Assembly (NCBI GenBank): GCA_023231005.1 | Contig: JALNWG010000006.1 | Span: 43,060-107,059 of the forward strand | Reading direction: 5' to 3' | Origin: Bacteroidales bacterium | Lineage (GTDB): Bacteria > Bacteroidota > Bacteroidia > Bacteroidales > FEN-979 | Length of the DNA: 64,000 bases | Shown: piece after piece, positions 1 through 64,000 of the stretch | Numbering within the stretch: position 1 is the first letter of the stretch | Layout: each line of letters begins with the position of its first letter | The notes under the pieces: model-generated | Told to the model about the DNA's origin: nothing | Database searches by the model: none | What the model saw: only the letters and a program-made list of their open reading frames with translations | Made by a program: the position numbers and the translations under genes

Positions 1-1365
1 TATGTTAGTTATATGGTTGGTTTTGCTCAGAATCATTCGGAAATCTGTAAGTTGGATACCATTGGGACGACCATAGATAACAGATTATTGTTAGCTGTTA
101 GGATCAGTAAAAATATTAATCTTGAAGAGACAGAACCTCAGTTTTTTTACACATCCTCCATACATGGCGATGAAATAACAGGCTATGTTTTGATGTTACA
201 CCTGATTGATTATCTGCTGTCTAATTATGGAATCGATCCAAGAATTACCAATCTTATCAATACTACTGAAATCGTAATTAATCCCCTGGCTAATCCGGAT
301 GGGACATACCATGGAGGAAATAATTCCGTATCTGGCGCTGTCCGGTACAATGCAAATTATGTTGATCTGAATCGCAACTATCCAGATCCAAAAGTGGGAG
401 CGCATCCTGATGGGAATCAATGGCAAACGGAGACCAATGCATTCATGACCTATGCTTATAATAACCATTTTACCATGAGTGCAAATTTTCATGGTGGTTC
501 AGAGGTGTTCAACTACCCCTGGGATACCTGGTCGAAAAATACTGCCGATTATCAGTGGTGGCAGTTTGTCGGACGTGAATGGGCCGATACCGTTCATAAA
601 TATGCTGTTCCCGGTTACTTTACGTATTTAAATGATGGTATTACCAACGGAAACGCATGGTATGAAATCAATGGTGGCCGCCAGGATTATATGAATTATT
701 GGCATAAATGCAGAGAAGTTACCGTTGAAATCTCTGAAACTAAAATACTTCCTACGAGTGAATTGTTGTCGTTTTGGGATTATAATTATCATTCCTTCCT
801 GAACTTTATTGAAGAATCGCATTACGGATTTAGCGGAATTGTTACCGATTCAGTCACCGGGCAGCCGTTAAAAGCAAAAGTATTCATTCCGATGTTTGAT
901 ATTGACAGCTCTGAAGTGTTTTCAAGAGAAACCAATGGTTATTACATGCGTCCTATTTATGAAGGGAACTATGATGTCTCTTTTTCCGATTCCGGATATG
1001 TCACGAAATATGTTAAAAATGTCCAGGTTAGCAAATGGAGTTCTACCACGGTGAATGTTCAATTGCGGCCTCTTTCTTATACTAGCGATAATCTTGGAAG
1101 GGGTATCGGTACCATTCATATCTGTCCGAACCCAAACGACGGAGACTTTTTTATTGATTTACCGAAAAATGTGAATTATCCGGTAACTTTTCAACTCTAT
1201 TCCTGTATGGGAAAACTCATTTACCAAACGACTTGGAAATTTCAATCCGGTAGTGACAAATTACAACTTTCCATTCACGGATTAACTCCCGGAATCTATA
1301 CTGCAAAGGTTAGTACTGAAAATTCTGTTTATGCCAATAAACTGGTTATTCAATCAGTAAAATAA
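1..1365 (+). CDS. M14-family zinc carboxypeptidase with T9SS C-terminal sorting domain (5' end probably cut by window edge)
   Basis: ORF 13..1365. M14 motifs are SSIHGDEITG (HxxE), NPDG, NRNYPD and FHGG. The last ~80 aa (ICPNPNDGDF...GIYTAKV...KLVIQ) resemble a type-A Por/T9SS CTD. No signal peptide in the window. Confidence 0.8.
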   Translation, partial: YVSYMVGFAQNHSEICKLDTIGTTIDNRLLLAVRISKNINLEETEPQFFYTSSIHGDEITGYVLMLHLIDYLLSNYGIDPRITNLINTTEIVINPLANPDGTYHGGNNSVSGAVRYNANYVDLNRNYPDPKVGAHPDGNQWQTETNAFMTYAYNNHFTMSANFHGGSEVFNYPWDTWSKNTADYQWWQFVGREWADTVHKYAVPGYFTYLNDGITNGNAWYEINGGRQDYMNYWHKCREVTVEISETKILPTSELLSFWDYNYHSFLNFIEESHYGFSGIVTDSVTGQPLKAKVFIPMFDIDSSEVFSRETNGYYMRPIYEGNYDVSFSDSGYVTKYVKNVQVSKWSSTTVNVQLRPLSYTSDNLGRGIGTIHICPNPNDGDFFIDLPKNVNYPVTFQLYSCMGKLIYQTTWKFQSGSDKLQLSIHGLTPGIYTAKVSTENSVYANKLVIQSVK

Positions 1366-1392
1366 TACCGTTCCATCCGTATCTCTAAAAAA

Positions 1393-2298
1393 TCAAAGCC
1401 GGATCCCAATTCCAAATGCAATCCGGTAAGATATAAGTAAAAAGAACGTAATTCCAGCAATTAAACCAGAGAACTTTATCGTCCTCGGATCTTCATCAAA
1501 ATAAAGATCCTGCATGTTTTTTCCTCTTATTGCGACTGGTATTAAAATAAACAACATCGTTGCATTGGTACAAACTTCATAGATGGTGATGTTTGGAATT
1601 TTAAAAAGAGCGATAATTAAATTTCCAGCAAAAAAAGGATAAATTATTTGATTCCAGATAAACTTGGTCCGGTTTACTGAGTTAAGCATATTGAAATATA
1701 TATTCCCGGAAAATAAAAATATACGGGTCAGAAATAATCCTAAGGTGATCATTGCCAGTAAGGTGATAAAGCAGATAATCATTTTTCCTGTATCCATGAA
1801 AAAAAAGTAAATGATTACATAGCCAAAGCCCTGATTGAAAATTGCTCCCGTAAAGATATCTCCCAAAAAAAAGACGATGGAGTGTGCCATCATCCAGAGA
1901 ATCAATAATCTTAAAATACCCGTTTCTGCCATCACTTTAACATAGATGACAAGAAGCAAAATACCAAAAATGAATGAAGTCATTGGGGCGGTGCTGAAAA
2001 TCACCTGTACCGCATCAGTAAACCAATCTGTGCCTTTTATAAGATAATCGATATTGTAATAGTACAGAACCGTTTTAATGTCGAAGGCGTAAGCTGAAAT
2101 TCCCGTTGCTATTTTTGTTACCGTGGAGATGAGTAAATAGGCAAGCAGAAAAAGCAGGGTTGAGTTAAAAAAAATCACTGTAAACGTACCTTTTGGATAG
2201 GTGCTTTTACAGTGACCGGGATGGGAAGAAATGTTAAAAAATGAACCCTTCTTCCAAAGAAACTTGATTTTACGATATGCTGAATAAAACCGATTCAT
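1393..2298 (-). CDS. polytopic membrane protein, function unknown
   Basis: 301-aa ORF with many hydrophobic helices. No recognisable motif. Confidence 0.45.
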   Translation of the reverse strand: MNRFYSAYRKIKFLWKKGSFFNISSHPGHCKSTYPKGTFTVIFFNSTLLFLLAYLLISTVTKIATGISAYAFDIKTVLYYYNIDYLIKGTDWFTDAVQVIFSTAPMTSFIFGILLLVIYVKVMAETGILRLLILWMMAHSIVFFLGDIFTGAIFNQGFGYVIIYFFFMDTGKMIICFITLLAMITLGLFLTRIFLFSGNIYFNMLNSVNRTKFIWNQIIYPFFAGNLIIALFKIPNITIYEVCTNATMLFILIPVAIRGKNMQDLYFDEDPRTIKFSGLIAGITFFLLISYRIAFGIGIRL

Positions 2299-2321
2299 TT
2301 TGGCAGATAAGGATCTAACTG

Positions 2322-3575
2322 CTAATAAACATCACCAACAGGAGGGATGCCGCCGGTAGAGTATTTCCCATTATTAAGGTTATTTGAAACCTCTGAGAAT
2401 GCGCTGATCGTTTGGGTAACATCTTCTAGAGAGTGAGCAGCTGTGGGAATTAACCGAAGCATGATCACGTTTTTTGGAACGACCGGATATATGACAACGG
2501 AACAAAAAATACCGAAATTTTCACGTAGATCAGCGACTATTTGTGTTGCTTCTGAAACGCCTCCTTGCAGAAATACAGGAGTTACAGGAGATTGAGTTTT
2601 TCCGATGTCAAATCCTTTTTCCCTGAGACCACTCTGAAGGGCTCTCACGATAGTCCAAAGTTTTTCTCTCAATTCAGGGCGGGTTTGGATCAATTCAAGA
2701 CGTTTCATAGCTCCTATCACCATTGGCATGGGGAGTGATTTGGCAAAGATCTGCGACCGCATTTTATAGGATAATGTTTTTATGATTCGTTTCTCGGTGG
2801 CGATAAATCCTCCGATCCCAGCCATTGCTTTGGCGAAGGCTCCAAAGTACATATCTACACCATCCATAACTCCCTGTTCTTCACTGGTTCCGGCTCCAGA
2901 TTTTCCCATAGTCCCAAATCCGTGAGCATCATCAATGAGAAGACGGAATCCATATTTATCTTTAAATTGTAATATTCCCTTCAAATTGCCCAAATCACCT
3001 GGCATTCCAAAAACTCCTTCGGTAATCACAAGCAGGCCGCCCCCAGTTTCGTCTGCAGCTTTTCTGGCATGTTTGATTTGTGACTCAAATTTTTCCATGT
3101 CATTATGTGGATATACAAATCGCTTGCCGATGTGGAGACGTAGACCATCCAGAATGCAGGCATGTGACTCGGAATCATATACAACTACATCACGGCGATC
3201 CAATAGAGAATCAATAATAGAAACCATACCCATATAACCATAATTCAGGAGGTAGGCTGATTCTTTTTTCTCAAATGCAGCCAATTCGTGTTCCAGTTGT
3301 TCATGATATTTGGTTTGCCCCGACATCATCCTTGCACCCATGGGAGCTGCCAAACCCCATTGTCGTGTAGCTTCTGTGTCAGCTTTCCGGACTTCAGGAT
3401 GATTTGCCAGCCCCAGATAATTATTTAAACTCCACACAAGAACAGGTTTCCCTCTGAATTTCATGTGGCTGGAAATTTCACCTTCCAATTTCGGAAAATA
3501 GTAATATCCATAACCTTCATTTGCAAACTGGCCCAAATGACCAAGGTTGTTCTCAACTTTTTCAAAAATGTCCAC
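2322..3575 (-). CDS. alpha-oxoamine synthase family PLP enzyme (AONS/KBL/serine-palmitoyltransferase-like)
   Basis: 417 aa. Motifs SLNNYLGLANHPEV and DDAHGFG, and a PLP-lysine context GAFAKAMAGIGGF. The substrate cannot be told from sequence alone. Confidence 0.8.
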   Translation of the reverse strand: MDIFEKVENNLGHLGQFANEGYGYYYFPKLEGEISSHMKFRGKPVLVWSLNNYLGLANHPEVRKADTEATRQWGLAAPMGARMMSGQTKYHEQLEHELAAFEKKESAYLLNYGYMGMVSIIDSLLDRRDVVVYDSESHACILDGLRLHIGKRFVYPHNDMEKFESQIKHARKAADETGGGLLVITEGVFGMPGDLGNLKGILQFKDKYGFRLLIDDAHGFGTMGKSGAGTSEEQGVMDGVDMYFGAFAKAMAGIGGFIATEKRIIKTLSYKMRSQIFAKSLPMPMVIGAMKRLELIQTRPELREKLWTIVRALQSGLREKGFDIGKTQSPVTPVFLQGGVSEATQIVADLRENFGIFCSVVIYPVVPKNVIMLRLIPTAAHSLEDVTQTISAFSEVSNNLNNGKYSTGGIPPVGDVY

Positions 3576-3702
3576 GATTATAATATTTTGTTAAACAGTT
3601 TGATTATTTTTAATAGGTTGCAAAAGTACCAAAAATCAAATACTTTTTCATACTTAAAACCGTTACTAATTGTCAATATTATGATTATTCACTGAAATAA
3701 TG

Positions 3703-3710
3703 TAATTTTG
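3703..3710 (+). promoter_or_regulatory. Bacteroidota sigma-A -7 box (TAATTTTG = TAnnTTTG) 4 nt before the bamD ATG
   Basis: Exact match to the TAnnTTTG consensus in the divergent intergenic region 3576-3714. The spacing implies a very short or absent leader. Confidence 0.4.
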
Positions 3711-3714
3711 CAAA

Positions 3715-4560
3715 ATGAAAAAGAGTGTCTTTTTTATTGTTCTGTTTAGTTTCCTGATATCACTTTCTTCTTGTAAATTCCAGAAATTATTAAAATCTGG
3801 TTCAATAGATGAAAAGTATGAAATGGCTGTGAAACTATATAATGAAAAGGATTATTCAAGGGCATTACAACTATTTGATCAATTGACTGGTGTGATGCGT
3901 GCAACCGATAAATCACAGAAAATTTATTATTATTACGCCTATTGTTATTATAATCAGAAGGATTACACTTTGGCTTCCTATTATTTTAAACGTTATACAA
4001 GCAATTTTCCCAATACCCCGGAGGCAGAGGAATGTGCATATATGAGTGCCTATTGCAATTATTTAAATTCGCCAGAATACAGTCTTGATCAAACAGTAAC
4101 CAACGATGCATTAAAGGATCTTCAATTGTTCACCAATACCTATCCTGAAAGTAAGCGAGTATCTGAATGCAATGATTTGATTGATAAATTGCGTTTGAAG
4201 TTAGAAATGAAGGATTATAAGATCGCGAAAATGTATTATCGAATGGATGACTATGCTGCGGCTATTCAGGGTTTTAGCAATATTATCAAGGAATATCCTG
4301 ATACTCCCCATAAGGAAGAATTACTTTTTTTGATCTTTAAATCTTATCACAAATTTGCCAAGGAAAGCGTTGAACATAAAAAAAAGGAGAGATACACAAA
4401 AACCATTGCTGCATATAATGAGTTTGTTTCCCAATTTCCGCAAAGCGAGTTTTTATCCGAAGCAGCTGATCTGAAAGAAACCTCACGTAGAGAGCTTGAT
4501 GCAATGTATAATAAGGATCAAAAGAAAATCATTCGGGATAGTTCCCCGGAAAAACAATAA
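3715..4560 (+). CDS. bamD: outer membrane protein assembly factor BamD (TPR lipoprotein)
   Basis: Lipobox LSSC. TPR-like repeats and the YxxAxxYY pattern. Conserved position upstream of the omega-like gene and coaBC. Confidence 0.75.
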   Translation: MKKSVFFIVLFSFLISLSSCKFQKLLKSGSIDEKYEMAVKLYNEKDYSRALQLFDQLTGVMRATDKSQKIYYYYAYCYYNQKDYTLASYYFKRYTSNFPNTPEAEECAYMSAYCNYLNSPEYSLDQTVTNDALKDLQLFTNTYPESKRVSECNDLIDKLRLKLEMKDYKIAKMYYRMDDYAAAIQGFSNIIKEYPDTPHKEELLFLIFKSYHKFAKESVEHKKKERYTKTIAAYNEFVSQFPQSEFLSEAADLKETSRRELDAMYNKDQKKIIRDSSPEKQ

Positions 4561-4574
4561 AAAATAGAAATAAC

Positions 4575-4910
4575 ATGGATTATAAAAAAGTTAAAACAGA
4601 TGTAAATGCAGTAACTCGTAATATTGAGGATTTTACTGTAGGAACTAACAATGTTTATGAAACGGTTGCAGTTTTATCAAAGCGTGCCAATCAAATTGGG
4701 CTTGAAATGAAAGAGGAATTGAATCAGAAGATATCCGAATTTGCTACTACAACTGACAATCTGGAAGAAGTTTTCGAAAACCGGGAGCAAATTGAGATTG
4801 CTAAATACTATGAACATCTGCCAAAACCAACTTTGATTGCGATCCATGAATATGTAAATAAGGAGATTTATTTCCGCAATCCCCATAAGGAAAGGCCTGA
4901 AGATTTTTAA
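4575..4910 (+). CDS. RNA polymerase omega-subunit-like protein
   Basis: 111 aa. NVYETVAVLSKRANQIG resembles the omega core motif. Sits in the bamD-coaBC synteny typical of Bacteroidota. Confidence 0.55.
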   Translation: MDYKKVKTDVNAVTRNIEDFTVGTNNVYETVAVLSKRANQIGLEMKEELNQKISEFATTTDNLEEVFENREQIEIAKYYEHLPKPTLIAIHEYVNKEIYFRNPHKERPEDF

Positions 4911-4930
4911 TCAAAACATTTATTTACCTG

Positions 4931-6130
4931 ATGATGAAAGGGAAAAAGATTGTAATTGGAGTTACAGGTAGTATCGCGGCATACAAAATTGCCTCCCTGG
5001 TACGACTTTTAATTAGAGAAGGGGCTGAAGTACAGGTTATAATGACACCCATGGCCACTTCTTTCATAACACCACTTACGCTGTCAACATTATCGCAACG
5101 CCCCGTTATTATCGAACCTTTTCAGGAAGCAAACGGTCAATGGAACAGCCATGTGGAAATTGGATTATGGGCCGATGTAATGCTTTTTGCTCCCGTCACT
5201 GCAAACACCTTAGGTAAAATGGTAAATGGCATTGCTGATAACTCTGTTATTACCACCTATTTATCAGCCAAATGCCCTGTGTTTATTGCACCGGCAATGG
5301 ATCTGGATATGTTTCGTCATCCTTCAACACAACGCAATATTGAATTTCTTAAATCTTTTGGGAACATCATTATTGAACCTCAGGTAGGCGAATTGGCAAG
5401 TGGACTGTCGGGGCCTGGCAGAATGGAAGATCCTGAGAGAATGGTTGAAATTTTGAGTACACACTTCAAATCATCTACGGCTTTTAGTAAAAAAAAAATT
5501 CTCATAACAGCAGGACCTACCTACGAAAAGATTGATCCCGTTCGGTTTATCGGTAATTTTTCAACTGGGAAAATGGGCTTTTCCTTGGCCGAACAAGCTG
5601 CTTTACAAGGTGCTGAAGTATACTTGGTTACAGGTCCGACATCACTTCAACTCCAACATCCTTCTATTCACAGAATTGATGTACTTTCTGCAGAGGAAAT
5701 GTATCAAGCTTGTATGAACCTTGCTCATGATATGAATGTGATTATTATGGCAGCTGCTGTTTCAGATTATACGCCTCAAAAGCAGTACCAGAATAAGATA
5801 AAAAAAACGCAACATTCTTTAATGCTCTCTCTTTCACCTACCAACGATATTCTTAGCGAACTTGGTACCAGGAAATCAAAAAACCAGTTGCTTATTGGTT
5901 TTGCACTGGAAACAGATGATGAAATCACCAATGCCAGAAAAAAGTTGGAATTAAAGAATCTGGATGCAATCATATTAAATTCCCTAAACGACCAAGGAGC
6001 AGGTTTTGGCGCTACAACCAATAAAATAAGCATTATTGATCGAAAAGGGAAGATACACCACCGTCCACTTATGGATAAAAGAGAAGTAGCAATTGACATT
6101 CTTGATTTTGTAAAAAAAATAGAACTGTGA
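4931..6130 (+). CDS. coaBC: bifunctional phosphopantothenoylcysteine decarboxylase / phosphopantothenate-cysteine ligase
   Basis: 399 aa. N-terminal flavoprotein motif GVTGSIAAYK, PAMDLDM, and C-terminal ligase half ITAGPTYEKIDPVRFIGNFSTGKMG. Confidence 0.9.
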   Translation: MMKGKKIVIGVTGSIAAYKIASLVRLLIREGAEVQVIMTPMATSFITPLTLSTLSQRPVIIEPFQEANGQWNSHVEIGLWADVMLFAPVTANTLGKMVNGIADNSVITTYLSAKCPVFIAPAMDLDMFRHPSTQRNIEFLKSFGNIIIEPQVGELASGLSGPGRMEDPERMVEILSTHFKSSTAFSKKKILITAGPTYEKIDPVRFIGNFSTGKMGFSLAEQAALQGAEVYLVTGPTSLQLQHPSIHRIDVLSAEEMYQACMNLAHDMNVIIMAAAVSDYTPQKQYQNKIKKTQHSLMLSLSPTNDILSELGTRKSKNQLLIGFALETDDEITNARKKLELKNLDAIILNSLNDQGAGFGATTNKISIIDRKGKIHHRPLMDKREVAIDILDFVKKIEL

Positions 6131-6134
6131 AAAT

Positions 6135-7049
6135 ATGAATTGGCCAAAGCGAATTCTCAGCGTCGCGATATTCCTGCTTTGCATGGTTCAACTTCATGCA
6201 CAAGAATTTAACTGTATTGTTAATGTCTCTTCTTCACAAGTGGAAGGAACTGATAAAAGAGTGTTTGAAACTCTTCAAAATGCACTCTATGAGTTTGTGA
6301 ATAATCGGAAATGGTCGAATTTTACTTTTCGTACTGAAGAAAAAATTGAATGTACTATTTTATTGACTGTTACCGATCGTCTTGGCTCCGATGAATTCAG
6401 GGGGAATATCAATCTAGTTCTGCGTCGTCCCGTATTTAACGCTGCCTATAATTCAGTACTCCTGAATTATATTGATAAAGGATTCCAATTTCGCTATGTT
6501 GAATACCAACCATTGGATTATTCAGATGGCACCTTTACTTCGAACCTTACCTCAGTCATGGCTTATTATTCTTATGTTTTTTTGGGATTTTATTTCGATT
6601 CTTTCTCTCCTAACGGAGGAAATCCGTTTTTTGAAAAAGCTCAGGAAGTGGTCAATTCAGCACAAAATGCTCAGGAGTCTGGTTGGAAAGCCTCTGAAAG
6701 TGAAAAAAACAGATATTGGTTGGTGAATAATTATCTGAATTCAGCCAATTCAGAATTACGTCAATTCGCTTATACCTATCACAGACTCGGTTTGGATCAG
6801 ATGTATGAAAAAGTGGATGGCGGTCGTAATAGCGTTACTGAGAGCTTGGGTTACATACAGAAATTATACAATGCCAAACCCAATTTATTTGCCCTTCAAT
6901 TGGTTTTTGATGCAAAAAGGGATGAAATTGTCAATATTTATGCTGATCAACGTGTTCCTCCCATGGAAAAAGCAAATATTGTGAACCAATTGAAAGATAT
7001 GGATCCAGCTAATAGTTCGAAATACCAGGCAATTCTGGAACAGAAATAA
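6135..7049 (+). CDS. secreted conserved protein (DUF4835-like by recollection and synteny)
   Basis: Signal peptide ending LHAQEFNC. The position between coaBC and recN is typical for this family in Bacteroidota. Confidence 0.45.
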   Translation: MNWPKRILSVAIFLLCMVQLHAQEFNCIVNVSSSQVEGTDKRVFETLQNALYEFVNNRKWSNFTFRTEEKIECTILLTVTDRLGSDEFRGNINLVLRRPVFNAAYNSVLLNYIDKGFQFRYVEYQPLDYSDGTFTSNLTSVMAYYSYVFLGFYFDSFSPNGGNPFFEKAQEVVNSAQNAQESGWKASESEKNRYWLVNNYLNSANSELRQFAYTYHRLGLDQMYEKVDGGRNSVTESLGYIQKLYNAKPNLFALQLVFDAKRDEIVNIYADQRVPPMEKANIVNQLKDMDPANSSKYQAILEQK

Positions 7050-7080
7050 AAATCACCGGCTTCCTTTATTAAAGTAACCG

Positions 7081-8736
7081 ATGCTTCTAAAACTATCCAT
7101 AAAAAATTATATCTTAATTCAATCGCTTGAAGTTGATTTCACGCAAGGTCTTTCTGTAATCACTGGAGAAACCGGCGCTGGAAAATCAATTTTTCTGGGT
7201 GCATTGGGATTGATTTTAGGACAAAGGATTGATACCAGTGTACTTCTTGATAAATCAAAAAAATGTTACGTTGAAGGTATTTTTAATATCAAAGGGTATC
7301 ATTTGGAAGACTACTTTCAACAGCATGAATTGGATTTTGAAGAGGAAATCATTTTGCGTAGGGAAATAAATCAAGGAGGCAAGTCAAGGGCATTTATCAA
7401 CGACACTCCGGTTTCGCTTTCTGAGCTTAAAAACATGGGAGATCAACTGGTAAATATTCATTCTCAGCATTCTATTGTAACCCTGAACGATGCAAATTTC
7501 CAACTGGCTGTTTTGGATAGTTATGCAGGGATTTACCAGCAGGTTTTTAATTATAGGAAGAAATTTGCTTCTCTTCAGAGACAAAAAAAACAACTGGAGG
7601 ATTTGATACAGATAGATAATAAATCCAAAGGAGAAAGGGAGTATTTCAAGTTTTTATATAATGAACTTGTCACGGCTGATCTGAAACCTGGAGAACAATT
7701 GTTGATGGAAACCCAACTTCAGAAATTGACTCATGCAGAGGAAATTAAAAAAATTTTAATTCAGACTACTGAATCGTTATCTGACAGCGAATCAAATGTG
7801 ATTAGTCAACTCTCATCCACGATAAACCTTATTCAAGGAATTTCCAGGTTTCACCCAGATATTCAATCATTAGTTGAAAGATTAAAAGTTAATTATATTG
7901 ATATCAAGGATATATCAAGTGAAATATCGATACTTGAAGGAACACTTCAGGTTGACTCTGAGATGATAGAACAATTGTCGCAACGTCTTGACATTATTTA
8001 TAAGTTCTTAAAAAAACATCAAAAAACATCATCTGATGAGTTGATCGAATTGAAGGAAAATCTATCAAGTAAAATATCTGAATCAAATAGTTTAACTGAT
8101 CAGATTTCTCAACGAACCCAGGAAATTAAATGTGTTGAAGATGAACTTATTAAAGAAGCGAAATCAATTTCAAAGTCACGTAATAATATACTCCAACAAT
8201 TTGAAGATGAGATCATCAAAGTATTAATAAATCTCGGAATTTCGCAAGCACAGTTTAAAATCGAACATATTTCTACGGAAGCTCTTACAAAGGATGGCCT
8301 GGATAAAGTCCGGTTTTTATTCAGTGCTAACCGGGGAATTGAGTTGGATGATGTTGCACATATTGCGTCGGGGGGAGAACTTTCCAGATTAATGTTGAGT
8401 ATCAAATCATTGATTAGTCAAAAGAATTTATTACCGACTATTTTCTTTGATGAAATTGATAATGGTGTTTCTGGCGAAATTGCTGGAAAAGTAGGAGCGA
8501 TATTAAAAAAAATGGCGTTAAAAATGCAGGTTATCGCGATTACCCATCTTCCACAAATTGCAGCCAAAGGAGAAACACATTATTCTGTATACAAAATTGA
8601 TAATAAGGATTGTACGACATCTTATATAAAGCAATTAAGTAAGCATGAAAGAATTGAGGAAATTGCAAAAATGTTAAGTAATGAAAAGGTTACTCCAATT
8701 GCTTTGAAAAACGCCAAAGAGCTGATTAATGGTTAA
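7081..8736 (+). CDS. recN: DNA repair protein RecN
   Basis: 551 aa. Walker A GETGAGKS, a long central coiled coil, signature SGGELSRLMLS, and Walker B IFFDEID. Confidence 0.9.
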   Translation: MLLKLSIKNYILIQSLEVDFTQGLSVITGETGAGKSIFLGALGLILGQRIDTSVLLDKSKKCYVEGIFNIKGYHLEDYFQQHELDFEEEIILRREINQGGKSRAFINDTPVSLSELKNMGDQLVNIHSQHSIVTLNDANFQLAVLDSYAGIYQQVFNYRKKFASLQRQKKQLEDLIQIDNKSKGEREYFKFLYNELVTADLKPGEQLLMETQLQKLTHAEEIKKILIQTTESLSDSESNVISQLSSTINLIQGISRFHPDIQSLVERLKVNYIDIKDISSEISILEGTLQVDSEMIEQLSQRLDIIYKFLKKHQKTSSDELIELKENLSSKISESNSLTDQISQRTQEIKCVEDELIKEAKSISKSRNNILQQFEDEIIKVLINLGISQAQFKIEHISTEALTKDGLDKVRFLFSANRGIELDDVAHIASGGELSRLMLSIKSLISQKNLLPTIFFDEIDNGVSGEIAGKVGAILKKMALKMQVIAITHLPQIAAKGETHYSVYKIDNKDCTTSYIKQLSKHERIEEIAKMLSNEKVTPIALKNAKELING

Positions 8737-8778
8737 ATAGTTGTGTTACTTAATGTTTTAGGTTATATATAAAATCGT

Positions 8779-9615
8779 ATGGCATATAATTTATTAAAGG
8801 GAAAGAAAGGAATTATTTTTGGTGCGCTTGACGACCGATCCATTGCTTGGAAAATTGCAACCCGCGCTTTCGATGAAGGTGGTCGGTTTACACTTTCTAA
8901 TACACCAGTAGCTCTTAGGTTTGGTGAACTTGATCAATTAGCCAAATCTTGTGAGGCAGAAATCATTTTAGCCGATGCTACAAAAATTTCTGATATTGAA
9001 AAGGTTTTCAAACGGTCGATGGAAATTCTGGGTGGAAAAGTTGATTTTATATTACATTCTATTGCAATGTCAATGAATGTAAGAAAACATAGGGAATATG
9101 ATGATCTCGATTATGATTATTTTCAAAGGACCATTGATATTTCTGCTCTTTCATTTCATAAAATGTTACAGGTTGCAAAAAAAATGGATGCTATCAATAA
9201 TTGGGGATCTGTTTTAGCACTATCTTATATTGCATCCCAAAGAACGCTTGTTGGGTATAATGACATGGCCGATGCCAAAGCTTTACTCGAATCGATTGCC
9301 CGGAGTTTCGGGTATATTTATGGGAGGGAGAAACAAATACGGATCAATACGCTTTCACAGTCACCCACCCGAACTACTGCTGGAAGTGCTGTTAAAGGTG
9401 TAGATGGTTTGATCGATTTCACAGACAAAATGTCCCCTCTGGGGAACGCAACTGCTGATGAATGTGCCGACTTTTCAATTGTTATGTTCTCAGACTTATC
9501 CAGAAAAATAACCATGCAGAACATCTATCATGATGGAGGGTTCTCCAGTATGGCCATGAGTTTAAAGGCTATGAACCAATATAATAAGTGTTTGGATGAA
9601 GAGGAAAAATTATAG
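8779..9615 (+). CDS. fabI: enoyl-ACP reductase (FabI-type SDR)
   Basis: 278 aa. N-terminal GKKGIIFGALDDRSIAWKIA, and length and architecture typical of FabI. Confidence 0.75.
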   Translation: MAYNLLKGKKGIIFGALDDRSIAWKIATRAFDEGGRFTLSNTPVALRFGELDQLAKSCEAEIILADATKISDIEKVFKRSMEILGGKVDFILHSIAMSMNVRKHREYDDLDYDYFQRTIDISALSFHKMLQVAKKMDAINNWGSVLALSYIASQRTLVGYNDMADAKALLESIARSFGYIYGREKQIRINTLSQSPTRTTAGSAVKGVDGLIDFTDKMSPLGNATADECADFSIVMFSDLSRKITMQNIYHDGGFSSMAMSLKAMNQYNKCLDEEEKL

Positions 9616-9637
9616 ACCCTGTTTCTTGGTTTTTTTT

Positions 9638-9645
9638 TAACTTTG
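9638..9645 (+). promoter_or_regulatory. -7 box TAACTTTG upstream of etfB
   Basis: Exact TAnnTTTG match 38 nt upstream of the ATG at 9683. Confidence 0.4.
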
Positions 9646-9682
9646 CACCCCGAATTTCTATTCTGTAAATAATCTTAATCAA

Positions 9683-10429
9683 ATGAAGATTTTAGTTTGT
9701 ATTAGTCATGTCCCCGACACGACTACGAAAGTCAAATTTATTGATAATAAAAAATTAGATACAACTGGAATTCAATGGGTTATTAATCCATGGGATGAGT
9801 TATCTTTGACAAGAGCTTTAGAATTAAAAGATGATCCGAAAAATGGGGTCACAACTGTGACCGTGGCTCATGTTGGTCTCGTGGGTTCCGAACCTACCCT
9901 TAGGAAAGCTCTTGCTATTGGAGCTGATGATGCGATCCGTATCAATGCTGATCCAATGGATGCCTATTATGTTGCCTTTCAATTGGCTCAGGTAATCCGG
10001 AATGAAGCGTTTGATATTATTTTAACTGGAATTGAATCAAGTGATTACAATGGTTCTACGGTGGGAGGTATGTTGGCTGAATTTCTGGGTTATAATTCTG
10101 TTTCTTCAGTTTCATCAATAACTATTGACAATGGTCGTGTTATTCTTCATCGTGAAATTGATGGAGGAAAGGAAATAGTAACGGTACCTGTTCCTTTTGT
10201 GTCCGTTGTTCAGAAAGGTATTGCTAAAGAACCACGAATAGCTGCCATGCGTGGTATTATGATGGCACGTACCAAACCATTGAAAGTATTTGAACCTGTG
10301 GCTTGCGAGCCATTGACTGAATTATTGACCTTTGAGATGCCAAAGCCAAGGACTGCCTGCAAGTTTATTGATGCAGAAAATTCGAAACAGTTGATAGAGC
10401 TTTTACAGAATGAGGCCAAAATCATTTAA
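9683..10429 (+). CDS. etfB: electron transfer flavoprotein beta subunit
   Basis: 248 aa. MKILVCISHVPDTTTKV, NPWDELSLTRALELK. Confidence 0.85.
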   Translation: MKILVCISHVPDTTTKVKFIDNKKLDTTGIQWVINPWDELSLTRALELKDDPKNGVTTVTVAHVGLVGSEPTLRKALAIGADDAIRINADPMDAYYVAFQLAQVIRNEAFDIILTGIESSDYNGSTVGGMLAEFLGYNSVSSVSSITIDNGRVILHREIDGGKEIVTVPVPFVSVVQKGIAKEPRIAAMRGIMMARTKPLKVFEPVACEPLTELLTFEMPKPRTACKFIDAENSKQLIELLQNEAKII

Positions 10430-10452
10430 TTAAACGAACCAAATATATTTAT

Positions 10453-11424
10453 ATGTCTGTATTAATTTTTCTTGAAAATTGGGATGGAAAATTCAAAAAA
10501 TTAAGTTTTGAATTGGTCTCTTATGGCGCGAAATTGTCAGAAATGTTAAGTTCCGAACCCATTGTGTTGACATTTGGATCTTTGGCACCGGGAGAACTGG
10601 AAAAATTGGGTAAATATGGTGTTTCACGGATTATTAATGTGGTTGGTGATGGGTTGAATATCTTGGATAGCCAGGTTTATACTACTATTATTTCGGAGTT
10701 TACCCATAAAGAAAATGCCAACGTCATTCTTTTGTCAAATAATAATGTTGGAAAAGCAGTTGCTCCACGGTTGTCGGTTAGACTGAAAGCAGGAATGGGA
10801 GCCGGAGTTAGTAAATTACCTTCATGCATCGACCCGTTTACTATTTATAAAAAAGTCTATTCAGGGAATGCATTTGCCAATTACGTGTTACACACTGAAA
10901 TAAAAATTTTGACCCTCGCTCAGAATTCGTTTGAATTGATTGAAAATGTTAAAACACCCCAAATCGAGACTGTTCCTTTTCCGATAAATGGGGGAGATGT
11001 AAAAACACAAGTACTTGAAGTACAGAAACAATCAGGGAAGATTTTGTTGACAGATGCCGAGATTGTTGTTTCAGGAGGTCGTGGTATGAAATCACCCGAT
11101 AATTGGGGACCTATTGTTGAATTAGCTGAACTGCTTGGCGCTGCAACGGCATGTTCCCGTCCTGTTTCCGATGAAGGATGGCGTCCCCATGAAGAACATA
11201 CCGGACAAACCGGAAAAATCATCGCACCAAATCTTTATATGGCTATCGGAATTTCTGGTGCCACGCAACATCTGGCTGGTATTAGCGCATCCAAATTTAT
11301 TGTTGCAATCAACATTGACAAGGATGCACCTATTTTTTCTGCTGCACAGTATGGCATTGTCGGTGATGCAAGCAAAATCCTTCCCAAATTGGTTGAAGCA
11401 GTCAGAGAATTGAAAGGGAAATGA
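10453..11424 (+). CDS. etfA: electron transfer flavoprotein alpha subunit
   Basis: 323 aa. FAD-binding C-terminal half VVSGGRG...YMAIGISGATQHLAG...IVAINIDKDAPIF. Confidence 0.85.
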   Translation: MSVLIFLENWDGKFKKLSFELVSYGAKLSEMLSSEPIVLTFGSLAPGELEKLGKYGVSRIINVVGDGLNILDSQVYTTIISEFTHKENANVILLSNNNVGKAVAPRLSVRLKAGMGAGVSKLPSCIDPFTIYKKVYSGNAFANYVLHTEIKILTLAQNSFELIENVKTPQIETVPFPINGGDVKTQVLEVQKQSGKILLTDAEIVVSGGRGMKSPDNWGPIVELAELLGAATACSRPVSDEGWRPHEEHTGQTGKIIAPNLYMAIGISGATQHLAGISASKFIVAINIDKDAPIFSAAQYGIVGDASKILPKLVEAVRELKGK

Positions 11425-11431
11425 TTCGGAT

Positions 11432-12751
11432 ATGATTAAACAGATAATATTCTTAATTGTCCTGTTGATTACCCTCGGATGCTTTTTTTATACCATCCGT
11501 CGTATTTACCGCTTTTTCTTGCTCACCAAACCTGCTTTTCCGGTAAGGGATTTTGGCAAGCGGTTCAAGATAATGTTAAATGTTGCATTCGGTCAGAAAA
11601 AGATCTTTCGCCGCCCAGTAATCGGATTTTTTCATGCCTTGGTTTTTTGGGGGTTTTGTGTGATCCTTTTTGGTAGTATAGAAATGGTACTTGATGGCCT
11701 TTTCGGAACGGTGAGGATTTTGGGTTTCTTAGGACCGATTTATGACTTTATCATTGCTTTCGGAGATATCTTTGCTCCTTTAGTCGGAATCAGTATAATC
11801 ATTTTTCTTTTTCGTCGCATCTTCCTTCATATAAAACGGTTTCAGGGCGTTGAAATGAAGCATATATCTCACCTGGATGCCAATTTCGCGCTCAGTTTGA
11901 TCCTTCTTTTAATGATTTCTCTGATGGGAATGAATACATCCTATTACGAATATATGACTAAAACTGGGAAGGAGATAATCGGAGTTTTTCCGGTAAGCAG
12001 AATCCTTGCAGGGTTTATGGAACCACTATCAGAAAATACGGTTAAAGTTCTTTTGGAAACATGCTGGTGGTCGCACATCTTATTGATCTTTCTATTTGCC
12101 AATATCCTTCCTTATTCCAAACATTTTCATGTGTTTATGTCTATCCCGAATGTTTTTCTGTCCCGGTTGGATCCGCTTGGCAAATTGCCTAATATGGATA
12201 ATATCACCCGGGAAGTAAAACTCATGCTGGATCCAACAGCTAATTTTGAAGCTCCAGCCGGAGATATACCACCAGAACGTTTTGGGATTAAGGATGCAGA
12301 GGACATTTCCTGGAAAAATTATTTTGATTCATTATCTTGTACCGAATGTGGTCGCTGTACTTCTGTGTGTCCGGCCAATCTTACAGGCAAACGGTTATCT
12401 CCCAGAAAAATCATGATGGATGTTCGGGCCAGAATGAAAGAAAAAGGGCCGGGGCTTGTTAAAAATGGACCCAGTTATAACGATAACCGATCACTGATCC
12501 GGGATTTTATCCAGGAAGAGGAGGTTTGGGCTTGTACAACTTGTAATGCTTGTGCGAAGGAATGTCCGATCAATATTAACCATCCAACATTAATTGTTGA
12601 TCTGCGGCGATACCTGGTCATGGAAGAAGCATCTGCACCGGGAGGATTAAAAGGGATGTTCAATAATATTGAAAATAATGGCGCTCCCTGGCAATATTCT
12701 TCTGAAGACCGTTTAAATTGGGCAGAAAACTTAACAATAAAGATGAATTAA
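11432..12751 (+). CDS. membrane-anchored Fe-S oxidoreductase (NarI/DsrM-like helices fused to a 2x[4Fe-4S] ferredoxin domain)
   Basis: N-terminal TM helices carry conserved His. Two CxxCxxCxxxCP motifs: CTECGRCTSVCP and CTTCNACAKECP. Confidence 0.7.
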   Translation: MIKQIIFLIVLLITLGCFFYTIRRIYRFFLLTKPAFPVRDFGKRFKIMLNVAFGQKKIFRRPVIGFFHALVFWGFCVILFGSIEMVLDGLFGTVRILGFLGPIYDFIIAFGDIFAPLVGISIIIFLFRRIFLHIKRFQGVEMKHISHLDANFALSLILLLMISLMGMNTSYYEYMTKTGKEIIGVFPVSRILAGFMEPLSENTVKVLLETCWWSHILLIFLFANILPYSKHFHVFMSIPNVFLSRLDPLGKLPNMDNITREVKLMLDPTANFEAPAGDIPPERFGIKDAEDISWKNYFDSLSCTECGRCTSVCPANLTGKRLSPRKIMMDVRARMKEKGPGLVKNGPSYNDNRSLIRDFIQEEEVWACTTCNACAKECPININHPTLIVDLRRYLVMEEASAPGGLKGMFNNIENNGAPWQYSSEDRLNWAENLTIKMN

Positions 12752-12775
12752 CTGAAAAAATAAGAAATTTCGGAA

Positions 12776-13570
12776 ATGGAAGTCCAAAAAATTGAGGTTC
12801 CGGTTATGGCTGAAATGTTTGCCAAAGGTGAACATCCGGAATACCTTTTCTGGGTTGGCTGTGCAGGAGCATTCGATGATCGTTATAAAAATGTTACCCG
12901 TGCATTCACAAAGATTCTTTCCCATCTAAGGGTCAGTTATGCAGTCCTTGGAAAGGAAGAATCGTGTACCGGGGATCCTGCCCGTCGTGCCGGCAATGAA
13001 ATGCTTTACCAAATGCAGGCTTTGCAAAATATTGAACGATTTGAACATTATCAAATTAAAAAGATCATAACCATTTGTCCTCATTGCTATAATATTTTTA
13101 AAAATGAATACCCGGATCTTGGTGGTAAGTATGAGGTAATCAATTATTTGCAGTTCCTGGATCAATGTTTGACGGATGGTAAATTAACCCTTAACCCGGA
13201 TGTTCTGACTGATACTTCTATCACCTACCATGATCCATGTTACCTTGGCCGTGGAAATGATATCTATTTTGAACCCCGATCTATTTTGAAAAAGATTACA
13301 ACTCATTTTGTTGAAATGGAACGGCATAAAAGTTTTTCATTATGTTGTGGAGCGGGTGGTGCCCAGATGTTCAAAGAAGCTGAAAAAGGAGATAAAGAGA
13401 TATTTATCGAGCGAACAGAGGAAGCCTTAAGAACGAAAGCAACCGTCATCGCAACAGCTTGTCCTTTTTGCATGACCATGATTACCGATGGCATAAAATA
13501 TAAAAATCGTGAAGAAGATATTAAAAACTACGATATTGCTGAGTTAATTGTTCAAACCTTAAATATTTAA
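12776..13570 (+). CDS. CCG-domain Fe-S protein (HdrD/GlpC/DsrK C-terminal-like)
   Basis: Two Cys-rich CCG-type motifs: CPHC...DPCYLGR and SLCCGAGG...ATACPFC. Follows the Fe-S membrane subunit directly. Confidence 0.7.
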   Translation: MEVQKIEVPVMAEMFAKGEHPEYLFWVGCAGAFDDRYKNVTRAFTKILSHLRVSYAVLGKEESCTGDPARRAGNEMLYQMQALQNIERFEHYQIKKIITICPHCYNIFKNEYPDLGGKYEVINYLQFLDQCLTDGKLTLNPDVLTDTSITYHDPCYLGRGNDIYFEPRSILKKITTHFVEMERHKSFSLCCGAGGAQMFKEAEKGDKEIFIERTEEALRTKATVIATACPFCMTMITDGIKYKNREEDIKNYDIAELIVQTLNI

Positions 13571-15375
13571 TGATCTTTAAAACTATCAAAATGGAATCCA
13601 AAAAAGTGTTAAGCAGTGGCGAATTTCTTGTTGATGAAATTGATTTCAATGATATTTTCATTCCGGAAGAACTCAATGAAGAACAGAAAATGATTGCACA
13701 GACATGTCGGGACTTTATTGAGACTGAGTTATATCCAAATCTTGATCAGATTGATTCTCCGGATATTCAACTGATGAAGGAGACATTAAAAAAAGCAGGG
13801 GAATTAGGATTAATGGGTATTTCAATCCCGGAAGAATATGGTGGATTTGGACAGTCCTTTACCACTCAGATGCATGTTGCTGAAAAGATCGGTGCCGGAT
13901 ATTCATTCTCGGTTGCTTTTATGGCACATACTGGGATCGGGACTTTACCCATTATGTATTACGGGAATGAGGAACAACGGCAGAAATATGTTACCCGCTT
14001 AGCTACAGGTGAATTTCTTGGAGCTTATTGTTTGACGGAACCTGGAGCTGGAAGTGATGCAAATTCAGGAAAAACTAGCGCTGTTCTTGCCCCTGATGGA
14101 AAGCATTATATTCTGAATGGACAAAAAATGTGGATTACCAATGCCAATTTAGCAGATACTCAGGTTGTTTTTGCGAAAATTGAAAAGGATAGGGTACTTA
14201 GTGCATTTATCGTTGAAAGGAAGTTCCCGGGTGTTGTTGTGAATCCAGATGAACATAAAATGGGGATCAAGGGTTCTTCTACTGCTCAGATTTTTTATAA
14301 TGATGTTCAGGTTCCCATAGAGAATTTGATTGGTAAAAGAGGAGAAGGTTTCCGGATCGCCTTGAGTATTCTTCACATGGGTCGGTTGAAACTTGGGGCA
14401 AACGTTTTGGGTGCTTCAAAAAAGACGATTTGTGATGCTGTAAAATATGCCAACGAACGTAAACAGTTTGGTTCATTGATTTCGGAATTTGGTGCCATCA
14501 AATACAAACTTGCCGAGCAGGTAGTGAAAACATTTGCCTTGGAATCAGCTATATATAGGATAAGCAAAGATATTGATTGCCAGATTGATAAGAACAAGGC
14601 TGAAGGTATGGACAAAGGAAGAGCCACCATTGAGGGCATTTCTCATTTTGCAGTTGAAGCTGCTTTACTCAAAGTATATGGTTCCGAAGTGTTGGATTAT
14701 GTTGTTGACGAAGCAGTTCAGATTCACGGAGGAATGGGCTATTCGGCTGAGATGTCGGTGGAAAGGGGATATCGCGATTCCAGGATTAACCGGATCTTCG
14801 AGGGAACCAATGAAATTAACCGTTTGCTCGTGGTAGATACTGCAATGAAAAGAGCAATGAAAGGTGAATTTGACCTGTTTGGAAAAGCAGAAAAACTTGC
14901 TTCTGACTTGTCTAATGCTGTGGTAAAAGCTCAACCCGGGGAAACTTATTATGCCGAGAAACAAAGAAATCTGAAAAATTTCAAAAATCTTTGTCTTGTT
15001 ATTATTCAAGGTGCAGTGAAGTTCTTTGATAAAAAAATGATTCTCGAACAAGAGGTGATGAATAATCTTACCGATATAATGATCGAGATATATGTTGCTG
15101 AATCAACAGCATTTCGTCTTCAGAAGATCGAGCAAATGAAAGGATCTGATTTAATGTCGTTGTATAAAACGATTTTGGATATTCTGATTTTCGAAGCTGC
15201 CGAAAAAATCAGAATATACGCTCACGAAGCTTCACTTGCATATATGACCGTAGATCAGGCAACTACATTTAGAGTTTTCATTGATACTATGACGAATGTT
15301 CGGGGATTCAATGTGAAAGAAGCAAGAAGACGGGTTGCAAATAAATTGATTGAAGACAATATATACAGTTTTTAA
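13570..15375 (+). CDS. long-form acyl-CoA dehydrogenase
   Basis: 601 aa. YCLTEPGAGSDA, QIHGGMGY, RIFEGTNEI, plus a C-terminal extension. The start overlaps the upstream stop (TAATG). Confidence 0.85.
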   Translation: MIFKTIKMESKKVLSSGEFLVDEIDFNDIFIPEELNEEQKMIAQTCRDFIETELYPNLDQIDSPDIQLMKETLKKAGELGLMGISIPEEYGGFGQSFTTQMHVAEKIGAGYSFSVAFMAHTGIGTLPIMYYGNEEQRQKYVTRLATGEFLGAYCLTEPGAGSDANSGKTSAVLAPDGKHYILNGQKMWITNANLADTQVVFAKIEKDRVLSAFIVERKFPGVVVNPDEHKMGIKGSSTAQIFYNDVQVPIENLIGKRGEGFRIALSILHMGRLKLGANVLGASKKTICDAVKYANERKQFGSLISEFGAIKYKLAEQVVKTFALESAIYRISKDIDCQIDKNKAEGMDKGRATIEGISHFAVEAALLKVYGSEVLDYVVDEAVQIHGGMGYSAEMSVERGYRDSRINRIFEGTNEINRLLVVDTAMKRAMKGEFDLFGKAEKLASDLSNAVVKAQPGETYYAEKQRNLKNFKNLCLVIIQGAVKFFDKKMILEQEVMNNLTDIMIEIYVAESTAFRLQKIEQMKGSDLMSLYKTILDILIFEAAEKIRIYAHEASLAYMTVDQATTFRVFIDTMTNVRGFNVKEARRRVANKLIEDNIYSF

Positions 15376-15405
15376 GATTGATACGTTTCTTTTAAAATTT
15401 CCGCA

Positions 15406-16227
15406 TTGGTTCCTCTTCATTCAAATATCTCAGCAATTCTTCTCGCCAGAACAGCCAAGGACAGCACTTCCTTTGATTCCAGTATGCTTTATCTCATTTT
15501 AGCGCTAGTTTCATTTTTTGTTCTGGTCATAGTGATTATTTTTTTAAGGAAAAGGGTTGTTCCGCTATTTCGGTTATGGTATATTTCTCTTGTTCATGGA
15601 AGATATAGCTTTGAGTTTTTAGAATTTTTTAAGGAAAACAATCTCAGAAACCCACACAACAGCTGTGTCAAAGATGAGATTACGCTTCATTTTATGGTAT
15701 TTTTCCGACCTTTAAAAAACGCTCAGGAATATACGACCAATACACGTATCGATTTTGATGACATTCCTTATATGATTTCAGAAAAGAAACTTTTCAAATT
15801 GAAAGGTGTTCCCGACTGTGTCAATATTACAACTTTTAATGATGCTCGTGTAAAAGTTGTTGGTTATAATGAAACTTTACAGGGGATGAAGATGAAGTCG
15901 CTTTATTATTTCATCGACAATCAATTTTTGATGGGTGAATATGTTTTCCCTGAATTATTGCGCGTCAAACCGGTAAAAATAAAAGAGACACTGTCAGCAA
16001 AATATTTAAATAAAGTATCTCTGGATGGAGATGTATTTTATATTACAGACAATGAAGGAAACAAGCTTTGTTACGAATACAACGGTTTTTCCATTGGGAT
16101 AAAATACCTCTACTTAGGAGATACAGGTTTAACTCAAGTTCTCACTAATTTATTCCGTAACGGATCAGACGGAAGGTCTAATTTCGTAAAGGCTTTACAC
16201 AATGATGAAATGTTAAACCGATTCTGA
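15406..16227 (+). CDS. hypothetical membrane-anchored protein
   Basis: The ORF-track start is non-ATG. An internal Met followed by one TM (MLYLILALVSFFVLVIVIIF) is the more likely start. No motif recognised. Confidence 0.35.
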   Translation: MVPLHSNISAILLARTAKDSTSFDSSMLYLILALVSFFVLVIVIIFLRKRVVPLFRLWYISLVHGRYSFEFLEFFKENNLRNPHNSCVKDEITLHFMVFFRPLKNAQEYTTNTRIDFDDIPYMISEKKLFKLKGVPDCVNITTFNDARVKVVGYNETLQGMKMKSLYYFIDNQFLMGEYVFPELLRVKPVKIKETLSAKYLNKVSLDGDVFYITDNEGNKLCYEYNGFSIGIKYLYLGDTGLTQVLTNLFRNGSDGRSNFVKALHNDEMLNRF

Positions 16228-18747
16228 TTTTGACACCGTTATTTTAATTTCATCTTTCTCCTTGTCTAAGTCAATTGTGATAAGGTCGGTAGATGAAATT
16301 TTTGTCTTGATTATCTCTTCTGCGAGTATATCCTCCACATATTTTTGAATAGCACGTTTCAGTGGGCGAGCTCCAAACTGAGCATCCCAGCCCTTCTCGG
16401 CAATAAAGTCCTTAGCGTCAGGGGTCACCACGATTTGGTATCCCATTTTAACAATTCGTTCGTACAAATGTTTTAGTTCGATATCAATGATCTTGTGAAT
16501 ATCTTCACGTTCCAGAGATTCAAAGATGACAATATCATCAATTCTATTGATAAATTCGGGTGCAAAAGCCTTTTTTAAAGCATTTTCAATAACTCCACGC
16601 GCATGCTCACTGCTTGCCGATTGTTTGGCATTAGTTGAAAATCCGACACCCTGGCCAAAATCTTTTAATTGTCTTGACCCGATGTTAGAGGTCATGATTA
16701 CAATGGTATTTTTAAAATCCACTTTCCGGCCAAAGCTATCTGTTAAAACTCCATCATCAAGGACTTGTAGCAACAAATGAAAAACATCCGGATGTGCTTT
16801 TTCAATTTCATCCAACAAAATGATTGAGTAGGGGCGGCGGCGGATTTTTTCCGTAAGTTGTCCACCTTCTTCATACCCAACATAACCCGGAGGGGCTCCT
16901 ATAAGTCGCGAAACGGCAAATTTTTCCATATATTCGCTCATATCGATCCGAACCAGGGCATCATCACTGTCGAACAGGTATTTCGATAAAATTTTTGCCA
17001 GATGTGTTTTTCCAACTCCGGTTGGTCCAAGAAAGATAAAAGAACCAATGGGTTTATTGGGATCTTTCAGCCCTGCACGGTTTCTTCGAATCGCTTTAAC
17101 AACTTTTTTAATCGCTTCACTTTGTCCGATTACTGAATTTGCTAACTCATCTTCCATGTTGATAAGCCGGTCGCTTTCGTTTTTAGCAATTCTCTGAACC
17201 GGAATACCTGTCATCATGGCAACTACCTCTGCCACATTTTCCTCTTCAACCGTTTGACGGTTTAATTTAGCATCTTCCTCCCACTTCTTTTTTTCTCTTT
17301 CAAGTCCTTCCTGAAGTTTTCGTTCAGTATCTCTTAAATCTGCAGCTTCTTCAAATTTTTGACTATTGATAGCCTGCATTTTTTGTTTCCGTGTCTCTTC
17401 TATTTGATTTTCAATATTAACGATTTCGGCTGGTACATTGATGTTTGAAATGTGTACTCTGGCACCTGCTTCATCCAAAGCATCGATGGCTTTATCAGGC
17501 AAATAGCGATCTGAGATGTAACGATTTGTCAATGAAACACAAGCATTGATTGCATCATCGGTATATTTTACTAAATGATGTTCTTCATATTTTTCTTTTA
17601 TATTGTTTAAAATTTCTACTGTTTCTTCTGGTGAAGTAGGATCGACGAGGACTTTCTGGAAACGGCGTTCAAGAGCGCCATCTTTTTCGATGTACTGGCG
17701 GTATTCATCTAAAGTGGTAGCCCCGATACATTGAATTTCTCCCCGAGCGAGAGCTGGTTTGAACATATTGGAAGCATCGAGGGACCCGGATGCGTTTCCG
17801 GCACCGACAATAGTATGAATTTCATCAATAAAGACAATGATATTAGGGTTTTTCTCCAATTCATTCAGTACTGCTTTCATGCGTTCTTCGAATTGGCCAC
17901 GGTATTTTGTTCCGGCGACCAAGGAGGCCAAATCAAGCGAAACTACCCGTTTGTTAAATAATGCCCTGGATACTTTTCGCTGTACAATTCGTAAGGCAAG
18001 ACCTTCAGCAATAGCAGATTTACCAACTCCGGGTTCACCAATTAATATGGGGTTATTTTTCTTACGGCGGCTCAATACCTGTGCAATGCGCTGAAGCTCT
18101 TTTTCGCGGCCAACTATCGGATCAAGGCGGCCTTCTTCGGCAGCTTTTGTAATATCCCGACCGAAATTATCCAGGACAGGGGTCTTTGATTTTGAGTCTT
18201 GCGGTTTCTTCTGACTGGGGGAGAACCCTTTTCCGCTTTCCTCGGGCTCGTCTTCATCCTCATCTTTGGGAAGAATGTTCTGCGGATCAAACCGTGGTTC
18301 CTCACTGCCGTTAGTCAGTATTGCTTTTAGTTCATCTTTAACTGTATTGTAATTTACATTTACATTAACAAAAGCTTTTGTAACAAGATTGTTCTCATCT
18401 TTTAAAATAGCCAGTAATAAATGTTCAGTCCCAATCAATTCACTATTGAATAATTTGGCTTCGAGGTAGGTGATCTTAAGGGCTCTTTCTGCTTGTTTAA
18501 TCAATGGCAGATTTTCACCGCCAACTGGTCTTTCTTTATGGCTGGCGACTGCCATTTCGACTTTTTTTCTGATTTCTGCCAGGTCGACACCGAGGTTTCG
18601 TAAGATACGGATAGCGAGGCCGTCGCCTTCCCTGATTATACCCAGCAGTAAGTGTTCCAAGCCGATATAATCATTACCTAGTCTTTGTGCTTCTTCTCGG
18701 CTATATATAAGAACGTCTTTGACGCGTTGTGAAAATTTTGCTTCCAT
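16213..18747 (-). CDS. clpC: ClpC-type AAA+ chaperone / Clp protease ATP-binding subunit
   Basis: 844 aa. Two Clp_N repeats, Walker A motifs GEPGVGKS and GPTGVGKT, a UVR-like QKFEEAADLRD, and a short middle domain (ClpC-like rather than ClpB-like). Confidence 0.8.
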   Translation of the reverse strand: MEAKFSQRVKDVLIYSREEAQRLGNDYIGLEHLLLGIIREGDGLAIRILRNLGVDLAEIRKKVEMAVASHKERPVGGENLPLIKQAERALKITYLEAKLFNSELIGTEHLLLAILKDENNLVTKAFVNVNVNYNTVKDELKAILTNGSEEPRFDPQNILPKDEDEDEPEESGKGFSPSQKKPQDSKSKTPVLDNFGRDITKAAEEGRLDPIVGREKELQRIAQVLSRRKKNNPILIGEPGVGKSAIAEGLALRIVQRKVSRALFNKRVVSLDLASLVAGTKYRGQFEERMKAVLNELEKNPNIIVFIDEIHTIVGAGNASGSLDASNMFKPALARGEIQCIGATTLDEYRQYIEKDGALERRFQKVLVDPTSPEETVEILNNIKEKYEEHHLVKYTDDAINACVSLTNRYISDRYLPDKAIDALDEAGARVHISNINVPAEIVNIENQIEETRKQKMQAINSQKFEEAADLRDTERKLQEGLEREKKKWEEDAKLNRQTVEEENVAEVVAMMTGIPVQRIAKNESDRLINMEDELANSVIGQSEAIKKVVKAIRRNRAGLKDPNKPIGSFIFLGPTGVGKTHLAKILSKYLFDSDDALVRIDMSEYMEKFAVSRLIGAPPGYVGYEEGGQLTEKIRRRPYSIILLDEIEKAHPDVFHLLLQVLDDGVLTDSFGRKVDFKNTIVIMTSNIGSRQLKDFGQGVGFSTNAKQSASSEHARGVIENALKKAFAPEFINRIDDIVIFESLEREDIHKIIDIELKHLYERIVKMGYQIVVTPDAKDFIAEKGWDAQFGARPLKRAIQKYVEDILAEEIIKTKISSTDLITIDLDKEKDEIKITVSKSESV

Positions 18748-19017
18748 GATGGATTTTAATAACTAAAATAAAGCAATGACAAATATCGAACCATATTAAA
18801 ATGGATGGAAATTAATCATAGTTTTCAAAAGTACGATCGAATTTACAATTTTATTTCGGAATTCCCTTAATTTATTAACAGTTTCATGTTAGTAAGAGGA
18901 CGAAATTATTATGAGAAAATTCGTGGTCGGAAAGGGGATTTTTGCTACCTTCGTGAATTAATAAGAATATTATTATCTATTTGAATATTAACACATTAAT
19001 TAATTGTTGAAAGCTAT

Positions 19018-21549
19018 ATGGTACCGGGAGAGAAAATAGTTCAAGTAAATATCGAAAATCAGATGAAAACAGCCTACATTGACTATTCAATGTCGGTCAT
19101 TGTGCAGCGTGCATTACCTGATGTGAGGGATGGATTAAAACCAGTTCATCGCAGGGTTTTATATGGTATGTATGATTTGGGCATTGTTTCAAACAGGTCC
19201 TATAAAAAATCAGCAAGGATTGTAGGGGAGGTGCTTGGAAAGTATCATCCTCATGGAGATACGTCTGTTTATGATGCGATGGTCAGGTTGGCACAGGATT
19301 GGAGTTTAAGATATCCGCTTGTCGATGGTCAGGGGAACTTTGGTTCAATGGATGGTGATAATGCAGCGGCAATGCGTTATACCGAGGCCAGATTGAGAAA
19401 GATAGCAGAAGAAATGGTAGCCGATATTGAAAAAGATACTGTTGATTTCCAGTTAAATTTTGATGATTCCCTAAAAGAACCGACTGTAATGCCATCGAGG
19501 ATTCCTAATCTACTTGTTAATGGAGCAAGTGGAATTGCTGTCGGAATGGCAACCAACATGGCTCCACATAACATGAGTGAAGTTGTAGACGGCATTATTG
19601 CTTATATTGACAATCCTCAGATCACCATTCCTGAATTAATGAAATATATTAAAGCACCGGATTTTCCGACGGGTGGTGTCATTTATGGATATGATGGAGT
19701 GAAAGAAGCTTATGAAACTGGACGGGGACGGATTATAATACGTGGGGAAACAAAGATTGAGCAGGATGACAATGGTCGTGAGAGTATTATTGTTACCTCC
19801 GTACCATATCAGGTCAATAAATCTGAAATGATCAAGAAAACAGCCGAATTGGTCAATGATAAAAAGATTGAAGGAATTAGCGATATCCGTGATGAATCCG
19901 ATCGAGATGGAGTTCGGATTGTATATGAATTGAAGCGAGAAGCTGTTACAAACGTGGTATTGAATAAATTGTTTCAGATGACCCCCTTACAGTCTTCGTT
20001 CAATACCAACAATATTGCGCTCGTAAATGGACGCCCGATGATGTTGACATTGAAAGACATGATTGTTCATTATGTAGAACATCGGCATATTGTTATTCAA
20101 CGGAGGACCCGGTTTGAATTAGCAGAAACTGAAAAACGTGCTCATATTTTGGAGGGGTTATTGATTGCGCTCGACCGTCTTGACGAAGTGATCGCTTTGA
20201 TTCGCGCTTCCCAAACCCCCGAGGATGCAAAAGTAGGATTGATGTCAACATTCTCATTGAGTGACGTTCAGGCCAAAGCCATTCTCGATATGCGTTTACA
20301 GCGACTTACCGGATTGGAAAGAGATAAAATCAAAGAGGAATATGATGAATTAATTAAATTGATTGAACATCTGAAAGAAATTCTGGCTGATGTGAAATTG
20401 CAAATGGATATTATTAAGGAAGAACTCCGAGATATTAAAACAAAATATGGGGATGAACCTAGATCACAAATTATATATACAACTTCGGATTTTAAAATTG
20501 AGGATACCATTCCGGATGAAAATGTGGTCATAACCATTTCACACATGGGTTATGTCAAGCGGACTCCCCTATCGGAATATCGTCGTCAGAATAGGGGAGG
20601 GCGTGGTGTTAAAGGGACAGACATCCGGGATGAGGATTTCCTGGAACATTTGTTTGTTGCCACGAACCATAACTATTTACTTTTCTTTACGGAAAAAGGC
20701 AAATGTTTTTGGCTTCGGGTTTTTGAAATTCCAGAAGGAGGAAAGACATCAAAAGGAAGAGCTATACAAAACCTTGTCAACATTGAGAAGGATGATATTG
20801 TAAGGGCCTATATCAATATAAAGGATTTAAAAGACGAGGAGTACATTAAATCGAATTATATTATTTTGGCTACTCAACACGGGACGATTAAAAAAACTTC
20901 CCTTGAGGCTTATTCCCGTCCACGGCAAAACGGTATCAATGCCATTACTGTTCATGAAGGGGATCATTTATTGGAGGCGAAATTGACTCAGGGAACAGAT
21001 GAAGTAGTGATGGCGCTTAAATCAGGTCGTGCTATCCGGTTTAATGAACAAAAAGTCAGACCAATGGGAAGAAATGCAGCAGGTGTCAGAGGAATTTTAT
21101 TATCTGGACCTGGGGACGAAGTAGTTGGGATGATTTGTATCCCCTTGAATAAAAAGAGTGAAGTGCTGGTTGTTTCTGAAAATGGATATGGAAAACGATC
21201 TGATCTGGATGATTACCGGATTACAAACCGGGGTGGTAAAGGTGTTAAAACGTTGAACATTACTGATAAAACGGGAGTATTGATCGCGGTTAAAGATGTT
21301 TCTGATGGGGATGACCTGATGATAATCAATAAATCGGGAGTCATTATCCGTATGGGTATATCTTCCCTTCGCGTGATGGGTCGTGCAACGCAAGGAGTAA
21401 GGCTGATCAAGATTGATGAGGGAGATGCCATTGCTGCCGTTGCAAAGGTCAGTGTACCAGAGGAGGCAGAAGACACTTCAGAATCGGAAAGAACCTCTGA
21501 TATTGAGGACCAGGATACAAATCACACTGAAACTGAAATTGAAAATTAA
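19018..21549 (+). CDS. gyrA: DNA gyrase subunit A
   Basis: 843 aa. [28 protein letters not shown], active-site [11 protein letters not shown]-terminal beta-pinwheel repeats and an acidic tail. Confidence 0.95.
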
Positions 21550-21606
21550 TTTTTATATTTGCCGCCTGAAAATCAACTCAAAAGAACAATATTAATATTC
21601 TATGCA

Positions 21607-22794
21607 ATGAAAAAAATCGCCATTTTGTTGGTACTGGTATCAACCTTTACCCTTGCCTTTGGACAGAAAAATGTCCGGCAAACTGCCTCTAATTTTCTGA
21701 AAGATGGGAAATTAGATAAAGCGATGGAAGCTATTAATCAATGCGTTTTAGATCCTAGTACAGCACAGGATGCGAAAGCTTGGTTTATTCGGGGAAATAT
21801 TTATCTCGAAATTTCCAATGCAAAAGATGATAAGTATAAATCACTTGACGCAGATCCCTTGAAGAAAGCGCTGGAATCCTATAAAAATGCCATTGAATTT
21901 GATACAAAAAAGGAATATTATGATGATATTTTTGCAAAGCTGAACTGGCAACGGAATAACTATTATAACAGCGGGGTAGAAGCTTATAATAAACGTGATT
22001 ATAAAGAGGCTATGAAAGCATTCAGCAATGGCGCAGATGTAATCGATCTGGCAAAAGTGTCTGATACTTTATCGCTATTGAATGCAGCCACTTGTGCTGC
22101 ACTTGCAAATGAACGTGAATTTGCTAAAGAATATTATATCAGATTATTAAAGGGTAACTATAAATCACCGGCTTTATTTATGGCGTTATCAGATGTTTAT
22201 CGTCAGGATAAAGACTCTGTAAATGCAATTAAATATGTTCGGATGGGGCAACAACTATATCCTACAGATCTCCGACTTCTTTTAACTGAAACGAATATTT
22301 ACCTGACTTTTGGAAATACTGCTAAAGCTTTACGGAATTTACAGGTTGCTAAAGAAAAAGACACTGCGAATATGTCGGTTTTTTTCGCATTAGGTACTAT
22401 TTATGATAATATCTCATCTGACAGCGCTAATCCATTAAACGTAAGAGCAGAAGCTTTTGAAAATGCGGTAAAATCCTATAGTGATGCAATTCGTTTGAAT
22501 ACAAATTATTTTGAGGCAAATTACAATCTCGGAGCACTTTATGTGAACAAGGCAGCTGGGTTGAACGATGATGCCAATAGATTACCGTTAGATGCTACAT
22601 CTCAATATGATAAATTAAAGAAAGAAGCAGATGGTTTTTTAGAAATGGCGTTGCCATATCTTGAAAAAGCAATTGAGCTTCAACCAGGGGATTTGAATAC
22701 ACTCTATTCGTTGAAACAAATTTATGCACGTACCAATCGTCCGGATAAAATGAAAGCGATTCAGCAAAAGATAGATGAGACACAGAAGAAATAA
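21607..22794 (+). CDS. secreted TPR-repeat protein
   Basis: The ATG at 21607 (MKKIAILLVLVSTFTLAFGQ, a signal peptide) is preferred over the track start at 21559. TPR-like repeats throughout. Confidence 0.65.
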   Translation: MKKIAILLVLVSTFTLAFGQKNVRQTASNFLKDGKLDKAMEAINQCVLDPSTAQDAKAWFIRGNIYLEISNAKDDKYKSLDADPLKKALESYKNAIEFDTKKEYYDDIFAKLNWQRNNYYNSGVEAYNKRDYKEAMKAFSNGADVIDLAKVSDTLSLLNAATCAALANEREFAKEYYIRLLKGNYKSPALFMALSDVYRQDKDSVNAIKYVRMGQQLYPTDLRLLLTETNIYLTFGNTAKALRNLQVAKEKDTANMSVFFALGTIYDNISSDSANPLNVRAEAFENAVKSYSDAIRLNTNYFEANYNLGALYVNKAAGLNDDANRLPLDATSQYDKLKKEADGFLEMALPYLEKAIELQPGDLNTLYSLKQIYARTNRPDKMKAIQQKIDETQKK

Positions 22795-22811
22795 AGACTA
22801 ACACAGGAGTG

Positions 22812-22848
22812 ACAGGAGCGTAGTAAATCTATTCTCCTGTTTTATTTT
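22812..22848 (+). terminator. rho-independent terminator after the TPR gene
   Basis: Stem acaggag (22812-22818) pairs with ctcctgt (22834-22840), followed by tttatttt. Confidence 0.6.
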
Positions 22849-22994
22849 ACAACTTATATTTAACATAATATTAATTATAAGACAATTTGAAAAGTGCATA
22901 TATTTGATAATTAGTCCATTATGATTTTTTAAAATGACCAAAAAAGGTCAATTATGGATAACCAAAATAGGAAAATCAACATAAATGAGGTACA

Positions 22995-23050
22995 ACGAAC
23001 AGAGAACGAACAACATACGAACATGCAAACTCGCGCGTGTTTGCACGAAT
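22995..23050. promoter_or_regulatory. three 11-bp-phased ACGAACA direct repeats plus a near-perfect 22-bp palindrome
   Basis: ACGAACA at 22995, 23006 and 23017. Palindrome tgcaaac-tcgcgcgt-gtttgca at 23024-23045, then ACGAAT at 23045. Lies 50-105 bp upstream of ORF 23101. Confidence 0.3.
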
Positions 23051-23100
23051 ATGAGATATATAACAGATAGACAAGGTATTAACAATAATTAATAACAGGA

Positions 23101-23676
23101 ATGAGAAAAATAGCACTAACCCATATTGAGGTTCCTGAAAGCAGCAGTTTCTTAAAAGAGCGGAACTGTTTTAGTATCGCCCTGGGCAATGGCGTGATTG
23201 CCGGTTGGTCAAATGACCGGTTGGCAACTGATTTTATGGTGAAAATAAATTTGGAGTTGAATTATAAGCTCGTAACTCTCAATCAAATCCTTATTGAGAC
23301 TTACTCCCACTACCGGAAAGTTTGGTTTTATGTAACAAACTTTCCGGATCACACGGCAATTGAAAGAGCTATTTTGAGTGCATTTTCATCCATTGACCGT
23401 TGCTTAGACCTGGCTACAACTCGTGGACATTTTCCAAATGGTAATCATATGGTATTCAGACATTTATTTTCTTCACTGGATAGCCTTGATGAAATTTTGG
23501 CCGACCTTCAAAAGATTGAAAAGTACTGTAAACATTACGTAGAAGTACGAATGTTACAGGTTTTTAGGGACCGTGTTGGGTATGTCAGAAATGATCTTAA
23601 AAGCCTTGGTCAAGGTGAAGGAAATGTTGAAATGCGAACTGGTCCAGTAAACGGAAAATCAATATCAGCAAATTGA
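23101..23676 (+). CDS. hypothetical protein, co-oriented with and 4 nt upstream of the recombinase
   Basis: 191-aa ORF. No motif recognised. Confidence 0.4.
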   Translation: MRKIALTHIEVPESSSFLKERNCFSIALGNGVIAGWSNDRLATDFMVKINLELNYKLVTLNQILIETYSHYRKVWFYVTNFPDHTAIERAILSAFSSIDRCLDLATTRGHFPNGNHMVFRHLFSSLDSLDEILADLQKIEKYCKHYVEVRMLQVFRDRVGYVRNDLKSLGQGEGNVEMRTGPVNGKSISAN

Positions 23677-23680
23677 AATT

Positions 23681-24586
23681 ATGAATAATTGGAACTCCTA
23701 TTTGAAAGGTTTTGCAGGATTTATGAAGCTTGAAAGGTCGCTTTCAAACAAAACTGTGGAAGGTTATTCTTATGATGTATGGAAATTGAGGAATTATCTT
23801 GATATGGAAAACATCATTATCACTCCTGAGAAAGTAGAAGTAAAACATCTGCGGGGGTTCATAACCTGGATTAACAAGGAAGGAATAACCGCTCGGGCTC
23901 AGGTTCGTATATTGCATGGAATAAGGGCATTTTTCAATTATTTATGGTCGGAAGGTGCTGTAAAACAGAATATTGCTTTATTGATCGACTTACCAGTAGT
24001 GGGTTTTAGATTGCCTGTGATGCTCAGTGTTACTGAAATTGACAGAATGATAAGAAACATTGACCTCAATGCGCCGGAAGGCAAAAGAAACAAAGCAATG
24101 GTTGAAACGCTTTATGGATGCGGACTTCGGGTTTCGGAACTGGTTAATTTGAAAATTTCTGAATTATACTTTCGTGAAGGATACATCAAAGTAACCGGTA
24201 AAGGTGACAAACAAAGAATAGTGCCTATTGGAACAGTTGCAATGAACGAAATTAATGGATATATGCGGTTTGCTCGGCCACAATTAACCATTAAAAAGGG
24301 ACAGGATAACTTTGTATTCCTTAACAAACGTGGTTCTTCCCTTTCCCGGGAAATGGTATTTGTCATCGTTCAACAACTGGCAATTATGGCAGGGATAAGA
24401 AAACCGATCGGTCCACATACTTTAAGACATTCCTTTGCATCACACCTTTTAGAAGGTGGCGCTGACCTACGTGCAATTCAAGAAATGCTGGGGCATGCTT
24501 CCATTGTCACAACGGAAATCTATACTCATATGAACAAAGAGCATCTCAGAGACACTATTATAATGTATCATCCACGGAACAATTAA
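23681..24586 (+). CDS. xerD: XerD-family tyrosine recombinase (chromosomal XerD or island integrase; undecided)
   Basis: 301 aa. LERSLSNKTVEGY, ETLYGCGLRVSEL, HTLRHSFASHLLEGGADLRAIQEMLGHASIVTTEIYTH (the R..HxxR..Y catalytic set), and an HPRN tail as in Bacteroidota XerD. Confidence 0.8.
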   Translation: MNNWNSYLKGFAGFMKLERSLSNKTVEGYSYDVWKLRNYLDMENIIITPEKVEVKHLRGFITWINKEGITARAQVRILHGIRAFFNYLWSEGAVKQNIALLIDLPVVGFRLPVMLSVTEIDRMIRNIDLNAPEGKRNKAMVETLYGCGLRVSELVNLKISELYFREGYIKVTGKGDKQRIVPIGTVAMNEINGYMRFARPQLTIKKGQDNFVFLNKRGSSLSREMVFVIVQQLAIMAGIRKPIGPHTLRHSFASHLLEGGADLRAIQEMLGHASIVTTEIYTHMNKEHLRDTIIMYHPRNN

Positions 24587-24660
24587 TTCTTGGTATTGGA
24601 ATACTTATAGCTCTACAAAAGGTTTAAAAGTATAGCATTTATTATTTGCAAGCCAGAATG

Positions 24661-25242
24661 TTAACTGATAATACAAGTTATAGTTATCGTCAGCAACCCA
24701 AGTATTTCACCATCTACCGGTGCTTCTACCGGCACACCATCTTTAGGAATTGTGACAGCTCCATCCCCTGCAGCCAGGCTAAAATAAAGCCAGTTATCTT
24801 GTGACAGGGCTGAGAATGAAAAGACAGTCGTTTCTGTTCCGGTGTAGGCAGCCTGGATTGGCAACTGGGTTAAAAGAAGTCCCTGATCATTTACCCCGGT
24901 TCTGCATTCAATATTGAAATCCACCCTCGATTCATTGCTGAAATGAGAATCAATCCTCACTACTGTCTGGTCCTCATATAATCTCACAAAGACCATTGCA
25001 GATTTACTCGAAGGATTCGGGATATTCAGTATGTACTGTTTTACCTGCTGAACCTGGCCGCCACCTCCGGTTTCTCCCCATGGAATCCAATAACTGCCGT
25101 TCCACAGATAGGCTGTGAACTTTCCGGAATTATAATACAACTGCCCTTCTACCGGATTTTGAGGTAAATCCGGTAGATTATGCAGGACAGCGTTTAATAG
25201 TTGATTTTGTTGAATGTCCAGATTGGACTTAAATGAAGGCAT
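24661..25242 (-). CDS. phage tail-fibre-like protein (short paralogue)
   Basis: 193 aa. The N-terminal ~55 aa is homologous to the N-terminus of the 363-aa fibre (L.D...N.L.NAV..NL...P..P..GQ.Y...WNG..W). Confidence 0.5.
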   Translation of the reverse strand: MPSFKSNLDIQQNQLLNAVLHNLPDLPQNPVEGQLYYNSGKFTAYLWNGSYWIPWGETGGGGQVQQVKQYILNIPNPSSKSAMVFVRLYEDQTVVRIDSHFSNESRVDFNIECRTGVNDQGLLLTQLPIQAAYTGTETTVFSFSALSQDNWLYFSLAAGDGAVTIPKDGVPVEAPVDGEILGLLTITITCIIS

Positions 25243-25264
25243 AACAGCTTTTTAAGTTTCCAGA

Positions 25265-26356
25265 TTATCCCACAATTACGATCTGACCGGTAATTGCAGT
25301 TGCAGAAGTCCAGGTTACGTCACCGGCAGCGTTCACGTTGATGTCCACTTCAACTGAATAGCGGGTTGTTGAAATGGTTTCATAAACCGAAACAACCACA
25401 TCGGCGGTGCAACCATGTGTAGCAGCTGCAATGGTCTGAGTTGCAACACCGGTGATTGCTCCCACATATTTCTTGGTTCGCCCAGTGGTTTTTCCGTCAA
25501 CATAGGTCTTTGTGGCTTTCTGGGTTGCAAGCCTGGTATCACTGTTTGCAGTCAGAGTTCCATCAGTATCAATGACACCGGCCTTGAAATTATCGGTTTC
25601 AAGGTTGTTGATCGTATTGCTATCAGCATCGATGGATTTGTTGGTCAAGGTCTGGACGGCCGCCAACCTTACCAGATCAGAGGATTCAGTGTTGTCGACC
25701 CCGTCGAAGTCGGCAGCGACAATGGCGGAACCTTTGGTAACATTGGCAATTACCATATCACCAACGCTCACTCCGGCACCGGATGGAGTACTCACCCCGG
25801 AAGTCGTACCGGCAACAGTCACTTTCCAGAACCATCCTTTTTGAATGGTCGTGATCCCTTGGGCTGCAATGGTCTGGCTTCCATCAAAGGTACCTTTGTA
25901 AACCATCCCGGCAGTGATTTGACCCTGAATAGCCGCAACCTGACCGTCAACATAGGTCTTGGTAGCCTTCTGGCTGGCCACTTTCACATCGGAATTAGCC
26001 GCCAGGTTACCATCAATATCAAGGTACGCCAAAGGCATTTGCTTGATATCATCAACATTGGTCAACCCTACCTGTGCCTTGGTTGTGGCGTGAGGGTTGG
26101 AAGTCGATGCAAGATGGGTGTCAATCGCGGCATGGGTATTCGTACCCCGGTTGAGCAGGGAATTGTGATCAATAGCTGTGGGATCAACGCATTTTACCCA
26201 GACCGTTCCATTCCAGTATTTCTCATAATTATCCGTCGTGTCGAAATACTTCTGGCCTTTGATCGGGCTTGCCGGGGCCGATGCCAGGTTTTGAATTACA
26301 GCATTCTGCAATTCGTTTTTGTTGAAGTCCAACGGGACCAGTACTTTTTTTGCCAT
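25265..26356 (-). CDS. phage tail fibre protein
   Basis: 363 aa. Internal repeat [20 protein letters not shown] / [20 protein letters not shown], typical of fibre repeats. Ala/Thr/Gly/Val-rich. Confidence 0.65.
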
Positions 26357-26384
26357 GTTTGTGATTTTAAGGTTTGTAAAAAGG

Positions 26385-27146
26385 TTAACTGTAAATTATT
26401 TTTCCACTTGCAGGTGGATTCAGCCGGATCACCATCTGATCAGTAGATTCATGAGTAATTTCCGAGATCAGTTCACGACCGGTGGTGTCCACAACAACCA
26501 CAGTCGGGTATTTTTGAAGGTTATGCTGAATCGTAATTTCGCTTTGGTTGACAAAAGATTGTACAACTTGAGGCGCTGAGCTTCCACCGCCGCCACCGGG
26601 AGTTCCTGAAGCTGCCGGGTCAACGATCCGGTAAAGAAAGAAAAGTTCGATCTGTGCGCTTCCGGATTTTGGGTTCTCACCACCGGACAGGCAAACATAA
26701 ACCGGGGTGTTGGTAAACAACTGTGTCGAAAAAACTGGCGTCATGCGCTGTATTTCCATCGACGAAGACATAAGAACCAATGACGGGAAATAACCCCAAT
26801 CCTGTGTTTCAGTATCGCCATCCGTTGTAACATTCAATGTCTGGTTAGGATAAATGTTCAACCCTCCAATTGGCGGTGGTGTCGGAGTGATCCGGGCAAT
26901 AAGAGAAATCAGGTCAATGATTTTTCCGGATCCCGGAGCCGGGATGATTACATGGATCTCTGTCAGGCGATTGCTTTCATCTTCGGTAATTACATGCTTT
27001 CCCGCAATGACAGGCGAAGACTGGCTATTTTGCAGACTGTTATACAGTTCTGTGAAGTTTTCATTGATTTTCTTCCCGCCAACGCGGAGTTTGTCACCCC
27101 TTTTATCGCCCGGTACAATCCCGAGATTTATTTCTTGTCTTGCCAT
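26385..27146 (-). CDS. phage receptor-binding / tail-fibre-like protein
   Basis: 253 aa. The N-terminal [23 protein letters not shown] resembles the GDxLRxxxxKxNxNFxxL motif of phage fibre and spike N-termini. A poly-Gly linker precedes a ~65-aa C-terminal domain. Confidence 0.5.
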
Positions 27147-27149
27147 AGC

Positions 27150-28847
27150 TTAATATTCTATCTGGTCAAATGTTATTTCCATGTCGTCAAAGCTGACCTC
27201 TATATTATCCCAGGTCAGCGGCTGGGGAAGAATGACCGGATTAGCCGAGCTTTCCGGAACATGAACCGAAAAGAAGGAGTTCTGATACGAGCGTTCATAC
27301 TCGATTTCGAGGTTGTACATGTATTCTCCGTCTTTGAGGAATGGAGTTATTTTTGCCGATTTGACGACAATCTGGAACAGTTCTTTCCCGATCTGTTCAT
27401 ATGCCTCCAGGGATAAGAGAAGCTCCCTGAGGCAATTCTTTTCTTCAAGGGATATCCACCCGGAATTGGCTTTGCAGATTTCCGTCTCTTTGGCACTGAA
27501 CTGTTTGGCGGGAGCATTAAAGAAGGAGTATTTTTCCTCCCTGACAATGGAACCGAACAAGCGTTCATATTCCAGGTTGAGTTCGGACTTACCTAAAAAC
27601 CTGAAAGTATCATAGGCCGAAAAAGAGTTGCGATAAAAAAAGACTTTTTCATTCTCGAAAACCCGGGAATCGTTATTGAACACTCTGCGTTCAGATAGAT
27701 AGTCGTCATTGCTGTCCATTAGAAACACTTCCCATGACCGGACAACTTTGCCGGGCTGGACATTTACCAGGTCAAGATGATCAAACCCGACCTTGAATTC
27801 TATCACTGAAAAGGCAGGATAGACCACCTGAGGGGTTGCATTAATCACTTTGTGGGAACCATCGGTGAAATTGACGATTACAACCATTCGGTATTGAACA
27901 GCTGACGGGTTATCCTGAAAAAGGAAAAAGAGCTTTTCCATCACTCCGCTGCGGGAATACTTTGCCAAAGGAAGCCAGGAAAGAAATTTCTGCTTGTTTG
28001 CCGCAATGGAGAAGTATTCCAGGTATTTTTCATTCAGCGATGTCAGCAGTTCATGGTTAAGGCCGCCGGCCAAAGCATATTTCCAACCGTTCGACTGCAG
28101 GCCTTTGACATTGCCGGCAATGCTTTCTGCAAACGAAATCCGGTATTTGAGAAGGTAATCCCATCCGTGAGATTTGACATTGCCTGAGAGTTCAGGGAAT
28201 TCAAAACGTTGCATTTCCCAAGCGGTAAACTTTGACTGGATGTAATCCGATATATCAAACCTTGCACAACCGATGAAATCGGCGGGCTTGATGTCCTCCC
28301 CTATCGGATTATTAGCAGAATCGCGCACCAGGCACAGGATACCAAAGAAATCCTGGTACTGATCATCGGTTCCGGGAGTATTAACCCCCTGCCCTACCCC
28401 GATAACGTTGACATTTGAGAAAACTATAGAGCCATCAGTTCCGGAATTTTTCGCCTGAAGGTGGATCTTCCTGTTGCTCGTTCCCGGACCATCCAGCGTT
28501 ACGTTGAAATATTTCTGGATGTCGTAATTCTCAAGGAAACACTGATAAATACTGTTTGCAAAGTCATTGAAAGTCTGGCCGAAAGAACCCACTTCAAATA
28601 ACAGGCCGTCAAAGTCGGTAAGCCCGGCAGTTTTAAATTCCAGGGTTTTACCCGCAAATTGAAGTTTGAAGGAATGGCCAATTGAAGTATCAACTGCTGA
28701 TACCACCAGTTCAAAGGATGCACGGCTGCCAAGTGAGATAAGATAACTATCCGAGCAAGCTTCGTAAATGACGGGATTCCCGGCAAATGAAATGAAGTTG
28801 GGCGACTCCGTGATATCGATCATGGTGCAATAGTACCATGAGATCAC
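27150..28847 (-). CDS. large phage tail/baseplate-region protein, unknown family
   Basis: 565-aa ORF (alternative start MIDITESP at 28823). Lies between the tape-measure-proximal protein and the fibres. Tightly packed operon. Confidence 0.4.
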   Translation of the reverse strand: MISWYYCTMIDITESPNFISFAGNPVIYEACSDSYLISLGSRASFELVVSAVDTSIGHSFKLQFAGKTLEFKTAGLTDFDGLLFEVGSFGQTFNDFANSIYQCFLENYDIQKYFNVTLDGPGTSNRKIHLQAKNSGTDGSIVFSNVNVIGVGQGVNTPGTDDQYQDFFGILCLVRDSANNPIGEDIKPADFIGCARFDISDYIQSKFTAWEMQRFEFPELSGNVKSHGWDYLLKYRISFAESIAGNVKGLQSNGWKYALAGGLNHELLTSLNEKYLEYFSIAANKQKFLSWLPLAKYSRSGVMEKLFFLFQDNPSAVQYRMVVIVNFTDGSHKVINATPQVVYPAFSVIEFKVGFDHLDLVNVQPGKVVRSWEVFLMDSNDDYLSERRVFNNDSRVFENEKVFFYRNSFSAYDTFRFLGKSELNLEYERLFGSIVREEKYSFFNAPAKQFSAKETEICKANSGWISLEEKNCLRELLLSLEAYEQIGKELFQIVVKSAKITPFLKDGEYMYNLEIEYERSYQNSFFSVHVPESSANPVILPQPLTWDNIEVSFDDMEITFDQIEY

Positions 28848-28866
28848 AGGGAAATAAAGGACAGTA

Positions 28867-30498
28867 TCAGGGTGACGTGAAGCACTTGAGTTGAGCGGAT
28901 TTAATCGAGGATTTGTTCAGGGTGACGGAAATTTCACTGATAAGGTAATTGATCCCATTAATGCGGTAACGCTTAGTGAAATCAAGGTTTTTCAATTCTA
29001 TAAAATCCATCTGTTTTTCGATCTTTACGCTCTTGCGATCATCCATGATCCAGTTTACCCAATCTTTCCAATATAGATTGAATAACCCATTAGGGCCCGG
29101 GTACCGCAATGAAAAATTGCTGTTGTTGGCAAAACCCCTGAGCCTTACCGGTGTTCCCCACCCGCCTGCCATCCCCACCCAAAACAATCGAGGTGTAATT
29201 TTCTGGTAATCTGCTCCCAGGTTTCCGCAGTTCACCGAAATGTACTTATCAGGCAATGAGGAAAAAATCGTTTCGAACTTATTTTTCTCATCACCCCATT
29301 TGTAGAAGAACTTATCTGTGAGCATCGGCCCGGCAGGTAGTTGTTGCCATTCAATCAGAAATGTATAGGGGTTGACCGCCAACTGCCACCAGGTATTTGT
29401 ATCCACGATATAATAGATGTCTCCCAGCCAGGTAAATGGATATGGGGGAATATCAGAAAAATGCTGAACAGCGCCTTTGATCATTTCTGTAATACCTTTC
29501 TCAGCGTCCAGTTGTGCCTGGTATGCCATATCACCTGCATCAGGTCCCAACAGGAATCGGAACCCGGTAATCTGTTCGGGGATCTCCTGAGTGAGCGAAA
29601 GGATATTCTTTGAAAACTCCACAATCTCCGAGCGAAGCAACACCTCTTTGTTGCCGACGATGCGTATTACCCGTTGCCGGGTATCAACATGAAAACTGCA
29701 ATTGAACCACTTTTCCAGTCCTGCGATAAATTCGCTGACCTTCACATTTGGCACAAGGCGACAATAATAAAGCTTTTGCAGCCCGAACAAAACTTCGCTC
29801 AGGCTTACCGAATTGTAGACAACCAGGCGCGAAAGTTCGATGCTGGAAGTAAAAAATTCATCCTGCAGCCGGTACCCGAAAATTTCGGCCAGTTTGTTCA
29901 ATACGAATTTCAGGTAAAGAAAAGGGGTCAAAATGGTTCTGCATTGCCCGTCAGTTGTGTACTTTCTCAGCCAGCCATCAGGAAATATGTAGTTATAGGA
30001 CATCAGTTCCGGGTTGGTTGCCGGGGGATCATAAAAAGTAGGGTTACTTATTTCTGGCATCGAGAAATCCACCTCGGGATAAAAATGAGTCAACGACCAG
30101 TTGAAATAATCTACCGCCTGCTGATCACTCGCAAAGCTCATCATCCCTAAGTCCACCCGGTTCAAAAAGATGTCCTTCACCTCGAAATTGAAATTCCCCT
30201 TGTTGATGTATAGGGTTCCTTCAAATGTCTTCTCCCCGGCTGTTTTGATCTTGATCTGACCGGTGTACAAAACCATCCCGTTCCAGCGGATACTTCCTTC
30301 GAAAGTCTCATAGATGCTCCGGGTTGATGCGATCCGGTTCTTCCATCCCAGGATTGAAACATTTCTTGCAGTGGACGGAACCTTGAAGGGAAAAGAATAA
30401 TCTCCAACATCGTTGAAGATCGGAGATTTGAGATTCAGGGAAACCGAAAAATCATCGTTCAGGTCAAGGGATTGATCACCAATCAGGATGGAAAGCAT
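28867..30498 (-). CDS. large phage distal-tail-region protein, unknown family
   Basis: 543-aa ORF immediately downstream of the tape measure (12-nt gap). Positional inference only. Confidence 0.4.
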   Translation of the reverse strand: MLSILIGDQSLDLNDDFSVSLNLKSPIFNDVGDYSFPFKVPSTARNVSILGWKNRIASTRSIYETFEGSIRWNGMVLYTGQIKIKTAGEKTFEGTLYINKGNFNFEVKDIFLNRVDLGMMSFASDQQAVDYFNWSLTHFYPEVDFSMPEISNPTFYDPPATNPELMSYNYIFPDGWLRKYTTDGQCRTILTPFLYLKFVLNKLAEIFGYRLQDEFFTSSIELSRLVVYNSVSLSEVLFGLQKLYYCRLVPNVKVSEFIAGLEKWFNCSFHVDTRQRVIRIVGNKEVLLRSEIVEFSKNILSLTQEIPEQITGFRFLLGPDAGDMAYQAQLDAEKGITEMIKGAVQHFSDIPPYPFTWLGDIYYIVDTNTWWQLAVNPYTFLIEWQQLPAGPMLTDKFFYKWGDEKNKFETIFSSLPDKYISVNCGNLGADYQKITPRLFWVGMAGGWGTPVRLRGFANNSNFSLRYPGPNGLFNLYWKDWVNWIMDDRKSVKIEKQMDFIELKNLDFTKRYRINGINYLISEISVTLNKSSIKSAQLKCFTSP

Positions 30499-30510
30499 AA
30501 TTTTCTACGA

Positions 30511-33500
30511 TTATTTTGATACTTCGGCTTCTATTTCATTGACCCGGTTTGTTGTTTCCCTGAGATGTTCGTAGGAGATAAAGGCAGGAATCCCCTGCTC
30601 GATCAGAAAATTCAACCGGTTTATACTGGCCATAAATTCAGGATCAACCGCTGCCGGTACTCCCGCAGGAGTAGAAGCCGGAGAATCCAGGTACCGGCCA
30701 ACTGCCCTTTGAGGAACCCTTGCAAAATTGATTGCGTCAATCACATGGGGGTAGTTTACCATCAGGTTCTTGGTGGTTTTAGGATCAATGACGATTTCTT
30801 GACCGGTCTCGCTGATCAGCGTGGGCGTGGAATACAATCCAGTTTGGGGAGAATTTACCAGCGGAACATCTTTATAAAGTTTATTGTCATCCTGACCGAT
30901 AACGGAATAGCGGCCTTTGGCTGCTTCCGGTACTTTTTGGCTCAGGATGTAACCGATCTGAATTGCACCAAGTGCGGCTGTAATGATGCTGAGAACAATT
31001 CCGACACCGGGACCGGCACCCAGCGCTGAAGCGACCGCCGTGGCAACACTGATAAGGGCATTGAACAATGCAACTTCTTTGTTGCGCACAGCCTGGTCAT
31101 GTTCCATCTTCTTGCGCTTCTTGTCCAGGTCTTTATCCATTCTATTGACCTGCGCATCGTACTGGGCTTTTGTGATGAGTTTTGCATCAAGCTGTGCCTG
31201 AAGATTTGATTTCTTCTTGTTGTTAGCTTCTTCATCCTGCTTTAACTGCTGGTTTTCAGCATCAGTCTGCATGGAGAAGATGGCAGCCAGGCCATCAACA
31301 GCGCCTTTTGCCAGGGAAATGGCATCTTCTGAGACTCTTAGTGCTGTATCCTTTGAAAGCTGAACCTGCTTTGCAGCAACCTCTTCTGCCATTTGTTTTT
31401 TGATCTCGGCAGTCCGTGCTTCATCCTTGATGTTATCTTCAAGTATCTTCCTATACTTTGCATCTACTTCCAGGCGGATCTTCACCTGTTTTTCCGCCAG
31501 GTCGATATCGGATTTCAGGCGCAGGGTTTTTAGCTGCTCCTGGTAATCGAAAATGTTCTTGTCATCATTATCGACATGCTTTGCCACTACCGTTGCACCT
31601 TTTTGAGCAAACGTGTCCCGGATGGCTTGCTTCTGCTGCTCGGTTGCCTTGGTAACCGACAGCGTGTATTCCATTTCCTTTTGAAGCGAATCAAGGACTG
31701 CCTGCAAATACTCATCAGAATCCTTATCCATGGATTCCATTTTGGCATCCGCTTTTTCCTTCTCGATTTTGTACTGGGACTGAATTTCCTTTTCCGCATA
31801 TTTGAGGCGAATATCATCCTGCTTTTCTATCAGCTGATCTGTGAGAACTCGCCTGAGTTCTACTTCATCGGCTGAATTACCTTTGATTTTGTCTAGACGT
31901 TCACCCAACTTTTCCTCTTCAATGGCCAGTTCCCTGTCCATTTCTCCTTCGGTGACAGCCGCTCTGGCCTGGGCCAGTTGCTTCTTTATGTTGAGAAGGT
32001 AATCAGCCTGTTTCTTTGCCTTAGATTCTGCTTCTGCCGGGGTTCCTGTGGATGGATCAGATTTGTCGAACGACTGAATCTTTTTGTTCAGGTCCTTGAT
32101 CTTGCCCTGAACCCTGATAAAATCCTCTGAGCCTGCCACGGAGGCTTTCAGGGCAATCTGGTATTTTGAAAGTTTCGCTTCAAGGTTATCGAGCGATTCC
32201 CCAATGATTTTATCACCGATGCTTTCCGCGTTTAGCACATCGCTCAGCGATTGCTTTGCATCTTTGAACTGGGAGATTTTATCCTGGAGCTTTTTGATCC
32301 CTTGATCATAGGGCTTTGTTGCTTCGGTGCGGTTCTCCTGCGCATCAATGGCATTGTCAGCCACAGCCATAGCAGCGCCACCGGGACTGGCACCGCCTTT
32401 TACCGTATTCCAAACCCTTTGCAGGATCGTCGGTTTTGCTGCTGCTTCGCCAATAGATTTCTGTTTTGTCTGCATCAAAAGCAGTTCTGCTTCTGCCTGT
32501 TTGATGGTCAGGTCGATCTTTTCCTGAAGATCCTTTTTCTCCTGGACAGAAAGTAGGTTCAAATTTCTGACGGTACCTGCTACCTTCTCATATGCATCTT
32601 CAAGTTTCTTATTGGCCTCGGCCAGCAAAACAGTGGTTGAAGCCTTCAATTTCTCCAGGGCAATAGCCTGGCTATTGTACGTTTCGTATGTCTTGATCCC
32701 GGCAACCAAAGCAGTAATAGCGGCTATGACCAGTCCTATCGGGTTTGCTGCCATGGCAGCATTCCAAAGCCACTGGGCAGTAGTTGCCAGCTTGGTGGCG
32801 ATCGTACCGTTTCCTTTCCAAATGGCAAGCAACTGCTCTTTGACGATCAGGTATTCTAGAACCACGGCATCTTTCATTTTCAGAAGGATGCCTTCCTTTA
32901 AAGTCAGGTTGTTCAAAATTGCAACCTGGATTGATCTTGTCTGAGCTGCAATGTAAACCCCAATGGCACCGGTGAGTGCGATAAGAGCGATACGGTATTT
33001 GTCGATCCATTCGGGCAGTGCCTTAAGCCATGCCACCAGGTTTACCACTGCGCCAACCATTGATTTGAGAAACTCCGTCACACCCGGCAAGGTGATCAGC
33101 CGGTAAAACTCTTTCCCGAGTTTATCCAGGGTAGCTCCCAGGGTCGTGTTCTTGTCGTTGAATTGTCTGGTGATTTCATCAGTGCCCTGCAGAGACTTGC
33201 CGGCCAGGGCAACTTTCTGCTGGAGCATATCGGTATTGTTGCCAAGTTTGGCAAAGACTTCCGAGGCCCCGGCACCTGAAATTTCCAGTTCCCTGATCAG
33301 TTTTCCTAATATTGTTGCACCCTCTCCGCCTCTTTTGGATCCTTCGACAACTTTCACAAAAGCACCATAGAGATCAGTGTTTACCAGCGTTGTGAATTCC
33401 TGCAATGGGATCCCGGCCACCTTTGCAAAATCGGCGGTGTTGTAAGTCATCTTCATAAGGATCTTCGTCATTGCCGTTCCGCCCCGTTCGGTGGAAACTG

Positions 33501-34299
33501 CAAGCTCCTGGAGTGTGGCAGAAATGCCCATCACTTCAGCAGAAGATAACCCGAGCGACATACCTACACCACCAATTCTGTTTGAAAGATCGACCAGTAC
33601 TGGCGCAGTTGCAAAACCGTCAGCCCCTAATACATTGATTGCATTGCCCAAACGAAGCATATCATCAGAAACAGCAGAAGTTTTCATGTCTGTCAGGACA
33701 TTTCTGAGGGTTCCCATTTGCGTGGCAACCTCGCTTGCTCCACCCTGGATTTCAGCCCCGAGGGCGACATTGAGTTTGTCAATGGAATCTACAAATGGAA
33801 GGATATCCTTCTGAGCGATCCCAAGCTGCCCGGCAACCACAGCCATTTCCCGAAGGTCGCTTCGAGAAGTCCGGGTGTCGATCTTACCCAGTTCGGTATT
33901 CAGCTTTTTAACTTCATCAACAGTCAGTTTCGTGGTTTTGCGGATATCGGCCAGTGAATCTTCCAGTTTTGCATTGCCTTTGATAATACCAACCACAGCA
34001 GCGCCGAACCCGATAACTCCCACAGTGATCATCTGTAGCACCTGCTGGTATTTGTTGGCCTGGTCGGCCAGTTTTGAAAAAGCACCTCCAGTCTGGTTTA
34101 TCTCTCCCCTGAGGTCTTTAAGCCTGCCGTTGACTTTCTGAAACTCACGTTCTTTTTCGCCAAATTCCTTGGAGTTTACATTCAATTGGCGAAGTTCAGC
34201 ATTCAGTTTCCGTGCTTCTGCCTCCAATTGTTTAAGGGTAGCATTGGCTTTTTCACCGTTGAATATGACGGTGGCTGTGGACGTTTCGTTTTTAGCCAT
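30511..34299 (-). CDS. phage tail tape measure protein
   Basis: About 1260 aa (start MAKNETST at 34299 preferred). TP901-like core DLREMAVVAGQLGI...LNVALGAEIQGGASEVATQMG, central hydrophobic helices, and a very long K/E/A/Q coiled coil. Confidence 0.85.
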   Translation of the reverse strand: MAKNETSTATVIFNGEKANATLKQLEAEARKLNAELRQLNVNSKEFGEKEREFQKVNGRLKDLRGEINQTGGAFSKLADQANKYQQVLQMITVGVIGFGAAVVGIIKGNAKLEDSLADIRKTTKLTVDEVKKLNTELGKIDTRTSRSDLREMAVVAGQLGIAQKDILPFVDSIDKLNVALGAEIQGGASEVATQMGTLRNVLTDMKTSAVSDDMLRLGNAINVLGADGFATAPVLVDLSNRIGGVGMSLGLSSAEVMGISATLQELAVSTERGGTAMTKILMKMTYNTADFAKVAGIPLQEFTTLVNTDLYGAFVKVVEGSKRGGEGATILGKLIRELEISGAGASEVFAKLGNNTDMLQQKVALAGKSLQGTDEITRQFNDKNTTLGATLDKLGKEFYRLITLPGVTEFLKSMVGAVVNLVAWLKALPEWIDKYRIALIALTGAIGVYIAAQTRSIQVAILNNLTLKEGILLKMKDAVVLEYLIVKEQLLAIWKGNGTIATKLATTAQWLWNAAMAANPIGLVIAAITALVAGIKTYETYNSQAIALEKLKASTTVLLAEANKKLEDAYEKVAGTVRNLNLLSVQEKKDLQEKIDLTIKQAEAELLLMQTKQKSIGEAAAKPTILQRVWNTVKGGASPGGAAMAVADNAIDAQENRTEATKPYDQGIKKLQDKISQFKDAKQSLSDVLNAESIGDKIIGESLDNLEAKLSKYQIALKASVAGSEDFIRVQGKIKDLNKKIQSFDKSDPSTGTPAEAESKAKKQADYLLNIKKQLAQARAAVTEGEMDRELAIEEEKLGERLDKIKGNSADEVELRRVLTDQLIEKQDDIRLKYAEKEIQSQYKIEKEKADAKMESMDKDSDEYLQAVLDSLQKEMEYTLSVTKATEQQKQAIRDTFAQKGATVVAKHVDNDDKNIFDYQEQLKTLRLKSDIDLAEKQVKIRLEVDAKYRKILEDNIKDEARTAEIKKQMAEEVAAKQVQLSKDTALRVSEDAISLAKGAVDGLAAIFSMQTDAENQQLKQDEEANNKKKSNLQAQLDAKLITKAQYDAQVNRMDKDLDKKRKKMEHDQAVRNKEVALFNALISVATAVASALGAGPGVGIVLSIITAALGAIQIGYILSQKVPEAAKGRYSVIGQDDNKLYKDVPLVNSPQTGLYSTPTLISETGQEIVIDPKTTKNLMVNYPHVIDAINFARVPQRAVGRYLDSPASTPAGVPAAVDPEFMASINRLNFLIEQGIPAFISYEHLRETTNRVNEIEAEVSK

Positions 34300-34732
34300 T
34301 GTTGATTGATTTATCGGAAACATTTTCGGTAATGGCGATCACACCCCTGTGGCCGTATTCTTTGGCAAATATTTCGCTCAGCTTCATCACTTCGGCATGA
34401 AAAGTCTTGGAATACCATTTCTTTGGTCTCCTTCGGTTTCCAAGCATTTTCCCAGAGAGTCGGCGGGATGTGGCAGATTCTTTCACATCACCGATCTTGA
34501 CACCCCTGCCGACACCCATATCCACAAAGCGACCGTAATACTCAAAAAGCAGGGTGATTTTCAGCACATTTCCTTGTGCTGATGCCAGAACATTGTATTG
34601 AAAGCTTTGGAGAAGTGATCCGGAATTGCCCACCTTATTAATGGCGAGCTTCTTTTTCCATTTGATAATAGTGATTTTAGCCCAGGCTTCGGCTATTTCA
34701 CGCTCGGAAAGTTTGGGTTGGGAGGATTGCAT
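34292..34732 (-). CDS. phage protein upstream of the tape measure (possible tail-assembly role)
   Basis: The ATG at 34732 (MQSSQPKLSEREIAEAW) is preferred over the TTG at 34756. Basic C-terminal half. Position only. Confidence 0.4.
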   Translation of the reverse strand: MQSSQPKLSEREIAEAWAKITIIKWKKKLAINKVGNSGSLLQSFQYNVLASAQGNVLKITLLFEYYGRFVDMGVGRGVKIGDVKESATSRRLSGKMLGNRRRPKKWYSKTFHAEVMKLSEIFAKEYGHRGVIAITENVSDKSINNG

Positions 34733-34757
34733 TGGGCAAAGAAAAGCCCAATGCAAT
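34726..34757 (-). promoter_or_regulatory. perfect 12-bp hairpin enclosing the ATG of the 34732 gene
   Basis: attgcattgggc (34726-34737) pairs with gcccaatgcaat (34746-34757), with an 8-nt loop. On the mRNA the ATG lies in the 3' arm. Confidence 0.4.
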
Positions 34758-34771
34758 GATTTATAAAGGAC

Positions 34772-34795
34772 AAAAAAAGCCAGTCAATGACTGGC
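34772..34795 (-). terminator. rho-independent terminator closing cassette 1
   Basis: Minus-strand gccagtca-t-tgactggc followed by TTTTTTT. Lies 31 nt after the stop at 34826. Confidence 0.7.
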
Positions 34796-34825
34796 TAAAA
34801 TCAAAATGAAATGGACATTACCTGT

Positions 34826-35389
34826 CTACCAGTGATAATTGTGATGGTGGTAATGATTGTACCGCAGGGATTGCATATTGTTATAACACTGGCTTGCCTG
34901 GCTTGAAAAGTATCCGGTCATGTTATATCCCTGCATCTTATGGTACATCGTGCTGTCATGCGACCAGCAGTCGCCGAATCCTTGCCAATTCTGGAATTGT
35001 AGGGTATCGAGTCCGCATTGCCAGTTGCCCATGTTCCAATTGCCACCTCCCATATTCCAGTTCCATCCGCCATTACCATAGTTTTGCCCGCCATGGTTGG
35101 CATATATGTTACGGCAATAATCATAAAAATTATATGAAAACAAACTGTCGTACTGATTGAACTGGTGCCAGTAAAAATAACAGCTATCATGACTGCCCGA
35201 TCCTGTACGCTGATGAAAACTTACCAGGAGTGCATCGTTGGCCGTGGCTGCCTTATAATTATTCTGCATTGCGTTGGCTTGAGCAAGAGGATCGGGAGTC
35301 GTGGTCGTTGTGCTCTCTTTCTTGCAGCCGACCAGAGCTATGAGCAAAGAAAAAGTAAGAATGAAAAGACTGTTTCTCAAATTTTTCAT
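34826..35389 (-). CDS. Trp/Asn/Gly/Tyr/His-rich lipoprotein, paralogue of the Met-rich lipoprotein at 60922-61473
   Basis: Lipobox LVGC. GGWNWNMGGGNWNMGNW repeat. C-terminus YNHYHHHNYHW. Shared anchors with the Met-rich protein: TTPD, LLV..H...G, DS.C, YDSL, YC, NMQS. Confidence 0.6.
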   Translation of the reverse strand: MKNLRNSLFILTFSLLIALVGCKKESTTTTTPDPLAQANAMQNNYKAATANDALLVSFHQRTGSGSHDSCYFYWHQFNQYDSLFSYNFYDYCRNIYANHGGQNYGNGGWNWNMGGGNWNMGNWQCGLDTLQFQNWQGFGDCWSHDSTMYHKMQGYNMTGYFSSQASQCYNNMQSLRYNHYHHHNYHW

Positions 35390-35532
35390 GTTTTCTTTGG
35401 ATAAAAATGTTTTTGAAACAAACGGATTAAATTACTTATTATTATATGTAGATGCGATGATGTAAGAATGGTTGCTTCAAACTGGAAAATTTATTTTTAC
35501 GAAACTTCCGGGTAAATATTGATTTGCTTCAA

Positions 35533-36048
35533 CTATTCCAATTCAAAACCTGCTTTCTTAATTTGGCCTTCTAAATCAGAGTATTTGATAATTTTGTGGT
35601 CGTACTCAATGTAAACCTGGTTCGATTTTTTATTCAGCTTGAAGTTTTTAACACCCTTGATACTGGATAAAATCTCACTCAGTTGCTTATCCTGCCCTTC
35701 TTTTAATCTGGTAAAACAAATTACCGTTTTATCTTCATCTATTGTAATATCCTTAACAATATCTTTCCCCTGAGCATCCCGAATGATCCGGGCATCCAGA
35801 TAAAGCCCGAACGGCAATTGGGATAATTTCGTTTTCTTATTATTAAATTTAACGGTCATGTTTGTATCGACATTAACCGGCAAACAAGCTGCCGAGCCAT
35901 ACACACAAATGACAATTCTATCGTTACCCATCTTTTCATTTCCGATGGTTCCAGTGATTTTTTCCTGGTTCTGGGAAAAGACAGATGAAAATCCGGTTAA
36001 TGAGACCAGAAATATGACGACGATTATTTTTAATTGATATTTTTTCAT
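35533..36048 (-). CDS. secreted protein with C-terminal HMA-like (ferredoxin-fold) region lacking CxxC
   Basis: Signal peptide. The C-terminal IKGVKNFKLNKKSNQVYIEYDHKIIKYSDLEGQIKKAGFELE has an HMA-like pattern without the metal-binding Cys pair. Confidence 0.4.
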   Translation of the reverse strand: MKKYQLKIIVVIFLVSLTGFSSVFSQNQEKITGTIGNEKMGNDRIVICVYGSAACLPVNVDTNMTVKFNNKKTKLSQLPFGLYLDARIIRDAQGKDIVKDITIDEDKTVICFTRLKEGQDKQLSEILSSIKGVKNFKLNKKSNQVYIEYDHKIIKYSDLEGQIKKAGFELE

Positions 36049-36093
36049 TAGTCAGAATTTTAATAGGTTTAAAAAGATTAACTTACATGATTT

Positions 36094-36480
36094 TTACAAT
36101 GATTTTATCACTGCCTGGAGTTTTGCTGTTATTTCCTGCGCAATGCCTGCCAGGTCAGGATTTTTAATAGCCATCATGGATGCGATGGGATTCACGGCTG
36201 ATATTTCAATACGATCTACAGCAAATTCCTGGACAATGACGTTACATGGCAACATTGTCCCGACTTTGTCTTCGGCCTGAAGCGCTTTGTAGGCATAGGG
36301 TGGATTACAGGCTCCCAGAATCCTGTACCGGCGAAAATCCACATTCAACTTTTCTTTGAGTTTTTCATGGATGTTGATTTCGGAGATAACGCCAAACCCT
36401 TCTTTTTTAAGGGCTTCTGTGGTTTTTTGTACAGCTTCGTCAAACGAAGTTTCCAATGTTTTGCTGAAATAATATTCCAT
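36094..36480 (-). CDS. DUF302 domain protein
   Basis: 128 aa. AVQKTTEALKKEGFGVISEINIHEKLKEKL...YRILGACNP is the DUF302 pattern as I recall it. Confidence 0.7.
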   Translation of the reverse strand: MEYYFSKTLETSFDEAVQKTTEALKKEGFGVISEINIHEKLKEKLNVDFRRYRILGACNPPYAYKALQAEDKVGTMLPCNVIVQEFAVDRIEISAVNPIASMMAIKNPDLAGIAQEITAKLQAVIKSL

Positions 36481-36531
36481 GTTTAAACAATTTAACGGTT
36501 ATTAATACTAATTACTGATTAAAGATAAGGT

Positions 36532-37131
36532 CTATTTTAAACTTTCAAAATAAAAATGATTTACACGATACATCTTATAATAATCATCATAGATTAACAA
36601 TTCCTCATCTGATTTGAAATATAAATCAATCAGATCGTGAAACTTTTTATTCGTGGGGAAGGAGGATTCCAAATTTGATAAATTCAATTCTTTCAAAGGG
36701 CTGTCCGATTTTTCACTAAAGAAATATGAGATTGTATGACTTGAGTTATTGCCCCTGGGATTCATATTTCTAATATAATGTTTCTGGTAAATAATAATAG
36801 AGGATCTATCAATGATCTCAAACTCTTGATTTTTGAATATCCTGTACTCTTTCCCATTACACAAACGATAACCCCAAATAGAAGATTTAGCTAATTTAAA
36901 AGTTGAATCATGATATGAAATACGAACCGTTTTTCGTTGATCAAAATCGGAATTCTTAATGCTGTTCCTGTTGTTCAGACAGTTTGTTTCGTAGGTAAGT
37001 TTACCTTTTGAGAAATCATCTGAGGTCATATACAAGCCGCTTTTACTTGTCTTTGAATCAACTGCCTGTCCTTTGCAAGTACCAGCAAACACTACCAGGA
37101 TTACTGAAAATAATAATGTTGTCTTTTTCAT
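36532..37131 (-). CDS. secreted hypothetical protein (very AT-rich gene)
   Basis: The start at 37131 (MKKTTLLFSVILVVFAGTCKGQ) is preferred. The track start at 37221 would overlap the ATPase. A spot line at 36541 is 20% GC. Confidence 0.4.
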   Translation of the reverse strand: MKKTTLLFSVILVVFAGTCKGQAVDSKTSKSGLYMTSDDFSKGKLTYETNCLNNRNSIKNSDFDQRKTVRISYHDSTFKLAKSSIWGYRLCNGKEYRIFKNQEFEIIDRSSIIIYQKHYIRNMNPRGNNSSHTISYFFSEKSDSPLKELNLSNLESSFPTNKKFHDLIDLYFKSDEELLIYDDYYKMYRVNHFYFESLK

Positions 37132-37186
37132 AACTATCCAGATTAAATATAAAAAAAAGAAGGGACTTCGTGACCCGCAATTAATT

Positions 37187-39283
37187 TTAAGATGAAATAT
37201 TCTTTTGAACTCTGATAGCATTAAAAACTGCTATCAAAGCAACACCCATATCACCGAAAACTGCCTCCCACATTGTGGCAATACCAAAAATTCCCAGAAC
37301 AATAAAAAGCAGTTTGACGGTCATGGCAAAGAGGATGTTCTGCCAAACGATGATCCGGGTCCGTTTTGCCAGGTCTATCGCCATGGCCACCTTCGATGGT
37401 GAATCGGTCATCAGAACGACATCGGCAGTTTCAATGGCGGCATCCGAGCCAAGTGCTCCCATTGCAATACCAACGTCTGCACGGGCAATCACCGGGGAAT
37501 CATTTATGCCATCGCCGACGAAGGCTACTTTGCCGCCTTTGCTTTCAGACATTAATCTCTCGATATGATTGACTTTATCTTCTGGGAGAAGCTGAGAAAA
37601 GAATTTGCCAATATTTAATTTCCGGGCAAAGGCGGATGCAGCATATTGGTTATCGCCGGTAAGCATGACGGTCTGAATGTTCCTGGCATTCAGCTTTTCG
37701 ATGGCTTCAATCGCATCATCTTTCAGGGAATCCGAAATAATGATATACCCGGCATATCTCGCATCAATGGCAATGTGGACAACCGTTCCTTCAACCTCGC
37801 AAACCGGATGTTGAATGTTCTCTTTATGCAACAGTTTATCATTTCCGGCAAGAACTGTTTTACCGTCAATAATTGCCCGGATGCCAAATCCTGAAATTTC
37901 ATCTACCTGCTTAATCCTGGAGTAGTCGATCTTCCGGTCAAACTTTTCAGTAATTGATTTCGCAATGGGATGGTTGGAACTTGACTCAGCATAGGCGGCG
38001 AATTCCAGTATTTCTGAGGCAGAAAACCCGTTCGATGTAACAATCTCGGAAACTTTGAATTCACCTTTAGTCAGCGTACCTGTCTTGTCGAATACCACGG
38101 TTTTAACCTTCGTCAGTGCATCCAGAAAATTTGACCCTTTGACCAGGATACCTCGTTTTGAAGCGGCCCCTATTCCACCGAAATAGCCCAGCGGAATACT
38201 GATCACCAGGGCACACGGACATGAAATTACAAGCACTACCAAGGCCCGGTAAATCCAGTCGCTAAACGTTTGGCCATTGAATAACAGCGGTGGCAAAATG
38301 GCAAGCATCAATGCCCCAATAACCACCACCGGCGTATAATATTTAGCAAACGTGGTGATGAATTTCTCGGTCTCTGCTTTTTTTGACGAGGCGTTCTCGA
38401 CCATTTCAAGGATTTTTGAAACGGACGATTCACCAAATAATTTAGTCACGCTGATGGTGAGCAAGCCTGTTTGATTTATCATACCGGCCAGCACCGTATC
38501 CTTCTCATTGACCTTTCTTGGAACACTTTCTCCTGTAAGAGCTGAAGTATCCAAAAAAGAGATACCTTCGACGATAACACCGTCAAGTGGAATTTTCTCC
38601 CCGGCTTTAACGATAATGGTATCACCAACCCTGACAGCTTCAGGGTCGACCCTTGAGACCTCTCCATTCACTGACAAATTTGCGTAGTCGGGCTTTATCT
38701 CAAGCAGAGATTTGATGGATCTCCGGGAACGATTCACGGCAATATCCTGGAACAACTCTCCGACAACATAAAAGAGCATGACAGCTACCGCTTCAGGCAT
38801 CTGGTCAATGGCAAATGCTCCAAGGGTTGCCACTACCATCAAAAAATGCTCATTGAAAACCTGGCCTTTGACAATATTTTTTCCAGCCGACACAAGGACC
38901 TTCCATCCGGTGATGAGATATGCTGCTCCAAAAACAAGGTATTCCAGATAATGATACGGAGTATCATGAAGATAGTCCTCAAATATCAACCCTGAAACCA
39001 ACAATAAAAGACCCAGAGAAGCTTTAATAATAGTCTGTCTGTTTTCAGCGAGTTCACTGACTGAAATCATCGCTTTCCCTTTATCATCCGTTTCAATCTC
39101 AACTTCCGGTTCAATCTCTTTGATCCTGGATTTCACCTTATCTATGTCATCCGTATCGATTGTCATGGTTGAATGAACGAAGTTTACATTGACAAACTTC
39201 ACTTCTCCCATTTTGGTTAGACCGTCTTCTATTTTTGCGGCACATGATGCGCAATCAAGGTTCTTCAGTTTGTACTTTTTCAT
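37187..39283 (-). CDS. heavy-metal P-type ATPase, P1B-2 (Zn/Cd/Pb) signature
   Basis: N-terminal HMA CASCAAKIE. TM6 CPCALVISIP (CPCx4SxP). DKTGTLT, SNHP, GDGINDSP. TM7 NILFAMTVK (Nx7K). TM8 GDMG (DxG). Confidence 0.9.
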   Translation of the reverse strand: MKKYKLKNLDCASCAAKIEDGLTKMGEVKFVNVNFVHSTMTIDTDDIDKVKSRIKEIEPEVEIETDDKGKAMISVSELAENRQTIIKASLGLLLLVSGLIFEDYLHDTPYHYLEYLVFGAAYLITGWKVLVSAGKNIVKGQVFNEHFLMVVATLGAFAIDQMPEAVAVMLFYVVGELFQDIAVNRSRRSIKSLLEIKPDYANLSVNGEVSRVDPEAVRVGDTIIVKAGEKIPLDGVIVEGISFLDTSALTGESVPRKVNEKDTVLAGMINQTGLLTISVTKLFGESSVSKILEMVENASSKKAETEKFITTFAKYYTPVVVIGALMLAILPPLLFNGQTFSDWIYRALVVLVISCPCALVISIPLGYFGGIGAASKRGILVKGSNFLDALTKVKTVVFDKTGTLTKGEFKVSEIVTSNGFSASEILEFAAYAESSSNHPIAKSITEKFDRKIDYSRIKQVDEISGFGIRAIIDGKTVLAGNDKLLHKENIQHPVCEVEGTVVHIAIDARYAGYIIISDSLKDDAIEAIEKLNARNIQTVMLTGDNQYAASAFARKLNIGKFFSQLLPEDKVNHIERLMSESKGGKVAFVGDGINDSPVIARADVGIAMGALGSDAAIETADVVLMTDSPSKVAMAIDLAKRTRIIVWQNILFAMTVKLLFIVLGIFGIATMWEAVFGDMGVALIAVFNAIRVQKNISS

Positions 39284-39339
39284 TGTTATCCATTTATGAA
39301 AACTTTCAACAATCTGCCTTACTAAAATAAAATGTCAAA

Positions 39340-39373
39340 GTTCAGTCCGTCCGGTTATACGGGCGGACTGAAC
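39340..39373 (-). other. 14-bp stem hairpin (one mismatch) between the PII-like gene and the ATPase gene
   Basis: gttcagtccgtccg (39340-39353) pairs with cgggcggactgaac (39360-39373), loop gttata. Only a weak U-tract follows on the minus strand. Confidence 0.4.
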
Positions 39374-39380
39374 AACATTC

Positions 39381-39719
39381 TCAATCTTGACCATTCTCCA
39401 TGCCGGTTTTTACGCGATAAACTTTTTCGACAGGACTGACAGTAATTATCCCATCTCCAGGATTTCCTGTTCTTCCGACAGAAGAAATGATACTAACTAT
39501 ATTTTCAACTTCGGTATCCTTACAGATAATTCCAATTACAGCTACTTTACTGTCAGTAATTGAAAAATGCGTTGACAGTGTTGAATCACTGTTTTTAAAG
39601 TTACCTGTGCCTTCGGATAAGTCAACTGTGATATTAGGATGCCCGGCTTCGAGAAGCTGGTTTAAAATATCATTGACTTTGAAGGGTTTAACTATGGCTT
39701 TTACTTCTTTCATATTCAT
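39381..39719 (-). CDS. PII-superfamily protein with divergent T-loop (metal-efflux-linked PII-NG type)
   Basis: MKEVKAIVKPFKV... and GDGIITVSPVEKVYRVKTG parallel GlnB. The T-loop region lacks the GlnB Tyr51 context. Confidence 0.7.
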   Translation of the reverse strand: MNMKEVKAIVKPFKVNDILNQLLEAGHPNITVDLSEGTGNFKNSDSTLSTHFSITDSKVAVIGIICKDTEVENIVSIISSVGRTGNPGDGIITVSPVEKVYRVKTGMENGQD

Positions 39720-39737
39720 ATTTTTTTAGAATTAATT

Positions 39738-40925
39738 TTACCCGCAGCTCATTTCACCTGCATTTTTTTTGGCTGAAAGCAGATTATACGCACCCTTGAT
39801 CACGACCTTAGCTGTTTTAATGTCGAGGTCTTTAGGCAATACAACCTCCGTAAAGCCTTCATCCGTGACACCTTTCTGCACTTCAATCATTCGGTATTCT
39901 GTAAACTGCTTTCCATTTTCTTCCTTATTCTTTTCAAAAACAAAAATATAATCCTTGTCATCAAAGCTCACTATTGACTCAGACGGTAAGGCTGTCACTT
40001 CACCTGAGGTAGCTTCAATCATCGCGTTTACATACATGCCCGGAAGAACATTCTTGCAATTACTTTCTACTGTGGCGTAAACTTTATATGTTTTGTCGGC
40101 ATTTACAACTTTTCCTGTCTGGTAAATGATTGCAGCGTGCTGATCTGATTCATTGTTTATAAAGAAACGAATCTTTTGCCCGACTGAAACTTTGTCTGCA
40201 TCTTTTTCAAAAAGTGTGAGTTCGAGATAGAGTTTATTACTATTGACAATCTCGAATAGGATGTCGGTTGGGGCAACATATTTCCCTATATTCACGTTGA
40301 CTGCCTTAATATAACCGGATATTGGGGCAACAACAGCAACAGACCTGGTGATATCGTCTTCATGCAGTTCAGCAGGATTAATGCCGATCATGTTCAGTTT
40401 TTGTTCGAGGGCATGGACCTGAGCTTTCAGACTTTTATAATCGGATGTTACCTGTTGGAGGTTTTTCTGAGAGTATACATCCTCCTTGTATAACTCGGCA
40501 TGTCGCTTATAGTCGGCTTCCGTAAATTCAAGTTTGCTTTTCGCTTCCAGGTAGTTCTGCTGGATGTCAACGAACTCCTGATTTTCCAGAATGGCCAGTG
40601 TCTGTCCTTTGGTCACTGCAATGCCTGGCATCAGGTTGGCGCTTTTGACAAAACCACCAAATGGCATGCATACCGTAGCAAGATTTTCCGGAGATACTCC
40701 GACCAGGCCGGTAACTTTAAGCGTTCCGCTTATGGAACGCATTCCTACCGAACCTGTTTCAATATCGGCTAGTTTGATCTGGTCATCTCTTAACTCCACT
40801 ATATCCTCTGGCAGAACTTCCGCTTCTTTCGTTTCCTGGATGTTTTTTTTTCCTCCATTGCATGAGACCAGGATCGCAATAAATGCTGTCAGAATGAAGG
40901 TTTGTATGAATCGATTTGTTTTCAT
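39738..40925 (-). CDS. RND periplasmic adaptor (CzcB-like membrane fusion protein)
   Basis: 395 aa. Lipobox LVSC, coiled-coil hairpin, barrel-sandwich hybrid motifs. Immediately downstream of the RND pump. Confidence 0.85.
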   Translation of the reverse strand: MKTNRFIQTFILTAFIAILVSCNGGKKNIQETKEAEVLPEDIVELRDDQIKLADIETGSVGMRSISGTLKVTGLVGVSPENLATVCMPFGGFVKSANLMPGIAVTKGQTLAILENQEFVDIQQNYLEAKSKLEFTEADYKRHAELYKEDVYSQKNLQQVTSDYKSLKAQVHALEQKLNMIGINPAELHEDDITRSVAVVAPISGYIKAVNVNIGKYVAPTDILFEIVNSNKLYLELTLFEKDADKVSVGQKIRFFINNESDQHAAIIYQTGKVVNADKTYKVYATVESNCKNVLPGMYVNAMIEATSGEVTALPSESIVSFDDKDYIFVFEKNKEENGKQFTEYRMIEVQKGVTDEGFTEVVLPKDLDIKTAKVVIKGAYNLLSAKKNAGEMSCG

Positions 40926-40937
40926 GATATTTTCAGA

Positions 40938-43900
40938 TTAAAAAATTTTTCCGGTTATAAAATCGAGGTTGATAATGGTCTGATTATAGCTGTTGAGCGC
41001 ATCAAGATAATTTTGCTTGATGCCAAGCGCTCTGTTTAGCGTGATGACATAATCGAGGTAATCCAAGGCTCCTGCCTTGTAGCTCTGGCTTGATTGTTCT
41101 ATGATCATGTCCGCTTCAGGAATGGCTTGCTGTTCATAATAATCAACACTGGTACTGAATTTATTGTATTCATCCAGGAGCGAGCTGTAATTACTTTTCA
41201 GTGCAGCCGTAAAATATTCAGCATTCGTACCGGCAACTTTTTCCTGTAATCTGGCAGCCTTTGTTTTCTGTATTCCAGGACCAAACCAGATCGGGATCCC
41301 AATTCCGGCCTGAAGACCAGTAAACCTGTAAGCGGCATCAAAGGTCCGGGGTACCCCATCGATCTCCTGTGTCCCGATAATGGATTGATTATAATATCCG
41401 ATGCTCAGATCGGGCCACATCCGACTGGCTTCAAGCTGCTTTGTTCTTTGAGCCACTTCCACTTGTTGCCGGATGTAGCCAAGAGATGGATTCTCTGCAA
41501 GGACAGTACTATCCTTCGTTTTTGCGAAACCGATCCGATGCAGGACTGAATCCACTGTATAAACAACCTGACTGGTATTAAGCAGGGTTTGCAATTTTCG
41601 GTAATAGATTCCGACATCGATGTTTACCTGGTGGAGCTGATTTTTAATCTCAAAACTTTGCGAACGGGCGGTGATCATTTCCAGCCTATTTGTCTCTCCG
41701 GACTTTGCCCTGAGATCTGCAGCCCGCAAGAAACCAGAGTATAAACTGTCCTGGTAAACGAGTAAACGCTCCCGGGATAACAGATAAGCCAGTTGCCAGT
41801 AAACCTGCTTAACCTGAATGGCAACCTCAAGCCTGGAACTTTTCAGTTGCCAATCAGCGCTGTTGATATTGGCTTGTGACAATTTATTCTGATTAACATA
41901 CACTGTGGGAAATGCAAAAGACTGTGAAATGGTAAAGCTATTGTCTTTCTGATAGGAGTTAAACTGCCCGTATTGTCCTTCCACCACTGTTTTAGGAATA
42001 TCCCAGGAAGCGCCTTTCAGCGCCTTCTGTACATCTTTAGAATAGGCCGTAGATCGTATTGACAGATTGCTGTCAATGGCAATTTTTATGGCTTCCTGCA
42101 GATTGACTTTTCTTGGATTTTGAGCCTTAGCTGAGATAAAGGCTGAAGGCAGAAAGAAAAGTAACAAGAGCATCAAAGCAGTTACTGATTTCCTTTTAAA
42201 GGAAAACCTGAACCTGCGGGAGAATAGGATATAAAAGACCGGCAGAACCACTAGCGTGAGAAAAGTGGCACTGATCAGCCCGCCAATCACAACCGTCGCA
42301 AGTGGTTTTTGAACTTCAGCCCCTGCCGAGGTCGAGAGAGCCATTGGAAGAAATCCGAGCGAAGCCACGGCAGCAGTCATTATAACCGGTCGTAACCGTG
42401 AATGGAGACCTTTCAAAACACGTTCAGTAATATCCGTTATACCCTCCTTTTCCAGCCGGTTAAATTCTGCGATCAACACGATGCCATTCAGTACCGCAAC
42501 TCCGAAGAGTGCAATAAAACCGACACCGGCAGAAATGGAAAAGTTCATATCCCGTAACCACAACGCAAAGACACCTCCGATGGCCGACATAGGCACTGCG
42601 GTAAAAATGATGAAAGTTTGTTTAACGGAGTGAAATGTAAAAAACAGCAGGACGAATATCAGAAGCAATGCCACTGGGACTGCAACCGCAAGCCTGCTTT
42701 TTGCAGCTTCAAGGTTCTTGAACTGTCCTCCATAAGTAACATAATACCCTGTAGGCAGAATAACCTGTTTATCAATATTTGCAGTGACATCATTGATCAC
42801 ACTTTGAACATCACGGTTTCTTACATTAAACCCTATGGTGATGCGCCGTTTGGTGTCTTCCCGGGAAACCTGGGCGGGACCTGACTTAATGGTTATATCT
42901 GCCACCTGTTCCAGTGGCAATTGCGATCCATTGGGCAGGCCGACTGAAATATTCTTGACATCGTTCAGACTTTGCCTGAAATCCTTGTCAAAACGGACGA
43001 CCAGCCCGAATCTTTTTTCTCCGTCAAAAACCACTCCTGCCTGACTTCCTGCAAATGCTGCACGCAGCACCTTGTTGGCATCATCCACTGAAAGGCCATA
43101 CTGGGCCAACCTGTCACGGTTAAAATCAACCTGGACCTGAGCCAACCCGGTTACCTTCTCAACATTAATGTCCTCAACACCTTCGATCTGCTGAATGATC
43201 TTCTCTAAATCTTCGGCCTTTTCTGCCAACGTTTTAAGGTCATCACCAAATATTTTAATGGCAATATCCTGCTTCGAACCCGTCATCAGTTCGTTGAACC
43301 GCATTTGGATAGGTTGCTGGAATTCAAATTTGACGCCTGCAAGCGGAACCAGCTTTTCTTCCATCTTTTCAACCAGTTCTTCACGGGTTTTTGCAGATGT
43401 CCATTCACTTTTATTTTTCAGGGTGATTACATAATCCCCGGTTTCCATCGGAGTCGGGTCTGTAGGAATTTCTCCTGCTCCAATTTTGCAGACAGTATGT
43501 TTAATTTCCGGGAAATTATTCAAAAGGATCTTATTTGCTTTGATCACGGTCTCTACTGTATTGGATAGTGATCCTCCCTGAAGCGTAATGACACCGGCAG
43601 CCAAGTCCCCTTCTTCGAGCTGAGGAATAAACTCCCCTCCAAGCCGGCTGAACATAAACAGGCTGAAAAGGAAAAGCGCAATGGATAGAGAAACCACAAT
43701 AAACTTATGTTTCAGAGCTAAAGCAATCGTAGGATTAAAAATACTATGGAACCAGTCCATCAAACGGTTGGAAAAATTCCGTTTGTGCTCGGTCTTTTTG
43801 CTAAGGAACAGGGCAGATGCCATCGGAACATAGGTCAGTGACAGAATGGCTGCGCCAAGGAGGGCAAATGCCACAACCTGTGCCATGGGCCGAAACATTT

Positions 43901-45323
43901 TACCTTCGATTCCGATGAGCGCCATGATCGGAAGATAAACGATCAGGATGATGATTTGTCCGAAGGTTGCCGAACTCATCATTCGTTTGGCGGATTCAAA
44001 GACATTTTCATCCATTTGCACCTGAGAAAGTTTTTTAACACCAACATGATGATGGTTGCTCAGGGATATTCGGTGAACAACGCTTTCGACAATGATCACC
44101 GCACCATCCACAATGAGGCCGAAGTCGATCGCTCCAAGGCTCATCAGATTTCCCGAAACACCAAAAAAATTCATCATGGAGATTGCAAACAGCATGGATA
44201 GCGGAATCACTGAGGCTACGATCAATCCGGCTCTGATATTCCCAAGCAGTAAAACCAGAACGAAGATGACGATAAGGGCGCCCTCGATCAGGTTTTGAGA
44301 AACCGTCCCGATTGCCCTGTCAACGAGGTCTGAACGATTCAGGAAAGGTTCAATCTTAACCCCTTTTGGCAGGGACTTCTGAATAGAAACGATGCGGTTT
44401 TCAACATTGTCGATCACCTCATGGGCATTCGCTCCTTTGAGCATCATAACAACCCCGCCAACAGCTTCACTGGTATCAACCACAAAAGCACCGTAACGGG
44501 TGGCGCTTCCGAATTGCACGGTCGCAACATCCCTTATTAAAACAGGGATCCCTGACGGATTATTTCTGACTACGATTTTTTCAATATCGCTTAGTGTTTT
44601 GACAAGACCAATACCTCGAATGAAATAGGCTGTTGGCTTTTTGTCTATGTAAGCGCTGCCAGTGTTCTCGTTGTTCTTCTCAAGGGCTTCAAAAATATCC
44701 GTCAGGGTCAGGTTCATCCCCCTGAGCCGTTCAGGGTTGACAGCGATCTCATATTGCTTGACGAAACCTCCATAACTGTTTATGTCAGCAACACCGGAAG
44801 TGCCAAGCATTTGACGCCGTACGACCCAATCCTCGAGCGTACGAAGTTCCATCGGGGTGTATTTCTTCTCCAATCCTTTGTCGACAACCAGTCGGTACTG
44901 ATAAATCTCCCCGAGTCCGGTACTGATCGGGGCCAGTTCAATTTTAGCCAATCCGGCGGGAATAACGTCCTCAGCTTCTTTAAGCCGTTCGCTAAGTTGC
45001 TGCCTGGCCCAATAGATATTGACATCATCTTTAAAAACGATGGTGACGACCGACAATCCCAGCCGTGAAATTGACCGGAGTTCAATAATGTCGGGGATAT
45101 TGGCGACAGCAACTTCAATAGGCGCTGTTATGAAACTTTCGACCTCCTGCACTGCAAGTGAAGGCGCTAATGAGATGACCTGCACCTGGTTATTCGTTAT
45201 ATCGGGTATTGCATCTATGGGAAGTCGCATCAGGGAATAGGTTCCCCAACCGACCAGTGCCAGAACAAACAGCCCGATAATGAATTTGTTCTTTACTGAA
45301 AAATGAATAATACGTTCTATCAT
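40938..45323 (-). CDS. CzcA-type heavy-metal RND pump fused in frame to a TolC/CzcC-type outer-membrane factor
   Basis: 1461 aa. Residues 1 to ~1040 are RND (GAIDFGLIVDGAVIIVE proton-relay motif). Residues 1043-1067, KRKSVTALMLLLLFFLPSAFISAKA, are signal-peptide-like. Residues 1068-1461 are OMF-like. Confidence 0.85.
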   Translation of the reverse strand: MIERIIHFSVKNKFIIGLFVLALVGWGTYSLMRLPIDAIPDITNNQVQVISLAPSLAVQEVESFITAPIEVAVANIPDIIELRSISRLGLSVVTIVFKDDVNIYWARQQLSERLKEAEDVIPAGLAKIELAPISTGLGEIYQYRLVVDKGLEKKYTPMELRTLEDWVVRRQMLGTSGVADINSYGGFVKQYEIAVNPERLRGMNLTLTDIFEALEKNNENTGSAYIDKKPTAYFIRGIGLVKTLSDIEKIVVRNNPSGIPVLIRDVATVQFGSATRYGAFVVDTSEAVGGVVMMLKGANAHEVIDNVENRIVSIQKSLPKGVKIEPFLNRSDLVDRAIGTVSQNLIEGALIVIFVLVLLLGNIRAGLIVASVIPLSMLFAISMMNFFGVSGNLMSLGAIDFGLIVDGAVIIVESVVHRISLSNHHHVGVKKLSQVQMDENVFESAKRMMSSATFGQIIILIVYLPIMALIGIEGKMFRPMAQVVAFALLGAAILSLTYVPMASALFLSKKTEHKRNFSNRLMDWFHSIFNPTIALALKHKFIVVSLSIALFLFSLFMFSRLGGEFIPQLEEGDLAAGVITLQGGSLSNTVETVIKANKILLNNFPEIKHTVCKIGAGEIPTDPTPMETGDYVITLKNKSEWTSAKTREELVEKMEEKLVPLAGVKFEFQQPIQMRFNELMTGSKQDIAIKIFGDDLKTLAEKAEDLEKIIQQIEGVEDINVEKVTGLAQVQVDFNRDRLAQYGLSVDDANKVLRAAFAGSQAGVVFDGEKRFGLVVRFDKDFRQSLNDVKNISVGLPNGSQLPLEQVADITIKSGPAQVSREDTKRRITIGFNVRNRDVQSVINDVTANIDKQVILPTGYYVTYGGQFKNLEAAKSRLAVAVPVALLLIFVLLFFTFHSVKQTFIIFTAVPMSAIGGVFALWLRDMNFSISAGVGFIALFGVAVLNGIVLIAEFNRLEKEGITDITERVLKGLHSRLRPVIMTAAVASLGFLPMALSTSAGAEVQKPLATVVIGGLISATFLTLVVLPVFYILFSRRFRFSFKRKSVTALMLLLLFFLPSAFISAKAQNPRKVNLQEAIKIAIDSNLSIRSTAYSKDVQKALKGASWDIPKTVVEGQYGQFNSYQKDNSFTISQSFAFPTVYVNQNKLSQANINSADWQLKSSRLEVAIQVKQVYWQLAYLLSRERLLVYQDSLYSGFLRAADLRAKSGETNRLEMITARSQSFEIKNQLHQVNIDVGIYYRKLQTLLNTSQVVYTVDSVLHRIGFAKTKDSTVLAENPSLGYIRQQVEVAQRTKQLEASRMWPDLSIGYYNQSIIGTQEIDGVPRTFDAAYRFTGLQAGIGIPIWFGPGIQKTKAARLQEKVAGTNAEYFTAALKSNYSSLLDEYNKFSTSVDYYEQQAIPEADMIIEQSSQSYKAGALDYLDYVITLNRALGIKQNYLDALNSYNQTIINLDFITGKIF

Positions 45324-45330
45324 AATCTGA

Positions 45331-45567
45331 TTATTTTATATGATGTGTTAGATAGTGTTGAACCCTGCCAATGATACCAAGAAGAAGAATGAAGCATGCC
45401 AGGACTATAAAAAACCATTTAATAACCTGGACAATTCCGATTTTTTTACGCGTTTTCTCTTTTTGTTTTGACTTTTGCCTTGGTTTTTGGCTCATAAAAT
45501 CATTACCAATGATTGAAATATTTGTTCCCGCGATGGGAACTGAATATTTTGACCGCTTAAACGACAA
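45331..45567 (-). CDS. small basic single-TM protein
   Basis: Possible start at 45495 (MSQKPRQKSKQKEKTRKK, then a TM helix, then HYLTHHIK). Sits between the Cys-rich gene and the pump. Confidence 0.35.
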   Translation of the reverse strand: MSFKRSKYSVPIAGTNISIIGNDFMSQKPRQKSKQKEKTRKKIGIVQVIKWFFIVLACFILLLGIIGRVQHYLTHHIK

Positions 45568-45570
45568 ATA

Positions 45571-45933
45571 TCAGAGCGTCCTTTGATGATACAGACACTG
45601 TGTATCATTTGCCGTAAAAGGCAGGAATCCGGATTTAGGAGGGATCAGGAAATCAAAAAGGTCAAGACTATTAAAGTCACGGTGATTTTCATAATAATTG
45701 AAGGCAATGGCTTCTGCCGGAAAAAGTAATGACGTCCCGGAAACATAAAAATTGGCCTGGCAACAGGAACAGGTACAGAAAGGGGAACAATGGTCAACAT
45801 CCTCTTGATGGTCATTTGCCGACTTCTGGGAAAGTTCAACTTTCTGTACTGAATAATGCCTGACTACATCAACGCAGGGAATGCCGCTGAGCAGAATAAT
45901 ATAAAATGACAGAAAAACAGCTAAAGCCTTCAT
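45571..45933 (-). CDS. small membrane-anchored Cys-rich protein (CSPFCxCxCC motif; DUF6660-like by recollection)
   Basis: Start at 45933 (MKALAVFLSFYIILLSGIPC). Motif HCSPFCTCSCCQ, later LIPP. Lies between the Fur gene and the pump. Confidence 0.55.
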   Translation of the reverse strand: MKALAVFLSFYIILLSGIPCVDVVRHYSVQKVELSQKSANDHQEDVDHCSPFCTCSCCQANFYVSGTSLLFPAEAIAFNYYENHRDFNSLDLFDFLIPPKSGFLPFTANDTQCLYHQRTL

Positions 45934-45981
45934 AAATTTTGCGATGCACAAAAGTAAATGAAAATTTATGCAATTAAGTTG

Positions 45982-45989
45982 CAAAGTTA
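45982..45989 (-). promoter_or_regulatory. -7 box TAACTTTG with adjacent palindrome GCAAnnnnnTTGC (45970-45982)
   Basis: Exact TAnnTTTG on the minus strand, overlapping the Fur stop codon. Lies 49 nt upstream of the ATG at 45933. Confidence 0.35.
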
Positions 45990-46400
45990 TCTGCGGCAGT
46001 TTGCGCAGATCCCTTTGACTACCATATTGATACTTTGGAGATCAAAATTAACAGGAAGGGAGACTGAAGGGACAGGGATTTCGTTTAGACAATAGGTTTT
46101 CTGACACATCGTGCAGAAGAAGTGAACGTGAAGCTCTGCGGGGTTGCATTGACAAGTATCTGTACACATGGCATACTTTACAGATCCCGAGCCATCATCG
46201 ATACTATGTATGATCTTATTTTCTTCAAAGGTCTTCAGGGTGCGGTAAAGGGTGACTTTATCTGCTTTTTCAAACTTTTGTTCCAGGTCTGAGAGACTGA
46301 TCGCAGTGGTCTGTTTGATTAAGACATCCAGCACTAACTCTCGCATAGCGGTAGGCTTGACATTCTTACTGTTGAGTTTATCATCTATCGGGATTTTCAT
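45987..46400 (-). CDS. Fur-family metalloregulator (Zur-like context)
   Basis: 137 aa. Winged-helix PTAMRELVLDVL...VTLYRTLKTFEE, HVHFFC, and two CxxC pairs (CTMC, CANC). Confidence 0.8.
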   Translation of the reverse strand: MKIPIDDKLNSKNVKPTAMRELVLDVLIKQTTAISLSDLEQKFEKADKVTLYRTLKTFEENKIIHSIDDGSGSVKYAMCTDTCQCNPAELHVHFFCTMCQKTYCLNEIPVPSVSLPVNFDLQSINMVVKGICANCRR

Positions 46401-46422
46401 AATTCTGTGTTATTGAAGTGCC

Positions 46423-46430
46423 AAATTTAC
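46423..46430 (-). promoter_or_regulatory. -7 box TAAATTTG upstream of the Fur-family gene (head of cassette 1)
   Basis: Exact TAnnTTTG on the minus strand, 22 nt before the ATG at 46400. It sits in the 63-nt gap after the phage gene. Confidence 0.4.
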
Positions 46431-46463
46431 GAAAATCAATTATTTGAGTGAAACGATAAAATC

Positions 46464-46982
46464 TCAAATGGCAATCCAAATAGATGAGTCAAACTGCAAA
46501 TCAAGACAATCCAGTAGTTTGAAAGAATACATCACCCCGTAATCATTATCAAAAACAGGCCCCAGCATCTCATAACTCACCGAATTGATATTGAACCCCG
46601 GAATAGCTTTCACGATAAGCAGTTCACATTTCATATGATCATGCAGCATCCTGGCAATGATATCAGTCCCTATCTGCTTCATTTTTTCGAGAATCAATAA
46701 CTCGCCGGAAAAATCATCAATCTGATCGAGATGGCCGATAATCAGGAAACCGGCATTGATCGAATCTAAGATATTATCCAGGTTTGAAGCTTCAAAATTT
46801 CCGGAGAGGCTTGTCAGGATCAGGGCAGGGTATTTGATGTTTGACCGAAGGGCAGCAAGCGGCTCGTTGATGTCCATCATGTAAAAATCATTGATTTCTT
46901 TATGTTCCCTGGCAAGGGTGCGGAAATACTCAACGTAGCTGTTAATGTCGGTCATAGGAATCGATCTTATGCATATACTCAT
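46464..46982 (-). CDS. phage-block hypothetical protein
   Basis: 172 aa (alternative start MTDINSY at 46955). Overlaps the upstream gene end. Part of the tightly coupled 51974-46464 block. Confidence 0.4.
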   Translation of the reverse strand: MSICIRSIPMTDINSYVEYFRTLAREHKEINDFYMMDINEPLAALRSNIKYPALILTSLSGNFEASNLDNILDSINAGFLIIGHLDQIDDFSGELLILEKMKQIGTDIIARMLHDHMKCELLIVKAIPGFNINSVSYEMLGPVFDNDYGVMYSFKLLDCLDLQFDSSIWIAI

Positions 46983-47748
46983 GATACTCTTTCGCCTTCT
47001 TGTTTAACCCGATGAAAACATTGTAAAGGTTTGAATTCATTACCGTTTCGAGGCTCTTGTCATCGGTCTTGCCATCGGCCAGGGAGATGATGAGCGATGC
47101 CCAACCATTATCTTCGCTTCCGGTGCCACCTTGTTGTTCATAAACATAAGGATACAGCAGGGGCAATGAATTCAGAACACCGGAAAAGAAAAGGAATATG
47201 GAGTACTTGACTTCATAATCCAGTTTGGCAATTCTTTGGCACCGATGTTTCAACGATCGGTTGGCAAACTTTTTCCGAGGATCTTGGTTATCGGTAAAAG
47301 ACTTCCGGATGAGCCAAAACCATTTCCTTGGCCGGTAAAAAACTGCCACCATTTCATCGAGGTATTTTTGCTCCTTTGTTTTTGAAAAGGAATCGAGCAG
47401 GGAATTGGCCATTGTGAATTCCCCAAAGGTGCAGTTCATCATGGCATCCGCAGGGCCAAAGTATTTTCTTCTGCCGGTTCGTAGGACAGGGAGTAGATTT
47501 TGGGTCAGTGAGACTTCTTTGAATAGGAAATCGAGGCTTTCACAAAGGAAATATGCGTCATCATAATGGATTCGTTTGAGAACCTTCTGTTTGAGAGAAA
47601 GGAACTTTAAAAGCACCCTGAGCTTAAAATCCATCATGGTGAGTTGGCCCTGAAACAGACGGCTGACATACAAAACTTGTTTTCTGGTCAGCTCATTCCA
47701 ATCAGAAGGCATTAAAAATGATTTACCATCTATTTCAACATGGTTCAT
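46942..47748 (-). CDS. phage-block hypothetical protein
   Basis: The ATG at 47748 (MNHVEIDGKSF) overlaps the upstream stop (ATGA). No motif recognised. Confidence 0.4.
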   Translation of the reverse strand: MNHVEIDGKSFLMPSDWNELTRKQVLYVSRLFQGQLTMMDFKLRVLLKFLSLKQKVLKRIHYDDAYFLCESLDFLFKEVSLTQNLLPVLRTGRRKYFGPADAMMNCTFGEFTMANSLLDSFSKTKEQKYLDEMVAVFYRPRKWFWLIRKSFTDNQDPRKKFANRSLKHRCQRIAKLDYEVKYSIFLFFSGVLNSLPLLYPYVYEQQGGTGSEDNGWASLIISLADGKTDDKSLETVMNSNLYNVFIGLNKKAKEYHEYMHKIDSYDRH

Positions 47749-48257
47749 GGCAGTAATTTCCTTTTGATATAGAAACGGATCAATTTTATTGCAACAATTA
47801 TGACAATGACAACCCAGGCAATCCCTCCCGACCAAATCAGAAAGTTCTGAAAACCGGTGACTTTATACACCGGCTTTTCAATTGTCTTTGATTCAATCCT
47901 GGATTCCCGGATGTGAGTTTCTTTCCAGGAAAAATAGATCGAGCTGCTGTCGATCTTTGCGCCTGTGGTCAAAACATTATTCTGAACCGAAAAGAATGGA
48001 ATAACCCGCTTTCCCGGTTTTATGGAAAGAATCTCTTTCACAACCACTTTCCCATCCCGGCATTCCAACAGTGCTTTGAGCAAGCCGCTGTCTGCCGGCA
48101 ACGGAATCAGGGAATCTTTAACGGAAGTTACTGTATCGTGCTGCACAAAGACAGTCGATCGTTCGGCGACAGGATATCTTTCAGCACATCTTTTTTCAGT
48201 AATGCAGCCGGACATCAAGGCGGCCAGAAGTAGGATCAGAAAACCCGGTTTTATCAT
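47745..48257 (-). CDS. unimolecular-spanin-like protein (N-terminal lipoprotein signal plus C-terminal TM)
   Basis: MIKPGFLILLLAALMSGC lipobox. C-terminal TM FLIWSGGIAWVVIVIIVAI followed by KLIRFYIKRK. The start overlaps the endolysin stop (ATGA). Confidence 0.45.
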   Translation of the reverse strand: MIKPGFLILLLAALMSGCITEKRCAERYPVAERSTVFVQHDTVTSVKDSLIPLPADSGLLKALLECRDGKVVVKEILSIKPGKRVIPFFSVQNNVLTTGAKIDSSSIYFSWKETHIRESRIESKTIEKPVYKVTGFQNFLIWSGGIAWVVIVIIVAIKLIRFYIKRKLLP

Positions 48258-48775
48258 GCTATGAATTTAAAATTGTTCAATCGGTTCATCCATCCATTGA
48301 AGAATTTGATCTGGTCAGGATGATTCTTTACCAGTTCTTCAATAAAGACCTTTCTTGCCTGGAAAATAGCAGCATGAAGTCCGCGCTGGTTGACGTTGTT
48401 GACAGCAAACAGGGTTGCAGTTCCGACGATTCCATCATCAGGAACTTTCAGCAACCGTTGCGGAATGACAATGCCCCATTTTCCGCTGCCCCAGACCCAG
48501 TCAACCAGAATTTCCGCAATGCTTTGATTGGTAACCTGGTCACCTTTCCACCGGTTCCAGTAATTCAATCTCAGGACTTTGACAGCATCTGCTTTGGAAA
48601 GGAGCTTGATATCCTCACAGTCAATGTCTCCATCTGCGTCTTTGTCATAGCCAACCTGTCGCCAAGTGGCCAGGGTTACGCCCATGTTCGTTGCTCCTCC
48701 CCTATCTTTGGGATCATTAACAAACCCGCCTTCAAATCGAAGGATCTTCGGGGCAAATAATTCGAGCTTTGCCAT
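48254..48775 (-). CDS. endolysin, GH108 N-acetylmuramidase with PG_binding_3-like C-terminus
   Basis: FEGGFVNDPKDRGGATNMGVT is the GH108 signature. C-terminal DGIVGTATL. The start MAKLELF at 48775 is preferred over the track start at 48805. Confidence 0.85.
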   Translation of the reverse strand: MAKLELFAPKILRFEGGFVNDPKDRGGATNMGVTLATWRQVGYDKDADGDIDCEDIKLLSKADAVKVLRLNYWNRWKGDQVTNQSIAEILVDWVWGSGKWGIVIPQRLLKVPDDGIVGTATLFAVNNVNQRGLHAAIFQARKVFIEELVKNHPDQIKFFNGWMNRLNNFKFIA

Positions 48776-48776
48776 A

Positions 48777-48947
48777 TTACTTTTTAAATGATGGGTCTTT
48801 GACAAAGATCAGGGCGAAGCAAACCGGGGCAAATACCACGTATTCGCTCAATGTTGCCTTGCCGATTCCGACCAGCGCTAAACCACCGGCCAGCATCAGG
48901 ATGCCTGTCAGGGTGGTTTTCCAATTCTTAAAAATTCTCTCTTTCAT
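48777..48947 (-). CDS. holin candidate (56 aa, two TM helices), not in the ORF track
   Basis: Hand translation: MKERIFKNWKTTLTGILMLAGGLALVGIGKATLSEYVVFAPVCFALIFVKDPSFKK*. The stop lies 1 nt before the endolysin ATG. Confidence 0.5.
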   Translation of the reverse strand: MKERIFKNWKTTLTGILMLAGGLALVGIGKATLSEYVVFAPVCFALIFVKDPSFKK

Positions 48948-48953
48948 ATTTTT

Positions 48954-49244
48954 CTATTTTAAAAGTTGACCTTCTACTTTTGAAATTCTTTCGCCATGAT
49001 CGCCCAGGGTGGCTTTCATTTCATCAATCCCGGTATCATGGCGGCACAGGTGTTCGCCAATTTCTTTATGCTTTTCGGTGCAATAGGTTTCCCTGCATTG
49101 CATCTGGACGATGAGCTTATCGACAGATTTTTTCAGGGCAATCACACTCATGTAAAACTGGTACAGGAAAAACCCGATGACCGGAATTGCAATTATTTTG
49201 ATGATGTCAAAGACATCCTGGAGGATAAAATCAAGTGGCTTCAT
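48954..49244 (-). CDS. N-terminally anchored small protein with Cys/His cluster and coiled coil
   Basis: 96 aa. TM IIKIIAIPVIGFFLYQFYMSVIAL, then CRETYCTEKHKEIGEHLCRHD. Directly upstream of the holin candidate. Confidence 0.4.
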   Translation of the reverse strand: MKPLDFILQDVFDIIKIIAIPVIGFFLYQFYMSVIALKKSVDKLIVQMQCRETYCTEKHKEIGEHLCRHDTGIDEMKATLGDHGERISKVEGQLLK

Positions 49245-50251
49245 GCGAGGAAAAATGAGTTATCGGATTTGTTTATGAATTCGTTGCGTGTTTCTGCAAT
49301 TGCCTTTCCGGCGTAGCGGGTCGAATGAAAATAGGCAGGGTAAATATCTTCACTGGCGGTTTCATCAAGATATTGCTGCAGGGCTTTCAATTCGGATTCT
49401 CCATCTCTTTGATTGGCTTCAGCCATGATGGAGATTCGGTCTTTGTTGGAAGCCTGCTTTGATGAGACGTTAGCAAACGTGTTGCCGGCAGTATCGAAAA
49501 TGCCCCAGTCCAGAACGTCAATTGAAATTTCTATCAGTGCTCTGGCCATGGTAAGATGAGCCAATGCCGGACGGATCAAGTCCAACAGAACCAATTGCGC
49601 GGTTGTCAAATCATCATCGGATTTCCAGGCCGCTTTAAACTCATCGAACAATTCCGCAGAAAGTGTAGGGCGGATATATTTTTTTTCCATAGAGCGGATG
49701 ATCGGTTTAAGGCTTACGAAAACCCGTCTGCTCTCGCGTATATCCACCTCACTGTTGAACTCAAGGGTCCCACGGATAAACAGGTCTTCATCCTGGGGAT
49801 CGAATCCGGGGTAGTCTTCCTTGTGTTCATCAAGGAATTTGAGAACAAGGTCCAGCGATGTGTTTGCCCGACGGATCCAATTCTCTTTGAGGTTCTGCAC
49901 GCGGTATTGCGGTGCCGTTTTGTGGGTTGGTGTTTCTATGACCTGGATACCCTGGGAGGAAATGCTCACCCCGAATTCATCGGCGCCAAGCCACAAAGCA
50001 TAAAGTGCAAGTGGTTTGCGGAGCATAGCGAGTAGTACTGCCAAATTTCCTGTTGTTGTTCCATCATCCGGAGGAACCGGATCAAGGGCCATCAGGTCTT
50101 GAAGTTGATCATAGAGAACATCGCCCAGCACAGGTTTGATGAAGGTTTCCTGCGCTTCATCAATATACGGGAACCAGTTTTCGATCGAGTTGCTGACATT
50201 TATGGAAGCAGCCGTTAAAACCTGTGAAAGATTATCTATCAGTCTTGTCAT
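49241..50251 (-). CDS. internally duplicated phage protein downstream of the portal (connector/adaptor-like by position)
   Basis: 336 aa. The two halves align: FIKPVLGDVLYDQL / YIRPTLSAELFDEF; LLAMLRKPLALYAL / LLDLIRPALAHLTM; LKFLDEHKEDYPGF / LQQYLDETASEDIYPAY. Confidence 0.35.
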   Translation of the reverse strand: MTRLIDNLSQVLTAASINVSNSIENWFPYIDEAQETFIKPVLGDVLYDQLQDLMALDPVPPDDGTTTGNLAVLLAMLRKPLALYALWLGADEFGVSISSQGIQVIETPTHKTAPQYRVQNLKENWIRRANTSLDLVLKFLDEHKEDYPGFDPQDEDLFIRGTLEFNSEVDIRESRRVFVSLKPIIRSMEKKYIRPTLSAELFDEFKAAWKSDDDLTTAQLVLLDLIRPALAHLTMARALIEISIDVLDWGIFDTAGNTFANVSSKQASNKDRISIMAEANQRDGESELKALQQYLDETASEDIYPAYFHSTRYAGKAIAETRNEFINKSDNSFFLA

Positions 50252-51585
50252 GCGATATTCTTGTCGATGCGTTTATCAATCTTCGTTGGATGGTCCTGCA
50301 TGGTCTGAGAGGTGTCAACTGTCACATAATCAAACTCGATATCTGGAGACCATTTATTGAAATCCCGGATGAAATACAATGGTTCCAAACTGATTTGCCG
50401 GTAAATGCCCATCTCGGCATTGAGTTGCCAGAAGGCTTCCCGTTTGTCTGATCCGCTGCCTGCTCCGAGATTTCCCCCGGGAAGTCCTGAACCAACCAGG
50501 CATGGATCAACCCCGATAGCAAAGAGGATTTCCGAATTTGCAGCCTGTGAATCTGGCAGATAAGCATCATCTTTGAGCTTATTATCAATCACATTGATCT
50601 TCCATCCGGCCAGGTATTCACCTTTGAACTTGTTGAAAAAGGTGAAGGTGAGAAAGGCTTTCCCGGTATTCTCGACATCTGACAGGAAATCGTTCATTTC
50701 CGAAAGCACCTTCGTTCTTGCCGACTCACGCTGTTCGCGGGTGTAATCCGGTGAAGGGTACCTATTCATGAAATAATCATCGGGTATCTCAATGTGATAC
50801 TTGATGGTCATCTGGTTTTTCATGATGGCCTGCTTGAGCTGCGGGACCTTGTTGGCAATGCCGAGCCATCCGCTTTGACGGATTCCGTTCCATACTGAAA
50901 GATGATAATAGGATTTGTTGAACGAACGGTAAAAAACCGGATAAGCAAACTGAGGGTCCTGGTATCGTTTACCATCATATTTAAACGGATCATACATCGG
51001 AATCTTAGCCAATGATCCGTCGGCTTCATTCGGAGAAAGATCCCACTGGGCCGAAAAGAATAGGAATGGAATCCGTGATGGATGGTCACTGTCCATTTTG
51101 GCATTCCGGCAATAGGCCGGGTCTTTCACGAAAACCTTGTTGATCTTGTCTTTTCCCTTGTTCAGGATGAATTCCACCCAGCCGTTGGCAAATATTTCCA
51201 GACTGCCGATAAGGTCAATCCATTGAAAGTTCAAACGGTTGATGCGAAGAAACTCAACTACATCCGGATCAGTGACTATTTCCCGGATGGGCGCTCCCAG
51301 GTTATCCTTGCCTTTATCACGATATGCTAGGATGCCCCGGCCATAATGGACGGTCTTTCGTTTTTCAAGTGCCCGGAGTGCAATCGAATTCTTTTCCAGG
51401 TCAGTCAATACATTCTGAGGGAACAAATTGTCGTCACCCCAGGGTGACCAGGGCCAAGAGCTGTAATCCTTTGGGATCACAACCTTTTCTGTGGCTGCAT
51501 CCTCAGTCTTTTTATAGGATGTGGCGACAGCTTTGGCTCCCGGCAAAAACGCGATCCCATTTTCGTAAACGATCTTTTGTTTCAT
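50248..51585 (-). CDS. phage portal-like protein
   Basis: About 445 aa (start MKQKIVYENG at 51585). Size, position and a Gly-rich loop (GSGLPGGNLGAGSGSDKREAF) are reminiscent of portals. Not verified by search. Confidence 0.55.
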   Translation of the reverse strand: MKQKIVYENGIAFLPGAKAVATSYKKTEDAATEKVVIPKDYSSWPWSPWGDDNLFPQNVLTDLEKNSIALRALEKRKTVHYGRGILAYRDKGKDNLGAPIREIVTDPDVVEFLRINRLNFQWIDLIGSLEIFANGWVEFILNKGKDKINKVFVKDPAYCRNAKMDSDHPSRIPFLFFSAQWDLSPNEADGSLAKIPMYDPFKYDGKRYQDPQFAYPVFYRSFNKSYYHLSVWNGIRQSGWLGIANKVPQLKQAIMKNQMTIKYHIEIPDDYFMNRYPSPDYTREQRESARTKVLSEMNDFLSDVENTGKAFLTFTFFNKFKGEYLAGWKINVIDNKLKDDAYLPDSQAANSEILFAIGVDPCLVGSGLPGGNLGAGSGSDKREAFWQLNAEMGIYRQISLEPLYFIRDFNKWSPDIEFDYVTVDTSQTMQDHPTKIDKRIDKNIA

Positions 51586-51974
51586 CAATAGCAAACTTTC
51601 TTGTTATTGAATTCGATGATCAGCCGGATATGGAGCTTTCGCTTCTGACCGTTGGGCAGAAGGATGTTCCTGGTTGAATTGACCCAGTGGTTAGGATCTT
51701 TTGTAATCCGTTCAACGACAGGGATGTTCTTCTTTGCTGCAAAGATTTCCTTTCCCTTTTTCGTTCTTACTGAGCATTTGCAAGCATCCTTTAGTTCAAT
51801 GATCTCGCCGCCGGTTTTCTCCGACCTGTTTGCAGTGACAAATTTCAACTGGAACCTGACGGGTTTTTCCTGGCCATCAAATGAGTCCATGATCTCAAGG
51901 ACATCCCACAACCGTATAAAAGTAGAATTCATGGGAGCAATAGTACAATGGCGGTCATTTAGAATAAAGGACAC
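51585..51974 (-). CDS. phage-block hypothetical protein upstream of the portal
   Basis: 129-aa basic protein. Its stop overlaps the portal ATG. First gene after the cassette-2 terminator. Confidence 0.35.
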   Translation of the reverse strand: MSFILNDRHCTIAPMNSTFIRLWDVLEIMDSFDGQEKPVRFQLKFVTANRSEKTGGEIIELKDACKCSVRTKKGKEIFAAKKNIPVVERITKDPNHWVNSTRNILLPNGQKRKLHIRLIIEFNNKKVCY

Positions 51975-51994
51975 TATTTTAGCAGTGAAATTCA

Positions 51995-52010
51995 GACCAT
52001 AAAAAAAGCG
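51995..52010. repeat. 16-bp direct repeat GACCATAAAAAAAGCG, copy 1 (low-coordinate edge of cassette 2)
   Basis: Identical 16-mer at 63055-63070. Each copy is fused to a terminator hairpin. Confidence 0.6.
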
Positions 52011-52031
52011 CTCCGTCTTTCGATGGAACGC
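52001..52031 (-). terminator. rho-independent terminator closing cassette 2
   Basis: Minus-strand gcgttccatc-gaaa-gacggagcgc (one mismatch, one G-U pair) followed by TTTTTTT. Lies 41 nt after the stop at 52072. Confidence 0.65.
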
Positions 52032-52071
52032 TTGATTAAAAAGTGACTGAGTGTTAGAACACTCTATTGCC

Positions 52072-52419
52072 TCATTTTTTTACTGGCCGGTCATACTGGC
52101 AGCATCCTAGCAATGCATTGTAAGTTTTATCAGTGGCTTTGGCATTATCAGTATCGTGTCCGACCTTTGCAACTGCTTCTTCGATCTTTATGGCTGTGGT
52201 CTTGGTGTCATCAAAGGTCACAGTTAACATTAAATCTTCTGAATCCCACGTTGCTTTGGTGACGCCTTTTACGGAATTGGCAGCCTTCTCGATCCGGGTT
52301 TTACACATGCCGCAATTACCGTAAACTTTGATTTTTTCGGTTTTCGCAACATTGGCAAAAATTGAGGTCATGCTGAAAAACAGCAAACCTACTACTAACA
52401 TCATTGATTTTGTTCTCAT
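52072..52419 (-). CDS. periplasmic heavy-metal-associated (HMA) domain protein
   Basis: Signal peptide. YGNCGMCKTRIEKAANSVKGVT (CxxC). C-terminal DKTYNALLGCCQY. Paralogue of the C-terminal domain of the adjacent adaptor. Confidence 0.75.
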   Translation of the reverse strand: MRTKSMMLVVGLLFFSMTSIFANVAKTEKIKVYGNCGMCKTRIEKAANSVKGVTKATWDSEDLMLTVTFDDTKTTAIKIEEAVAKVGHDTDNAKATDKTYNALLGCCQYDRPVKK

Positions 52420-52448
52420 CGTTTTTAAAATTTAGTGGTTAAAAAAAA

Positions 52449-54107
52449 TTACTTTCTGTAATGACAGCACTCAGGTAAACTCTCGTATGTTTTGTCATCA
52501 GCTTTAAACTTTTCAGTATCATGTCCTGCTCTGGCAATGGCCTTCTGTATAGCGCTCAGATCGGTTTTCATGGAGTCAAATTCCACCTTGATTTTGTGAG
52601 TTTTTGTATCCCAGATGGCCGATGTTACGCCACCAACCGATTTAGCAGCCTTTTCTATCCGTTCCTTACACAAGTCGCAATTCCCGGATACGGTAAACAT
52701 TTCATTCTCTATCATAGGTTTCATTGATTTATCCATTGTTTCTTTAGTTGGCTGTGTTGATTTGTCCGCCGGGTCAGGGTTCCCCTTCGACCTTTTATCC
52801 CCGGGCATATCCATTCCAGGCATAGATGAAACCTGGCCACCTGAGGGATTCATCATACTCGGCTTGCCTTCAAGCTGGGCGGCTGCATCCACGCTGAACG
52901 TCCCCTGGGTTACAATTTCCTCTCCTTCGGTCAGACCATCCGCTACAATATAACTGCTGCCCAGCATGGGACCAAGACCAATTTCCCTGATTTTGAATAT
53001 GGGTTCGTCCGTTCCGGGCAGTTTTACATAAACAATGGAGCGTTTGCCGGTCCATAATACGGCTGAACGGGGAATAACCATTTTATCCTTAAATTCGGCC
53101 ATGTTGGCCTTGACAACCCCGGTGGCAAACATCTCCGGTTTCAATTTTCCTGAGCGGTTGTTAATCTCAACCCTTACCTTTGAAACACGGGTTATCGGAT
53201 CAACCACTGGATCAATAAAGATGATTTTTCCCGAATAAGTCTCCCCGGGCATAGCCTGGACAGTAAAATCAATTTTATCGCCGGATTTCAGAAATGGCAG
53301 GTCACTCTCGTAGGCATCAAACATAACCCATAAGGAGGTAAGATCAACAAGATCATATAAGGAAGTACCCTGCGAGACATAATCACCATTGTTCACCCGC
53401 CTTGAAGTAACGATTCCTGAAATGGTTGAAACAACTTCAAATTTGGTTTGAACCTTTCCGGAATTCTCTATGCCGGCAATCTGACTATCTGAAAGCTTCC
53501 AAAGCTGCAGTTTTTCCTTTGCTGCTTCATATATCTCGGGTTGGGATTGTTTTGTCTTCGCAGCTTCGAGCAATTCCTGTTGAGCAGTAACCAATTCCGG
53601 TGAGTAAATTAATGCCAGGGTTTGGCCCTTTTTAACCGTCTCACCTGTAAAATTCACCAGTAGTTTGTCGATACGTCCGGGGTATTGTGCAACCTGGCTT
53701 TGCAACAACCTTTCATCGGCCTGTAGCTTGCCATACAGCCTGACTTCTTTAACAGATGATTGGCGCGAAACCACCGAAGTGAGGACATTGGCGAGTTGGG
53801 CAGCTTCCTTGGTTAAATGAATAGCATTGGGGTCAACATCCGCTACATTCTGGTTTAGCGGGATCAGGTCCATGCCACAGATGGGGCATTTTCCCGGGGC
53901 ATCTCTGCGGATCTGAGGGTGCATCGCACAAGTCCAGATTGTTGTCTTTCCATCCTGTACGGCATGTTCATGCTTTTCCTCTACTTTTCCTGAGGAATGA
54001 AAAAACAGCCAGCCAATAAACAGACCTCCAATAGCAAACAAACTGAAATGGAAATATCTGTTGAACAAAATTTTCTTCATCAATATTGAACTCTTCGTGG
54101 TATTCAT
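52449..54107 (-). CDS. CusB-like RND adaptor with N-terminal CPxHPx-type metal-binding domain and C-terminal HMA domain
   Basis: 552 aa. TM, then WTCAMHPQIRRDAPGKCPICGMDL (53859-53939). MFP core. Met/Pro-rich linker MMNPSGGQVSSMPGMDMPG. C-terminal GNCDLCKERIEKAA...CCHY (52452-52697). Confidence 0.85.
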   Translation of the reverse strand: MNTTKSSILMKKILFNRYFHFSLFAIGGLFIGWLFFHSSGKVEEKHEHAVQDGKTTIWTCAMHPQIRRDAPGKCPICGMDLIPLNQNVADVDPNAIHLTKEAAQLANVLTSVVSRQSSVKEVRLYGKLQADERLLQSQVAQYPGRIDKLLVNFTGETVKKGQTLALIYSPELVTAQQELLEAAKTKQSQPEIYEAAKEKLQLWKLSDSQIAGIENSGKVQTKFEVVSTISGIVTSRRVNNGDYVSQGTSLYDLVDLTSLWVMFDAYESDLPFLKSGDKIDFTVQAMPGETYSGKIIFIDPVVDPITRVSKVRVEINNRSGKLKPEMFATGVVKANMAEFKDKMVIPRSAVLWTGKRSIVYVKLPGTDEPIFKIREIGLGPMLGSSYIVADGLTEGEEIVTQGTFSVDAAAQLEGKPSMMNPSGGQVSSMPGMDMPGDKRSKGNPDPADKSTQPTKETMDKSMKPMIENEMFTVSGNCDLCKERIEKAAKSVGGVTSAIWDTKTHKIKVEFDSMKTDLSAIQKAIARAGHDTEKFKADDKTYESLPECCHYRK

Positions 54108-54111
54108 AATA

Positions 54112-55569
54112 TCAATTTTCTTGAATGGGTGAAGATGCCATCAAACGTTGTAACCAGGAAATTGCCGTGTTGTAATCTACAACAGCTTCAATCTTTTTAA
54201 ATTCATAATCAAGCAACTGCTGCCTGACCCGTAAAATATCAGTGAGCGGGACAACAGATGTGGAAAGGCCTTTTAACATGATGTCAAGTGTTTTGCCGGC
54301 CAGATCACTCTGACTATCGTATAACTTCACCCTGCGTTGCCCGTCTTTAAATAATTGAACCGCTTCGTAATAGTTGGTTTGCAGAGAATTGGCCGTTGCT
54401 TGGTAATTTTCCTTATTGGCAGATTTCAATAACTCAGCCTCGATTTTCATGGCATTGTACTTATTCCGGTATATGGGCAAGGTAACCGTTGCCATCGGCA
54501 TGATCATATCCTTACCATTCATTGACGATGTGGACATCGCGCTTTTACTGATCACAGAATAATTCAATCCCAGCCCCATCATCGGATACCCCATTTTGGT
54601 AACCATTTTTTGGCGTGCATCCAGCGATTGCTGCTCGTATTGCAGCATCCCCAGCATGGGGTTATGTGAAAGCATGCTGTCTGTTACCGCAAGAAGTGAT
54701 AAGCCAAGTGAATCAGGAATAAGCTGATCAGGTAATTGAACAGGTGAAGCTGAAGGTCGGTTCAAATAAGCATTGAAACGGGCTTCGATTGTGTTTCGCT
54801 GGGTCTTCAACAGTTCAATATTGTTTTCAAGTTCACCAATTTCGATCTGAATCCTGTATAAATCGGCCAAGCCTGATCCACCGGATGAGCTGCCCATGGA
54901 GCTGCTTTGCATGGCAGATGGTGACTGAGCTGAACTTGCTCCCGACTGGCCACCGGAATTTCCACCCATGGTCTGCATTCCTTGTGGATTTGCGGAACTG
55001 CTTTGTGATGAGCCCGCCGGATTGGATGTTCCTGATGCAGGACTACTGTTTCCTCCTGCCGGAGCTGCTTTAAATTTCACCAGGGTGAGCCGCTCAATCG
55101 TATGCAGGATATCAAGGTTCTTTTCAGAAATCCGAATATCCTGCTGAACTTTCTGCAACTCGTACCAGCTCTTTTTCACATCAAAAAACACCTGCAATTT
55201 GGCATCCCTGAATGATTCAAATTTTGCTTTTGCCATAAGACTCATCTCATCCTTTGCGGATTTCAGCGTACCGAACCAGGGAAACATCTGCATCAGTTTT
55301 ATATCTGCGTTCTGTCTACCGTCAACGAGTTCCATGGGTTGAATAAATACTCCGACGTTTAATTCAGGATCCGGTAACGCTCCAACCTGCGGAACTTTTT
55401 GAAGTGCAGCCTGATATTCATAGAACTTCTGTTGAACAGTCGGGTTGTTCTTTGCTGATATGACCAGGTATTGCAACAGTGAGTCCGGTTGTTTCTGGCT
55501 GCTGGCAACAAACCAACCACAGGCCCCGATGAAAGCCAGCAATATGTTTTTATAAGCTGTGATTTTCAT
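54112..55569 (-). CDS. TolC-family outer-membrane factor with Ser/Gly/Gln/Met low-complexity insertion
   Basis: 485 aa. Two OEP-like repeats. Residues ~168-233 are low-complexity (AAPAGGNSSPASG...MQTMGGNSGG...AMQSSSMGSSSGGSG). Confidence 0.85.
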   Translation of the reverse strand: MKITAYKNILLAFIGACGWFVASSQKQPDSLLQYLVISAKNNPTVQQKFYEYQAALQKVPQVGALPDPELNVGVFIQPMELVDGRQNADIKLMQMFPWFGTLKSAKDEMSLMAKAKFESFRDAKLQVFFDVKKSWYELQKVQQDIRISEKNLDILHTIERLTLVKFKAAPAGGNSSPASGTSNPAGSSQSSSANPQGMQTMGGNSGGQSGASSAQSPSAMQSSSMGSSSGGSGLADLYRIQIEIGELENNIELLKTQRNTIEARFNAYLNRPSASPVQLPDQLIPDSLGLSLLAVTDSMLSHNPMLGMLQYEQQSLDARQKMVTKMGYPMMGLGLNYSVISKSAMSTSSMNGKDMIMPMATVTLPIYRNKYNAMKIEAELLKSANKENYQATANSLQTNYYEAVQLFKDGQRRVKLYDSQSDLAGKTLDIMLKGLSTSVVPLTDILRVRQQLLDYEFKKIEAVVDYNTAISWLQRLMASSPIQEN

Positions 55570-55571
55570 CT

Positions 55572-58500
55572 CTATTGGGTATTACTTGTTTGAATTGCTT
55601 TTTTATTGGCGCGCAATACTGCCCTTTCTCTCCACATCGCCTGGAACATCGGGACCACAAAGACGGTCATCACCTGGATGATCATACCACCAAAGGTTGG
55701 TATCGCCATGGGGACCATAATATCAGCCCCCTTCCCGGTTGATGTTAAAACAGGTAAGAGCGCAATCACCGCAACCGCGGTGGTCATCATGGCAGGGCGG
55801 ACACGTTTCAGCCCGGCAGCAACCACCGCTTCACGAACTTCGTGGACGGTCGTTGGATGTCGTTGTTCAAATACCTGGTGTATGTATGTTCCCATAATCA
55901 CCCCGTCATTGGTAGCAATGCCAAAAAGGGCAATAAAACCGACCCAGACTGCGACACTCAGGTTGATGGTATGCATCTGGAACATATCCCGCAGGTTAAT
56001 TCCGGCAACGGAAAAGTTCATAAACCAACCCTGTCCATAGAGCCAGAGCATTATAAATCCACCGGCAAACGCCACAAAAACACCTGAAAAATGAATGAAG
56101 GCGGCGGTCACCGTACGGAACTGGAAGTACAACAGCAGCAATATAAGGATCAGACTGATGGGGATTACGATGGAGAGCCTTTTTGTGGCCCTGATCTGCT
56201 GTTCATAATTCCCGGCAAATTTGTATGAAACCCCGGGAGGCAGTTTTATACCGCCGGTGCTTATTTTCGCCTGGATGATTTTTGCGGCATCTTCAACTAC
56301 ATCAACTTCGGCTTTACCTTCCTGCATATCGAAGATCACATATCCAACCAGGAAGGTATTTTCACTACGAATCATTTGCGCACCCCTGGTGTAGTCAATG
56401 TCGGCGATCTCACCCAGCGGAACCTGCACGCCATTCATAGCAGGGATCAGAATGCGTTTAATATCATCTGGATTATCCCTTAGTTCACGGGCATAACGGA
56501 CCCTGATCGGGAATCTTTCACGTCCTTCAACTGAGTTGCTGAGCGACATGCCTCCAACTGCCACCTGCAGAATTTCCTGCACGTCGCTGATGCTCATTCC
56601 GTAGCGGGCCATCGCTTCACGGTTCAGCTTAATTTCAAGATAAGGAGCACCAACTGCACGGTCGTAGAATACAGATGTGGCTTTTACAGAAGGGACATCT
56701 TTCAAAACTTTCTCGAACATCATACCTGCCTGTTCGATCGATTCCAGGTCGGGCCCATAGACCTTCAGTCCCATGGGTGCCCGCATCCCGGTGGAGAGCA
56801 TGACCAACCGTGTTTCAATGGGCTGTAATTTCGGTGCTGATGTCAAACCCGGAATGTTGGTCACTTTGACGATTTCATTCCAGATATCGTTTGGTTTTTT
56901 AATCTGCGGGCGCCATTGACGGAAAAATTCGCCTTTTTCGTCCGGAATAAGACTGTCTGCCGGAATTATTCTGAATGTCTCTTTTTCAGGATTGTACTTT
57001 GATCCATTTTTTAACCGGTAGTAATCATTCCTGTCCGTTTTGAACCGCATCCTGTGTCCGTCTTCATCAAGAATATATTCTGACCGGTAGTTTATGGTAT
57101 TCTCGAACATCTGAACAGGTGCGGGATCCAATGCTGAATTCACCCGGCCCCATTTGCCGACGGCAATTTCAACTTCAGGAATGACCGAAAGCCGTTTATC
57201 AAGCGTTTCGATGTACTCAAGGTTTTTTTCAATGCTCGAATGAGGCATACTGGTGGGCATCAGCAGGTATGAACCTTCATTAAGTGAAGGCATGAATTCT
57301 TTACCGGTACCGGGAAATGTTTTCACCGCACCCTGCCATACCGCTGTCTGTCTCACACTCTTCCAGCCGATCTTCTCCAAACCATCCGGGACAATTCCGA
57401 AAATTTTATCAATGCCCTGCCATGCCAGGATGCCGAAAAGCAAAGTAAAAGCAGGAAGCATAAGGAATTTCCATTTATGGATCAAACACCACCGAAGGAT
57501 GGGTTCATAAAAATGTACCATGGTCATCAAGGCACCAAGAATGACAGTCACGATACCGGCCACAAAAATGAAGTTGACAACAGAACTGTTGTGAGCGCCC
57601 AATGGAAGCCATTCGATGGAAAGGTACCAGACAGCTACCAAAACAGTGATGGCAATGTTGATGTAGTTGGTTATTGCACTGCTTTTTTCTTTCCACAGAT
57701 GTCCGGATAAATTATTGAATCCGATGGCAACCAAAGCCAAAGCCGGCCATGTGTGCCAGAAAATGACAAACAGGACCCCTGCACCAATTAGAATTCCGTT
57801 CCAGATTTTGCGAATTTTGGTCTTGTCAAAACGTATATTAAAAAAAATGTGCACCAGTGTTGGCAAAACAATGATGCCAAGTAGAAAAGCCGACAGAAGG
57901 GCAAACGTTTTGGTAAAGGCCAATGGTCGGAAAAGTTTTCCTTCGGCAGCTTCCATGGCAAATACAGGTAAGAAACTTACTATGGTAGTGGCAATCGAAG
58001 TAACCACGGCAGCTCTCACTTCTGTAGTCGCCTGGTAGATGACATCCAGCAATTTCTTTCCCCGTATCCCCTTATTCTCCGGCATCTCCAGGTGTCGAAG
58101 GATATTCTCTACATCCACAATACCAATGTCAACCATAACGCCAATAGCAATTGCAATTCCTGACAAGGCGACAATGTTGGCATCAACCCCGAAGAAGCGC
58201 ATCAGGATAAAGGTCATCAGCACTCCCAAAGGCAATAATCCGGCGACAATGAATGAAGCCCGCAGGTTCATGACAAGCACAATAATGACGATGATGCTGA
58301 TAAGGATTTCATGGGACAGGGCATATTCAAGGGTGCCAATGGTTTCCTTGATCAACCCGGTCCTGTCGTAGAAAGGAACAATGCTCACTTTTGAGATACT
58401 GCCATCCGGCAAGGTCTTTTGAGGCAACCCTGCTTCAATTTCCTTTATCTTCTGTTTCACATTGCCGATGACCTCCATCGGATTGGAACCGTAACGGGCA

Positions 58501-59423
58501 ACAACAACCGCCCCCACGGCCTCTGATCCGGCTTTGTCAAGTCCCCCGCGGCGTGTAGCCGGTCCAAATGTAGTATGGCCAATATCCTTTATTCTGACCG
58601 GAACATTGTTCCGAACGGCGACCACGGAGTTTTCAAGATCATCGAGGTTCTTGATATAACCAAGTCCTCTGATGATATACTCCACATTGTTCAATTCAAT
58701 GGTTTCAGCACCGATGTCGAGATTGCTTTTACGAACGGCATTCATCACATCCATGACTGAAACACTGAATGCTTTTAATGCTTCAGGGTTAAGATCGACC
58801 TGGTACTCCTTTACAAAACCACCCACCGATGCCACTTCTGAGACCCCTTCCGCAGTTGCCAGGCCATATTTTACATAAAAATCCTGGATCGTGCGTAGCT
58901 CCGCCGGATCCCATCCGCCATTTGGCTTCCCGGTTTTGGGATCCCGCCCTTCAAGTGTGTACCAGAATATCTGACCCAGCGCCGTTGCATCAGGCCCTAA
59001 CGTTGGCTGCACGCCTGCTGGCAAGGTCCCGGATGGCAATGAATTGAGTTTTTCCAGGATACGGGAGCGACTCCAATAGAATTCAACTTTATCTTTAAAG
59101 ATGATATAGATGAACGACATGCCAAACATGGAGGTACTTCGAACCGTACTCACCCCGGGAATTCCCAACAAGGCAGTGGTTAATGGATAGGTCACCTGGT
59201 CCTGGATATCTTTAGGAGAGCGACCCATCCATTCGGTAGCAACTATTTGCTGGTTGTCACCAATGTCAGGGATCGCATCCACTGGTACCGGGTCGCGTGG
59301 AATAAAACCGGTTTGCCAGTTAAACGGTGCAAACACAATCCCACCGACAATAAAGGCGATCAGAAAAATGAAAGTGATCAGCCGGTTATCCAGGAAATAC
59401 TTTACAAGTCGGTTAAAAAACAT
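55572..59423 (-). CDS. CusA-type Cu(I)/Ag(I) RND pump, long form
   Basis: 1283 aa. IAIAIGVMVDIGIVDVEN parallels the CusA TM4 motif. YLLMPT, VQMFEN and LVMLSTG align, by recollection, with the CusA Met573/623/672 contexts. Extra hydrophobic block at residues ~538-640. Confidence 0.88.
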   Translation of the reverse strand: MFFNRLVKYFLDNRLITFIFLIAFIVGGIVFAPFNWQTGFIPRDPVPVDAIPDIGDNQQIVATEWMGRSPKDIQDQVTYPLTTALLGIPGVSTVRSTSMFGMSFIYIIFKDKVEFYWSRSRILEKLNSLPSGTLPAGVQPTLGPDATALGQIFWYTLEGRDPKTGKPNGGWDPAELRTIQDFYVKYGLATAEGVSEVASVGGFVKEYQVDLNPEALKAFSVSVMDVMNAVRKSNLDIGAETIELNNVEYIIRGLGYIKNLDDLENSVVAVRNNVPVRIKDIGHTTFGPATRRGGLDKAGSEAVGAVVVARYGSNPMEVIGNVKQKIKEIEAGLPQKTLPDGSISKVSIVPFYDRTGLIKETIGTLEYALSHEILISIIVIIVLVMNLRASFIVAGLLPLGVLMTFILMRFFGVDANIVALSGIAIAIGVMVDIGIVDVENILRHLEMPENKGIRGKKLLDVIYQATTEVRAAVVTSIATTIVSFLPVFAMEAAEGKLFRPLAFTKTFALLSAFLLGIIVLPTLVHIFFNIRFDKTKIRKIWNGILIGAGVLFVIFWHTWPALALVAIGFNNLSGHLWKEKSSAITNYINIAITVLVAVWYLSIEWLPLGAHNSSVVNFIFVAGIVTVILGALMTMVHFYEPILRWCLIHKWKFLMLPAFTLLFGILAWQGIDKIFGIVPDGLEKIGWKSVRQTAVWQGAVKTFPGTGKEFMPSLNEGSYLLMPTSMPHSSIEKNLEYIETLDKRLSVIPEVEIAVGKWGRVNSALDPAPVQMFENTINYRSEYILDEDGHRMRFKTDRNDYYRLKNGSKYNPEKETFRIIPADSLIPDEKGEFFRQWRPQIKKPNDIWNEIVKVTNIPGLTSAPKLQPIETRLVMLSTGMRAPMGLKVYGPDLESIEQAGMMFEKVLKDVPSVKATSVFYDRAVGAPYLEIKLNREAMARYGMSISDVQEILQVAVGGMSLSNSVEGRERFPIRVRYARELRDNPDDIKRILIPAMNGVQVPLGEIADIDYTRGAQMIRSENTFLVGYVIFDMQEGKAEVDVVEDAAKIIQAKISTGGIKLPPGVSYKFAGNYEQQIRATKRLSIVIPISLILILLLLYFQFRTVTAAFIHFSGVFVAFAGGFIMLWLYGQGWFMNFSVAGINLRDMFQMHTINLSVAVWVGFIALFGIATNDGVIMGTYIHQVFEQRHPTTVHEVREAVVAAGLKRVRPAMMTTAVAVIALLPVLTSTGKGADIMVPMAIPTFGGMIIQVMTVFVVPMFQAMWRERAVLRANKKAIQTSNTQ

Positions 59424-59480
59424 AGATTTAATTTAAAAACATGATCCATTTCGCCATTTACACGCTCATTTTCAGCTAAG

Positions 59481-60584
59481 TTAGTACTTTAATAAAGTTC
59501 CACCAAAGGAATCGTTGTTATTCAAAACGATGGTATAAAAATAAATACCGGAAGGCAGCTTATCTCCGTTGATAATTATCTTATTATCAGTAATAGTTTC
59601 ATCAACCTGAACTCTTTTCCCGATTGAATTGTAGAGTGAAACAGAAAGAAGAGTTCTCCCCGCATCAAGTTGCAATGTCACGACAGAAGAAAACGGATTT
59701 GGAAAAGCATGAAAACCTTCGGCTGGGTTGTTCTCATTGAGTCCCAGGGCAGATGTACTTTTAGCATAATACCGGACTTGCTGAAAATAAGGAGGCTGTT
59801 GATTCTGAAAACCCCTATTGATCTGTAGTATCGGGAAGCCGGTGCTTTTTGCGTACCACCTGTAATAGTAATTGTCAGGATAAACATGAACATCGGTGAT
59901 CACATTATTCACATATAAGGTGTCATACACCGTTTCAGTAGTCTTTATCCGGATTACCTGAGCTGTAGTATCCGGGATTGTGATCGTACCCCATCCATCG
60001 ACAACGGATTTGCTGACAACATGATATACCCTCAATGTATCACCGGAAATCGGAATATGGATTTTGGCAACATTTTCCGATGAATCGCCATAGGCTAAAA
60101 GTGGGAAAATAGTCAGGTTCGAGCCAAGAACTATGTTGGACGGATCCTCAAGACCATACTTTGACAATCCGGTTATATCCCGGATGTAATGATCATAATA
60201 GCACTGTGTTATGTCAGTGTGGGTAATATGGGAGTGATACATGTAACACCGCTCTTTTCGTGCAATATTCGAAAGTGGAAAATAACCTGCATTAAGGGTG
60301 GCATCATGGTTAATCCAGTCGACGGTATCCAGGGAGGCCTGTAGACTTCCACAACATGGGATTAGTATGCTGAAATCCCATGTTATATTGGCACCGGACG
60401 GGCCTGGCAAAAGGGTTACCCCCTGAGCGCTGTCAACCCTGACGCTGAACTGAACATCTCCTGGTTGCGGCAAGTCATTGATATCAAGTGATATTTGAGC
60501 CATCCCGGGTACAATCAACAGGATCGTAATAAAAAACGCAAGAACCGCTTTCAAAAATGTTTGATGTGTTTTTTTCATTTTCAT
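59481..60584 (-). CDS. T9SS-sorted secreted protein of unknown function inside the Cu cassette
   Basis: Signal peptide. C-terminal AFPNPFSSVVTLQL...LPSGIYFYTIVL is a T9SS CTD pattern. His/Cys-rich patch CYMYHSHITHTDITQCYYDHY. Confidence 0.6.
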   Translation of the reverse strand: MKMKKTHQTFLKAVLAFFITILLIVPGMAQISLDINDLPQPGDVQFSVRVDSAQGVTLLPGPSGANITWDFSILIPCCGSLQASLDTVDWINHDATLNAGYFPLSNIARKERCYMYHSHITHTDITQCYYDHYIRDITGLSKYGLEDPSNIVLGSNLTIFPLLAYGDSSENVAKIHIPISGDTLRVYHVVSKSVVDGWGTITIPDTTAQVIRIKTTETVYDTLYVNNVITDVHVYPDNYYYRWYAKSTGFPILQINRGFQNQQPPYFQQVRYYAKSTSALGLNENNPAEGFHAFPNPFSSVVTLQLDAGRTLLSVSLYNSIGKRVQVDETITDNKIIINGDKLPSGIYFYTIVLNNNDSFGGTLLKY

Positions 60585-60622
60585 ATTGTTTTATGGTCTG
60601 ATTAGGTGACTGATATATATGA

Positions 60623-60910
60623 CTACCGCATACCACATCCCCCGCCACTACCACCGTAATTGTAGCCGTCTTTATTACGTTTCATCTTACAATCACCATG
60701 GTTATGGCCCCCCTTGGCATCGGCTGTGACCAGGTCCATGCCGCATTTTGGGCATGAGCCTGGCTTTTCGCTGACCACTTCAGGGTGCATCGGGCATGTG
60801 TAAGTTACTTTACCCTGACCTGCAGCAGTCGGGCTTGCTTTAGGAGCACAACCGGCAATTGTAATCATCATTGCTGCAATCAGACCGAAAATCAAATTCA
60901 CTGGTTTCAT
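60623..60910 (-). CDS. small lipoprotein with CPMHP...CPxCGM heavy-metal-binding domain
   Basis: Lipobox IAGC. YTCPMHPEVVSEKPGSCPKCGMDL is the same module as the N-terminus of the CusB-like protein. His/Cys/Gly tail GGHNHGDC...GGGCGMR. Confidence 0.7.
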   Translation of the reverse strand: MKPVNLIFGLIAAMMITIAGCAPKASPTAAGQGKVTYTCPMHPEVVSEKPGSCPKCGMDLVTADAKGGHNHGDCKMKRNKDGYNYGGSGGGCGMR

Positions 60911-60921
60911 ATACTATGATA

Positions 60922-61473
60922 TTAATTGAGATGCAACTTCGCATGTTCTTTTCTCATTGTCTGCATGTTATCAACCATGCTTTGCATATTAGCTGACATG
61001 GTTCCCATGGCCGGGCAGTTTTTCATGTGAAGCAACATCATGCTGTCCATTTTCATCGTGGTCATGTTCATCATATTTCCCATTACCACCATCATGCTGT
61101 CCATGTTGCACATCATACCACCAGAACCACCCATCATGCCGCCAGAACCGCCCATCATACCATTGGATCCCATTCCGTTCATCTTCATCATGTCTTTGCA
61201 ATAGGTCTGGAAGTGCATGGCAAAAGAGGTGTCTGGCATATGATATAAGCTGTCGTACATTTTGCAGGTCGAATCCATCATGGTCATCCCAGGCGTTTTA
61301 TGGCGTTCAACCAGTAAAGATTCATATTGTTGTGCCTGCGAATAATCTTTATTCAGCAAGGCTTCAGTAGCCTTCAAATCTGCCGAATTAGTGTCAGGTG
61401 TCGTTTTACTTTTGTTACAACTTGCCGCAAATAACATCACGGCTCCAATGGCAATAATTGCAATTTTTCTCAT
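60922..61473 (-). CDS. Met-rich lipoprotein (putative periplasmic Cu(I)/Ag(I) binder)
   Basis: Lipobox FAASC. GMMGGSGGMMGGSGGMM repeat and MxM/MMxM runs throughout the C-terminal 110 aa. Confidence 0.7.
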   Translation of the reverse strand: MRKIAIIAIGAVMLFAASCNKSKTTPDTNSADLKATEALLNKDYSQAQQYESLLVERHKTPGMTMMDSTCKMYDSLYHMPDTSFAMHFQTYCKDMMKMNGMGSNGMMGGSGGMMGGSGGMMCNMDSMMVVMGNMMNMTTMKMDSMMLLHMKNCPAMGTMSANMQSMVDNMQTMRKEHAKLHLN

Positions 61474-61594
61474 TTTGAATAATTTTAATTTGTGGATAAA
61501 TAATTGAAATGACTTGCGACGCTGATAGCAACATCAAAAGCAGGAAAATGCCGTTAATTCAGGCAGATCCTTACAAGGATAATGAAATGGATTT

Positions 61595-61996
61595 TCAGAA
61601 AAGGAAAACCTGCAGGACTTGGGAAGTCTGTCCTGAACAAATAGGTTTTGACGTAAAGGGATTTTTTCGAAGTCCTCCTGATCCGTCATTCATGAGGGAT
61701 AATTCAGGTGAATTCGAGAATGCAAGTATAGTAGGCAGCGATACTTGTTCCAATTGTGTTTGAAATCCTGCCTTAAAGTCTAAATGATCCTGGGTGGATT
61801 CAAATTGATCGGTGATCTTGAGACTGATCTTTTCATTATGACAACCCGGGCAATTGCCGTTACAGCAATTGTCGGGTGTCGAATACAAAGCCGTATGCAT
61901 GAGATTTTTGCCACAATAATGCCGGGTTATTGTCAATCCGGTCGTACCGAAAAGCAACGCAATGATCATTAAAATATGTCCGGCCTTCTTAAGCAT
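61595..61996 (-). CDS. small membrane-anchored Cys-rich protein (HYC...CC...CPGC motifs; HYC_CC_PP-like by recollection)
   Basis: N-terminal TM ILMIIALLFGTTGLTI, then RHYCGKNL, DNCCNGNCPGCHNE. A -7 box TAATTTTG (62001-62008) lies 4 nt before the ATG. Confidence 0.55.
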   Translation of the reverse strand: MLKKAGHILMIIALLFGTTGLTITRHYCGKNLMHTALYSTPDNCCNGNCPGCHNEKISLKITDQFESTQDHLDFKAGFQTQLEQVSLPTILAFSNSPELSLMNDGSGGLRKNPFTSKPICSGQTSQVLQVFLF

Positions 61997-62055
61997 GCAA
62001 CAAAATTACTAACATTTAAGACTAATAACGATTATTGTTTCAAAATATTACGCTT

Positions 62056-62070
62056 GGATAAAATTTATCC
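62056..62070. promoter_or_regulatory. 15-bp palindrome GGATAAA-A-TTTATCC upstream of the Cys-rich gene
   Basis: Perfect 7-bp arms. Lies 60-75 nt upstream of the ATG at 61996, just upstream of the -7 box. Confidence 0.3.
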
Positions 62071-62139
62071 TATGTAAAGTTAGACAACCAAATCAATAAA
62101 AACTTGCGGTATATCATAAAAAAAGTTGAATGCCTTATC

Positions 62140-62916
62140 CTACTTGATTACCATAAAAGTAAATACCGTGTTACCATCCATCCCTGTGGTCATGTCCATC
62201 ACTTCGATGATACCCTTAACACCTGATGCGGTAATATACCCAAGCATGTCACCCATCGCCAGATTTTTTACCGACGAACCGGTTACCATAGATACCGCTT
62301 CAGGAGTTTCATCCATGATTATACCGACTTTAGTATTGTTTTTAGTTGTCCAGGTTGATAAATTGAATATGGGATCGGATGGGGCGCCAATACAAACACC
62401 ATCTGTGGTGGAATATGTGTAAACCAGGTCAACCGATCCTTGATGTGTAAAAGCATTGGCGGCAGTATATGTTGCCAAAGTTGAACCATTGATGAAACTT
62501 GAAAACGTACTTGTCGTTGTTCCTAAAGTGATTTCAATGTCTTTTACAATAGAATAGGTAAGCGTCTTTTGGATTGGCACATCAGAAAGACCACCTTTTT
62601 CTGAAATCGTGAAAACCAAAGTTCCAACAGAGTCAGTTACAATATAATTTACCACTGCTGAATAACTTTTACTGTTGGTAACACCAGGAATGGCAACTAC
62701 TTTGCCTCCTGTCTTGGTCATGGTAATCGAGTTAATATCATCATTTGAGGTTGATCCCTTGATTGTTAATGGAATAGTGTCGCCTAAATGCCCGATTGCC
62801 CTGTCCTGGGTCACTGTCAGGGTCATATCAGAGGTCTCAGCGCTTTTTTTACAGCTTGCTACCATAAGAGCAAGACTTGCAAGAAAGATTACGGATAATG
62901 TATTTATATTTTTCAT
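62140..62916 (-). CDS. beta-rich lipoprotein, unknown function
   Basis: Lipobox VASC. 258 aa, Thr/Ser/Val-rich. Own -7 box TATCTTTG (62941-62948, minus strand). Followed by CTTTTTTTATGA. Confidence 0.45.
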   Translation of the reverse strand: MKNINTLSVIFLASLALMVASCKKSAETSDMTLTVTQDRAIGHLGDTIPLTIKGSTSNDDINSITMTKTGGKVVAIPGVTNSKSYSAVVNYIVTDSVGTLVFTISEKGGLSDVPIQKTLTYSIVKDIEITLGTTTSTFSSFINGSTLATYTAANAFTHQGSVDLVYTYSTTDGVCIGAPSDPIFNLSTWTTKNNTKVGIIMDETPEAVSMVTGSSVKNLAMGDMLGYITASGVKGIIEVMDMTTGMDGNTVFTFMVIK

Positions 62917-63054
62917 GTGTCGTTATTTAGAATGATTCTGCAAAGATATACTTAAATATCTTGATAATTACATATATTTGAATTTAATCTCAATAAGGTT
63001 AAGTACTATAAATTAATTCCATGCTAAGGATAACCCATTTGTTTGCTGCTTTAC

Positions 63055-63070
63055 GACCATAAAAAAAGCG
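63055..63070. repeat. 16-bp direct repeat GACCATAAAAAAAGCG, copy 2 (high-coordinate edge of cassette 2)
   Basis: Identical to 51995-52010. Confidence 0.6.
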
Positions 63071-63091
63071 TTCAGGCCTTAGCCTGAACGC
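63061..63091 (-). terminator. rho-independent terminator after the 148-aa gene
   Basis: Minus-strand gcgttcaggc-taag-gcctgaacgc (perfect 10-bp stem) followed by TTTTTTT. Confidence 0.75.
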
Positions 63092-63115
63092 CGAAATCTC
63101 AGATTTGACCGAAGG

Positions 63116-63562
63116 TCAGAACTTGATTTTTCCTTCAACATCAGAGATGCTTGCATCGAAGGATGATCTGAGAAAATCAATGACTTTCTTGATGCCAGGG
63201 GTGAAACTGGTAGTGAAGACATTTCCGTCTGAGTCGTTCAGCCGCATGGAGCAGTTGAAATCATTGGAGGCTGTCTGAAACCTTTCCAGTTCGCTCCGGG
63301 TCTGGACCAGCTTCGCCCTTTTTTCGATGACCAGTTGGAGGTTTTCGACCTTGAGGATCTTCTCCATCAGGGTCATTTCCTTGACCGGTTCAGGAGCAGG
63401 AACAACGGGTTTTTCAAGTTCGACCTTCAAGAGCGGCTTTTGCTCCTCGGTTTTGTTCTCTTCAGGGTTGAGAACCGTTTTTGCGGCTGCAAGAACTGCG
63501 TTTTCTTCCTTGGATGCTCCGCCGTTGGTCGGCTTCAGTACTGGTGCTGTAATCTTTGTCAT
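63116..63562 (-). CDS. hypothetical protein with Pro/Glu/Lys-rich N-terminal half
   Basis: 148-aa ORF between the SSB-side intergenic region and cassette 2. No motif recognised. Confidence 0.4.
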   Translation of the reverse strand: MTKITAPVLKPTNGGASKEENAVLAAAKTVLNPEENKTEEQKPLLKVELEKPVVPAPEPVKEMTLMEKILKVENLQLVIEKRAKLVQTRSELERFQTASNDFNCSMRLNDSDGNVFTTSFTPGIKKVIDFLRSSFDASISDVEGKIKF

Positions 63563-63824
63563 TGTGTTTCGCTGCTGCCTTGCAGACTTTTTTAGGCATC
63601 TGGCTCGCCGGGGTTTAAGAAAAAATTTATGCCACCGGGAACAAACGGAGTGAAAATTTTAAGCAAGAGTTCAGGTCATGATTTTATGCAATAAAATCTG
63701 AATGAACCCCAAGGGTGACGGTGCCAGAAGGCGGTCACTCTTAGCGAAAAAGATTTTCACGAGTTTAACTTTGCTGCAAATTTTGAGTAATAGTGGGTTG
63801 GCTTTTGCTTGCTTTTTATAAAAG

Positions 63825-63942
63825 CTGCCCGGAAGGGATTTCTTTTTTGGCAGGGTTTCTTCTTTGTCCTGGTCTCAAAGAAAAAAGCCTGATTCGCGAA
63901 AAAAAAAAGACTGCCGGAAGGGCAGCCTTTCTCAGGGTTTCT
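63825..63942. repeat. two imperfect ~35-bp direct repeats (CTGCC(C)GGAAGGG ... CAGGGTTTCT)
   Basis: Copy 1 at 63825-63860 and copy 2 at 63911-63942. Copy 2 contains the hairpin ctgcc-ggaag-ggcag preceded by A10, which acts as a minus-strand terminator for the edge gene. Confidence 0.45.
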
Positions 63943-63950
63943 GTGTTTGA

Positions 63951-64000
63951 TCAGAAGGGGATTTCATCTGATGGCGTTTCTTTGGAGACCTTCTTTGAAG
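63951..64000 (-). CDS. ssb: 3' end of a single-stranded DNA-binding protein gene (partial, runs off the window)
   Basis: Hand translation of the minus strand gives ...SKKVSKETPSDEIPF*. The acidic D-E-I-P-F tail matches the conserved SSB C-terminal tip (DDIPF/DDLPF type). A terminator lies 26 nt downstream. Confidence 0.45.
   Translation of the reverse strand, partial: SKKVSKETPSDEIPF

Follow-up and report, generated by a model that had tools for sequence, protein, structure and literature searches.

A probable temperate siphovirus-like prophage of an uncultured Bacteroidales carries predicted copper- and zinc-type efflux cassettes in two cargo slots

The window analysed here is a stretch of 64,000 nucleotides, and its positions 24661-64000 very probably form part of an integrated temperate siphovirus-like prophage of an uncultured Bacteroidales, with copper- and zinc-type cargo in two slots. 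The element is 63,768 bp long and runs on one contig from 22867 to about 86634, positions 24661-64000 being its left, tail-proximal two thirds; positions past the window end (e.g., 86619-86634) are extrapolated window coordinates on the same contig. It belongs to a large undescribed phage family, known only from MAGs and metagenomes, whose members have several hypervariable cargo slots at fixed places. The features are as follows.

22867-22882, no strand: attL core AATATTAATTATAAGA, an exact 16-bp direct repeat found at both element ends
23101-24586, plus: 191-aa gene (no function assigned), then 301-aa tyrosine integrase (23681-24586; PF00589, PF02899, phrog_1)
24661-27146, minus: three tail-fibre-like or receptor-binding proteins of 193, 363 and 253 aa (common N-termini: phrog_8309, phrog_677, PF07880 T4_gp9_10_N)
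27150-30498, minus: two putative large tail proteins of 557 and 543 aa, function suggested by position
30511-34323, minus: tail tape measure protein (PF10145, E 4e-16; phrog_25337, E 3e-71)
34292-34732, minus: 146-aa gene, candidate tail assembly chaperone from its position, right-hand anchor of slot B, kept beside the tape measure gene in relatives
34733-34796, minus: slot B right boundary, a backbone element from the terminator scan: hairpin (34796-34778), T-run, TGTCCTTT (34772-34765), 20 nt, TTTCTTTG, 4 nt, ATG at 34732
34826-46400, minus: Zn/Cd-type cargo (Pfam and NCBIfam matches), in transcription order Fur-family regulator, DUF6660, CzcA-type RND pump fused to OEP (1461 aa), MFP, P-II, P1B-2 ATPase, 199-aa, DUF302, HMA-like 171-aa, 187-aa
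46464-51974, minus: backbone block, in transcription order 129-aa gene, portal, DUF6712 x2 protein, 96-aa holin-like, 56-aa, GH108 endolysin, 170-aa spanin-like, 268-aa, 163-aa; order kept in about 40 loci
51932-52032, minus: slot A right boundary, a backbone element: terminator (52032-52003; fold z-score -3.4), T-run, ATGGTC, TGTCCTTT (51973-51966), 20 nt, TACTATTG, 5 nt, ATG at 51932
52072-62916, minus: Cu/Ag-type cargo (family profile matches), in transcription order 258-aa, HYC_CC_PP 133-aa, 183-aa, HMBD 95-aa, 367-aa with T9SS sorting tail, CusA-type RND pump (1283 aa), OEP, CusB-like MFP with HMBD and HMA, HMA 115-aa
63050-63089, minus: first copy of the backbone terminator and ATGGTCGTAAAGC element, directly after the 148-aa gene (direct sequence reading, compared with empty-slot relatives)
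63116-63562, minus: 148-aa conserved backbone gene, left-hand anchor of slot A, kept in relatives
63951-64000, minus: C-terminal end of a 103-aa protein, ending ...SDEIPF (SSB-like tip), read from the sequence
86619-86634, extrapolated and outside the window: second att copy, exact 16-bp direct repeat

The att core is flanked by genes for a TPR protein and an epimerase, with ClpB/GyrA/TPR in the left host flank and epimerase/Steroid_dh/ClpS in the right. The right-hand att copy is the exact start of phage homology to a relative (L063), and the host flanks give no alignment. Both the 191-aa gene and the integrase fall within the att repeats, an arrangement found identically on an independent Logan contig (L078) that covers attL. 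The integrase occupies one prophage end and the lysogeny/replication module the other, where a divergent small-gene pair and a 732-aa early-region protein are found. The sequence-only reading had recognised no capsid or terminase gene, yet extension of the contig places a capsid protease (S49/ClpP), an HK97-fold capsid protein, HNH, TerS and TerL just past the window end. Having the att repeats as well as genes for integrase, head, packaging, portal, lysis and tail, the element is apparently a complete prophage. Every supported gene in 24661-64000 is on the minus strand, in agreement with that first description. The gene caller put two small plus-strand genes at 61509-61972; these were rejected in favour of an overlapping ORF on the minus strand, which scores above the NCBIfam HYC_CC_PP cut-off.

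The phage parts proposed earlier from sequence are confirmed as follows. The 445-aa portal-like protein has a portal fold (AF2 pLDDT 77) and gives 119 PDB matches at E<=1e-3 in Foldseek, the 50 matches listed all being portal or neck structures, and its homologue in Polaribacter phage Leef_1 carries a portal annotation. The duplicated connector-like gene corresponds to a 336-aa protein with two DUF6712 stretches, and the lysis cassette is supported by a family match for the GH108 endolysin; the 170-aa spanin-like protein has a lipobox and a C-terminal TM segment. Gene calls for 51974-46464 reproduce the tight packing reported there, neighbours overlapping by 1-14 nt or being separated by gaps of <=6 nt, and the 129-aa gene has its likely start at 51932. 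The profile matches at 30511-34323 bear out the tape measure assignment, as do the common T4 gp9/10-type or phrog_8309 N-termini for the three fibre-like proteins. The 557- and 543-aa proteins gave no family matches in profile searches; in L022 and L014 the latter is likewise conserved behind the tape measure gene, and a promoter-like site (28856-28863) lies upstream of an ATG at 28823 within this large tail protein region. What had been called an SSB tail is indeed an SSB-like tip, but the 103-aa protein is too short, and too different in sequence, to count as an SSB.

Slot A separates the 148-aa gene from the 129-aa/portal block, and slot B separates the 163-aa gene from the chaperone/tape-measure block; both interrupt the virion-gene order at borders between gene blocks. 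At their right-hand edges the two slots follow one pattern, in which a terminator is succeeded by TGTCCTTT, 20 nt, a TAnnTTTG-like box, 4-5 nt and an ATG. At slot B, the hairpin and GTCCTTT boundary is common to L014 and L025, whose cargo differs, and GTCCTTT is present in 10/10 closely related loci with filled slots and missing from the empty-slot loci L016 and L022. At slot A, TGTCCTTT stands upstream of the 129-aa gene in 38/40 relatives, and the copies at 63050-63089 and 52032-51990 form a direct repeat on either side of the Cu cargo (16 nt exact, CGCTTTTTTTATGGTC). The terminators once attributed to the cassettes are thus real but owned by the phage backbone, their boundaries being common to relatives; likewise, the TAnnTTTG boxes exist where they had been reported, but the motif is not enriched (53 in the window vs 60.5 expected). 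The boundary motifs may act as promoters.

The two cargoes are the metal cassettes that had been recognised from sequence, and Pfam/NCBIfam matches confirm the pump, OEP, MFP and HMA genes of the Cu/Ag-type cassette (11.1 kb) as well as the RND system, P1B ATPase and regulator of the Zn/Cd-type cassette (11.7 kb). Both pumps score above the NCBIfam CusA/CzcA family cut-off and have MFP and OEP partners. The slot A cluster is predicted to be a CusCBA-type Cu/Ag efflux system, the TM4 motif of its pump, AIGVMVDIGIVDVEN, being of the CusA type. Slot B would combine a CzcCBA-type pump with a P1B-2 ATPase and a Fur-family regulator: the TM4 motif of the Zn pump, DFGLIVDGAVIIVES, is of the CzcA type, and the ATPase, above the IB2 family cut-off, has a CPC motif and N-terminal CxxC motifs, from which metal specificity is predicted. 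The Zn pump is joined to its outer-membrane factor via an internal signal-peptide-like segment.

The backbone order is common to about 40 related phage loci, in which the two slot positions are empty or differently filled. Slot A is empty in 12/17 loci, the 148-aa gene then lying directly upstream of the 129-aa gene, and slot B is empty in 4/13. Cargo across relatives comprises 51 protein clusters, 49/51 of them singletons; slot occupants include Fic, Schlafen/AlbA_2, an AhpC-type (peroxiredoxin-type) protein, a type IIG restriction-modification gene with RhuM and PIN, methyltransferases, T9SS-secreted proteins and toxins. The same Cu cassette occupies slot A of L019 and L085, and a divergent Zn cassette (pump 73% aa) occupies slot B of L163. 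The search for a cargo-free backbone that the sequence-only reading had proposed found related loci with empty slots, and its description of moron-like cargo inside the virion-gene order stands, as relatives keep the backbone and have slots that are empty or hold unrelated genes.

Assembly chimerism had been raised as an alternative, in which an assembler joined phage and chromosomal metal-resistance contigs via common repeats. The source is a megahit metagenome contig, and short repeated terminator elements lie on both sides of the Cu cargo. However, independent assemblies run through the junctions, and the chance of a chimera is practically negligible: the JGI 228-kb contig Ga0209749_1000051 (L085), which holds both cassettes, aligns in one 24.4-kb piece (96.4% identity) that crosses three junctions, a JGI 3300075153 18-kb contig covers both Zn junctions, and the same joins occur in the SPAdes contig of a GTDB MAG (L019) and in the JGI contig L163. 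The genes are also closely packed on one strand. It is extremely improbable that the cassettes are ancestral at the locus and that old insertions left the phage genes behind as scattered remnants. Close Zn-operon homologues are mostly chromosomal, but between the att repeats the phage genes make up a single complete, collinear genome, and host flanks differ where phage and cargo are conserved; the earlier suggestion of ancestral cassettes among non-collinear remnants is contradicted by this collinearity and by the empty-slot relatives. It is likewise very improbable that the element is a domesticated phage derivative (gene transfer agent, tailocin) or a non-phage integrative element borrowing tail genes. 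Its portal and HK97-fold capsid models also match GTA structures, its ArdC, RadC and restriction-modification genes are reminiscent of what conjugative elements carry in their leading region, and an oversize genome would be packaged piecemeal, GTA-like. Against this stand the integrase and att repeats, the divergent small-gene pair, the 732-aa early-region protein, TerS/TerL/HNH, the lysis cassette, a circular 43-kb relative, the same att site in divergent hosts and the lack of any conjugation genes in the element.

A more serious alternative, which we consider possible though somewhat doubtful, is that the cargo exceeds capsid capacity and that the prophage, forming no infectious particles, persists as a chromosomal resistance island that still excises and integrates. 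The two cassettes make up 36% of the genome, and other cargo amounts to about 6.5 kb besides the 23 kb of metal cargo. Without the cassettes, the element would measure 40,896 bp vs 43.0 kb for the circular complete relative; loaded, it is 1.48x this only complete relative and 1.4-1.7x the cultured relatives (37-45 kb). An HNH gene beside TerS/TerL suggests that packaging is of the cos type and that its unit length is fixed, so that a 64-kb genome would be hard to fit in a capsid sized for about 43 kb. In IMG/VR, the attP junction string is absent, as are close relatives of both pumps, i.e., a loaded copy. On the other side, no backbone gene is truncated and backbone ORFs align full-length wherever a relative reaches, the last four tail/fibre genes having no independent comparator. 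The Cu cassette and the backbone are equally diverged from L019 (about 85% nt), which implies long co-inheritance in one phage lineage. Moreover, the copy with both cassettes in L085 (phage 96% and 89.5% nt-identical) appears to adjoin an orthologous host epimerase with no more than 63% aa identity, its host being assigned through a 'similar places' grouping; this apparent presence in a host with a diverged epimerase suggests that the loaded element has recently moved horizontally. Decay, an earlier alternative, shows no trace in the backbone genes that can be compared but may hold for packaging. The 64-kb genome may or may not still be packaged.

Beyond the anatomy, boundaries, slot variability and independent assemblies, which are observations, a model of a cargo-bearing temperate prophage can be proposed. 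The Zn cassette type is of chromosomal origin: in 78/80 of the Zn-pump loci closest to this one, no phage gene lies within 10 kb; the order Fur, pump, MFP, P-II, ATPase recurs in some, and in some the Zn and Cu pumps are adjacent. Both cassettes would have been captured from chromosomal Bacteroidales metal-resistance operons, and cargo would swap between related phages via homologous recombination in the conserved flanks. In the lysogen, the cassettes would be transcribed from their own promoters and would confer copper/silver and zinc/cadmium tolerance (lysogenic conversion). With the backbone supplying a terminator and then a promoter-like element at the right edge of a slot, inserted DNA should leave late transcription uninterrupted.

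The closest cultured relatives are Polaribacter phage Leef_1 (portal 35% and TerL 30% identical), Flavobacterium vB_FspS_laban6-1 and Porphyromonas gingivalis phages, whose genomes of 37-45 kb resemble the cargo-free backbone; no DNA-level similarity to cultured Bacteroidota siphoviruses was found, and protein identity is low. Temperate phages are known to carry morons and hypervariable accessory hotspots, such as lambdoid morons and P2/P4 defence hotspots (bioRxiv 10.1101/2024.10.15.618418). The slots are similar in having cargo at fixed intergenic positions, with promoter-like sequences of its own, a terminator at the end and contents that are extremely diverse among relatives. They differ in receiving two single 11-kb insertions, with multi-gene metal efflux and not defence or virulence genes as the cargo, inside the virion-gene order, with a right edge marked by a terminator and promoter-like motif, as in relatives.

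Metal-resistance genes have been reported in Paracoccus prophages (ZntA, Cu ATPase, AcrABCR; PMC6536676), Streptococcus suis phi-SsUD.1 (cadA; FN997652), Burkholderia phage vB_E427 (cusS-cusR-cusA-MFP-partial OEP; PQ789820, PMC12860723) and the soil virome contig VC-2 (PMC8240259). As here, efflux genes lie in predicted or induced prophage genomes and are read as lysogenic conversion. Those cases involve single genes or one system, whereas the present element has two complete tripartite HME-RND systems, a P1B-2 ATPase and a regulator. Phage vB_E427 belongs to the Mu-like phages and has a truncated OEP, and co-packaged host flank could thus account for its metal genes; such a delimitation artefact is ruled out here by empty-slot comparators and att boundaries. 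The sequence-only reading knew of no comparable phage, and metal cargo on the present scale was not found, but smaller cargo, including RND components, had already been reported (PMC6536676, PMC8240259, PMC12860723; PQ789820, FN997652).

The cassettes, whose substrates are predicted, resemble CusCFBA of E. coli, CzcCBA of Cupriavidus and the ZntA/CadA P1B-2 ATPases in family cut-offs passed, MFP/OEP partners, and TM4 and CPC motifs. Unlike CusCFBA and CzcCBA, they have a Bacteroidota architecture with the Zn pump fused to the outer-membrane factor, accessory DUF6660, HYC_CC_PP, HMBD and P-II genes, and a Fur-family protein in place of a two-component system.

The two metal-export cassettes lie within an integrated siphovirus-like prophage, whose far part was read past the window end on the ENA metagenome contig ERZ27247350:k141_757587 (151 kb). 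The positions of two copies of a 16-bp exact direct repeat, AATATTAATTATAAGA, give an element of 63,768 bp. The far copy is the point at which 96%-identical phage DNA of the sister-sample contig L063 begins to align, and the host DNA adjoining it shows no alignment with L063. The element encodes a tyrosine integrase, which together with flanking att direct repeats that coincide with the boundary of phage homology is characteristic of a temperate phage. The host genes are ClpB, GyrA and a TPR protein on the left and an epimerase, a steroid dehydrogenase and ClpS on the right; no tRNA that could serve as the att site occurs in the window.

Features of the prophage. Positions refer to the window unless L001 or L076, two loci of the same contig beyond the window, is named.
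22867-22882: first copy of the att repeat
23681-24586: tyrosine integrase, 301 aa (PF00589), inside the element
28823-28863, minus: promoter-like motif site preceding a late-gene block
34732-34772, minus: promoter-like motif site preceding a late-gene block
34826-46400: Zn/Cd-type cassette in slot B, the gap between the 163-aa gene and the 146-aa/tape-measure block
40938-45323, minus: pump of the Zn/Cd-type cassette, 1461 aa
50248-51585, minus: portal gene
51932-51973, minus: promoter-like motif site preceding a late-gene block
52032-51990: slot A terminator element, far end of the Cu cargo
52072-62916: Cu/Ag-type cassette in slot A, the gap between the 148-aa gene and the 129-aa/portal block
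63089-63050: slot A terminator element, directly after the 148-aa gene
63951-64000, continuing at L001 9301-9612: 103-aa protein
L001 3368-7310: cargo set between RadC and ArdC
L076 11813-12760: 315-aa capsid protein, outside the window
L076 13423-15104, opposite strand: cargo set after the capsid genes
86619-86634 (extrapolated): second copy of the att repeat

The sequence-only reading had placed every credible gene from 24661 to the window end on a single strand, and open reading frame layout and family scans agree, all supported genes there being on the minus strand. The gene order that it described also holds. Read in transcriptional order, the C-terminal end of a 103-aa protein, a 148-aa gene and the copper-type efflux cluster are followed by a 129-aa gene, the portal, a protein with DUF6712 twice, a lysis cassette (holin-like protein of 96 aa, GH108 endolysin and spanin-like protein of 170 aa) and two unknown genes, and then by the zinc-type efflux cluster. 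The series closes with a 146-aa gene and the genes for the tape measure protein, for two large tail proteins and for three fibre-like proteins. The gene calls agree with the tight spacing within 51974-46464. Walking outward from the window end, the contig encodes ArdC, a type II restriction-modification set, RadC, TerL, a candidate TerS and an HNH endonuclease, next an HTH/Peptidase_M78 gene pair on the opposite strand and, farther out, a 185-aa protein, a 315-aa protein, an S49/ClpP head protease, several small genes and a 732-aa protein; the last element gene before the host is a 117-aa gene in divergent orientation. What had been taken for an SSB tail at the window edge is the 103-aa protein, which ends in ...SDEIPF; judged by its sequence, it is too short and too dissimilar for a canonical OB-fold SSB, and it may be a small protein with an SSB-like C-terminal tip.

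The portal-like gene, weakly matched by sequence alone (phrog_11226, E 1.5e-4), proves to have a portal fold: an AF2 model based on 34 homologues (pLDDT 77) finds phage and GTA portals as its top Foldseek matches (E 4e-10), and the homologue in Polaribacter phage Leef_1 carries a portal annotation. Neither a major capsid nor a terminase gene had been recognisable by eye, yet both are present on the same contig, 8-16 kb past the window end. The 315-aa protein, which has no Pfam match, is by model an HK97-fold major capsid protein. The model (AF2, pLDDT 78) is that of P0001, the representative of the 90%-identity cluster holding the contig's protein and not that protein itself, and it matches P2/P4, HK97 and GTA capsid proteins with Foldseek E values of 2e-11 to 1e-8. 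Fold comparison was needed because sequence-only PDB searches with the portal and capsid profiles returned no meaningful match. The assignment of TerL draws on an orthologue in locus L043 (98% amino acid identity) that matches phrog_2 (E 2.8e-9) and on tblastn matches to annotated terminases, while the head maturation protease is recognised by phrog_53 (E 2e-52) and by S49/ClpP Pfam matches on the same contig. The tape measure protein matches PF10145 and phrog_25337, and the N-termini of the fibre-like proteins match phage families. No sheath was matched in any ORF scanned, nor was a major tail protein identified among them; a tape measure protein without a sheath points to a tail module of siphovirus type.

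Homologues of the portal were found at 38 loci among GTDB genomes, nearly all of them Bacteroidales MAGs, at 3 further loci in IMG/VR, and 551 times in the protein collection. The search of related genomes for the same backbone without cargo, proposed from the sequence alone, was successful, and one gene order is conserved across the mapped loci. Slot A measures 80-190 nt in 12 of 17 loci and 1.9-6.2 kb in the rest, and slot B measures 28-180 nt in 4 of 13 loci and 1.1-5.7 kb in the rest; as expected of morons, both cassettes are inserted between genes that are adjacent in relatives. Elsewhere, slot A holds Fic, Schlafen/AlbA_2, an AhpC-type protein, or a type IIG restriction-modification gene with RhuM and PIN, and slot B holds Fn3/Lcl_C giants, a UDG-superfamily protein, an HATPase_c_3 protein with methyltransferases, or T9SS-secreted proteins. 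These occupants are nearly all unique among the relatives, and the cassettes of the window (11,141 and 11,731 bp) are the largest seen in either slot. The position between RadC and ArdC and that after the 185-aa gene are also variable, and in distant relatives TerL lies only ~320 nt from the 129-aa gene. Two further cargo sets occur in the same prophage: restriction-modification genes between RadC and ArdC (a PLD/NgoFVII-type endonuclease, an HTH protein and an Eco57I-family methylase), and an HTH_3/Peptidase_M78 (ImmA/IrrE-like) gene with a 201-aa gene. Megablast of the tail block detected no DNA similarity to GenBank phages; the nearest cultured phages are Leef_1 (portal 35%, TerL 30%), a Flavobacterium siphovirus and Porphyromonas phages.

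The edges of the slots belong to the phage backbone. Each cassette had been thought to end in its own rho-independent terminator, and both terminators are in fact backbone elements that are present in relatives. Where relatives have this slot empty, a hairpin, a T-run, ATGGTCGTAAAGCC and AAAATAGTGTCCTTT come after the 148-aa gene, with the next ATG ~35 nt on. This element occurs twice in the window, at both ends of the Cu cargo, which is therefore flanked by a short direct repeat. The slot B terminator and the adjoining GTCCTTT are common to loci L014 and L025, which hold different cargo. A second edge component is TGTCCTTT, of which the whole 63.8-kb element contains only 3 copies in the coding direction, all intergenic and with the same geometry: TGTCCTTT, 20 nt, an 8-nt box that departs at a single position from the Bacteroidota -7 consensus TAnnTTTG, 4-5 nt, and an ATG (at 51932, 34732 and 28823). 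The first site is kept in 38 of 40 relatives and the third is identical in locus L022. We infer that these sites would be phage-specific late promoters giving near-leaderless transcripts; together with the backbone terminators, such promoters at the slot edges would explain how large inserts are tolerated inside the virion-gene order. The TAnnTTTG boxes ascribed to the cassettes do exist and precede the first cassette genes by 22-25 nt, but they lend no statistical support to cassette promoters, since the window holds 53 such motifs against 60.5 expected.

Both RND pumps exceed the NCBIfam cut-off for CusA/CzcA (TIGR00914 scores of 783.6 and 1174.9 against 701), and their tripartite partners are present as HlyD_D23/CusB-type MFPs and OEP domains, the OEP of the Zn system being fused to the pump. 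Of the TM4 motifs, we take AIG..D to be CusA-like and DFG..DGA..VE to be CzcA-like; HMBD and HMA domains and a Fur-family regulator provide further substrate hints at the motif level. The ATPase exceeds the IB2 (Cd/Zn) family cut-off (TIGR01512 score of 523 against 313.5), falls below the ZntA equivalog cut-offs, and carries CPC at residue 355, DKTGT at 399 and an N-terminal CASC within an HMA domain; at family level it is a P1B-2 (Zn/Cd/Pb) ATPase. The Zn pump is a single ORF joining a CzcA-type RND permease to an OEP domain, with an internal-signal-peptide-like segment (RRFRFSFKRK, a hydrophobic run, ISAKA|Q) at the joint, around residues 1036-1068. The full-length fusion is matched at 73-100% identity in nearly all of 80 metagenome loci. 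Among the 80 closest Zn-pump loci in JGI metagenomes, phage genes occur within the 10-kb flanks only in L085 (contig Ga0209749_1000051) and L163; the others appear chromosomal, several with the same order of Fur, pump, MFP, P-II and ATPase, and three with Zn and Cu pump types adjacent. The base composition of the cargo does not differ from that of the backbone as that of a moron might (GC of 0.42 for the Zn cargo, 0.44 for the Cu cargo and 0.43 for the rest of the element, with host flanks at 0.37-0.38). It is likely that the cassettes act in lysogenic conversion.

Chimeric assembly, raised as an alternative, is contradicted by independent assemblies that run through the junctions. A single alignment of 24.4 kb at 96.4% identity links the window with the 228-kb JGI contig L085; it begins within the Cu cassette, takes in the portal-lysis block and all of the Zn cassette, and ends within the tape measure gene. 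An 18-kb contig of a second JGI assembly has the same gene order over both Zn junctions. The SPAdes MAG contig L019 carries the Cu cassette in slot A at 85% nucleotide identity, cassette and backbone alike, and L163 carries a divergent Zn cassette in slot B (pump 73% and ATPase 83% amino acid identity) within a backbone that is 89-90% identical; attL is spanned by a Logan contig. Other kinds of element were also considered. A Mu-like transposable phage, suggested by multi-copy occurrence and by the opposite-strand 117-aa gene followed by the 732-aa protein, was rejected because a tyrosine integrase and a defined att repeat are present and two hosts share the integration locus. A GTA would lack integrase, att sites and replication genes and would package random host DNA; here, an integrase, att repeats and an early-region module are present, and a circular 43-kb relative exists. 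ArdC and RadC, which typify conjugative elements, belong to the conserved backbone in close relatives. They are the only genes of conjugative elements here, no relaxase, coupling protein or mating-pair formation gene being present among the called genes and precomputed Pfam matches of the whole element.

The remaining alternative is that this prophage is dead. Without its two cassettes, the element measures 40,896 bp. A distant family member is a 43.0-kb circle (141-bp terminal overlap), many contigs with MCP or portal homologues are of 41-45 kb, and the nearest cultured phages are of 37-45 kb, so that the loaded genome is ~1.5 times the family norm (1.48 times the complete relative). The HNH/TerS/TerL arrangement presumably indicates unit-length (cos) packaging. 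IMG/VR scans matched neither close relatives of either RND pump nor the predicted attP junction ...CACTTTTCAAATTG-TCTTATAATTAATATT-GGGAGGATAGTT..., which is weak evidence because such searches depend on near-exact words. Against a dead element, every backbone ORF reached by a relative's locus is full-length, and the Cu cassette has co-diverged with the backbone, as the comparison with L019 indicates. Moreover, the related phage of L063 and L165 occupies an orthologous host locus whose flanking epimerase is only 63% identical, and L085, which carries both cassettes, shares capsid and 164-aa proteins with that phage and is assigned to its neighbourhood by the look-up tool. By this indirect link, the loaded phage of L085 would lie in a divergent host, and the element is apparently present in two divergent hosts. 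With less than even confidence, we propose that the 64-kb loaded phage is still infectious and moves two complete efflux systems (23 kb) between Bacteroidales hosts about a genus apart, as a member of a family with evolved "cargo bays". Each bay would be a gap separating two blocks of virion genes, with a backbone terminator and its own leaderless late promoter (the TGTCCTTT arrangement with its TAnnTTTG-like box) at the closing edge, and would accept inserts of >10 kb with virion gene expression undisturbed.

Phage carriage of resistance determinants is disputed, as most claims rest on poorly delimited "viral" contigs. In the present case, an artefact is hardly plausible, given the att repeats, the full set of virion genes, the relatives with empty slots and the agreement of several independent assemblies, and the cargo is not one gene but two complete tripartite RND systems with an ATPase and a regulator, jointly 36% of the genome. 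The slots share the architecture of morons and temperate-phage accessory hotspots, and the moron-like interpretation stands once the ownership of the terminators, the weight of the promoter boxes and the presence of head genes are corrected. Prophage-borne metal resistance has been reported in Paracoccus prophages (PMC6536676) and on a soil virome contig (PMC8240259), and includes cadA in the Streptococcus suis prophage phi-SsUD.1. Burkholderia phage vB_E427, reported with cusRS, cusA, an MFP and a truncated OEP, is an ambiguous precedent: its "complete genome" (PQ789820.1) encodes, at 24440-31815, cusS, cusR, a CusA-type pump, an MFP and the truncated OEP, and this truncation together with Mu-like biology suggests that the metal genes are co-packaged host flank and not true cargo. 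Among published and deposited examples, none was found that combines a P1B ATPase and a regulator with two complete tripartite HME-RND systems, or in which empty-slot comparators delimit metal cargo as cleanly. If infectious, the phage would be a well-delimited natural case of virus-borne multi-gene metal-resistance transfer; multi-gene metal tolerance could then travel with temperate phages among Bacteroidales of fresh water and sediment, and one may ask how a capsid filled with ~43 kb in relatives takes 64 kb. If not, it would illustrate clearly how cargo can ground the prophage that carries it.

Several observations concern the wider family. Some MAGs (bin-0522, C15 bin.17, bin-2870 and Kiruna bin-1621; GTDB loci L005-L042) have 4-5 contigs bearing the portal at 87-99% identity, many of which end in or beside the portal gene and differ in slot A cargo; either a genome holds several related prophages, or the bins mix strain variants. 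Locus L014 (SACF01000030.1) has the backbone of this Bacteroidales phage (portal, 88%; tape measure, 90%), but the MAG to which the contig is assigned is named "Alphaproteobacteria bacterium", probably through a binning or labelling error. Reverse transcriptases (RVT_1) occur in the early region of some members, one of them with a GIIM domain that marks a group II intron, and in distant members the slot after the capsid gene is occupied by a glycosyltransferase cluster (Stealth_CR2, TOD1_MUCI70, Glycos_transf_2) (loci for these two observations: L081 5936-6904, L083 3262-4215 and L064 1233-2483).

Follow-up and report, generated by a model that had tools for sequence, protein, structure and literature searches.

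Two small lipoprotein genes on the minus strand of the 64,000-nt stretch of DNA analyzed here (the window) accompany heavy-metal efflux cassettes of different types (Table 1). Lipoprotein A belongs to a czc-type cassette, and lipoprotein B is the second gene of a cus-type cassette, after DUF8199/HYC_CC_PP. Both were classed as lipoproteins on the basis of a signal peptide and lipobox, MKNLRNSLFILTFSLLIALVGC in A and MRKIAIIAIGAVMLFAASC in B, where the signal peptide ends at the lipobox ...LFAAS/C in the translation. Acidic residues following the lipobox Cys are the criterion for a surface-export signal in Bacteroidota, and direct reading of the two sequences found no such signal in A or B. The strings that the original prediction had quoted, GGWNWNMGGGNWNMGNW and a HYHHHNYHW tail for A and GMMGGSGGMMGGSGGMM for B, are present in the translations.

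Table 1. Features of the two lipoprotein genes and their cassettes, with positions in the window.
Feature	Position	Strand	Basis or remark
Lipoprotein A, 187 aa	34826-35389	-	ORF list; Trp/Asn/Tyr/His-rich; last gene of the czc-type cassette, which it closes
HYHHHNYHW C-terminus of A	34829-34855	-	
Cys92-(Gly/Trp/Asn loop)-Cys125 of A, CRNIYANHGGQNYGNGGWNWNMGGGNWNMGNWQC	35015-35116	-	Predicted disorder, conservation, translation
Hairpin turn of A, HQRTGSGSHDSC, with H59, D68 and C70 inside	35180-35215	-	
Signal peptide and lipobox of A (...LIALVG/C22)	35324-35389	-	Translation
Conserved element upstream of A-type genes, GCATCTACATATAATAATAAG	35435-35455	-	Upstream alignment, 8 loci
czc-type cassette	35533-45323	-	Pfam, NCBIfam; TM4 motif
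HMA-like protein, 171 aa	35533-36048	-	Pfam/NCBIfam
DUF302 protein	36094-36480	-	Pfam/NCBIfam
229-aa protein of the czc-type cassette, no assigned family	36532-37221	-	
Cd/Zn-type P1B ATPase	37187-39283	-	Pfam/NCBIfam
P-II-like protein	39381-39719	-	Pfam/NCBIfam
CzcB-like adaptor	39738-40925	-	Pfam/NCBIfam
RND-OEP fusion (RND1), 1461 aa	40938-45323	-	Pfam/NCBIfam
cus-type cassette downstream of B	52072-60910	-	Pfam, NCBIfam
HMA protein	52072-52419	-	Pfam/NCBIfam
CusB-type adaptor with HMBD and HMA	52449-54107	-	Pfam/NCBIfam
OEP	54112-55569	-	Pfam/NCBIfam
CusA-type RND (RND2), 1283 aa	55572-59423	-	Pfam/NCBIfam; PDB comparison
T9SS-tailed protein (sorting tail)	59481-60584	-	Pfam/NCBIfam
HMBD lipoprotein	60623-60910	-	Pfam/NCBIfam
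Lipoprotein B, 183 aa	60922-61473	-	ORF list; homologues; Met-rich
HAKLH, the family-wide H-x3-H, in the C-terminal helix of B	60931-60945	-	
Cys92-(Gly/Met loop)-Cys122 of B, CKDMMKMNGMGSNGMMGGSGGMMGGSGGMMC	61108-61200	-	Predicted disordered
DUF8199/HYC_CC_PP, Cys-rich small membrane protein	61595-61996	-	NCBIfam NF047658; synteny

The two cassettes had been described as Zn/Cd-type and Cu-type, respectively, and the classification of their pumps agrees with this. The TM4 motif of RND1, AIDFGLIVDGAVIIVES, fits DFGX3DGAX3VEN, the signature of divalent-cation HME1/2 pumps (PMC3637150), except that the final N is replaced by S, and by this signature RND1 is a CzcA-type (HME1/2) pump. The ATPase encoded beside it scores above the cut-off of the Cd/Zn (IB2) model and below that of the Cu (IB1) model. 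RND2 has AIAIGVMVDIGIVDVEN, and a 311-residue periplasmic segment of this pump matched CusA, its best PDB relative, at 8e-41, compared with 3.5e-16 for ZneA. M573, M623 and M672 form the three-methionine site of CusA, and the presence of Met at all three positions in RND2 identifies it as a CusA-type (HME4) pump. Eight products of the cus cassette were scanned, and none of these contained a CusF domain.

AlphaFold (AF2) models built on a 45-sequence alignment gave A (pLDDT 75.9, pTM 0.70) and B (pLDDT 80.5, pTM 0.74) an identical topology, in which a long H1-H2 hairpin is followed by a disordered stretch of ~20 residues and three more helices. The helices of A span residues 34-62, 68-99, 123-134, 141-154 and 163-182, and those of B come in the same order. 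In both models the disordered stretch (pLDDT <50; residues 103-122 in A) is the Gly-rich repeat, which is bracketed by C92 and by C125 in A or C122 in B. The three residues marked in the hairpin turn of A are kept across the A and B subfamilies, W109, W111 and W123 in the loop region of A are at least 90% conserved, and the tail of A joins the family-wide H-x3-H (H179, H183) to an HNYHW end that is specific to the A clade. Part of the B loop is encoded by a 21-bp DNA tandem repeat of 2.5 copies; no DNA-level tandem repeat was detected when one was searched for beneath the protein repeat of A. Derivation of the WNWN repeat of A from a frameshifted GGMM repeat was also considered and was rejected by inspection only, as no shift of frame turns one codon pattern into the other and the alternative-frame ORF over the A loop (34918-35190) encodes no Gly/Met repeat.

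The original prediction held that A and B share a scaffold, and proposed that their alignment be judged against shuffled low-complexity sequences. We found that they are true paralogues on one scaffold. BLASTP aligned them over the first 95 residues (E 3e-8), and Smith-Waterman alignment of the mature proteins scored 140, far above the 31 +/- 5 obtained in 2000 shuffles (z=21), none of which reached 140. When the alignment was confined to the first 75 residues, which are free of bias, or to the biased C-terminal portion, z was 13 and 6.5, respectively, and hhalign of the two subfamilies (23 A-type and 24 B-type sequences) matched them over 187 columns at 99.1% (E 3.7e-19). Although Gly-rich low-complexity tracts occur in both proteins, the z of 13 obtained from 75 N-terminal residues of ordinary composition indicates that these tracts are not the source of the match, and a chance resemblance, which would be exceedingly improbable given also the hhalign result and the common five-helix fold predicted for both, was ruled out by the shuffles and hhalign.

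The motifs from which the relationship had been deduced did not all survive alignment, a result that leaves the shared scaffold unaffected. TTPD, (S/A)LLV..H...G, YC(R/K) and the Gly-rich repeat followed by Cys fall in homologous columns. The YDSL, (D/N)C and NMQS pairs were misaligned or wrong, as was DS.C in A, which reads DSC: YDSLF of A pairs with PDTSF of B, the YDSLY of B lying 8 residues upstream; the '(D/N)C' cysteines of A and B occupy separate alignment columns; and NMQSLR of A pairs with NMQTMR of B rather than with its NMQSM.

The description of B as Met-rich and of A as rich in Trp, Asn, Tyr and His was borne out by residue counts. B contains 34 Met in 165 mature residues, or 20.6% compared with 2.7% in the 31 other genes of the window (7.7 times background, p=2.5e-20), and mature A contains 4.8% W, 12.7% N, 9.6% Y and 6.6% H, each 2.4-5 times background. 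These biases are kept in 22 A-type homologues, which share 51-91% identity, and in about 28 B-type ones: Met makes up 3-7% and Trp 1-5% of all 22 A-type relatives; the B-type ones contain 14-20% Met and lack Trp. In both proteins the bias spans the region from the hairpin turn to the C-terminus and leaves H1 unaffected.

The further proposal that ligand chemistry was swapped between the two proteins fails at the level of individual positions. The 29 conserved Met columns of B are occupied in A by L, G, Y, Q, M, F, N, H and others, mostly at hydrophobic or Gly positions, and this rules out a residue-for-residue exchange of ligands. Many Met of B are spaced i, i+3/4, i+7 along H2-H5, from which it follows that they line one face of these helices. 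This face is presumably core-facing, and the Met on the a/d helix faces could simply be hydrophobic core. As to A having been retuned for Zn/Cd, Trp, Asn and Tyr are to our knowledge not established ligands of Zn(II) or Cd(II), and what is left of that suggestion are the conserved His which, together with the conserved Asp and Cys, are the only residues of A that could plausibly bind metal. The conserved Trp of A might take part in cation-pi capping or in contacts with a partner or the membrane, and the conserved Cys, in an oxidising periplasm, probably form disulfides instead of serving as ligands.

The family comprising A and B is rare, with 89 representatives found when its profile was run against 1.84 billion representative proteins, and has no earlier description in the databases or the searchable literature. 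It has no relatives in Pfam, NCBIfam or the PDB, in line with the first reading of the sequence, which had not recognized it. Among 45 members, no Pfam match to CusF, DUF305, LTXXQ or any other functional family was obtained at E up to 10, and three members matched LPAM_1 weakly; the family profile matched only unrelated proteins among all PDB sequences (best E 0.95), and a Foldseek comparison of the A and B models with the PDB yielded nothing significant. Nothing relevant to the family, to DUF8199 or DUF6660, or to a replacement for CusF in Bacteroidota turned up in literature searches. Taxon labels, which only a few members carry, all point to Bacteroidota (Bacteroidales, Prolixibacteraceae, Cyclobacteriaceae, Saprospiraceae and Ekhidna).

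Three tiers can be distinguished within the family: A-type long forms; Met-rich long forms, made up of B and another group that can be recognized by the motif DSLFSEHFYxFC; and short forms of ~145 aa. The latter have two helices fewer, the core motif YNDSL...YDSxYHxxDSLF...(loop)...MxxLRxxHxxYHP, and one of two kinds of loop, GGMM-type or His-rich (DDHHH..., with up to 18% His). Met accounts for 10-21% of the Met-rich members of all tiers, and the loop differs in length by the number of repeats, a relative at locus L033 reaching (GDGGMM)x8. The lipobox Cys is invariant in the 85-sequence whole-family alignment, as is the first His of the C-terminal H-x3-H family-wide, and the short forms conserve a His at the start of H2 along with both His of H-x3-H. 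In A and B (numbered A/B), the conserved set consists of H59/58, D68/67, C70, D81, C92, C125/122, D128/125, D145/143, H179/177 and H183/181. All clades have a conserved His, Asp and Cys at the hairpin turn besides the H-x3-H of the last helix, and the remainder of the protein varies in composition by clade, being Met-rich, His-rich or Trp/Asn/Tyr/His-rich. In a rough NJ tree the A clade falls among the Met-rich long forms, from which we infer that Met-richness is probably ancestral and the A clade derived; GMMN repeats persist in the loop of some A-type members.

We assessed the relationship between composition and neighboring pump type, which the original prediction expected to be correlated, in a set of 35 loci with pumps typed by tblastn and TM4 motif. 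Broad alignments lacked a sufficiently conserved stretch, so the locus searches were run on subfamily alignments. Met-rich members of all three tiers adjoin DUF8199 and a Cus-type RND in 12 out of 12 distinct contexts, and A-type members adjoin a DFG-DGA-VE RND-OEP fusion in 6 out of 9; a Zn/Cd-type ATPase is also usual in the company of the A clade. By this same-strand adjacency both can be grouped as HME-RND operon accessories, a working class and not a homology family. The remaining A-type contexts are varied and include one clear counter-example to the link between A-type genes and Czc-type pumps: at L019 the gene is flanked by a CDF transporter on one side and a different type of RND pump on the other, at L012 there is no pump within 10 kb, and at L033 its neighbors are a chromate transporter and a Cus-type cassette with a Met-rich member of its own. 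Conversely, L023 has a czc-type cassette without an A-type gene, which indicates that A is not an obligatory pump subunit. The His-rich short forms follow a porin-like protein of 405-412 aa and an 89-aa cytochrome-c-like protein and have no adjacent RND pump; their islands also carry CusB, HMBD or DUF3347 genes. The expected correlation thus exists, being perfect for Met-rich members and Cus-type pumps and good, not strict, for A-type members and Czc-type pumps. As each clade stayed in its own operon, few independent events lie behind it, and the context links may be largely inherited synteny.

A-type genes always occupy the edge of a cassette and adjoin phage or integrative-element genes. In the window, where the czc-type cassette is located between phage-like head-side genes and tail genes of the same strand, and at L017, the neighbors are a tail chaperone-like gene and a tape measure. 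An integrase is found near the A-type gene at L002 and L033, in the latter case together with a 209-aa protein homologous to the neighbor of a gene at L020 that resembles the large terminase subunit (with no PHROG match) and lies near the A-type gene there. The conserved element upstream of A-type genes is preceded in relatives by a TAnnTTTG-like Bacteroidota -7 box. It is unique in the window, where 0 copies would be expected by chance, and no second copy was found elsewhere in the window, including ahead of the czc operon. Some A-type genes are transcribed divergently from the czc-type operon, the first gene of which is then of the FUR family.

Several known periplasmic proteins resemble A and B in part. 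CusF is the periplasmic Cu(I)/Ag(I) metallochaperone of the E. coli cusCFBA operon; it uses methionine chemistry, with a Trp that caps the metal site. Like CusF, B is predicted to be a small periplasmic protein and is encoded inside a CusA-type HME-RND operon. However, CusF is soluble and folds as a beta-barrel with one Met2His site, whereas B is predicted to be all-alpha and lipid-anchored, with 20% Met and a disordered Met/Gly loop. Membership in the CusF family (CusF_Ec) was rejected, as the 45 members gave no Pfam match at E up to 10 and the AF2 models contain only helices. CopM is helical and Met/His-rich. In Synechocystis it is a periplasmic protein that binds Cu(I) tightly, is encoded beside the HME-RND operon copBAC, and confers resistance on its own (PMC4335983). 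CopM is comparable to A and B in size (about 190 aa) and in being encoded beside an HME-RND system, but it is not a lipoprotein and does not have a Cys-flanked Gly-rich loop; the lack of a Pfam match, and of any match better than E 0.95 between the family profile and PDB sequences, speaks against membership in CopM/DUF305. Finally, SilE and PcoE bind Cu(I)/Ag(I) transiently through flexible Met- or His-rich segments. Transient recruitment of Cu(I) by Met-rich domains has been described for CueO (PMC11494321). The disordered GGMM loop of B resembles these segments, although in B the flexible segment is placed between two Cys on a confidently predicted, Met-lined helical bundle, and no homology of the family to SilE, PcoE or the CueO Met-rich domain was detected.

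Taken at the level of sequence and context, A and B are probably periplasmic metal-handling accessories of heavy-metal efflux cassettes, and the role of the family is likely to belong to this already known kind. We propose, with moderate confidence, that members of the family bind metal in the periplasm as lipid-anchored accessories, functionally analogous to CusF or CopM, with a conserved His/Asp/Cys core and a re-codable capture loop. The case for metal binding by B is reasonable, considering its Met/Gly loop, Met-lined helices and location in a Cus operon; as no CusF domain was found in the scanned products of this cassette, B may fill the CusF role. The case for A is weaker, resting on the conserved His/Asp/Cys candidates and including Trp with no obvious role in Zn/Cd binding. 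Under this proposal, the tethered lipoprotein would capture periplasmic metal through its flexible ligand-rich loop and ligand-lined helix faces, and in B Cu(I)/Ag(I) would be held by thioether coordination, as in CusF, CopM and the CueO Met-rich domain. The captured ion would pass from the loop to the conserved His/Asp/Cys site, to be buffered there or handed to the pump adaptor or to HMBD/HMA proteins. A disulfide between C92 and C125 may staple the loop, and the helix order is suggestive of a clustering of the conserved His, Asp and Cys. A would then be the same device after loss of Met, with His, Asp and Cys acting on a divalent metal.

A more ambitious version, which we regard as doubtful, is that the scaffold is an evolvable periplasmic metal-capture module whose bulk was re-coded at least three times, as Met-rich, His-rich and Trp/Asn/Tyr-rich forms, for the exporters of different metals. 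The Trp/Asn form would in that case have a non-canonical mode of recognition, such as cation-pi or amide coordination of a Cd(II)-like soft divalent ion, or would recognize a non-ionic metal species.

Among the competing explanations, the best placed, though in our view unlikely, is that the proteins are sensors, regulators or stress chaperones in the manner of CnrX/NccX or ZraP/CpxP/Spy, in which the conserved His site would bind metal and the protein would modulate a regulator or protect envelope proteins instead of supplying the pump with metal. Those proteins too are small periplasmic all-helical hairpins with His sites on their helices, encoded in metal-resistance loci. The long alpha-hairpin, the H-x3-H with one more conserved His, the upstream element that A-type genes have of their own, and the divergent FUR-family gene at some of them would all fit such a role; in addition, the tail of ZraP is Gly/Met/His-rich and has an HW end. 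However, the LTxxQ motif is absent from A and B as read directly, no match to LTXXQ, Metal_resist or another functional Pfam family was obtained at E up to 10, and no partner regulator is encoded nearby, neither an anti-sigma factor nor a histidine kinase being consistently adjacent anywhere. Moreover, CnrX, CpxP, Spy and ZraP are not among the best 50 Foldseek PDB matches listed per model, and no PDB match reached E <= 0.001. In view of these sequence and structure comparisons we rejected membership in the Spy/CpxP/ZraP (LTXXQ) and CnrX-type families.

It is also conceivable, and we consider it improbable, that the proteins are structural accessories of the pump or membrane that bind no metal and help to stabilize or assemble the tripartite pump, a role that other accessory lipoproteins have in RND systems, with a composition reflecting packing, oxidation resistance or drift. 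The H1-H2 hairpin superimposes on the AcrA alpha-hairpin with an rmsd of 2.5 A over 75 residues (probability 0.91, E=2.3), the Foldseek PDB list includes 9tg4, in which the lipoprotein YbjP is bound to AcrABZ-TolC, and the hydrophobic or Gly character of most B Met columns in A would be expected of a packing role. Packing is nevertheless hard to square with the expansion of the loop to (GDGGMM)x8, with relatives containing up to 18% His, or with the maintenance of 20% Met over clades diverged to about 25-30% identity and only beside Cu-type pumps. The czc-type cassette at L023 that lacks an A-type gene also speaks against it.

For A only, a further possibility, likewise improbable in our estimation, is that it is a cargo lipoprotein of mobile elements, of Met-rich descent and re-purposed, for example for envelope modification or for prophage or integrative-element exclusion, which would account for its odd Trp/Asn/Tyr composition. 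The position of A-type genes at the cassette edge beside phage or integrative-element genes, their own promoter-like element, and the absence of a czc-type pump at L033 and L012 are consistent with this. On the other hand, a czc-type pump is immediately adjacent in 6 of the 9 contexts, A retains the His/Asp/Cys set that it has in common with the Met-rich clade, and metal-resistance cassettes commonly ride on mobile elements anyway. Searches for family members on known phages, plasmids and IMG/VR contigs found none, and there was no PHROG, phage-genome or IMG/VR match.

Metal hand-off to RND pumps in the periplasm is known almost only from proteobacterial CusF, and the cus-type cassettes examined here always hold an unannotated Met-rich lipoprotein and DUF8199. 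If the family binds metal, it would supply the missing chaperone or buffer of these systems, offer a natural series of Met-, His- and Trp/Asn-rich variants on one scaffold for the study of metal selectivity, and provide a marker by which metal-resistance islands of environmental Bacteroidota could be annotated. Should the Trp/Asn-rich clade not bind metal, the family would illustrate how a metal-handling protein can be re-purposed on mobile elements. At L022, a close relative of the window, the two cassettes are contiguous, and the HMA-like protein, A, DUF8199 and B are encoded in succession.

Whereas the genes for the Trp/Asn/Tyr/His-rich lipoprotein (A), DUF8199 and the Met-rich lipoprotein (B) adjoin one another in a Prolixibacteraceae MAG (locus L022, 8583-10555), where both cassettes are contiguous, A and B in the window (34826-61996) lie 26 kb apart, with the czc-type cassette and a phage head-side block between them. 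This difference in spacing points to a rearrangement or an insertion.

The 10-kb czc-type cassette, including A, is enclosed by a phage-like structural block, whose genes are listed in the table below. The junction between A and the tape measure gene recurs in locus L017, and phage-type genes adjoin the A-type gene in L020 and L033. Carriage of a metal RND cassette by a prophage would, if true, be unusual.

Features of the window and of homologous loci (positions refer to the window unless a locus is named)
Feature	Position	Strand	Placement or match
Phage-like structural block	24661-51974	-	encloses czc-type cassette
czc-type cassette	35533-45323		
Tyrosine recombinase	23681-24586		
154-aa ORF		-	downstream of cassette; overlaps start of tape measure gene
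Tail tape measure, 1270 aa		-	downstream of cassette; phrog_25337, E 3e-71
Baseplate protein, T4 gp9/10-like		-	downstream of cassette
Endolysin-like gene	48254-48805	-	upstream of cassette; phrog_315, E 2e-34
DUF6712 adaptor-like protein	49241-50251	-	upstream of cassette
Portal-like protein (weak), 448 aa		-	upstream of cassette
AT-rich element upstream of A	35435-35455	-	
P-II-like protein	39381-39719	-	Pfam P-II, E 1e-14
RND-OEP fusion, 1461 aa	40938-45323	-	ACR_tran 5-1034; OEP/TolC about 1074-1458
CusA-type permease, 1283 aa	55572-59423	-	
HMBD lipoprotein	60623-60910	-	
DUF8199/HYC_CC_PP	61595-61996	-	
Met-rich member with (GDGGMM)x8 loop	L033 7392-7961	-	
Short forms with the gene pair preceding them	L031 8454-10441; L032 8399-10447; L034 7468-10486		

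The CzcA-type RND permease and an outer-membrane-factor domain form a single ORF, a fusion that is kept in relatives (1354-1468 aa), and it is not obvious how a pump of the inner membrane and a channel of the outer membrane would function when joined in a single chain. The CusA-type permease, with 1283 aa compared with 1047 aa in E. coli CusA, carries large insertions, one of which is a hydrophobic stretch (residues about 540-700) resembling additional membrane helices; its enlarged form is conserved among relatives (1281-1299 aa).

Among the small proteins, DUF8199/HYC_CC_PP, with an N-terminal membrane helix and a HYC…CC…C..C Cys cluster, is the most constant of all neighbours, adjoining the Met-rich lipoprotein in 12 of 12 tallied contexts, and the two probably act as a pair. 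In the czc-type cassette, the P-II-like gene lies between those for the adaptor and the P1B ATPase, and both L011 and L022 have kept it. In the cus-type cassette, the HMBD lipoprotein too has a C-terminal tail that is Gly-rich and carries Cys, His and Met (…GGHNHGDCKMKRNKDGYNYGGSGGGCGMR); flexible ligand-rich tails are a repeated feature of this cassette.

A conserved AT-rich element (…TATATTTGCATCTAcATATAATAATAAG…) is located 40-70 nt upstream of A-type start codons in the window and in L001, L002, L011, L015, L017 and L022. The L015 copy is partly palindromic, and the window copy has a degenerate TTTG in its putative -7 box. The A-type gene of L002 faces a gene for a FUR-family regulator.

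In evolution, loop length in the lipoprotein family is plastic: a (GDGGMM)x8 loop occurs in one Met-rich member, and in the 294-aa protein P0058 the whole short-form domain is duplicated in tandem. His-rich and Met/Trp short forms (about 145 aa, lacking two helices) are preceded by a conserved gene pair encoding a porin-like protein (402-412 aa, weak Porin_O_P match) and a cytochrome-c-like protein (88-89 aa). Together with the short form, this pair looks like a separate module drawing on the same lipoprotein family.

Follow-up and report, generated by a model that had tools for sequence, protein, structure and literature searches.

Published accounts of tripartite efflux pumps treat the three components as proteins that are synthesised separately. 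In the HME-RND systems of Proteobacteria (CzcCBA, ZneCAB and CusCBA), the pump and the outer-membrane factor (OMF) are encoded by separate genes, and OMFs such as CusC carry an N-terminal signal peptide of their own, which in CusC is that of a lipoprotein. The locus described here, which lies in a 64,000-nucleotide stretch of Bacteroidales DNA that we call the window, draws on the same three component families, and its pump has the TM4 motif DFG..DGA..VE in common with those systems. It differs, however, in that pump and OMF occupy a single open reading frame, the order being pump–OMF–adaptor, and in that the signal preceding the OMF is internal, of the signal peptidase I type, and without a lipobox. 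We found no description of a pump–OMF fusion in the open-access full-text literature searched, and the fusion goes unmentioned in the accessible portion of a 2021 Chem Rev review of tripartite pumps (PMC8277102). We consider it likely that the fused gene encodes a polyprotein precursor, from which the OMF would be exported by the internal signal and freed by signal peptidase I.

The preliminary description of this DNA had read the locus as one 1461-residue frame in which a complete 12-TM RND pump (residues 1 to ~1040) is joined to a full OMF (residues 1068–1461) through a signal-peptide-like segment (residues 1043–1067), with an extra TM that would keep the topology coherent. On each of these points the present analysis agrees. 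The frame is a single ATG-initiated one on the minus strand, with matching coordinates (Table 1). Its pump part is recognized by Pfam ACR_tran over residues 5–1034 (E 7e-281) and by NCBIfam TIGR00914, the CusA/CzcA family, over residues 1–1037 (1174.9 bits against a cut-off of 701.45). Along the fused ORF, a hydropathy scan places the 12 hydrophobic segments expected of the pump ahead of residue 1034, a 13th centred on residues 1054–1059, and no further one C-terminal to it. The closest solved structures, ZneA and CusA, both align with the pump part from end to end (4k0e, residues 1–1037 against 1–1018 of 1045, E 2e-200; 3k07, E 5e-183). In TM4, DFGLIVDGAVIIVES follows the pattern DFG..DGA..VEN except that the final residue is S instead of N; we take it to be the divalent-cation (CzcA/ZneA-like) form of the HME proton-relay motif. 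A Fur-family regulator, a P1B ATPase and HMA proteins are encoded close by, and the substrate of the efflux system is probably of the Zn/Co/Cd type.

Table 1. Features of the fused locus and its neighbourhood (window coordinates).
Feature	Coordinates	Strand	Details and basis
Fused ORF, RND pump + internal signal peptide + OMF	40938..45323	(-)	1461 aa + stop, ATG start, 161.9-kDa precursor
Complete 12-TM heavy-metal RND pump, CusA/CzcA family	42222..45323	(-)	Residues 1-1034; Pfam, NCBIfam, hydropathy, structure alignments
TM4 motif DFGLIVDGAVIIVES	44082..44126	(-)	Residues 400-414
Cytoplasmic basic linker / n-region SRRFRFSFKRKS (placement predicted)	42186..42221	(-)	Residues 1035-1046; six K/R, no D/E
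Hydrophobic core + c-region of putative internal signal peptide VTALMLLLLFFLPSAFISAKA (13th membrane segment)	42123..42185	(-)	Residues 1047-1067; Ala at -3 and -1
Predicted signal peptidase I site Ala1067↓Gln1068 (Q-rule +1 Gln)	42120..42125	(-)	Sequence grammar
Complete OMF protomer, TolC/CusC fold, 44.6 kDa, without lipobox	40941..42122	(-)	Residues 1068-1461; Pfam, AF2 model, Foldseek
Periplasmic adaptor (MFP), CzcB-type	39738..40925	(-)	12 nt downstream of fusion; lipoprotein-type N-terminus (..ILVSC)
P-II-like small protein	39381..39719	(-)	Same operon direction
Heavy-metal P1B-type ATPase with HMA domain	37187..39283	(-)	Also downstream in 25 related loci
DUF6660 small Cys/His-rich membrane protein	45571..45984	(-)	Immediately upstream
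Fur-family regulator	45987..46400	(-)	Upstream of module

An MFP gene directly follows the fusion in 72 related loci as it does here, and thus two genes encode the full tripartite system. The DUF6660 gene also recurs, upstream of the fusion in 17 related loci and on an Adhaeribacter plasmid. A scan for consensus promoters and terminators returned nothing over background and no notable internal promoter. Elsewhere in the window lies a second metal RND system, whose pump and OMF genes have the same order and are separated by a gap of TAG plus 2 nt.

The remainder of the ORF, which begins QNPRKVNLQEAIKIA at residue 1068, has every part of an OMF. Two OEP (PF02321) stretches reach residue 1458 (102.8 bits against a cut-off of 22, E 3e-29), and an AF2 model with pLDDT >90 has the OMF protomer fold of four β-strands with long and short helix pairs in two repeats, in which strands and 70-residue helices succeed one another in the canonical order and the β-barrel strands of an outer-membrane channel are present in full. 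Foldseek matches this model to CmeC, CusC, SilC, TolC and OprM at E values of about 1e-16 to 1e-13, over about 410–420 columns and with TM-scores of 0.65–0.73 (target-normalised, about 0.66–0.76). The part lies well below the threshold for TIGR01844, the TolC type I secretion subfamily (26.7 bits against 225.15). Searched directly by sequence against the PDB, it gave no match at E 0.01; a profile made from the fused-protein alignment matched the pump end alone among the 60 matches listed of 92, and no solved chain with both pump and OMF parts is among the PDB matches listed. The identity of the OMF is therefore set by Pfam, structure prediction and Foldseek. It is also not a separate polypeptide with a signal peptide at its own N terminus, the signal being internal and located after residue 1034.

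At the junction, residues 1043–1067 read KRKSVTALMLLLLFFLPSAFISAKA, and the segment ends SAKA↓Q. The basic linker SRRFRFSFKRKS leads into VTALMLLLLFFLPSAFISAKA, whose hydrophobic core spans about residues 1049–1063, in keeping with the 7–15 residues or so usual for such cores, and is followed by the c-region SAKA. All elements of a signal peptide are found here (basic n-region, hydrophobic core, c-region, small residue at -1 and Gln at +1), except that it begins at about residue 1043 of 1461 and not at the N terminus. In the AlphaFold model the hydrophobic segment is a helix, the c-region has pLDDT <50, and the OMF fold begins about 7 residues past the predicted cut site.

Homologues from 75 species show what is held constant at this junction and what is not. 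Its flanks are strongly conserved, the segment itself is hypervariable, and its length takes 17 values between 28 and 46 residues, all in frame and stop-free. The linker has a median net charge of +3. The uncharged run, including the c-region, has a median of 18 residues and reaches 32, a median that on sequence grounds is signal-peptide-like, not TM-like. Residue -1 is Ala in 58 loci, Gly in 11 and Ser in 6; residue -3 is small or aliphatic in 64 of the 75 and is Met, Phe, Pro or Tyr, which are less canonical, in the other 11. Residue +1 is Gln in all 75 loci as in the window, never the Cys of a NodT/CusC-type lipobox, a count partly built in because the site was located with the pattern [AGSCP]Q. 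This concern is limited by a shuffling control, in which an [AGS]Q pair was expected in 34.4 junctions versus the 75 of 75 observed, and by the fixed register in the alignments. Among signal peptidase I substrates of Bacteroidetes, Gln at +1 averages 71% and is the hallmark of the Q-rule (PMC5837995), and other signal peptides in the window follow the same pattern (LHA↓Q, AFG↓Q, VFS↓Q, ASS↓Q and GMA↓Q). No efflux protein is entered in the supplements to PMC5837995. In the few split relatives (L070, with MTTAIFTSLKRWLIVLFIAAQLPVAA↓Q, and L061, L050, P0226 and P0251), the junction segment is a plain N-terminal signal peptide. Judged by these alignments, the junction evolves as a signal peptide, with free sequence and fixed grammar, and the look of a signal peptidase substrate that had been ascribed to it at the outset extends across the 75 species, which strengthens the case for cleavage. 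Two refinements go beyond the preliminary description, namely that the OMF is not a lipoprotein, there being no Cys at +1, and that the predicted cut site obeys the Bacteroidetes Q-rule.

Could the fusion be an artefact or a pseudogene, in which neighbouring czcA and czcC genes were joined through loss of a stop codon or a mistake in sequencing or assembly? The second RND system of the window, where pump and OMF are split by that short gap alone, indicates that a simple mutation could yield such a fusion. But across Bacteroidota the same architecture recurs, at 31–100% identity, in >70 GTDB species, in independent assemblies that number in the hundreds, and on finished plasmids of cultured strains, where it is a single CDS in RefSeq. 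An artefactual origin is thus exceedingly improbable, and a sequencing error or lost stop codon, which had been raised earlier as an explanation, is ruled out by the conservation across the phylum and by the finished plasmids. The groups with the fusion include Bacteroidales, Marinilabiliales, Flavobacteriales, Cytophagales, Sphingobacteriales, Chitinophagales and Saprospiraceae. The best 120 clusters at 90% identity are all about 1462 aa long, and 138 of the best 150 representatives at 50% identity span the junction. PLSDB holds 44 plasmid records with the fusion; the 15 listed come from Adhaeribacter, Pontibacter, Hymenobacter and Chondrinema and have one CDS each. In the survey of fused versus split homologues that had been suggested, the fusion prevails, with a single uninterrupted frame of at least 1438 codons in about 72 of 80 GTDB species loci, and split forms are rare. 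Three further candidates for split loci (L016, L043 and L079) were rejected as apparent frameshifts within MAG assemblies; these lie off the junction, the one in L043 being close to where TM12 ends. This breadth of conservation argues that the fusion is kept by selection.

It is less simple to dismiss internal initiation, in which the OMF would mainly be made from a start at its own signal peptide and the continuity of the frame would be incidental or allow minor read-through. Separate production of the OMF is possible, as in the split relatives; in about half of the close homologues the n-region contains a Met (..KRKSM-KTLS..) that looks like a vestigial OMF start, and residues 1050–1051 of the window protein are encoded by TTG-ATG, in frame. 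Internal starts are, however, not conserved. An in-frame ATG occurs in the linker of 29 of 75 species versus 29.2 expected from codon usage, and ATG, GTG or TTG in 49 versus 55.7 expected, with none of them in the remaining 26. Because start codons in the linker are no more frequent than chance predicts, and those 26 species lack them altogether, the OMF is not generally translated on its own, and an independently initiated OMF, the other alternative raised at the outset, is unsupported as a general mechanism. Moreover, the window has GTA, which is not a start codon, at the usual position of the Met; a signal peptide begun at Met1051 would lack the basic n-region; and 17 in-frame, stop-free junction lengths are not expected if the two frames were independent. 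Taken as the explanation of the fusion, internal initiation seems quite unlikely, although the TTG-ATG at Leu1050-Met1051, inside the hydrophobic core, may give rise to a minor independently initiated product in the window protein.

For the polyprotein precursor that we favour, the following course can be proposed. The pump part would enter the inner membrane with 12 helices and a cytoplasmic C-terminus, leaving the basic linker on the cytoplasmic side. The short hydrophobic segment would then insert N-in/C-out as a 13th membrane segment and act as an internal Sec signal, exporting the 394-residue OMF part. Signal peptidase I would cleave behind SAKA, between Ala1067 and Gln1068, and the new N-terminal Gln would probably cyclise to pyroglutamate, as happens to most proteins that Bacteroidetes export. 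The released 44.6-kDa OMF would reach the outer membrane and trimerise, the signal segment would stay with the 117-kDa pump as one more helix at its C-terminus (13 membrane-spanning segments in all), and the lipoprotein adaptor would bridge the two. Since pump and OMF both act as trimers, a single precursor would supply them in an exact 1:1 ratio. Counting against the polyprotein is that a bacterial signal peptide behind 12 transmembrane helices is unusual.

The 13th segment could also be an uncleaved anchor, which would keep the OMF-like domain on the pump and working from the inner membrane. Cleavage is something that we infer, the segment is helical in the AlphaFold model, and the longer uncharged runs could cross the membrane in some homologues. 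In a plain anchor, however, there is no reason for the conservation of a small residue at -1 with Gln at +1 at every locus; the OMF fold starts only about 5–7 residues beyond the segment; the OMF domain has its full set of outer-membrane β-barrel strands; and a separate adaptor gene of the normal type follows the fusion. The OMF N-terminus sits in the equatorial domain, half-way up the 100-Å periplasmic barrel and distant from the inner membrane, and it is the tip that meets the adaptor (PMC8277102). With the fold beginning within ~7 residues of the site, an uncut protein anchored in the inner membrane could, on that geometry, not reach the outer membrane. We regard an uncleaved anchor as quite unlikely. 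The further proposition that across Bacteroidota pump and channel are obligatorily made as one ~160 kDa precursor, cut by signal peptidase I at an internal Q-rule signal, which would be a natural polyprotein for two membranes with 1:1 stoichiometry and a 13-TM pump, seems to us evenly poised. A weaker possibility is that the 13th helix left on the pump, or the moment at which the cut is made, contributes to assembly of the complex.

Matching the amounts of pump and channel is a practical question that a phylum-wide single precursor appears to solve, in gut, oral, soil and marine Bacteroidota and on plasmids. If the proposed course is correct, nature provides a cleavable internal signal peptide after a 12-helix membrane protein, and one cut site would be a simple genetic handle on both OMF biogenesis and pump assembly. 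Database labels for the fusion name the pump alone ('CzcA' or 'CusA/CzcA family RND transporter'). OMFs are consequently undercounted in genome surveys of Bacteroidota, and metal-resistance modules may be scored as being without an outer-membrane component.

The nearest bacterial mechanistic precedent known to us is FbcH, the cytochrome b-c1 precursor of Bradyrhizobium japonicum, a single chain from which leader peptidase reportedly releases a polytopic protein of the inner membrane and its periplasm-facing partner by cutting at an internal signal peptide. The proteins are unrelated to those considered here, and neither product of FbcH leaves the inner membrane, whereas the part that would be freed here is an outer-membrane β-barrel channel. 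In flavivirus polyproteins and bunyavirus glycoprotein precursors, host signal peptidase cuts at internal signals in chains of alternating topology. Like the proposed precursor, these yield several membrane proteins from one translation product; unlike it, they do so in the eukaryotic ER, and there is no homology. The single-chain SecDF of Thermus thermophilus (PMC8277102) is likewise a natural gene fusion within the RND superfamily, of proteins that other bacteria make separately, but its two halves both belong to the inner membrane and are not parted afterwards, and it has neither a cleavable internal signal nor a partner in the outer membrane. Finally, the Q-rule signal peptides of the Sec/signal peptidase I pathway (PMC5837995, PMC10653852) have the same n-region, short core, small residue at -1 and Gln at +1 as the junction, but they are N-terminal, whereas the segment here is internal and stands behind a polytopic membrane protein of 1034 residues.

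The two parts of the fused protein belong to known families, the heavy-metal efflux (HME) class of RND pumps and the outer-membrane factors (OMFs), and it is their union that is the unusual feature. In Pfam, ACR_tran covers residues 5–1034 (E 7e-281) and two OEP repeats reach residue 1458 (E 3e-29), and the NCBIfam model TIGR00914 (CusA/CzcA family) covers residues 1–1037 with 1175 bits against a cut-off of 701. The solved structure of the zinc pump ZneA aligns with the pump part from end to end (E 2e-200), as does CusA, and the TM4 motif DFGLIVDGAVIIVES lies at residues 400–414. A hydropathy scan of the fused protein finds 12 pump hydrophobic segments, then a 13th centred on residues 1054–1059, and none beyond it. 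The preliminary description had read the ORF, from sequence alone, as a pump, an internal signal-peptide-like segment and an OMF; its residue and nucleotide coordinates proved correct on re-reading, and the domain, fold and junction evidence supports that interpretation.

A PDB sequence search with the C-terminal part alone gave no match. We therefore cite fold evidence for it: an AlphaFold2 model of residues 982–1461, from a 30-sequence alignment (A1), has a mean pLDDT of 85.7, rising above 90 over the OMF part, where short helices, strand pairs and ~70-residue helices follow in canonical order, twice. Foldseek matches this OMF model to CmeC, CusC, SilC, TolC, OprM, OprN, VceC and MtrE over ~410–420 columns (E 1e-16 to 1e-13, TM-scores 0.65–0.73). 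As modeled, this part makes up a complete outer-membrane factor. The hydrophobic junction segment appears in the model as a low-confidence helix, and its c-region, FISAKA, is the lowest-confidence stretch (pLDDT <50), which fits an exposed, extended predicted cleavage region.

This fusion is genuine and ancient, and it is kept under selection. The best 120 clusters at 90% identity (78–100% identical) all have a length of ~1462 aa. When 50%-identity representatives were searched exhaustively with query residues 901–1461, 1116 matches were obtained at E up to 1e-30; among the best 150 (31–74% identical), the junction is spanned in 138, 28 of them full length at 1433–1463 aa, and 12 hold the OMF only, about six of which seem to be genuine stand-alone genes that have a signal peptide of their own. 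Scanning a single genome for each GTDB species gave 596 relatives, and the best 80 include Bacteroidales, Marinilabiliales, Chitinophagales and Saprospiraceae, together with Flavobacteriales (Chryseobacterium, Flavobacterium, Myroides, Aquimarina, Aequorivita), Cytophagales (Pontibacter, Hymenobacter, Dyadobacter, Spirosoma, Algoriphagus) and Sphingobacteriales (Pedobacter, Mucilaginibacter, Sphingobacterium). In ~72 of these 80 loci, a single uninterrupted frame of at least 1438 codons runs across both domains. The fused form is also found on 44 PLSDB plasmid records, the 15 listed coming from cultured strains of Adhaeribacter, Pontibacter, Hymenobacter and Chondrinema. Among the other 626 matching records, most align with just a portion of the query; the bulk of PLSDB matches is made up of Proteobacteria, Ralstonia and Acinetobacter among them. 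For the finished plasmid of Adhaeribacter swui KCTC 52873, the RefSeq record of the fused gene (HUW51_RS00500) is a single 4395-nt CDS. Sequencing error as the source of the fusion is ruled out by this wide spread and by the finished plasmid of a cultured strain. Separately, one 21.7-kb contig of Tangfeifania sp. (CAYHQN010000073.1) carries two fused paralogues, loci L001 and L042, with 68% and 36% identity to the query part; the fused family has thus duplicated and diverged after fusion.

The junction reads ...LPVFYILF-SRRFRFSFKRKS-VTALMLLLLFFLPSAFISAKA|QNPRKVNLQEAIKIA..., its linker holding six K/R and no acidic residues. In close and distant alignments alike, conservation is strong at the end of TM12 and in the first OMF helix, and the segment between them is hypervariable. 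Across 75 fused loci, each from a different species, this segment has 17 lengths (28–46 aa) and is in frame and stop-free in every case; the median net charge of the linker is +3, and the uncharged run, c-region included, has a median of 18 residues, a length in the range of signal peptides, not of membrane anchors. Position −1 is Ala in 58, Gly in 11 and Ser in 6 of these loci, 64 have a small or aliphatic residue at −3, and position +1 is Gln in all 75. An [AGS]Q pair is present in 75/75 junction windows versus 34.4 expected when the same windows are shuffled. None of the 75 has Cys at +1, so the signal is not of the lipoprotein type. The pair recurs in 119/119 close homologues examined, in 111 of them 10 residues before the AIQxALD motif. 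By the Q-rule, most signal peptidase I substrates of Bacteroidetes expose an N-terminal Gln that is cyclised to pyroglutamate; such a Gln is found in a mean of 71% of predicted substrates, and in >48% in >99% of species examined (PMC5837995). Other exported proteins of the window follow the rule as well (LHA|Q, AFG|Q, VFS|Q, ASS|Q, GMA|Q). Outside Bacteroidota, the fused form occurs in a Melioribacteraceae MAG of the Ignavibacteriota (L068) and in a MAG labelled Gemmatimonadota (L039), both with Gly/Ala at −1 and Gln at +1; these copies could reflect horizontal transfer or mis-binning, and the Q-rule is reported not to hold across the whole FCB group (PMC5837995). Judged by these residue patterns, the junction evolves as a signal peptide does and is a bona fide signal-peptidase-type junction.

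The OMF might instead be made from a start codon inside the linker, and many homologues do have an n-region Met (..KRKSM-KTLS..) resembling an old OMF start. In-frame linker ATGs, however, occur in 29/75 species versus 29.2 expected from the codon usage of the same ORFs, and ATG, GTG or TTG in 49/75 versus 55.7 expected, with none in 26. Moreover, the codon at the usual Met position in the window's fused gene is GTA, and the sole start candidates, TTG-ATG at residues 1050–1051, lie inside the hydrophobic core, where a start would yield a signal peptide that lacks an n-region. The OMF is not generally made by internal initiation; a minor product from this TTG-ATG is possible for the window sequence.

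Cleavage of a single precursor at the junction is very likely. Both ends of an RND pump lie in the cytoplasm, so the basic linker should remain on the cytoplasmic side and the next hydrophobic segment would insert N-in/C-out, exporting the OMF part via Sec; a cut at Ala1067|Gln1068 would then leave a 117.3-kDa pump carrying a 13th helix and free an OMF of 44.6 kDa. In the AlphaFold2 model, the first OMF helix begins only ~7 residues after the predicted cut site, and a 2021 Chem Rev review of tripartite pumps places the OMF N-terminus in the equatorial domain, midway along a 100-Å periplasmic barrel under a 40-Å β-barrel (PMC8277102). A protein left uncut, and so held in the inner membrane, could therefore not take its place in the outer one, and release would be needed for a canonical pump. 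The adaptor is a lipoprotein (..ILVSC) whose gene lies 12 nt downstream of the fused gene, and an adaptor gene is directly downstream in 72 related loci; two adjoining genes thus encode a complete tripartite system. RND pumps and OMFs both work as trimers, and one precursor would enforce a 1:1 ratio between them; we infer this rationale, as we do the export of the OMF part, the cleavage and the formation of pyroglutamate.

Rare split relatives (loci L070, L061 and L050) have their own Met on the OMF. In L070, from a Cyclobacteriaceae MAG, the pump ends ...ENRSFKRIQS-stop and the OMF starts MTTAIFTSLKRWLIVLFIAAQLPVAA|Q in another frame; in L061, the gene order differs, with the OMF after the adaptor gene. 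These OMFs start with a junction-type segment, which indicates that, where pump and OMF are separate genes, the segment serves as a normal signal peptide at the N-terminus. A second metal RND system, CusA-like and in the split state, lies in the window itself, with the same gene order as in the fused gene. Its pump is unusually long, with ~170 extra residues between its two homologous halves, and a gene for a protein with a sorting domain lies just upstream of the system. Losing a stop codon could turn a split pump–OMF pair of this kind into the fusion.

Features discussed, with positions in the window unless a locus is named
Feature	Position	Strand	Remarks
Fused pump–OMF ORF	40938..45323	minus	ATG start, 1461 codons, uninterrupted
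DUF6660 small Cys/His-rich membrane protein	45571..45984	minus	..HQEDVDHCSPFCTCSCCQ..; immediately upstream of fused gene
P-II-like protein	39381..39719	minus	Pfam P-II, E 1e-14; between adaptor and P-type ATPase genes
Second-system pump, CusA-like	55572..59423	minus	1283 aa, TM4 AIAIGVMVDIGIVDVEN
Second-system OMF, separate gene	54112..55569	minus	TAG + 2 nt from pump gene
Second-system adaptor, CusB-like	52449..54107	minus	C-terminal HMA/CopZ-like domain
Protein with type IX secretion C-terminal sorting domain (Por_Secre_tail)	59481..60584	minus	signal peptide ends GMA|Q
Further metal-related small genes flanking operons	35533..36480 and 52072..52419	minus	
Stand-alone OMF, L070	6162..7454		pump stop and OMF start in different frames, both within linker
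Stand-alone OMF, L061	5992..7251		start MAQRILFIIFLLAVQRAYA|Q
Stand-alone OMF, L050	1162..2466		start MKIKLIALFILVLGAGINSFA|QQ
DUF6660 gene, L081	2601..2915		

The flanks of the fused gene on the Adhaeribacter swui plasmid match the module of the window (DUF6660, fused gene, adaptor, Fur, P-type ATPase), and the whole module is found on Hymenobacter, Adhaeribacter, Pontibacter and Chondrinema plasmids (the listed matches H1–H15, and locus L081), several Hymenobacter plasmids having two or three matching places each, which suggests a mobile metal-resistance cassette. The DUF6660 gene is upstream in 17/80 related loci as well as on the A. swui plasmid, and its product may serve the module as a metal-binding partner or as a sensor. 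A P-II-like gene is downstream in just four related loci (L011, L020, L076, L077). The small genes flanking the operons encode a DUF302 protein, an HMA-domain protein that has a signal peptide, and an exported protein weakly matching HMA_2 (21.1 bits, under the Pfam cut-off of 30). Overall, the window looks like a metal-resistance island.

Naming sources give the fused proteins only as CzcA or CusA/CzcA-family transporter; the fused domain architecture is visible in databases and hidden by annotation. Among the matches listed, no PDB chain has both pump and OMF parts, we found no description of a pump–OMF fusion in full-text searches of open-access papers, and we found no mention of one in excerpts of the 2021 Chem Rev review (PMC8277102). 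The fusion does not overturn the accepted working of tripartite pumps; it would come as a surprise to many who specialise in efflux, and it gives experiments a clean handle. The nearest known mechanistic precedents are the FbcH cytochrome b–c1 precursor of Bradyrhizobium and the viral polyproteins cut by signal peptidase.
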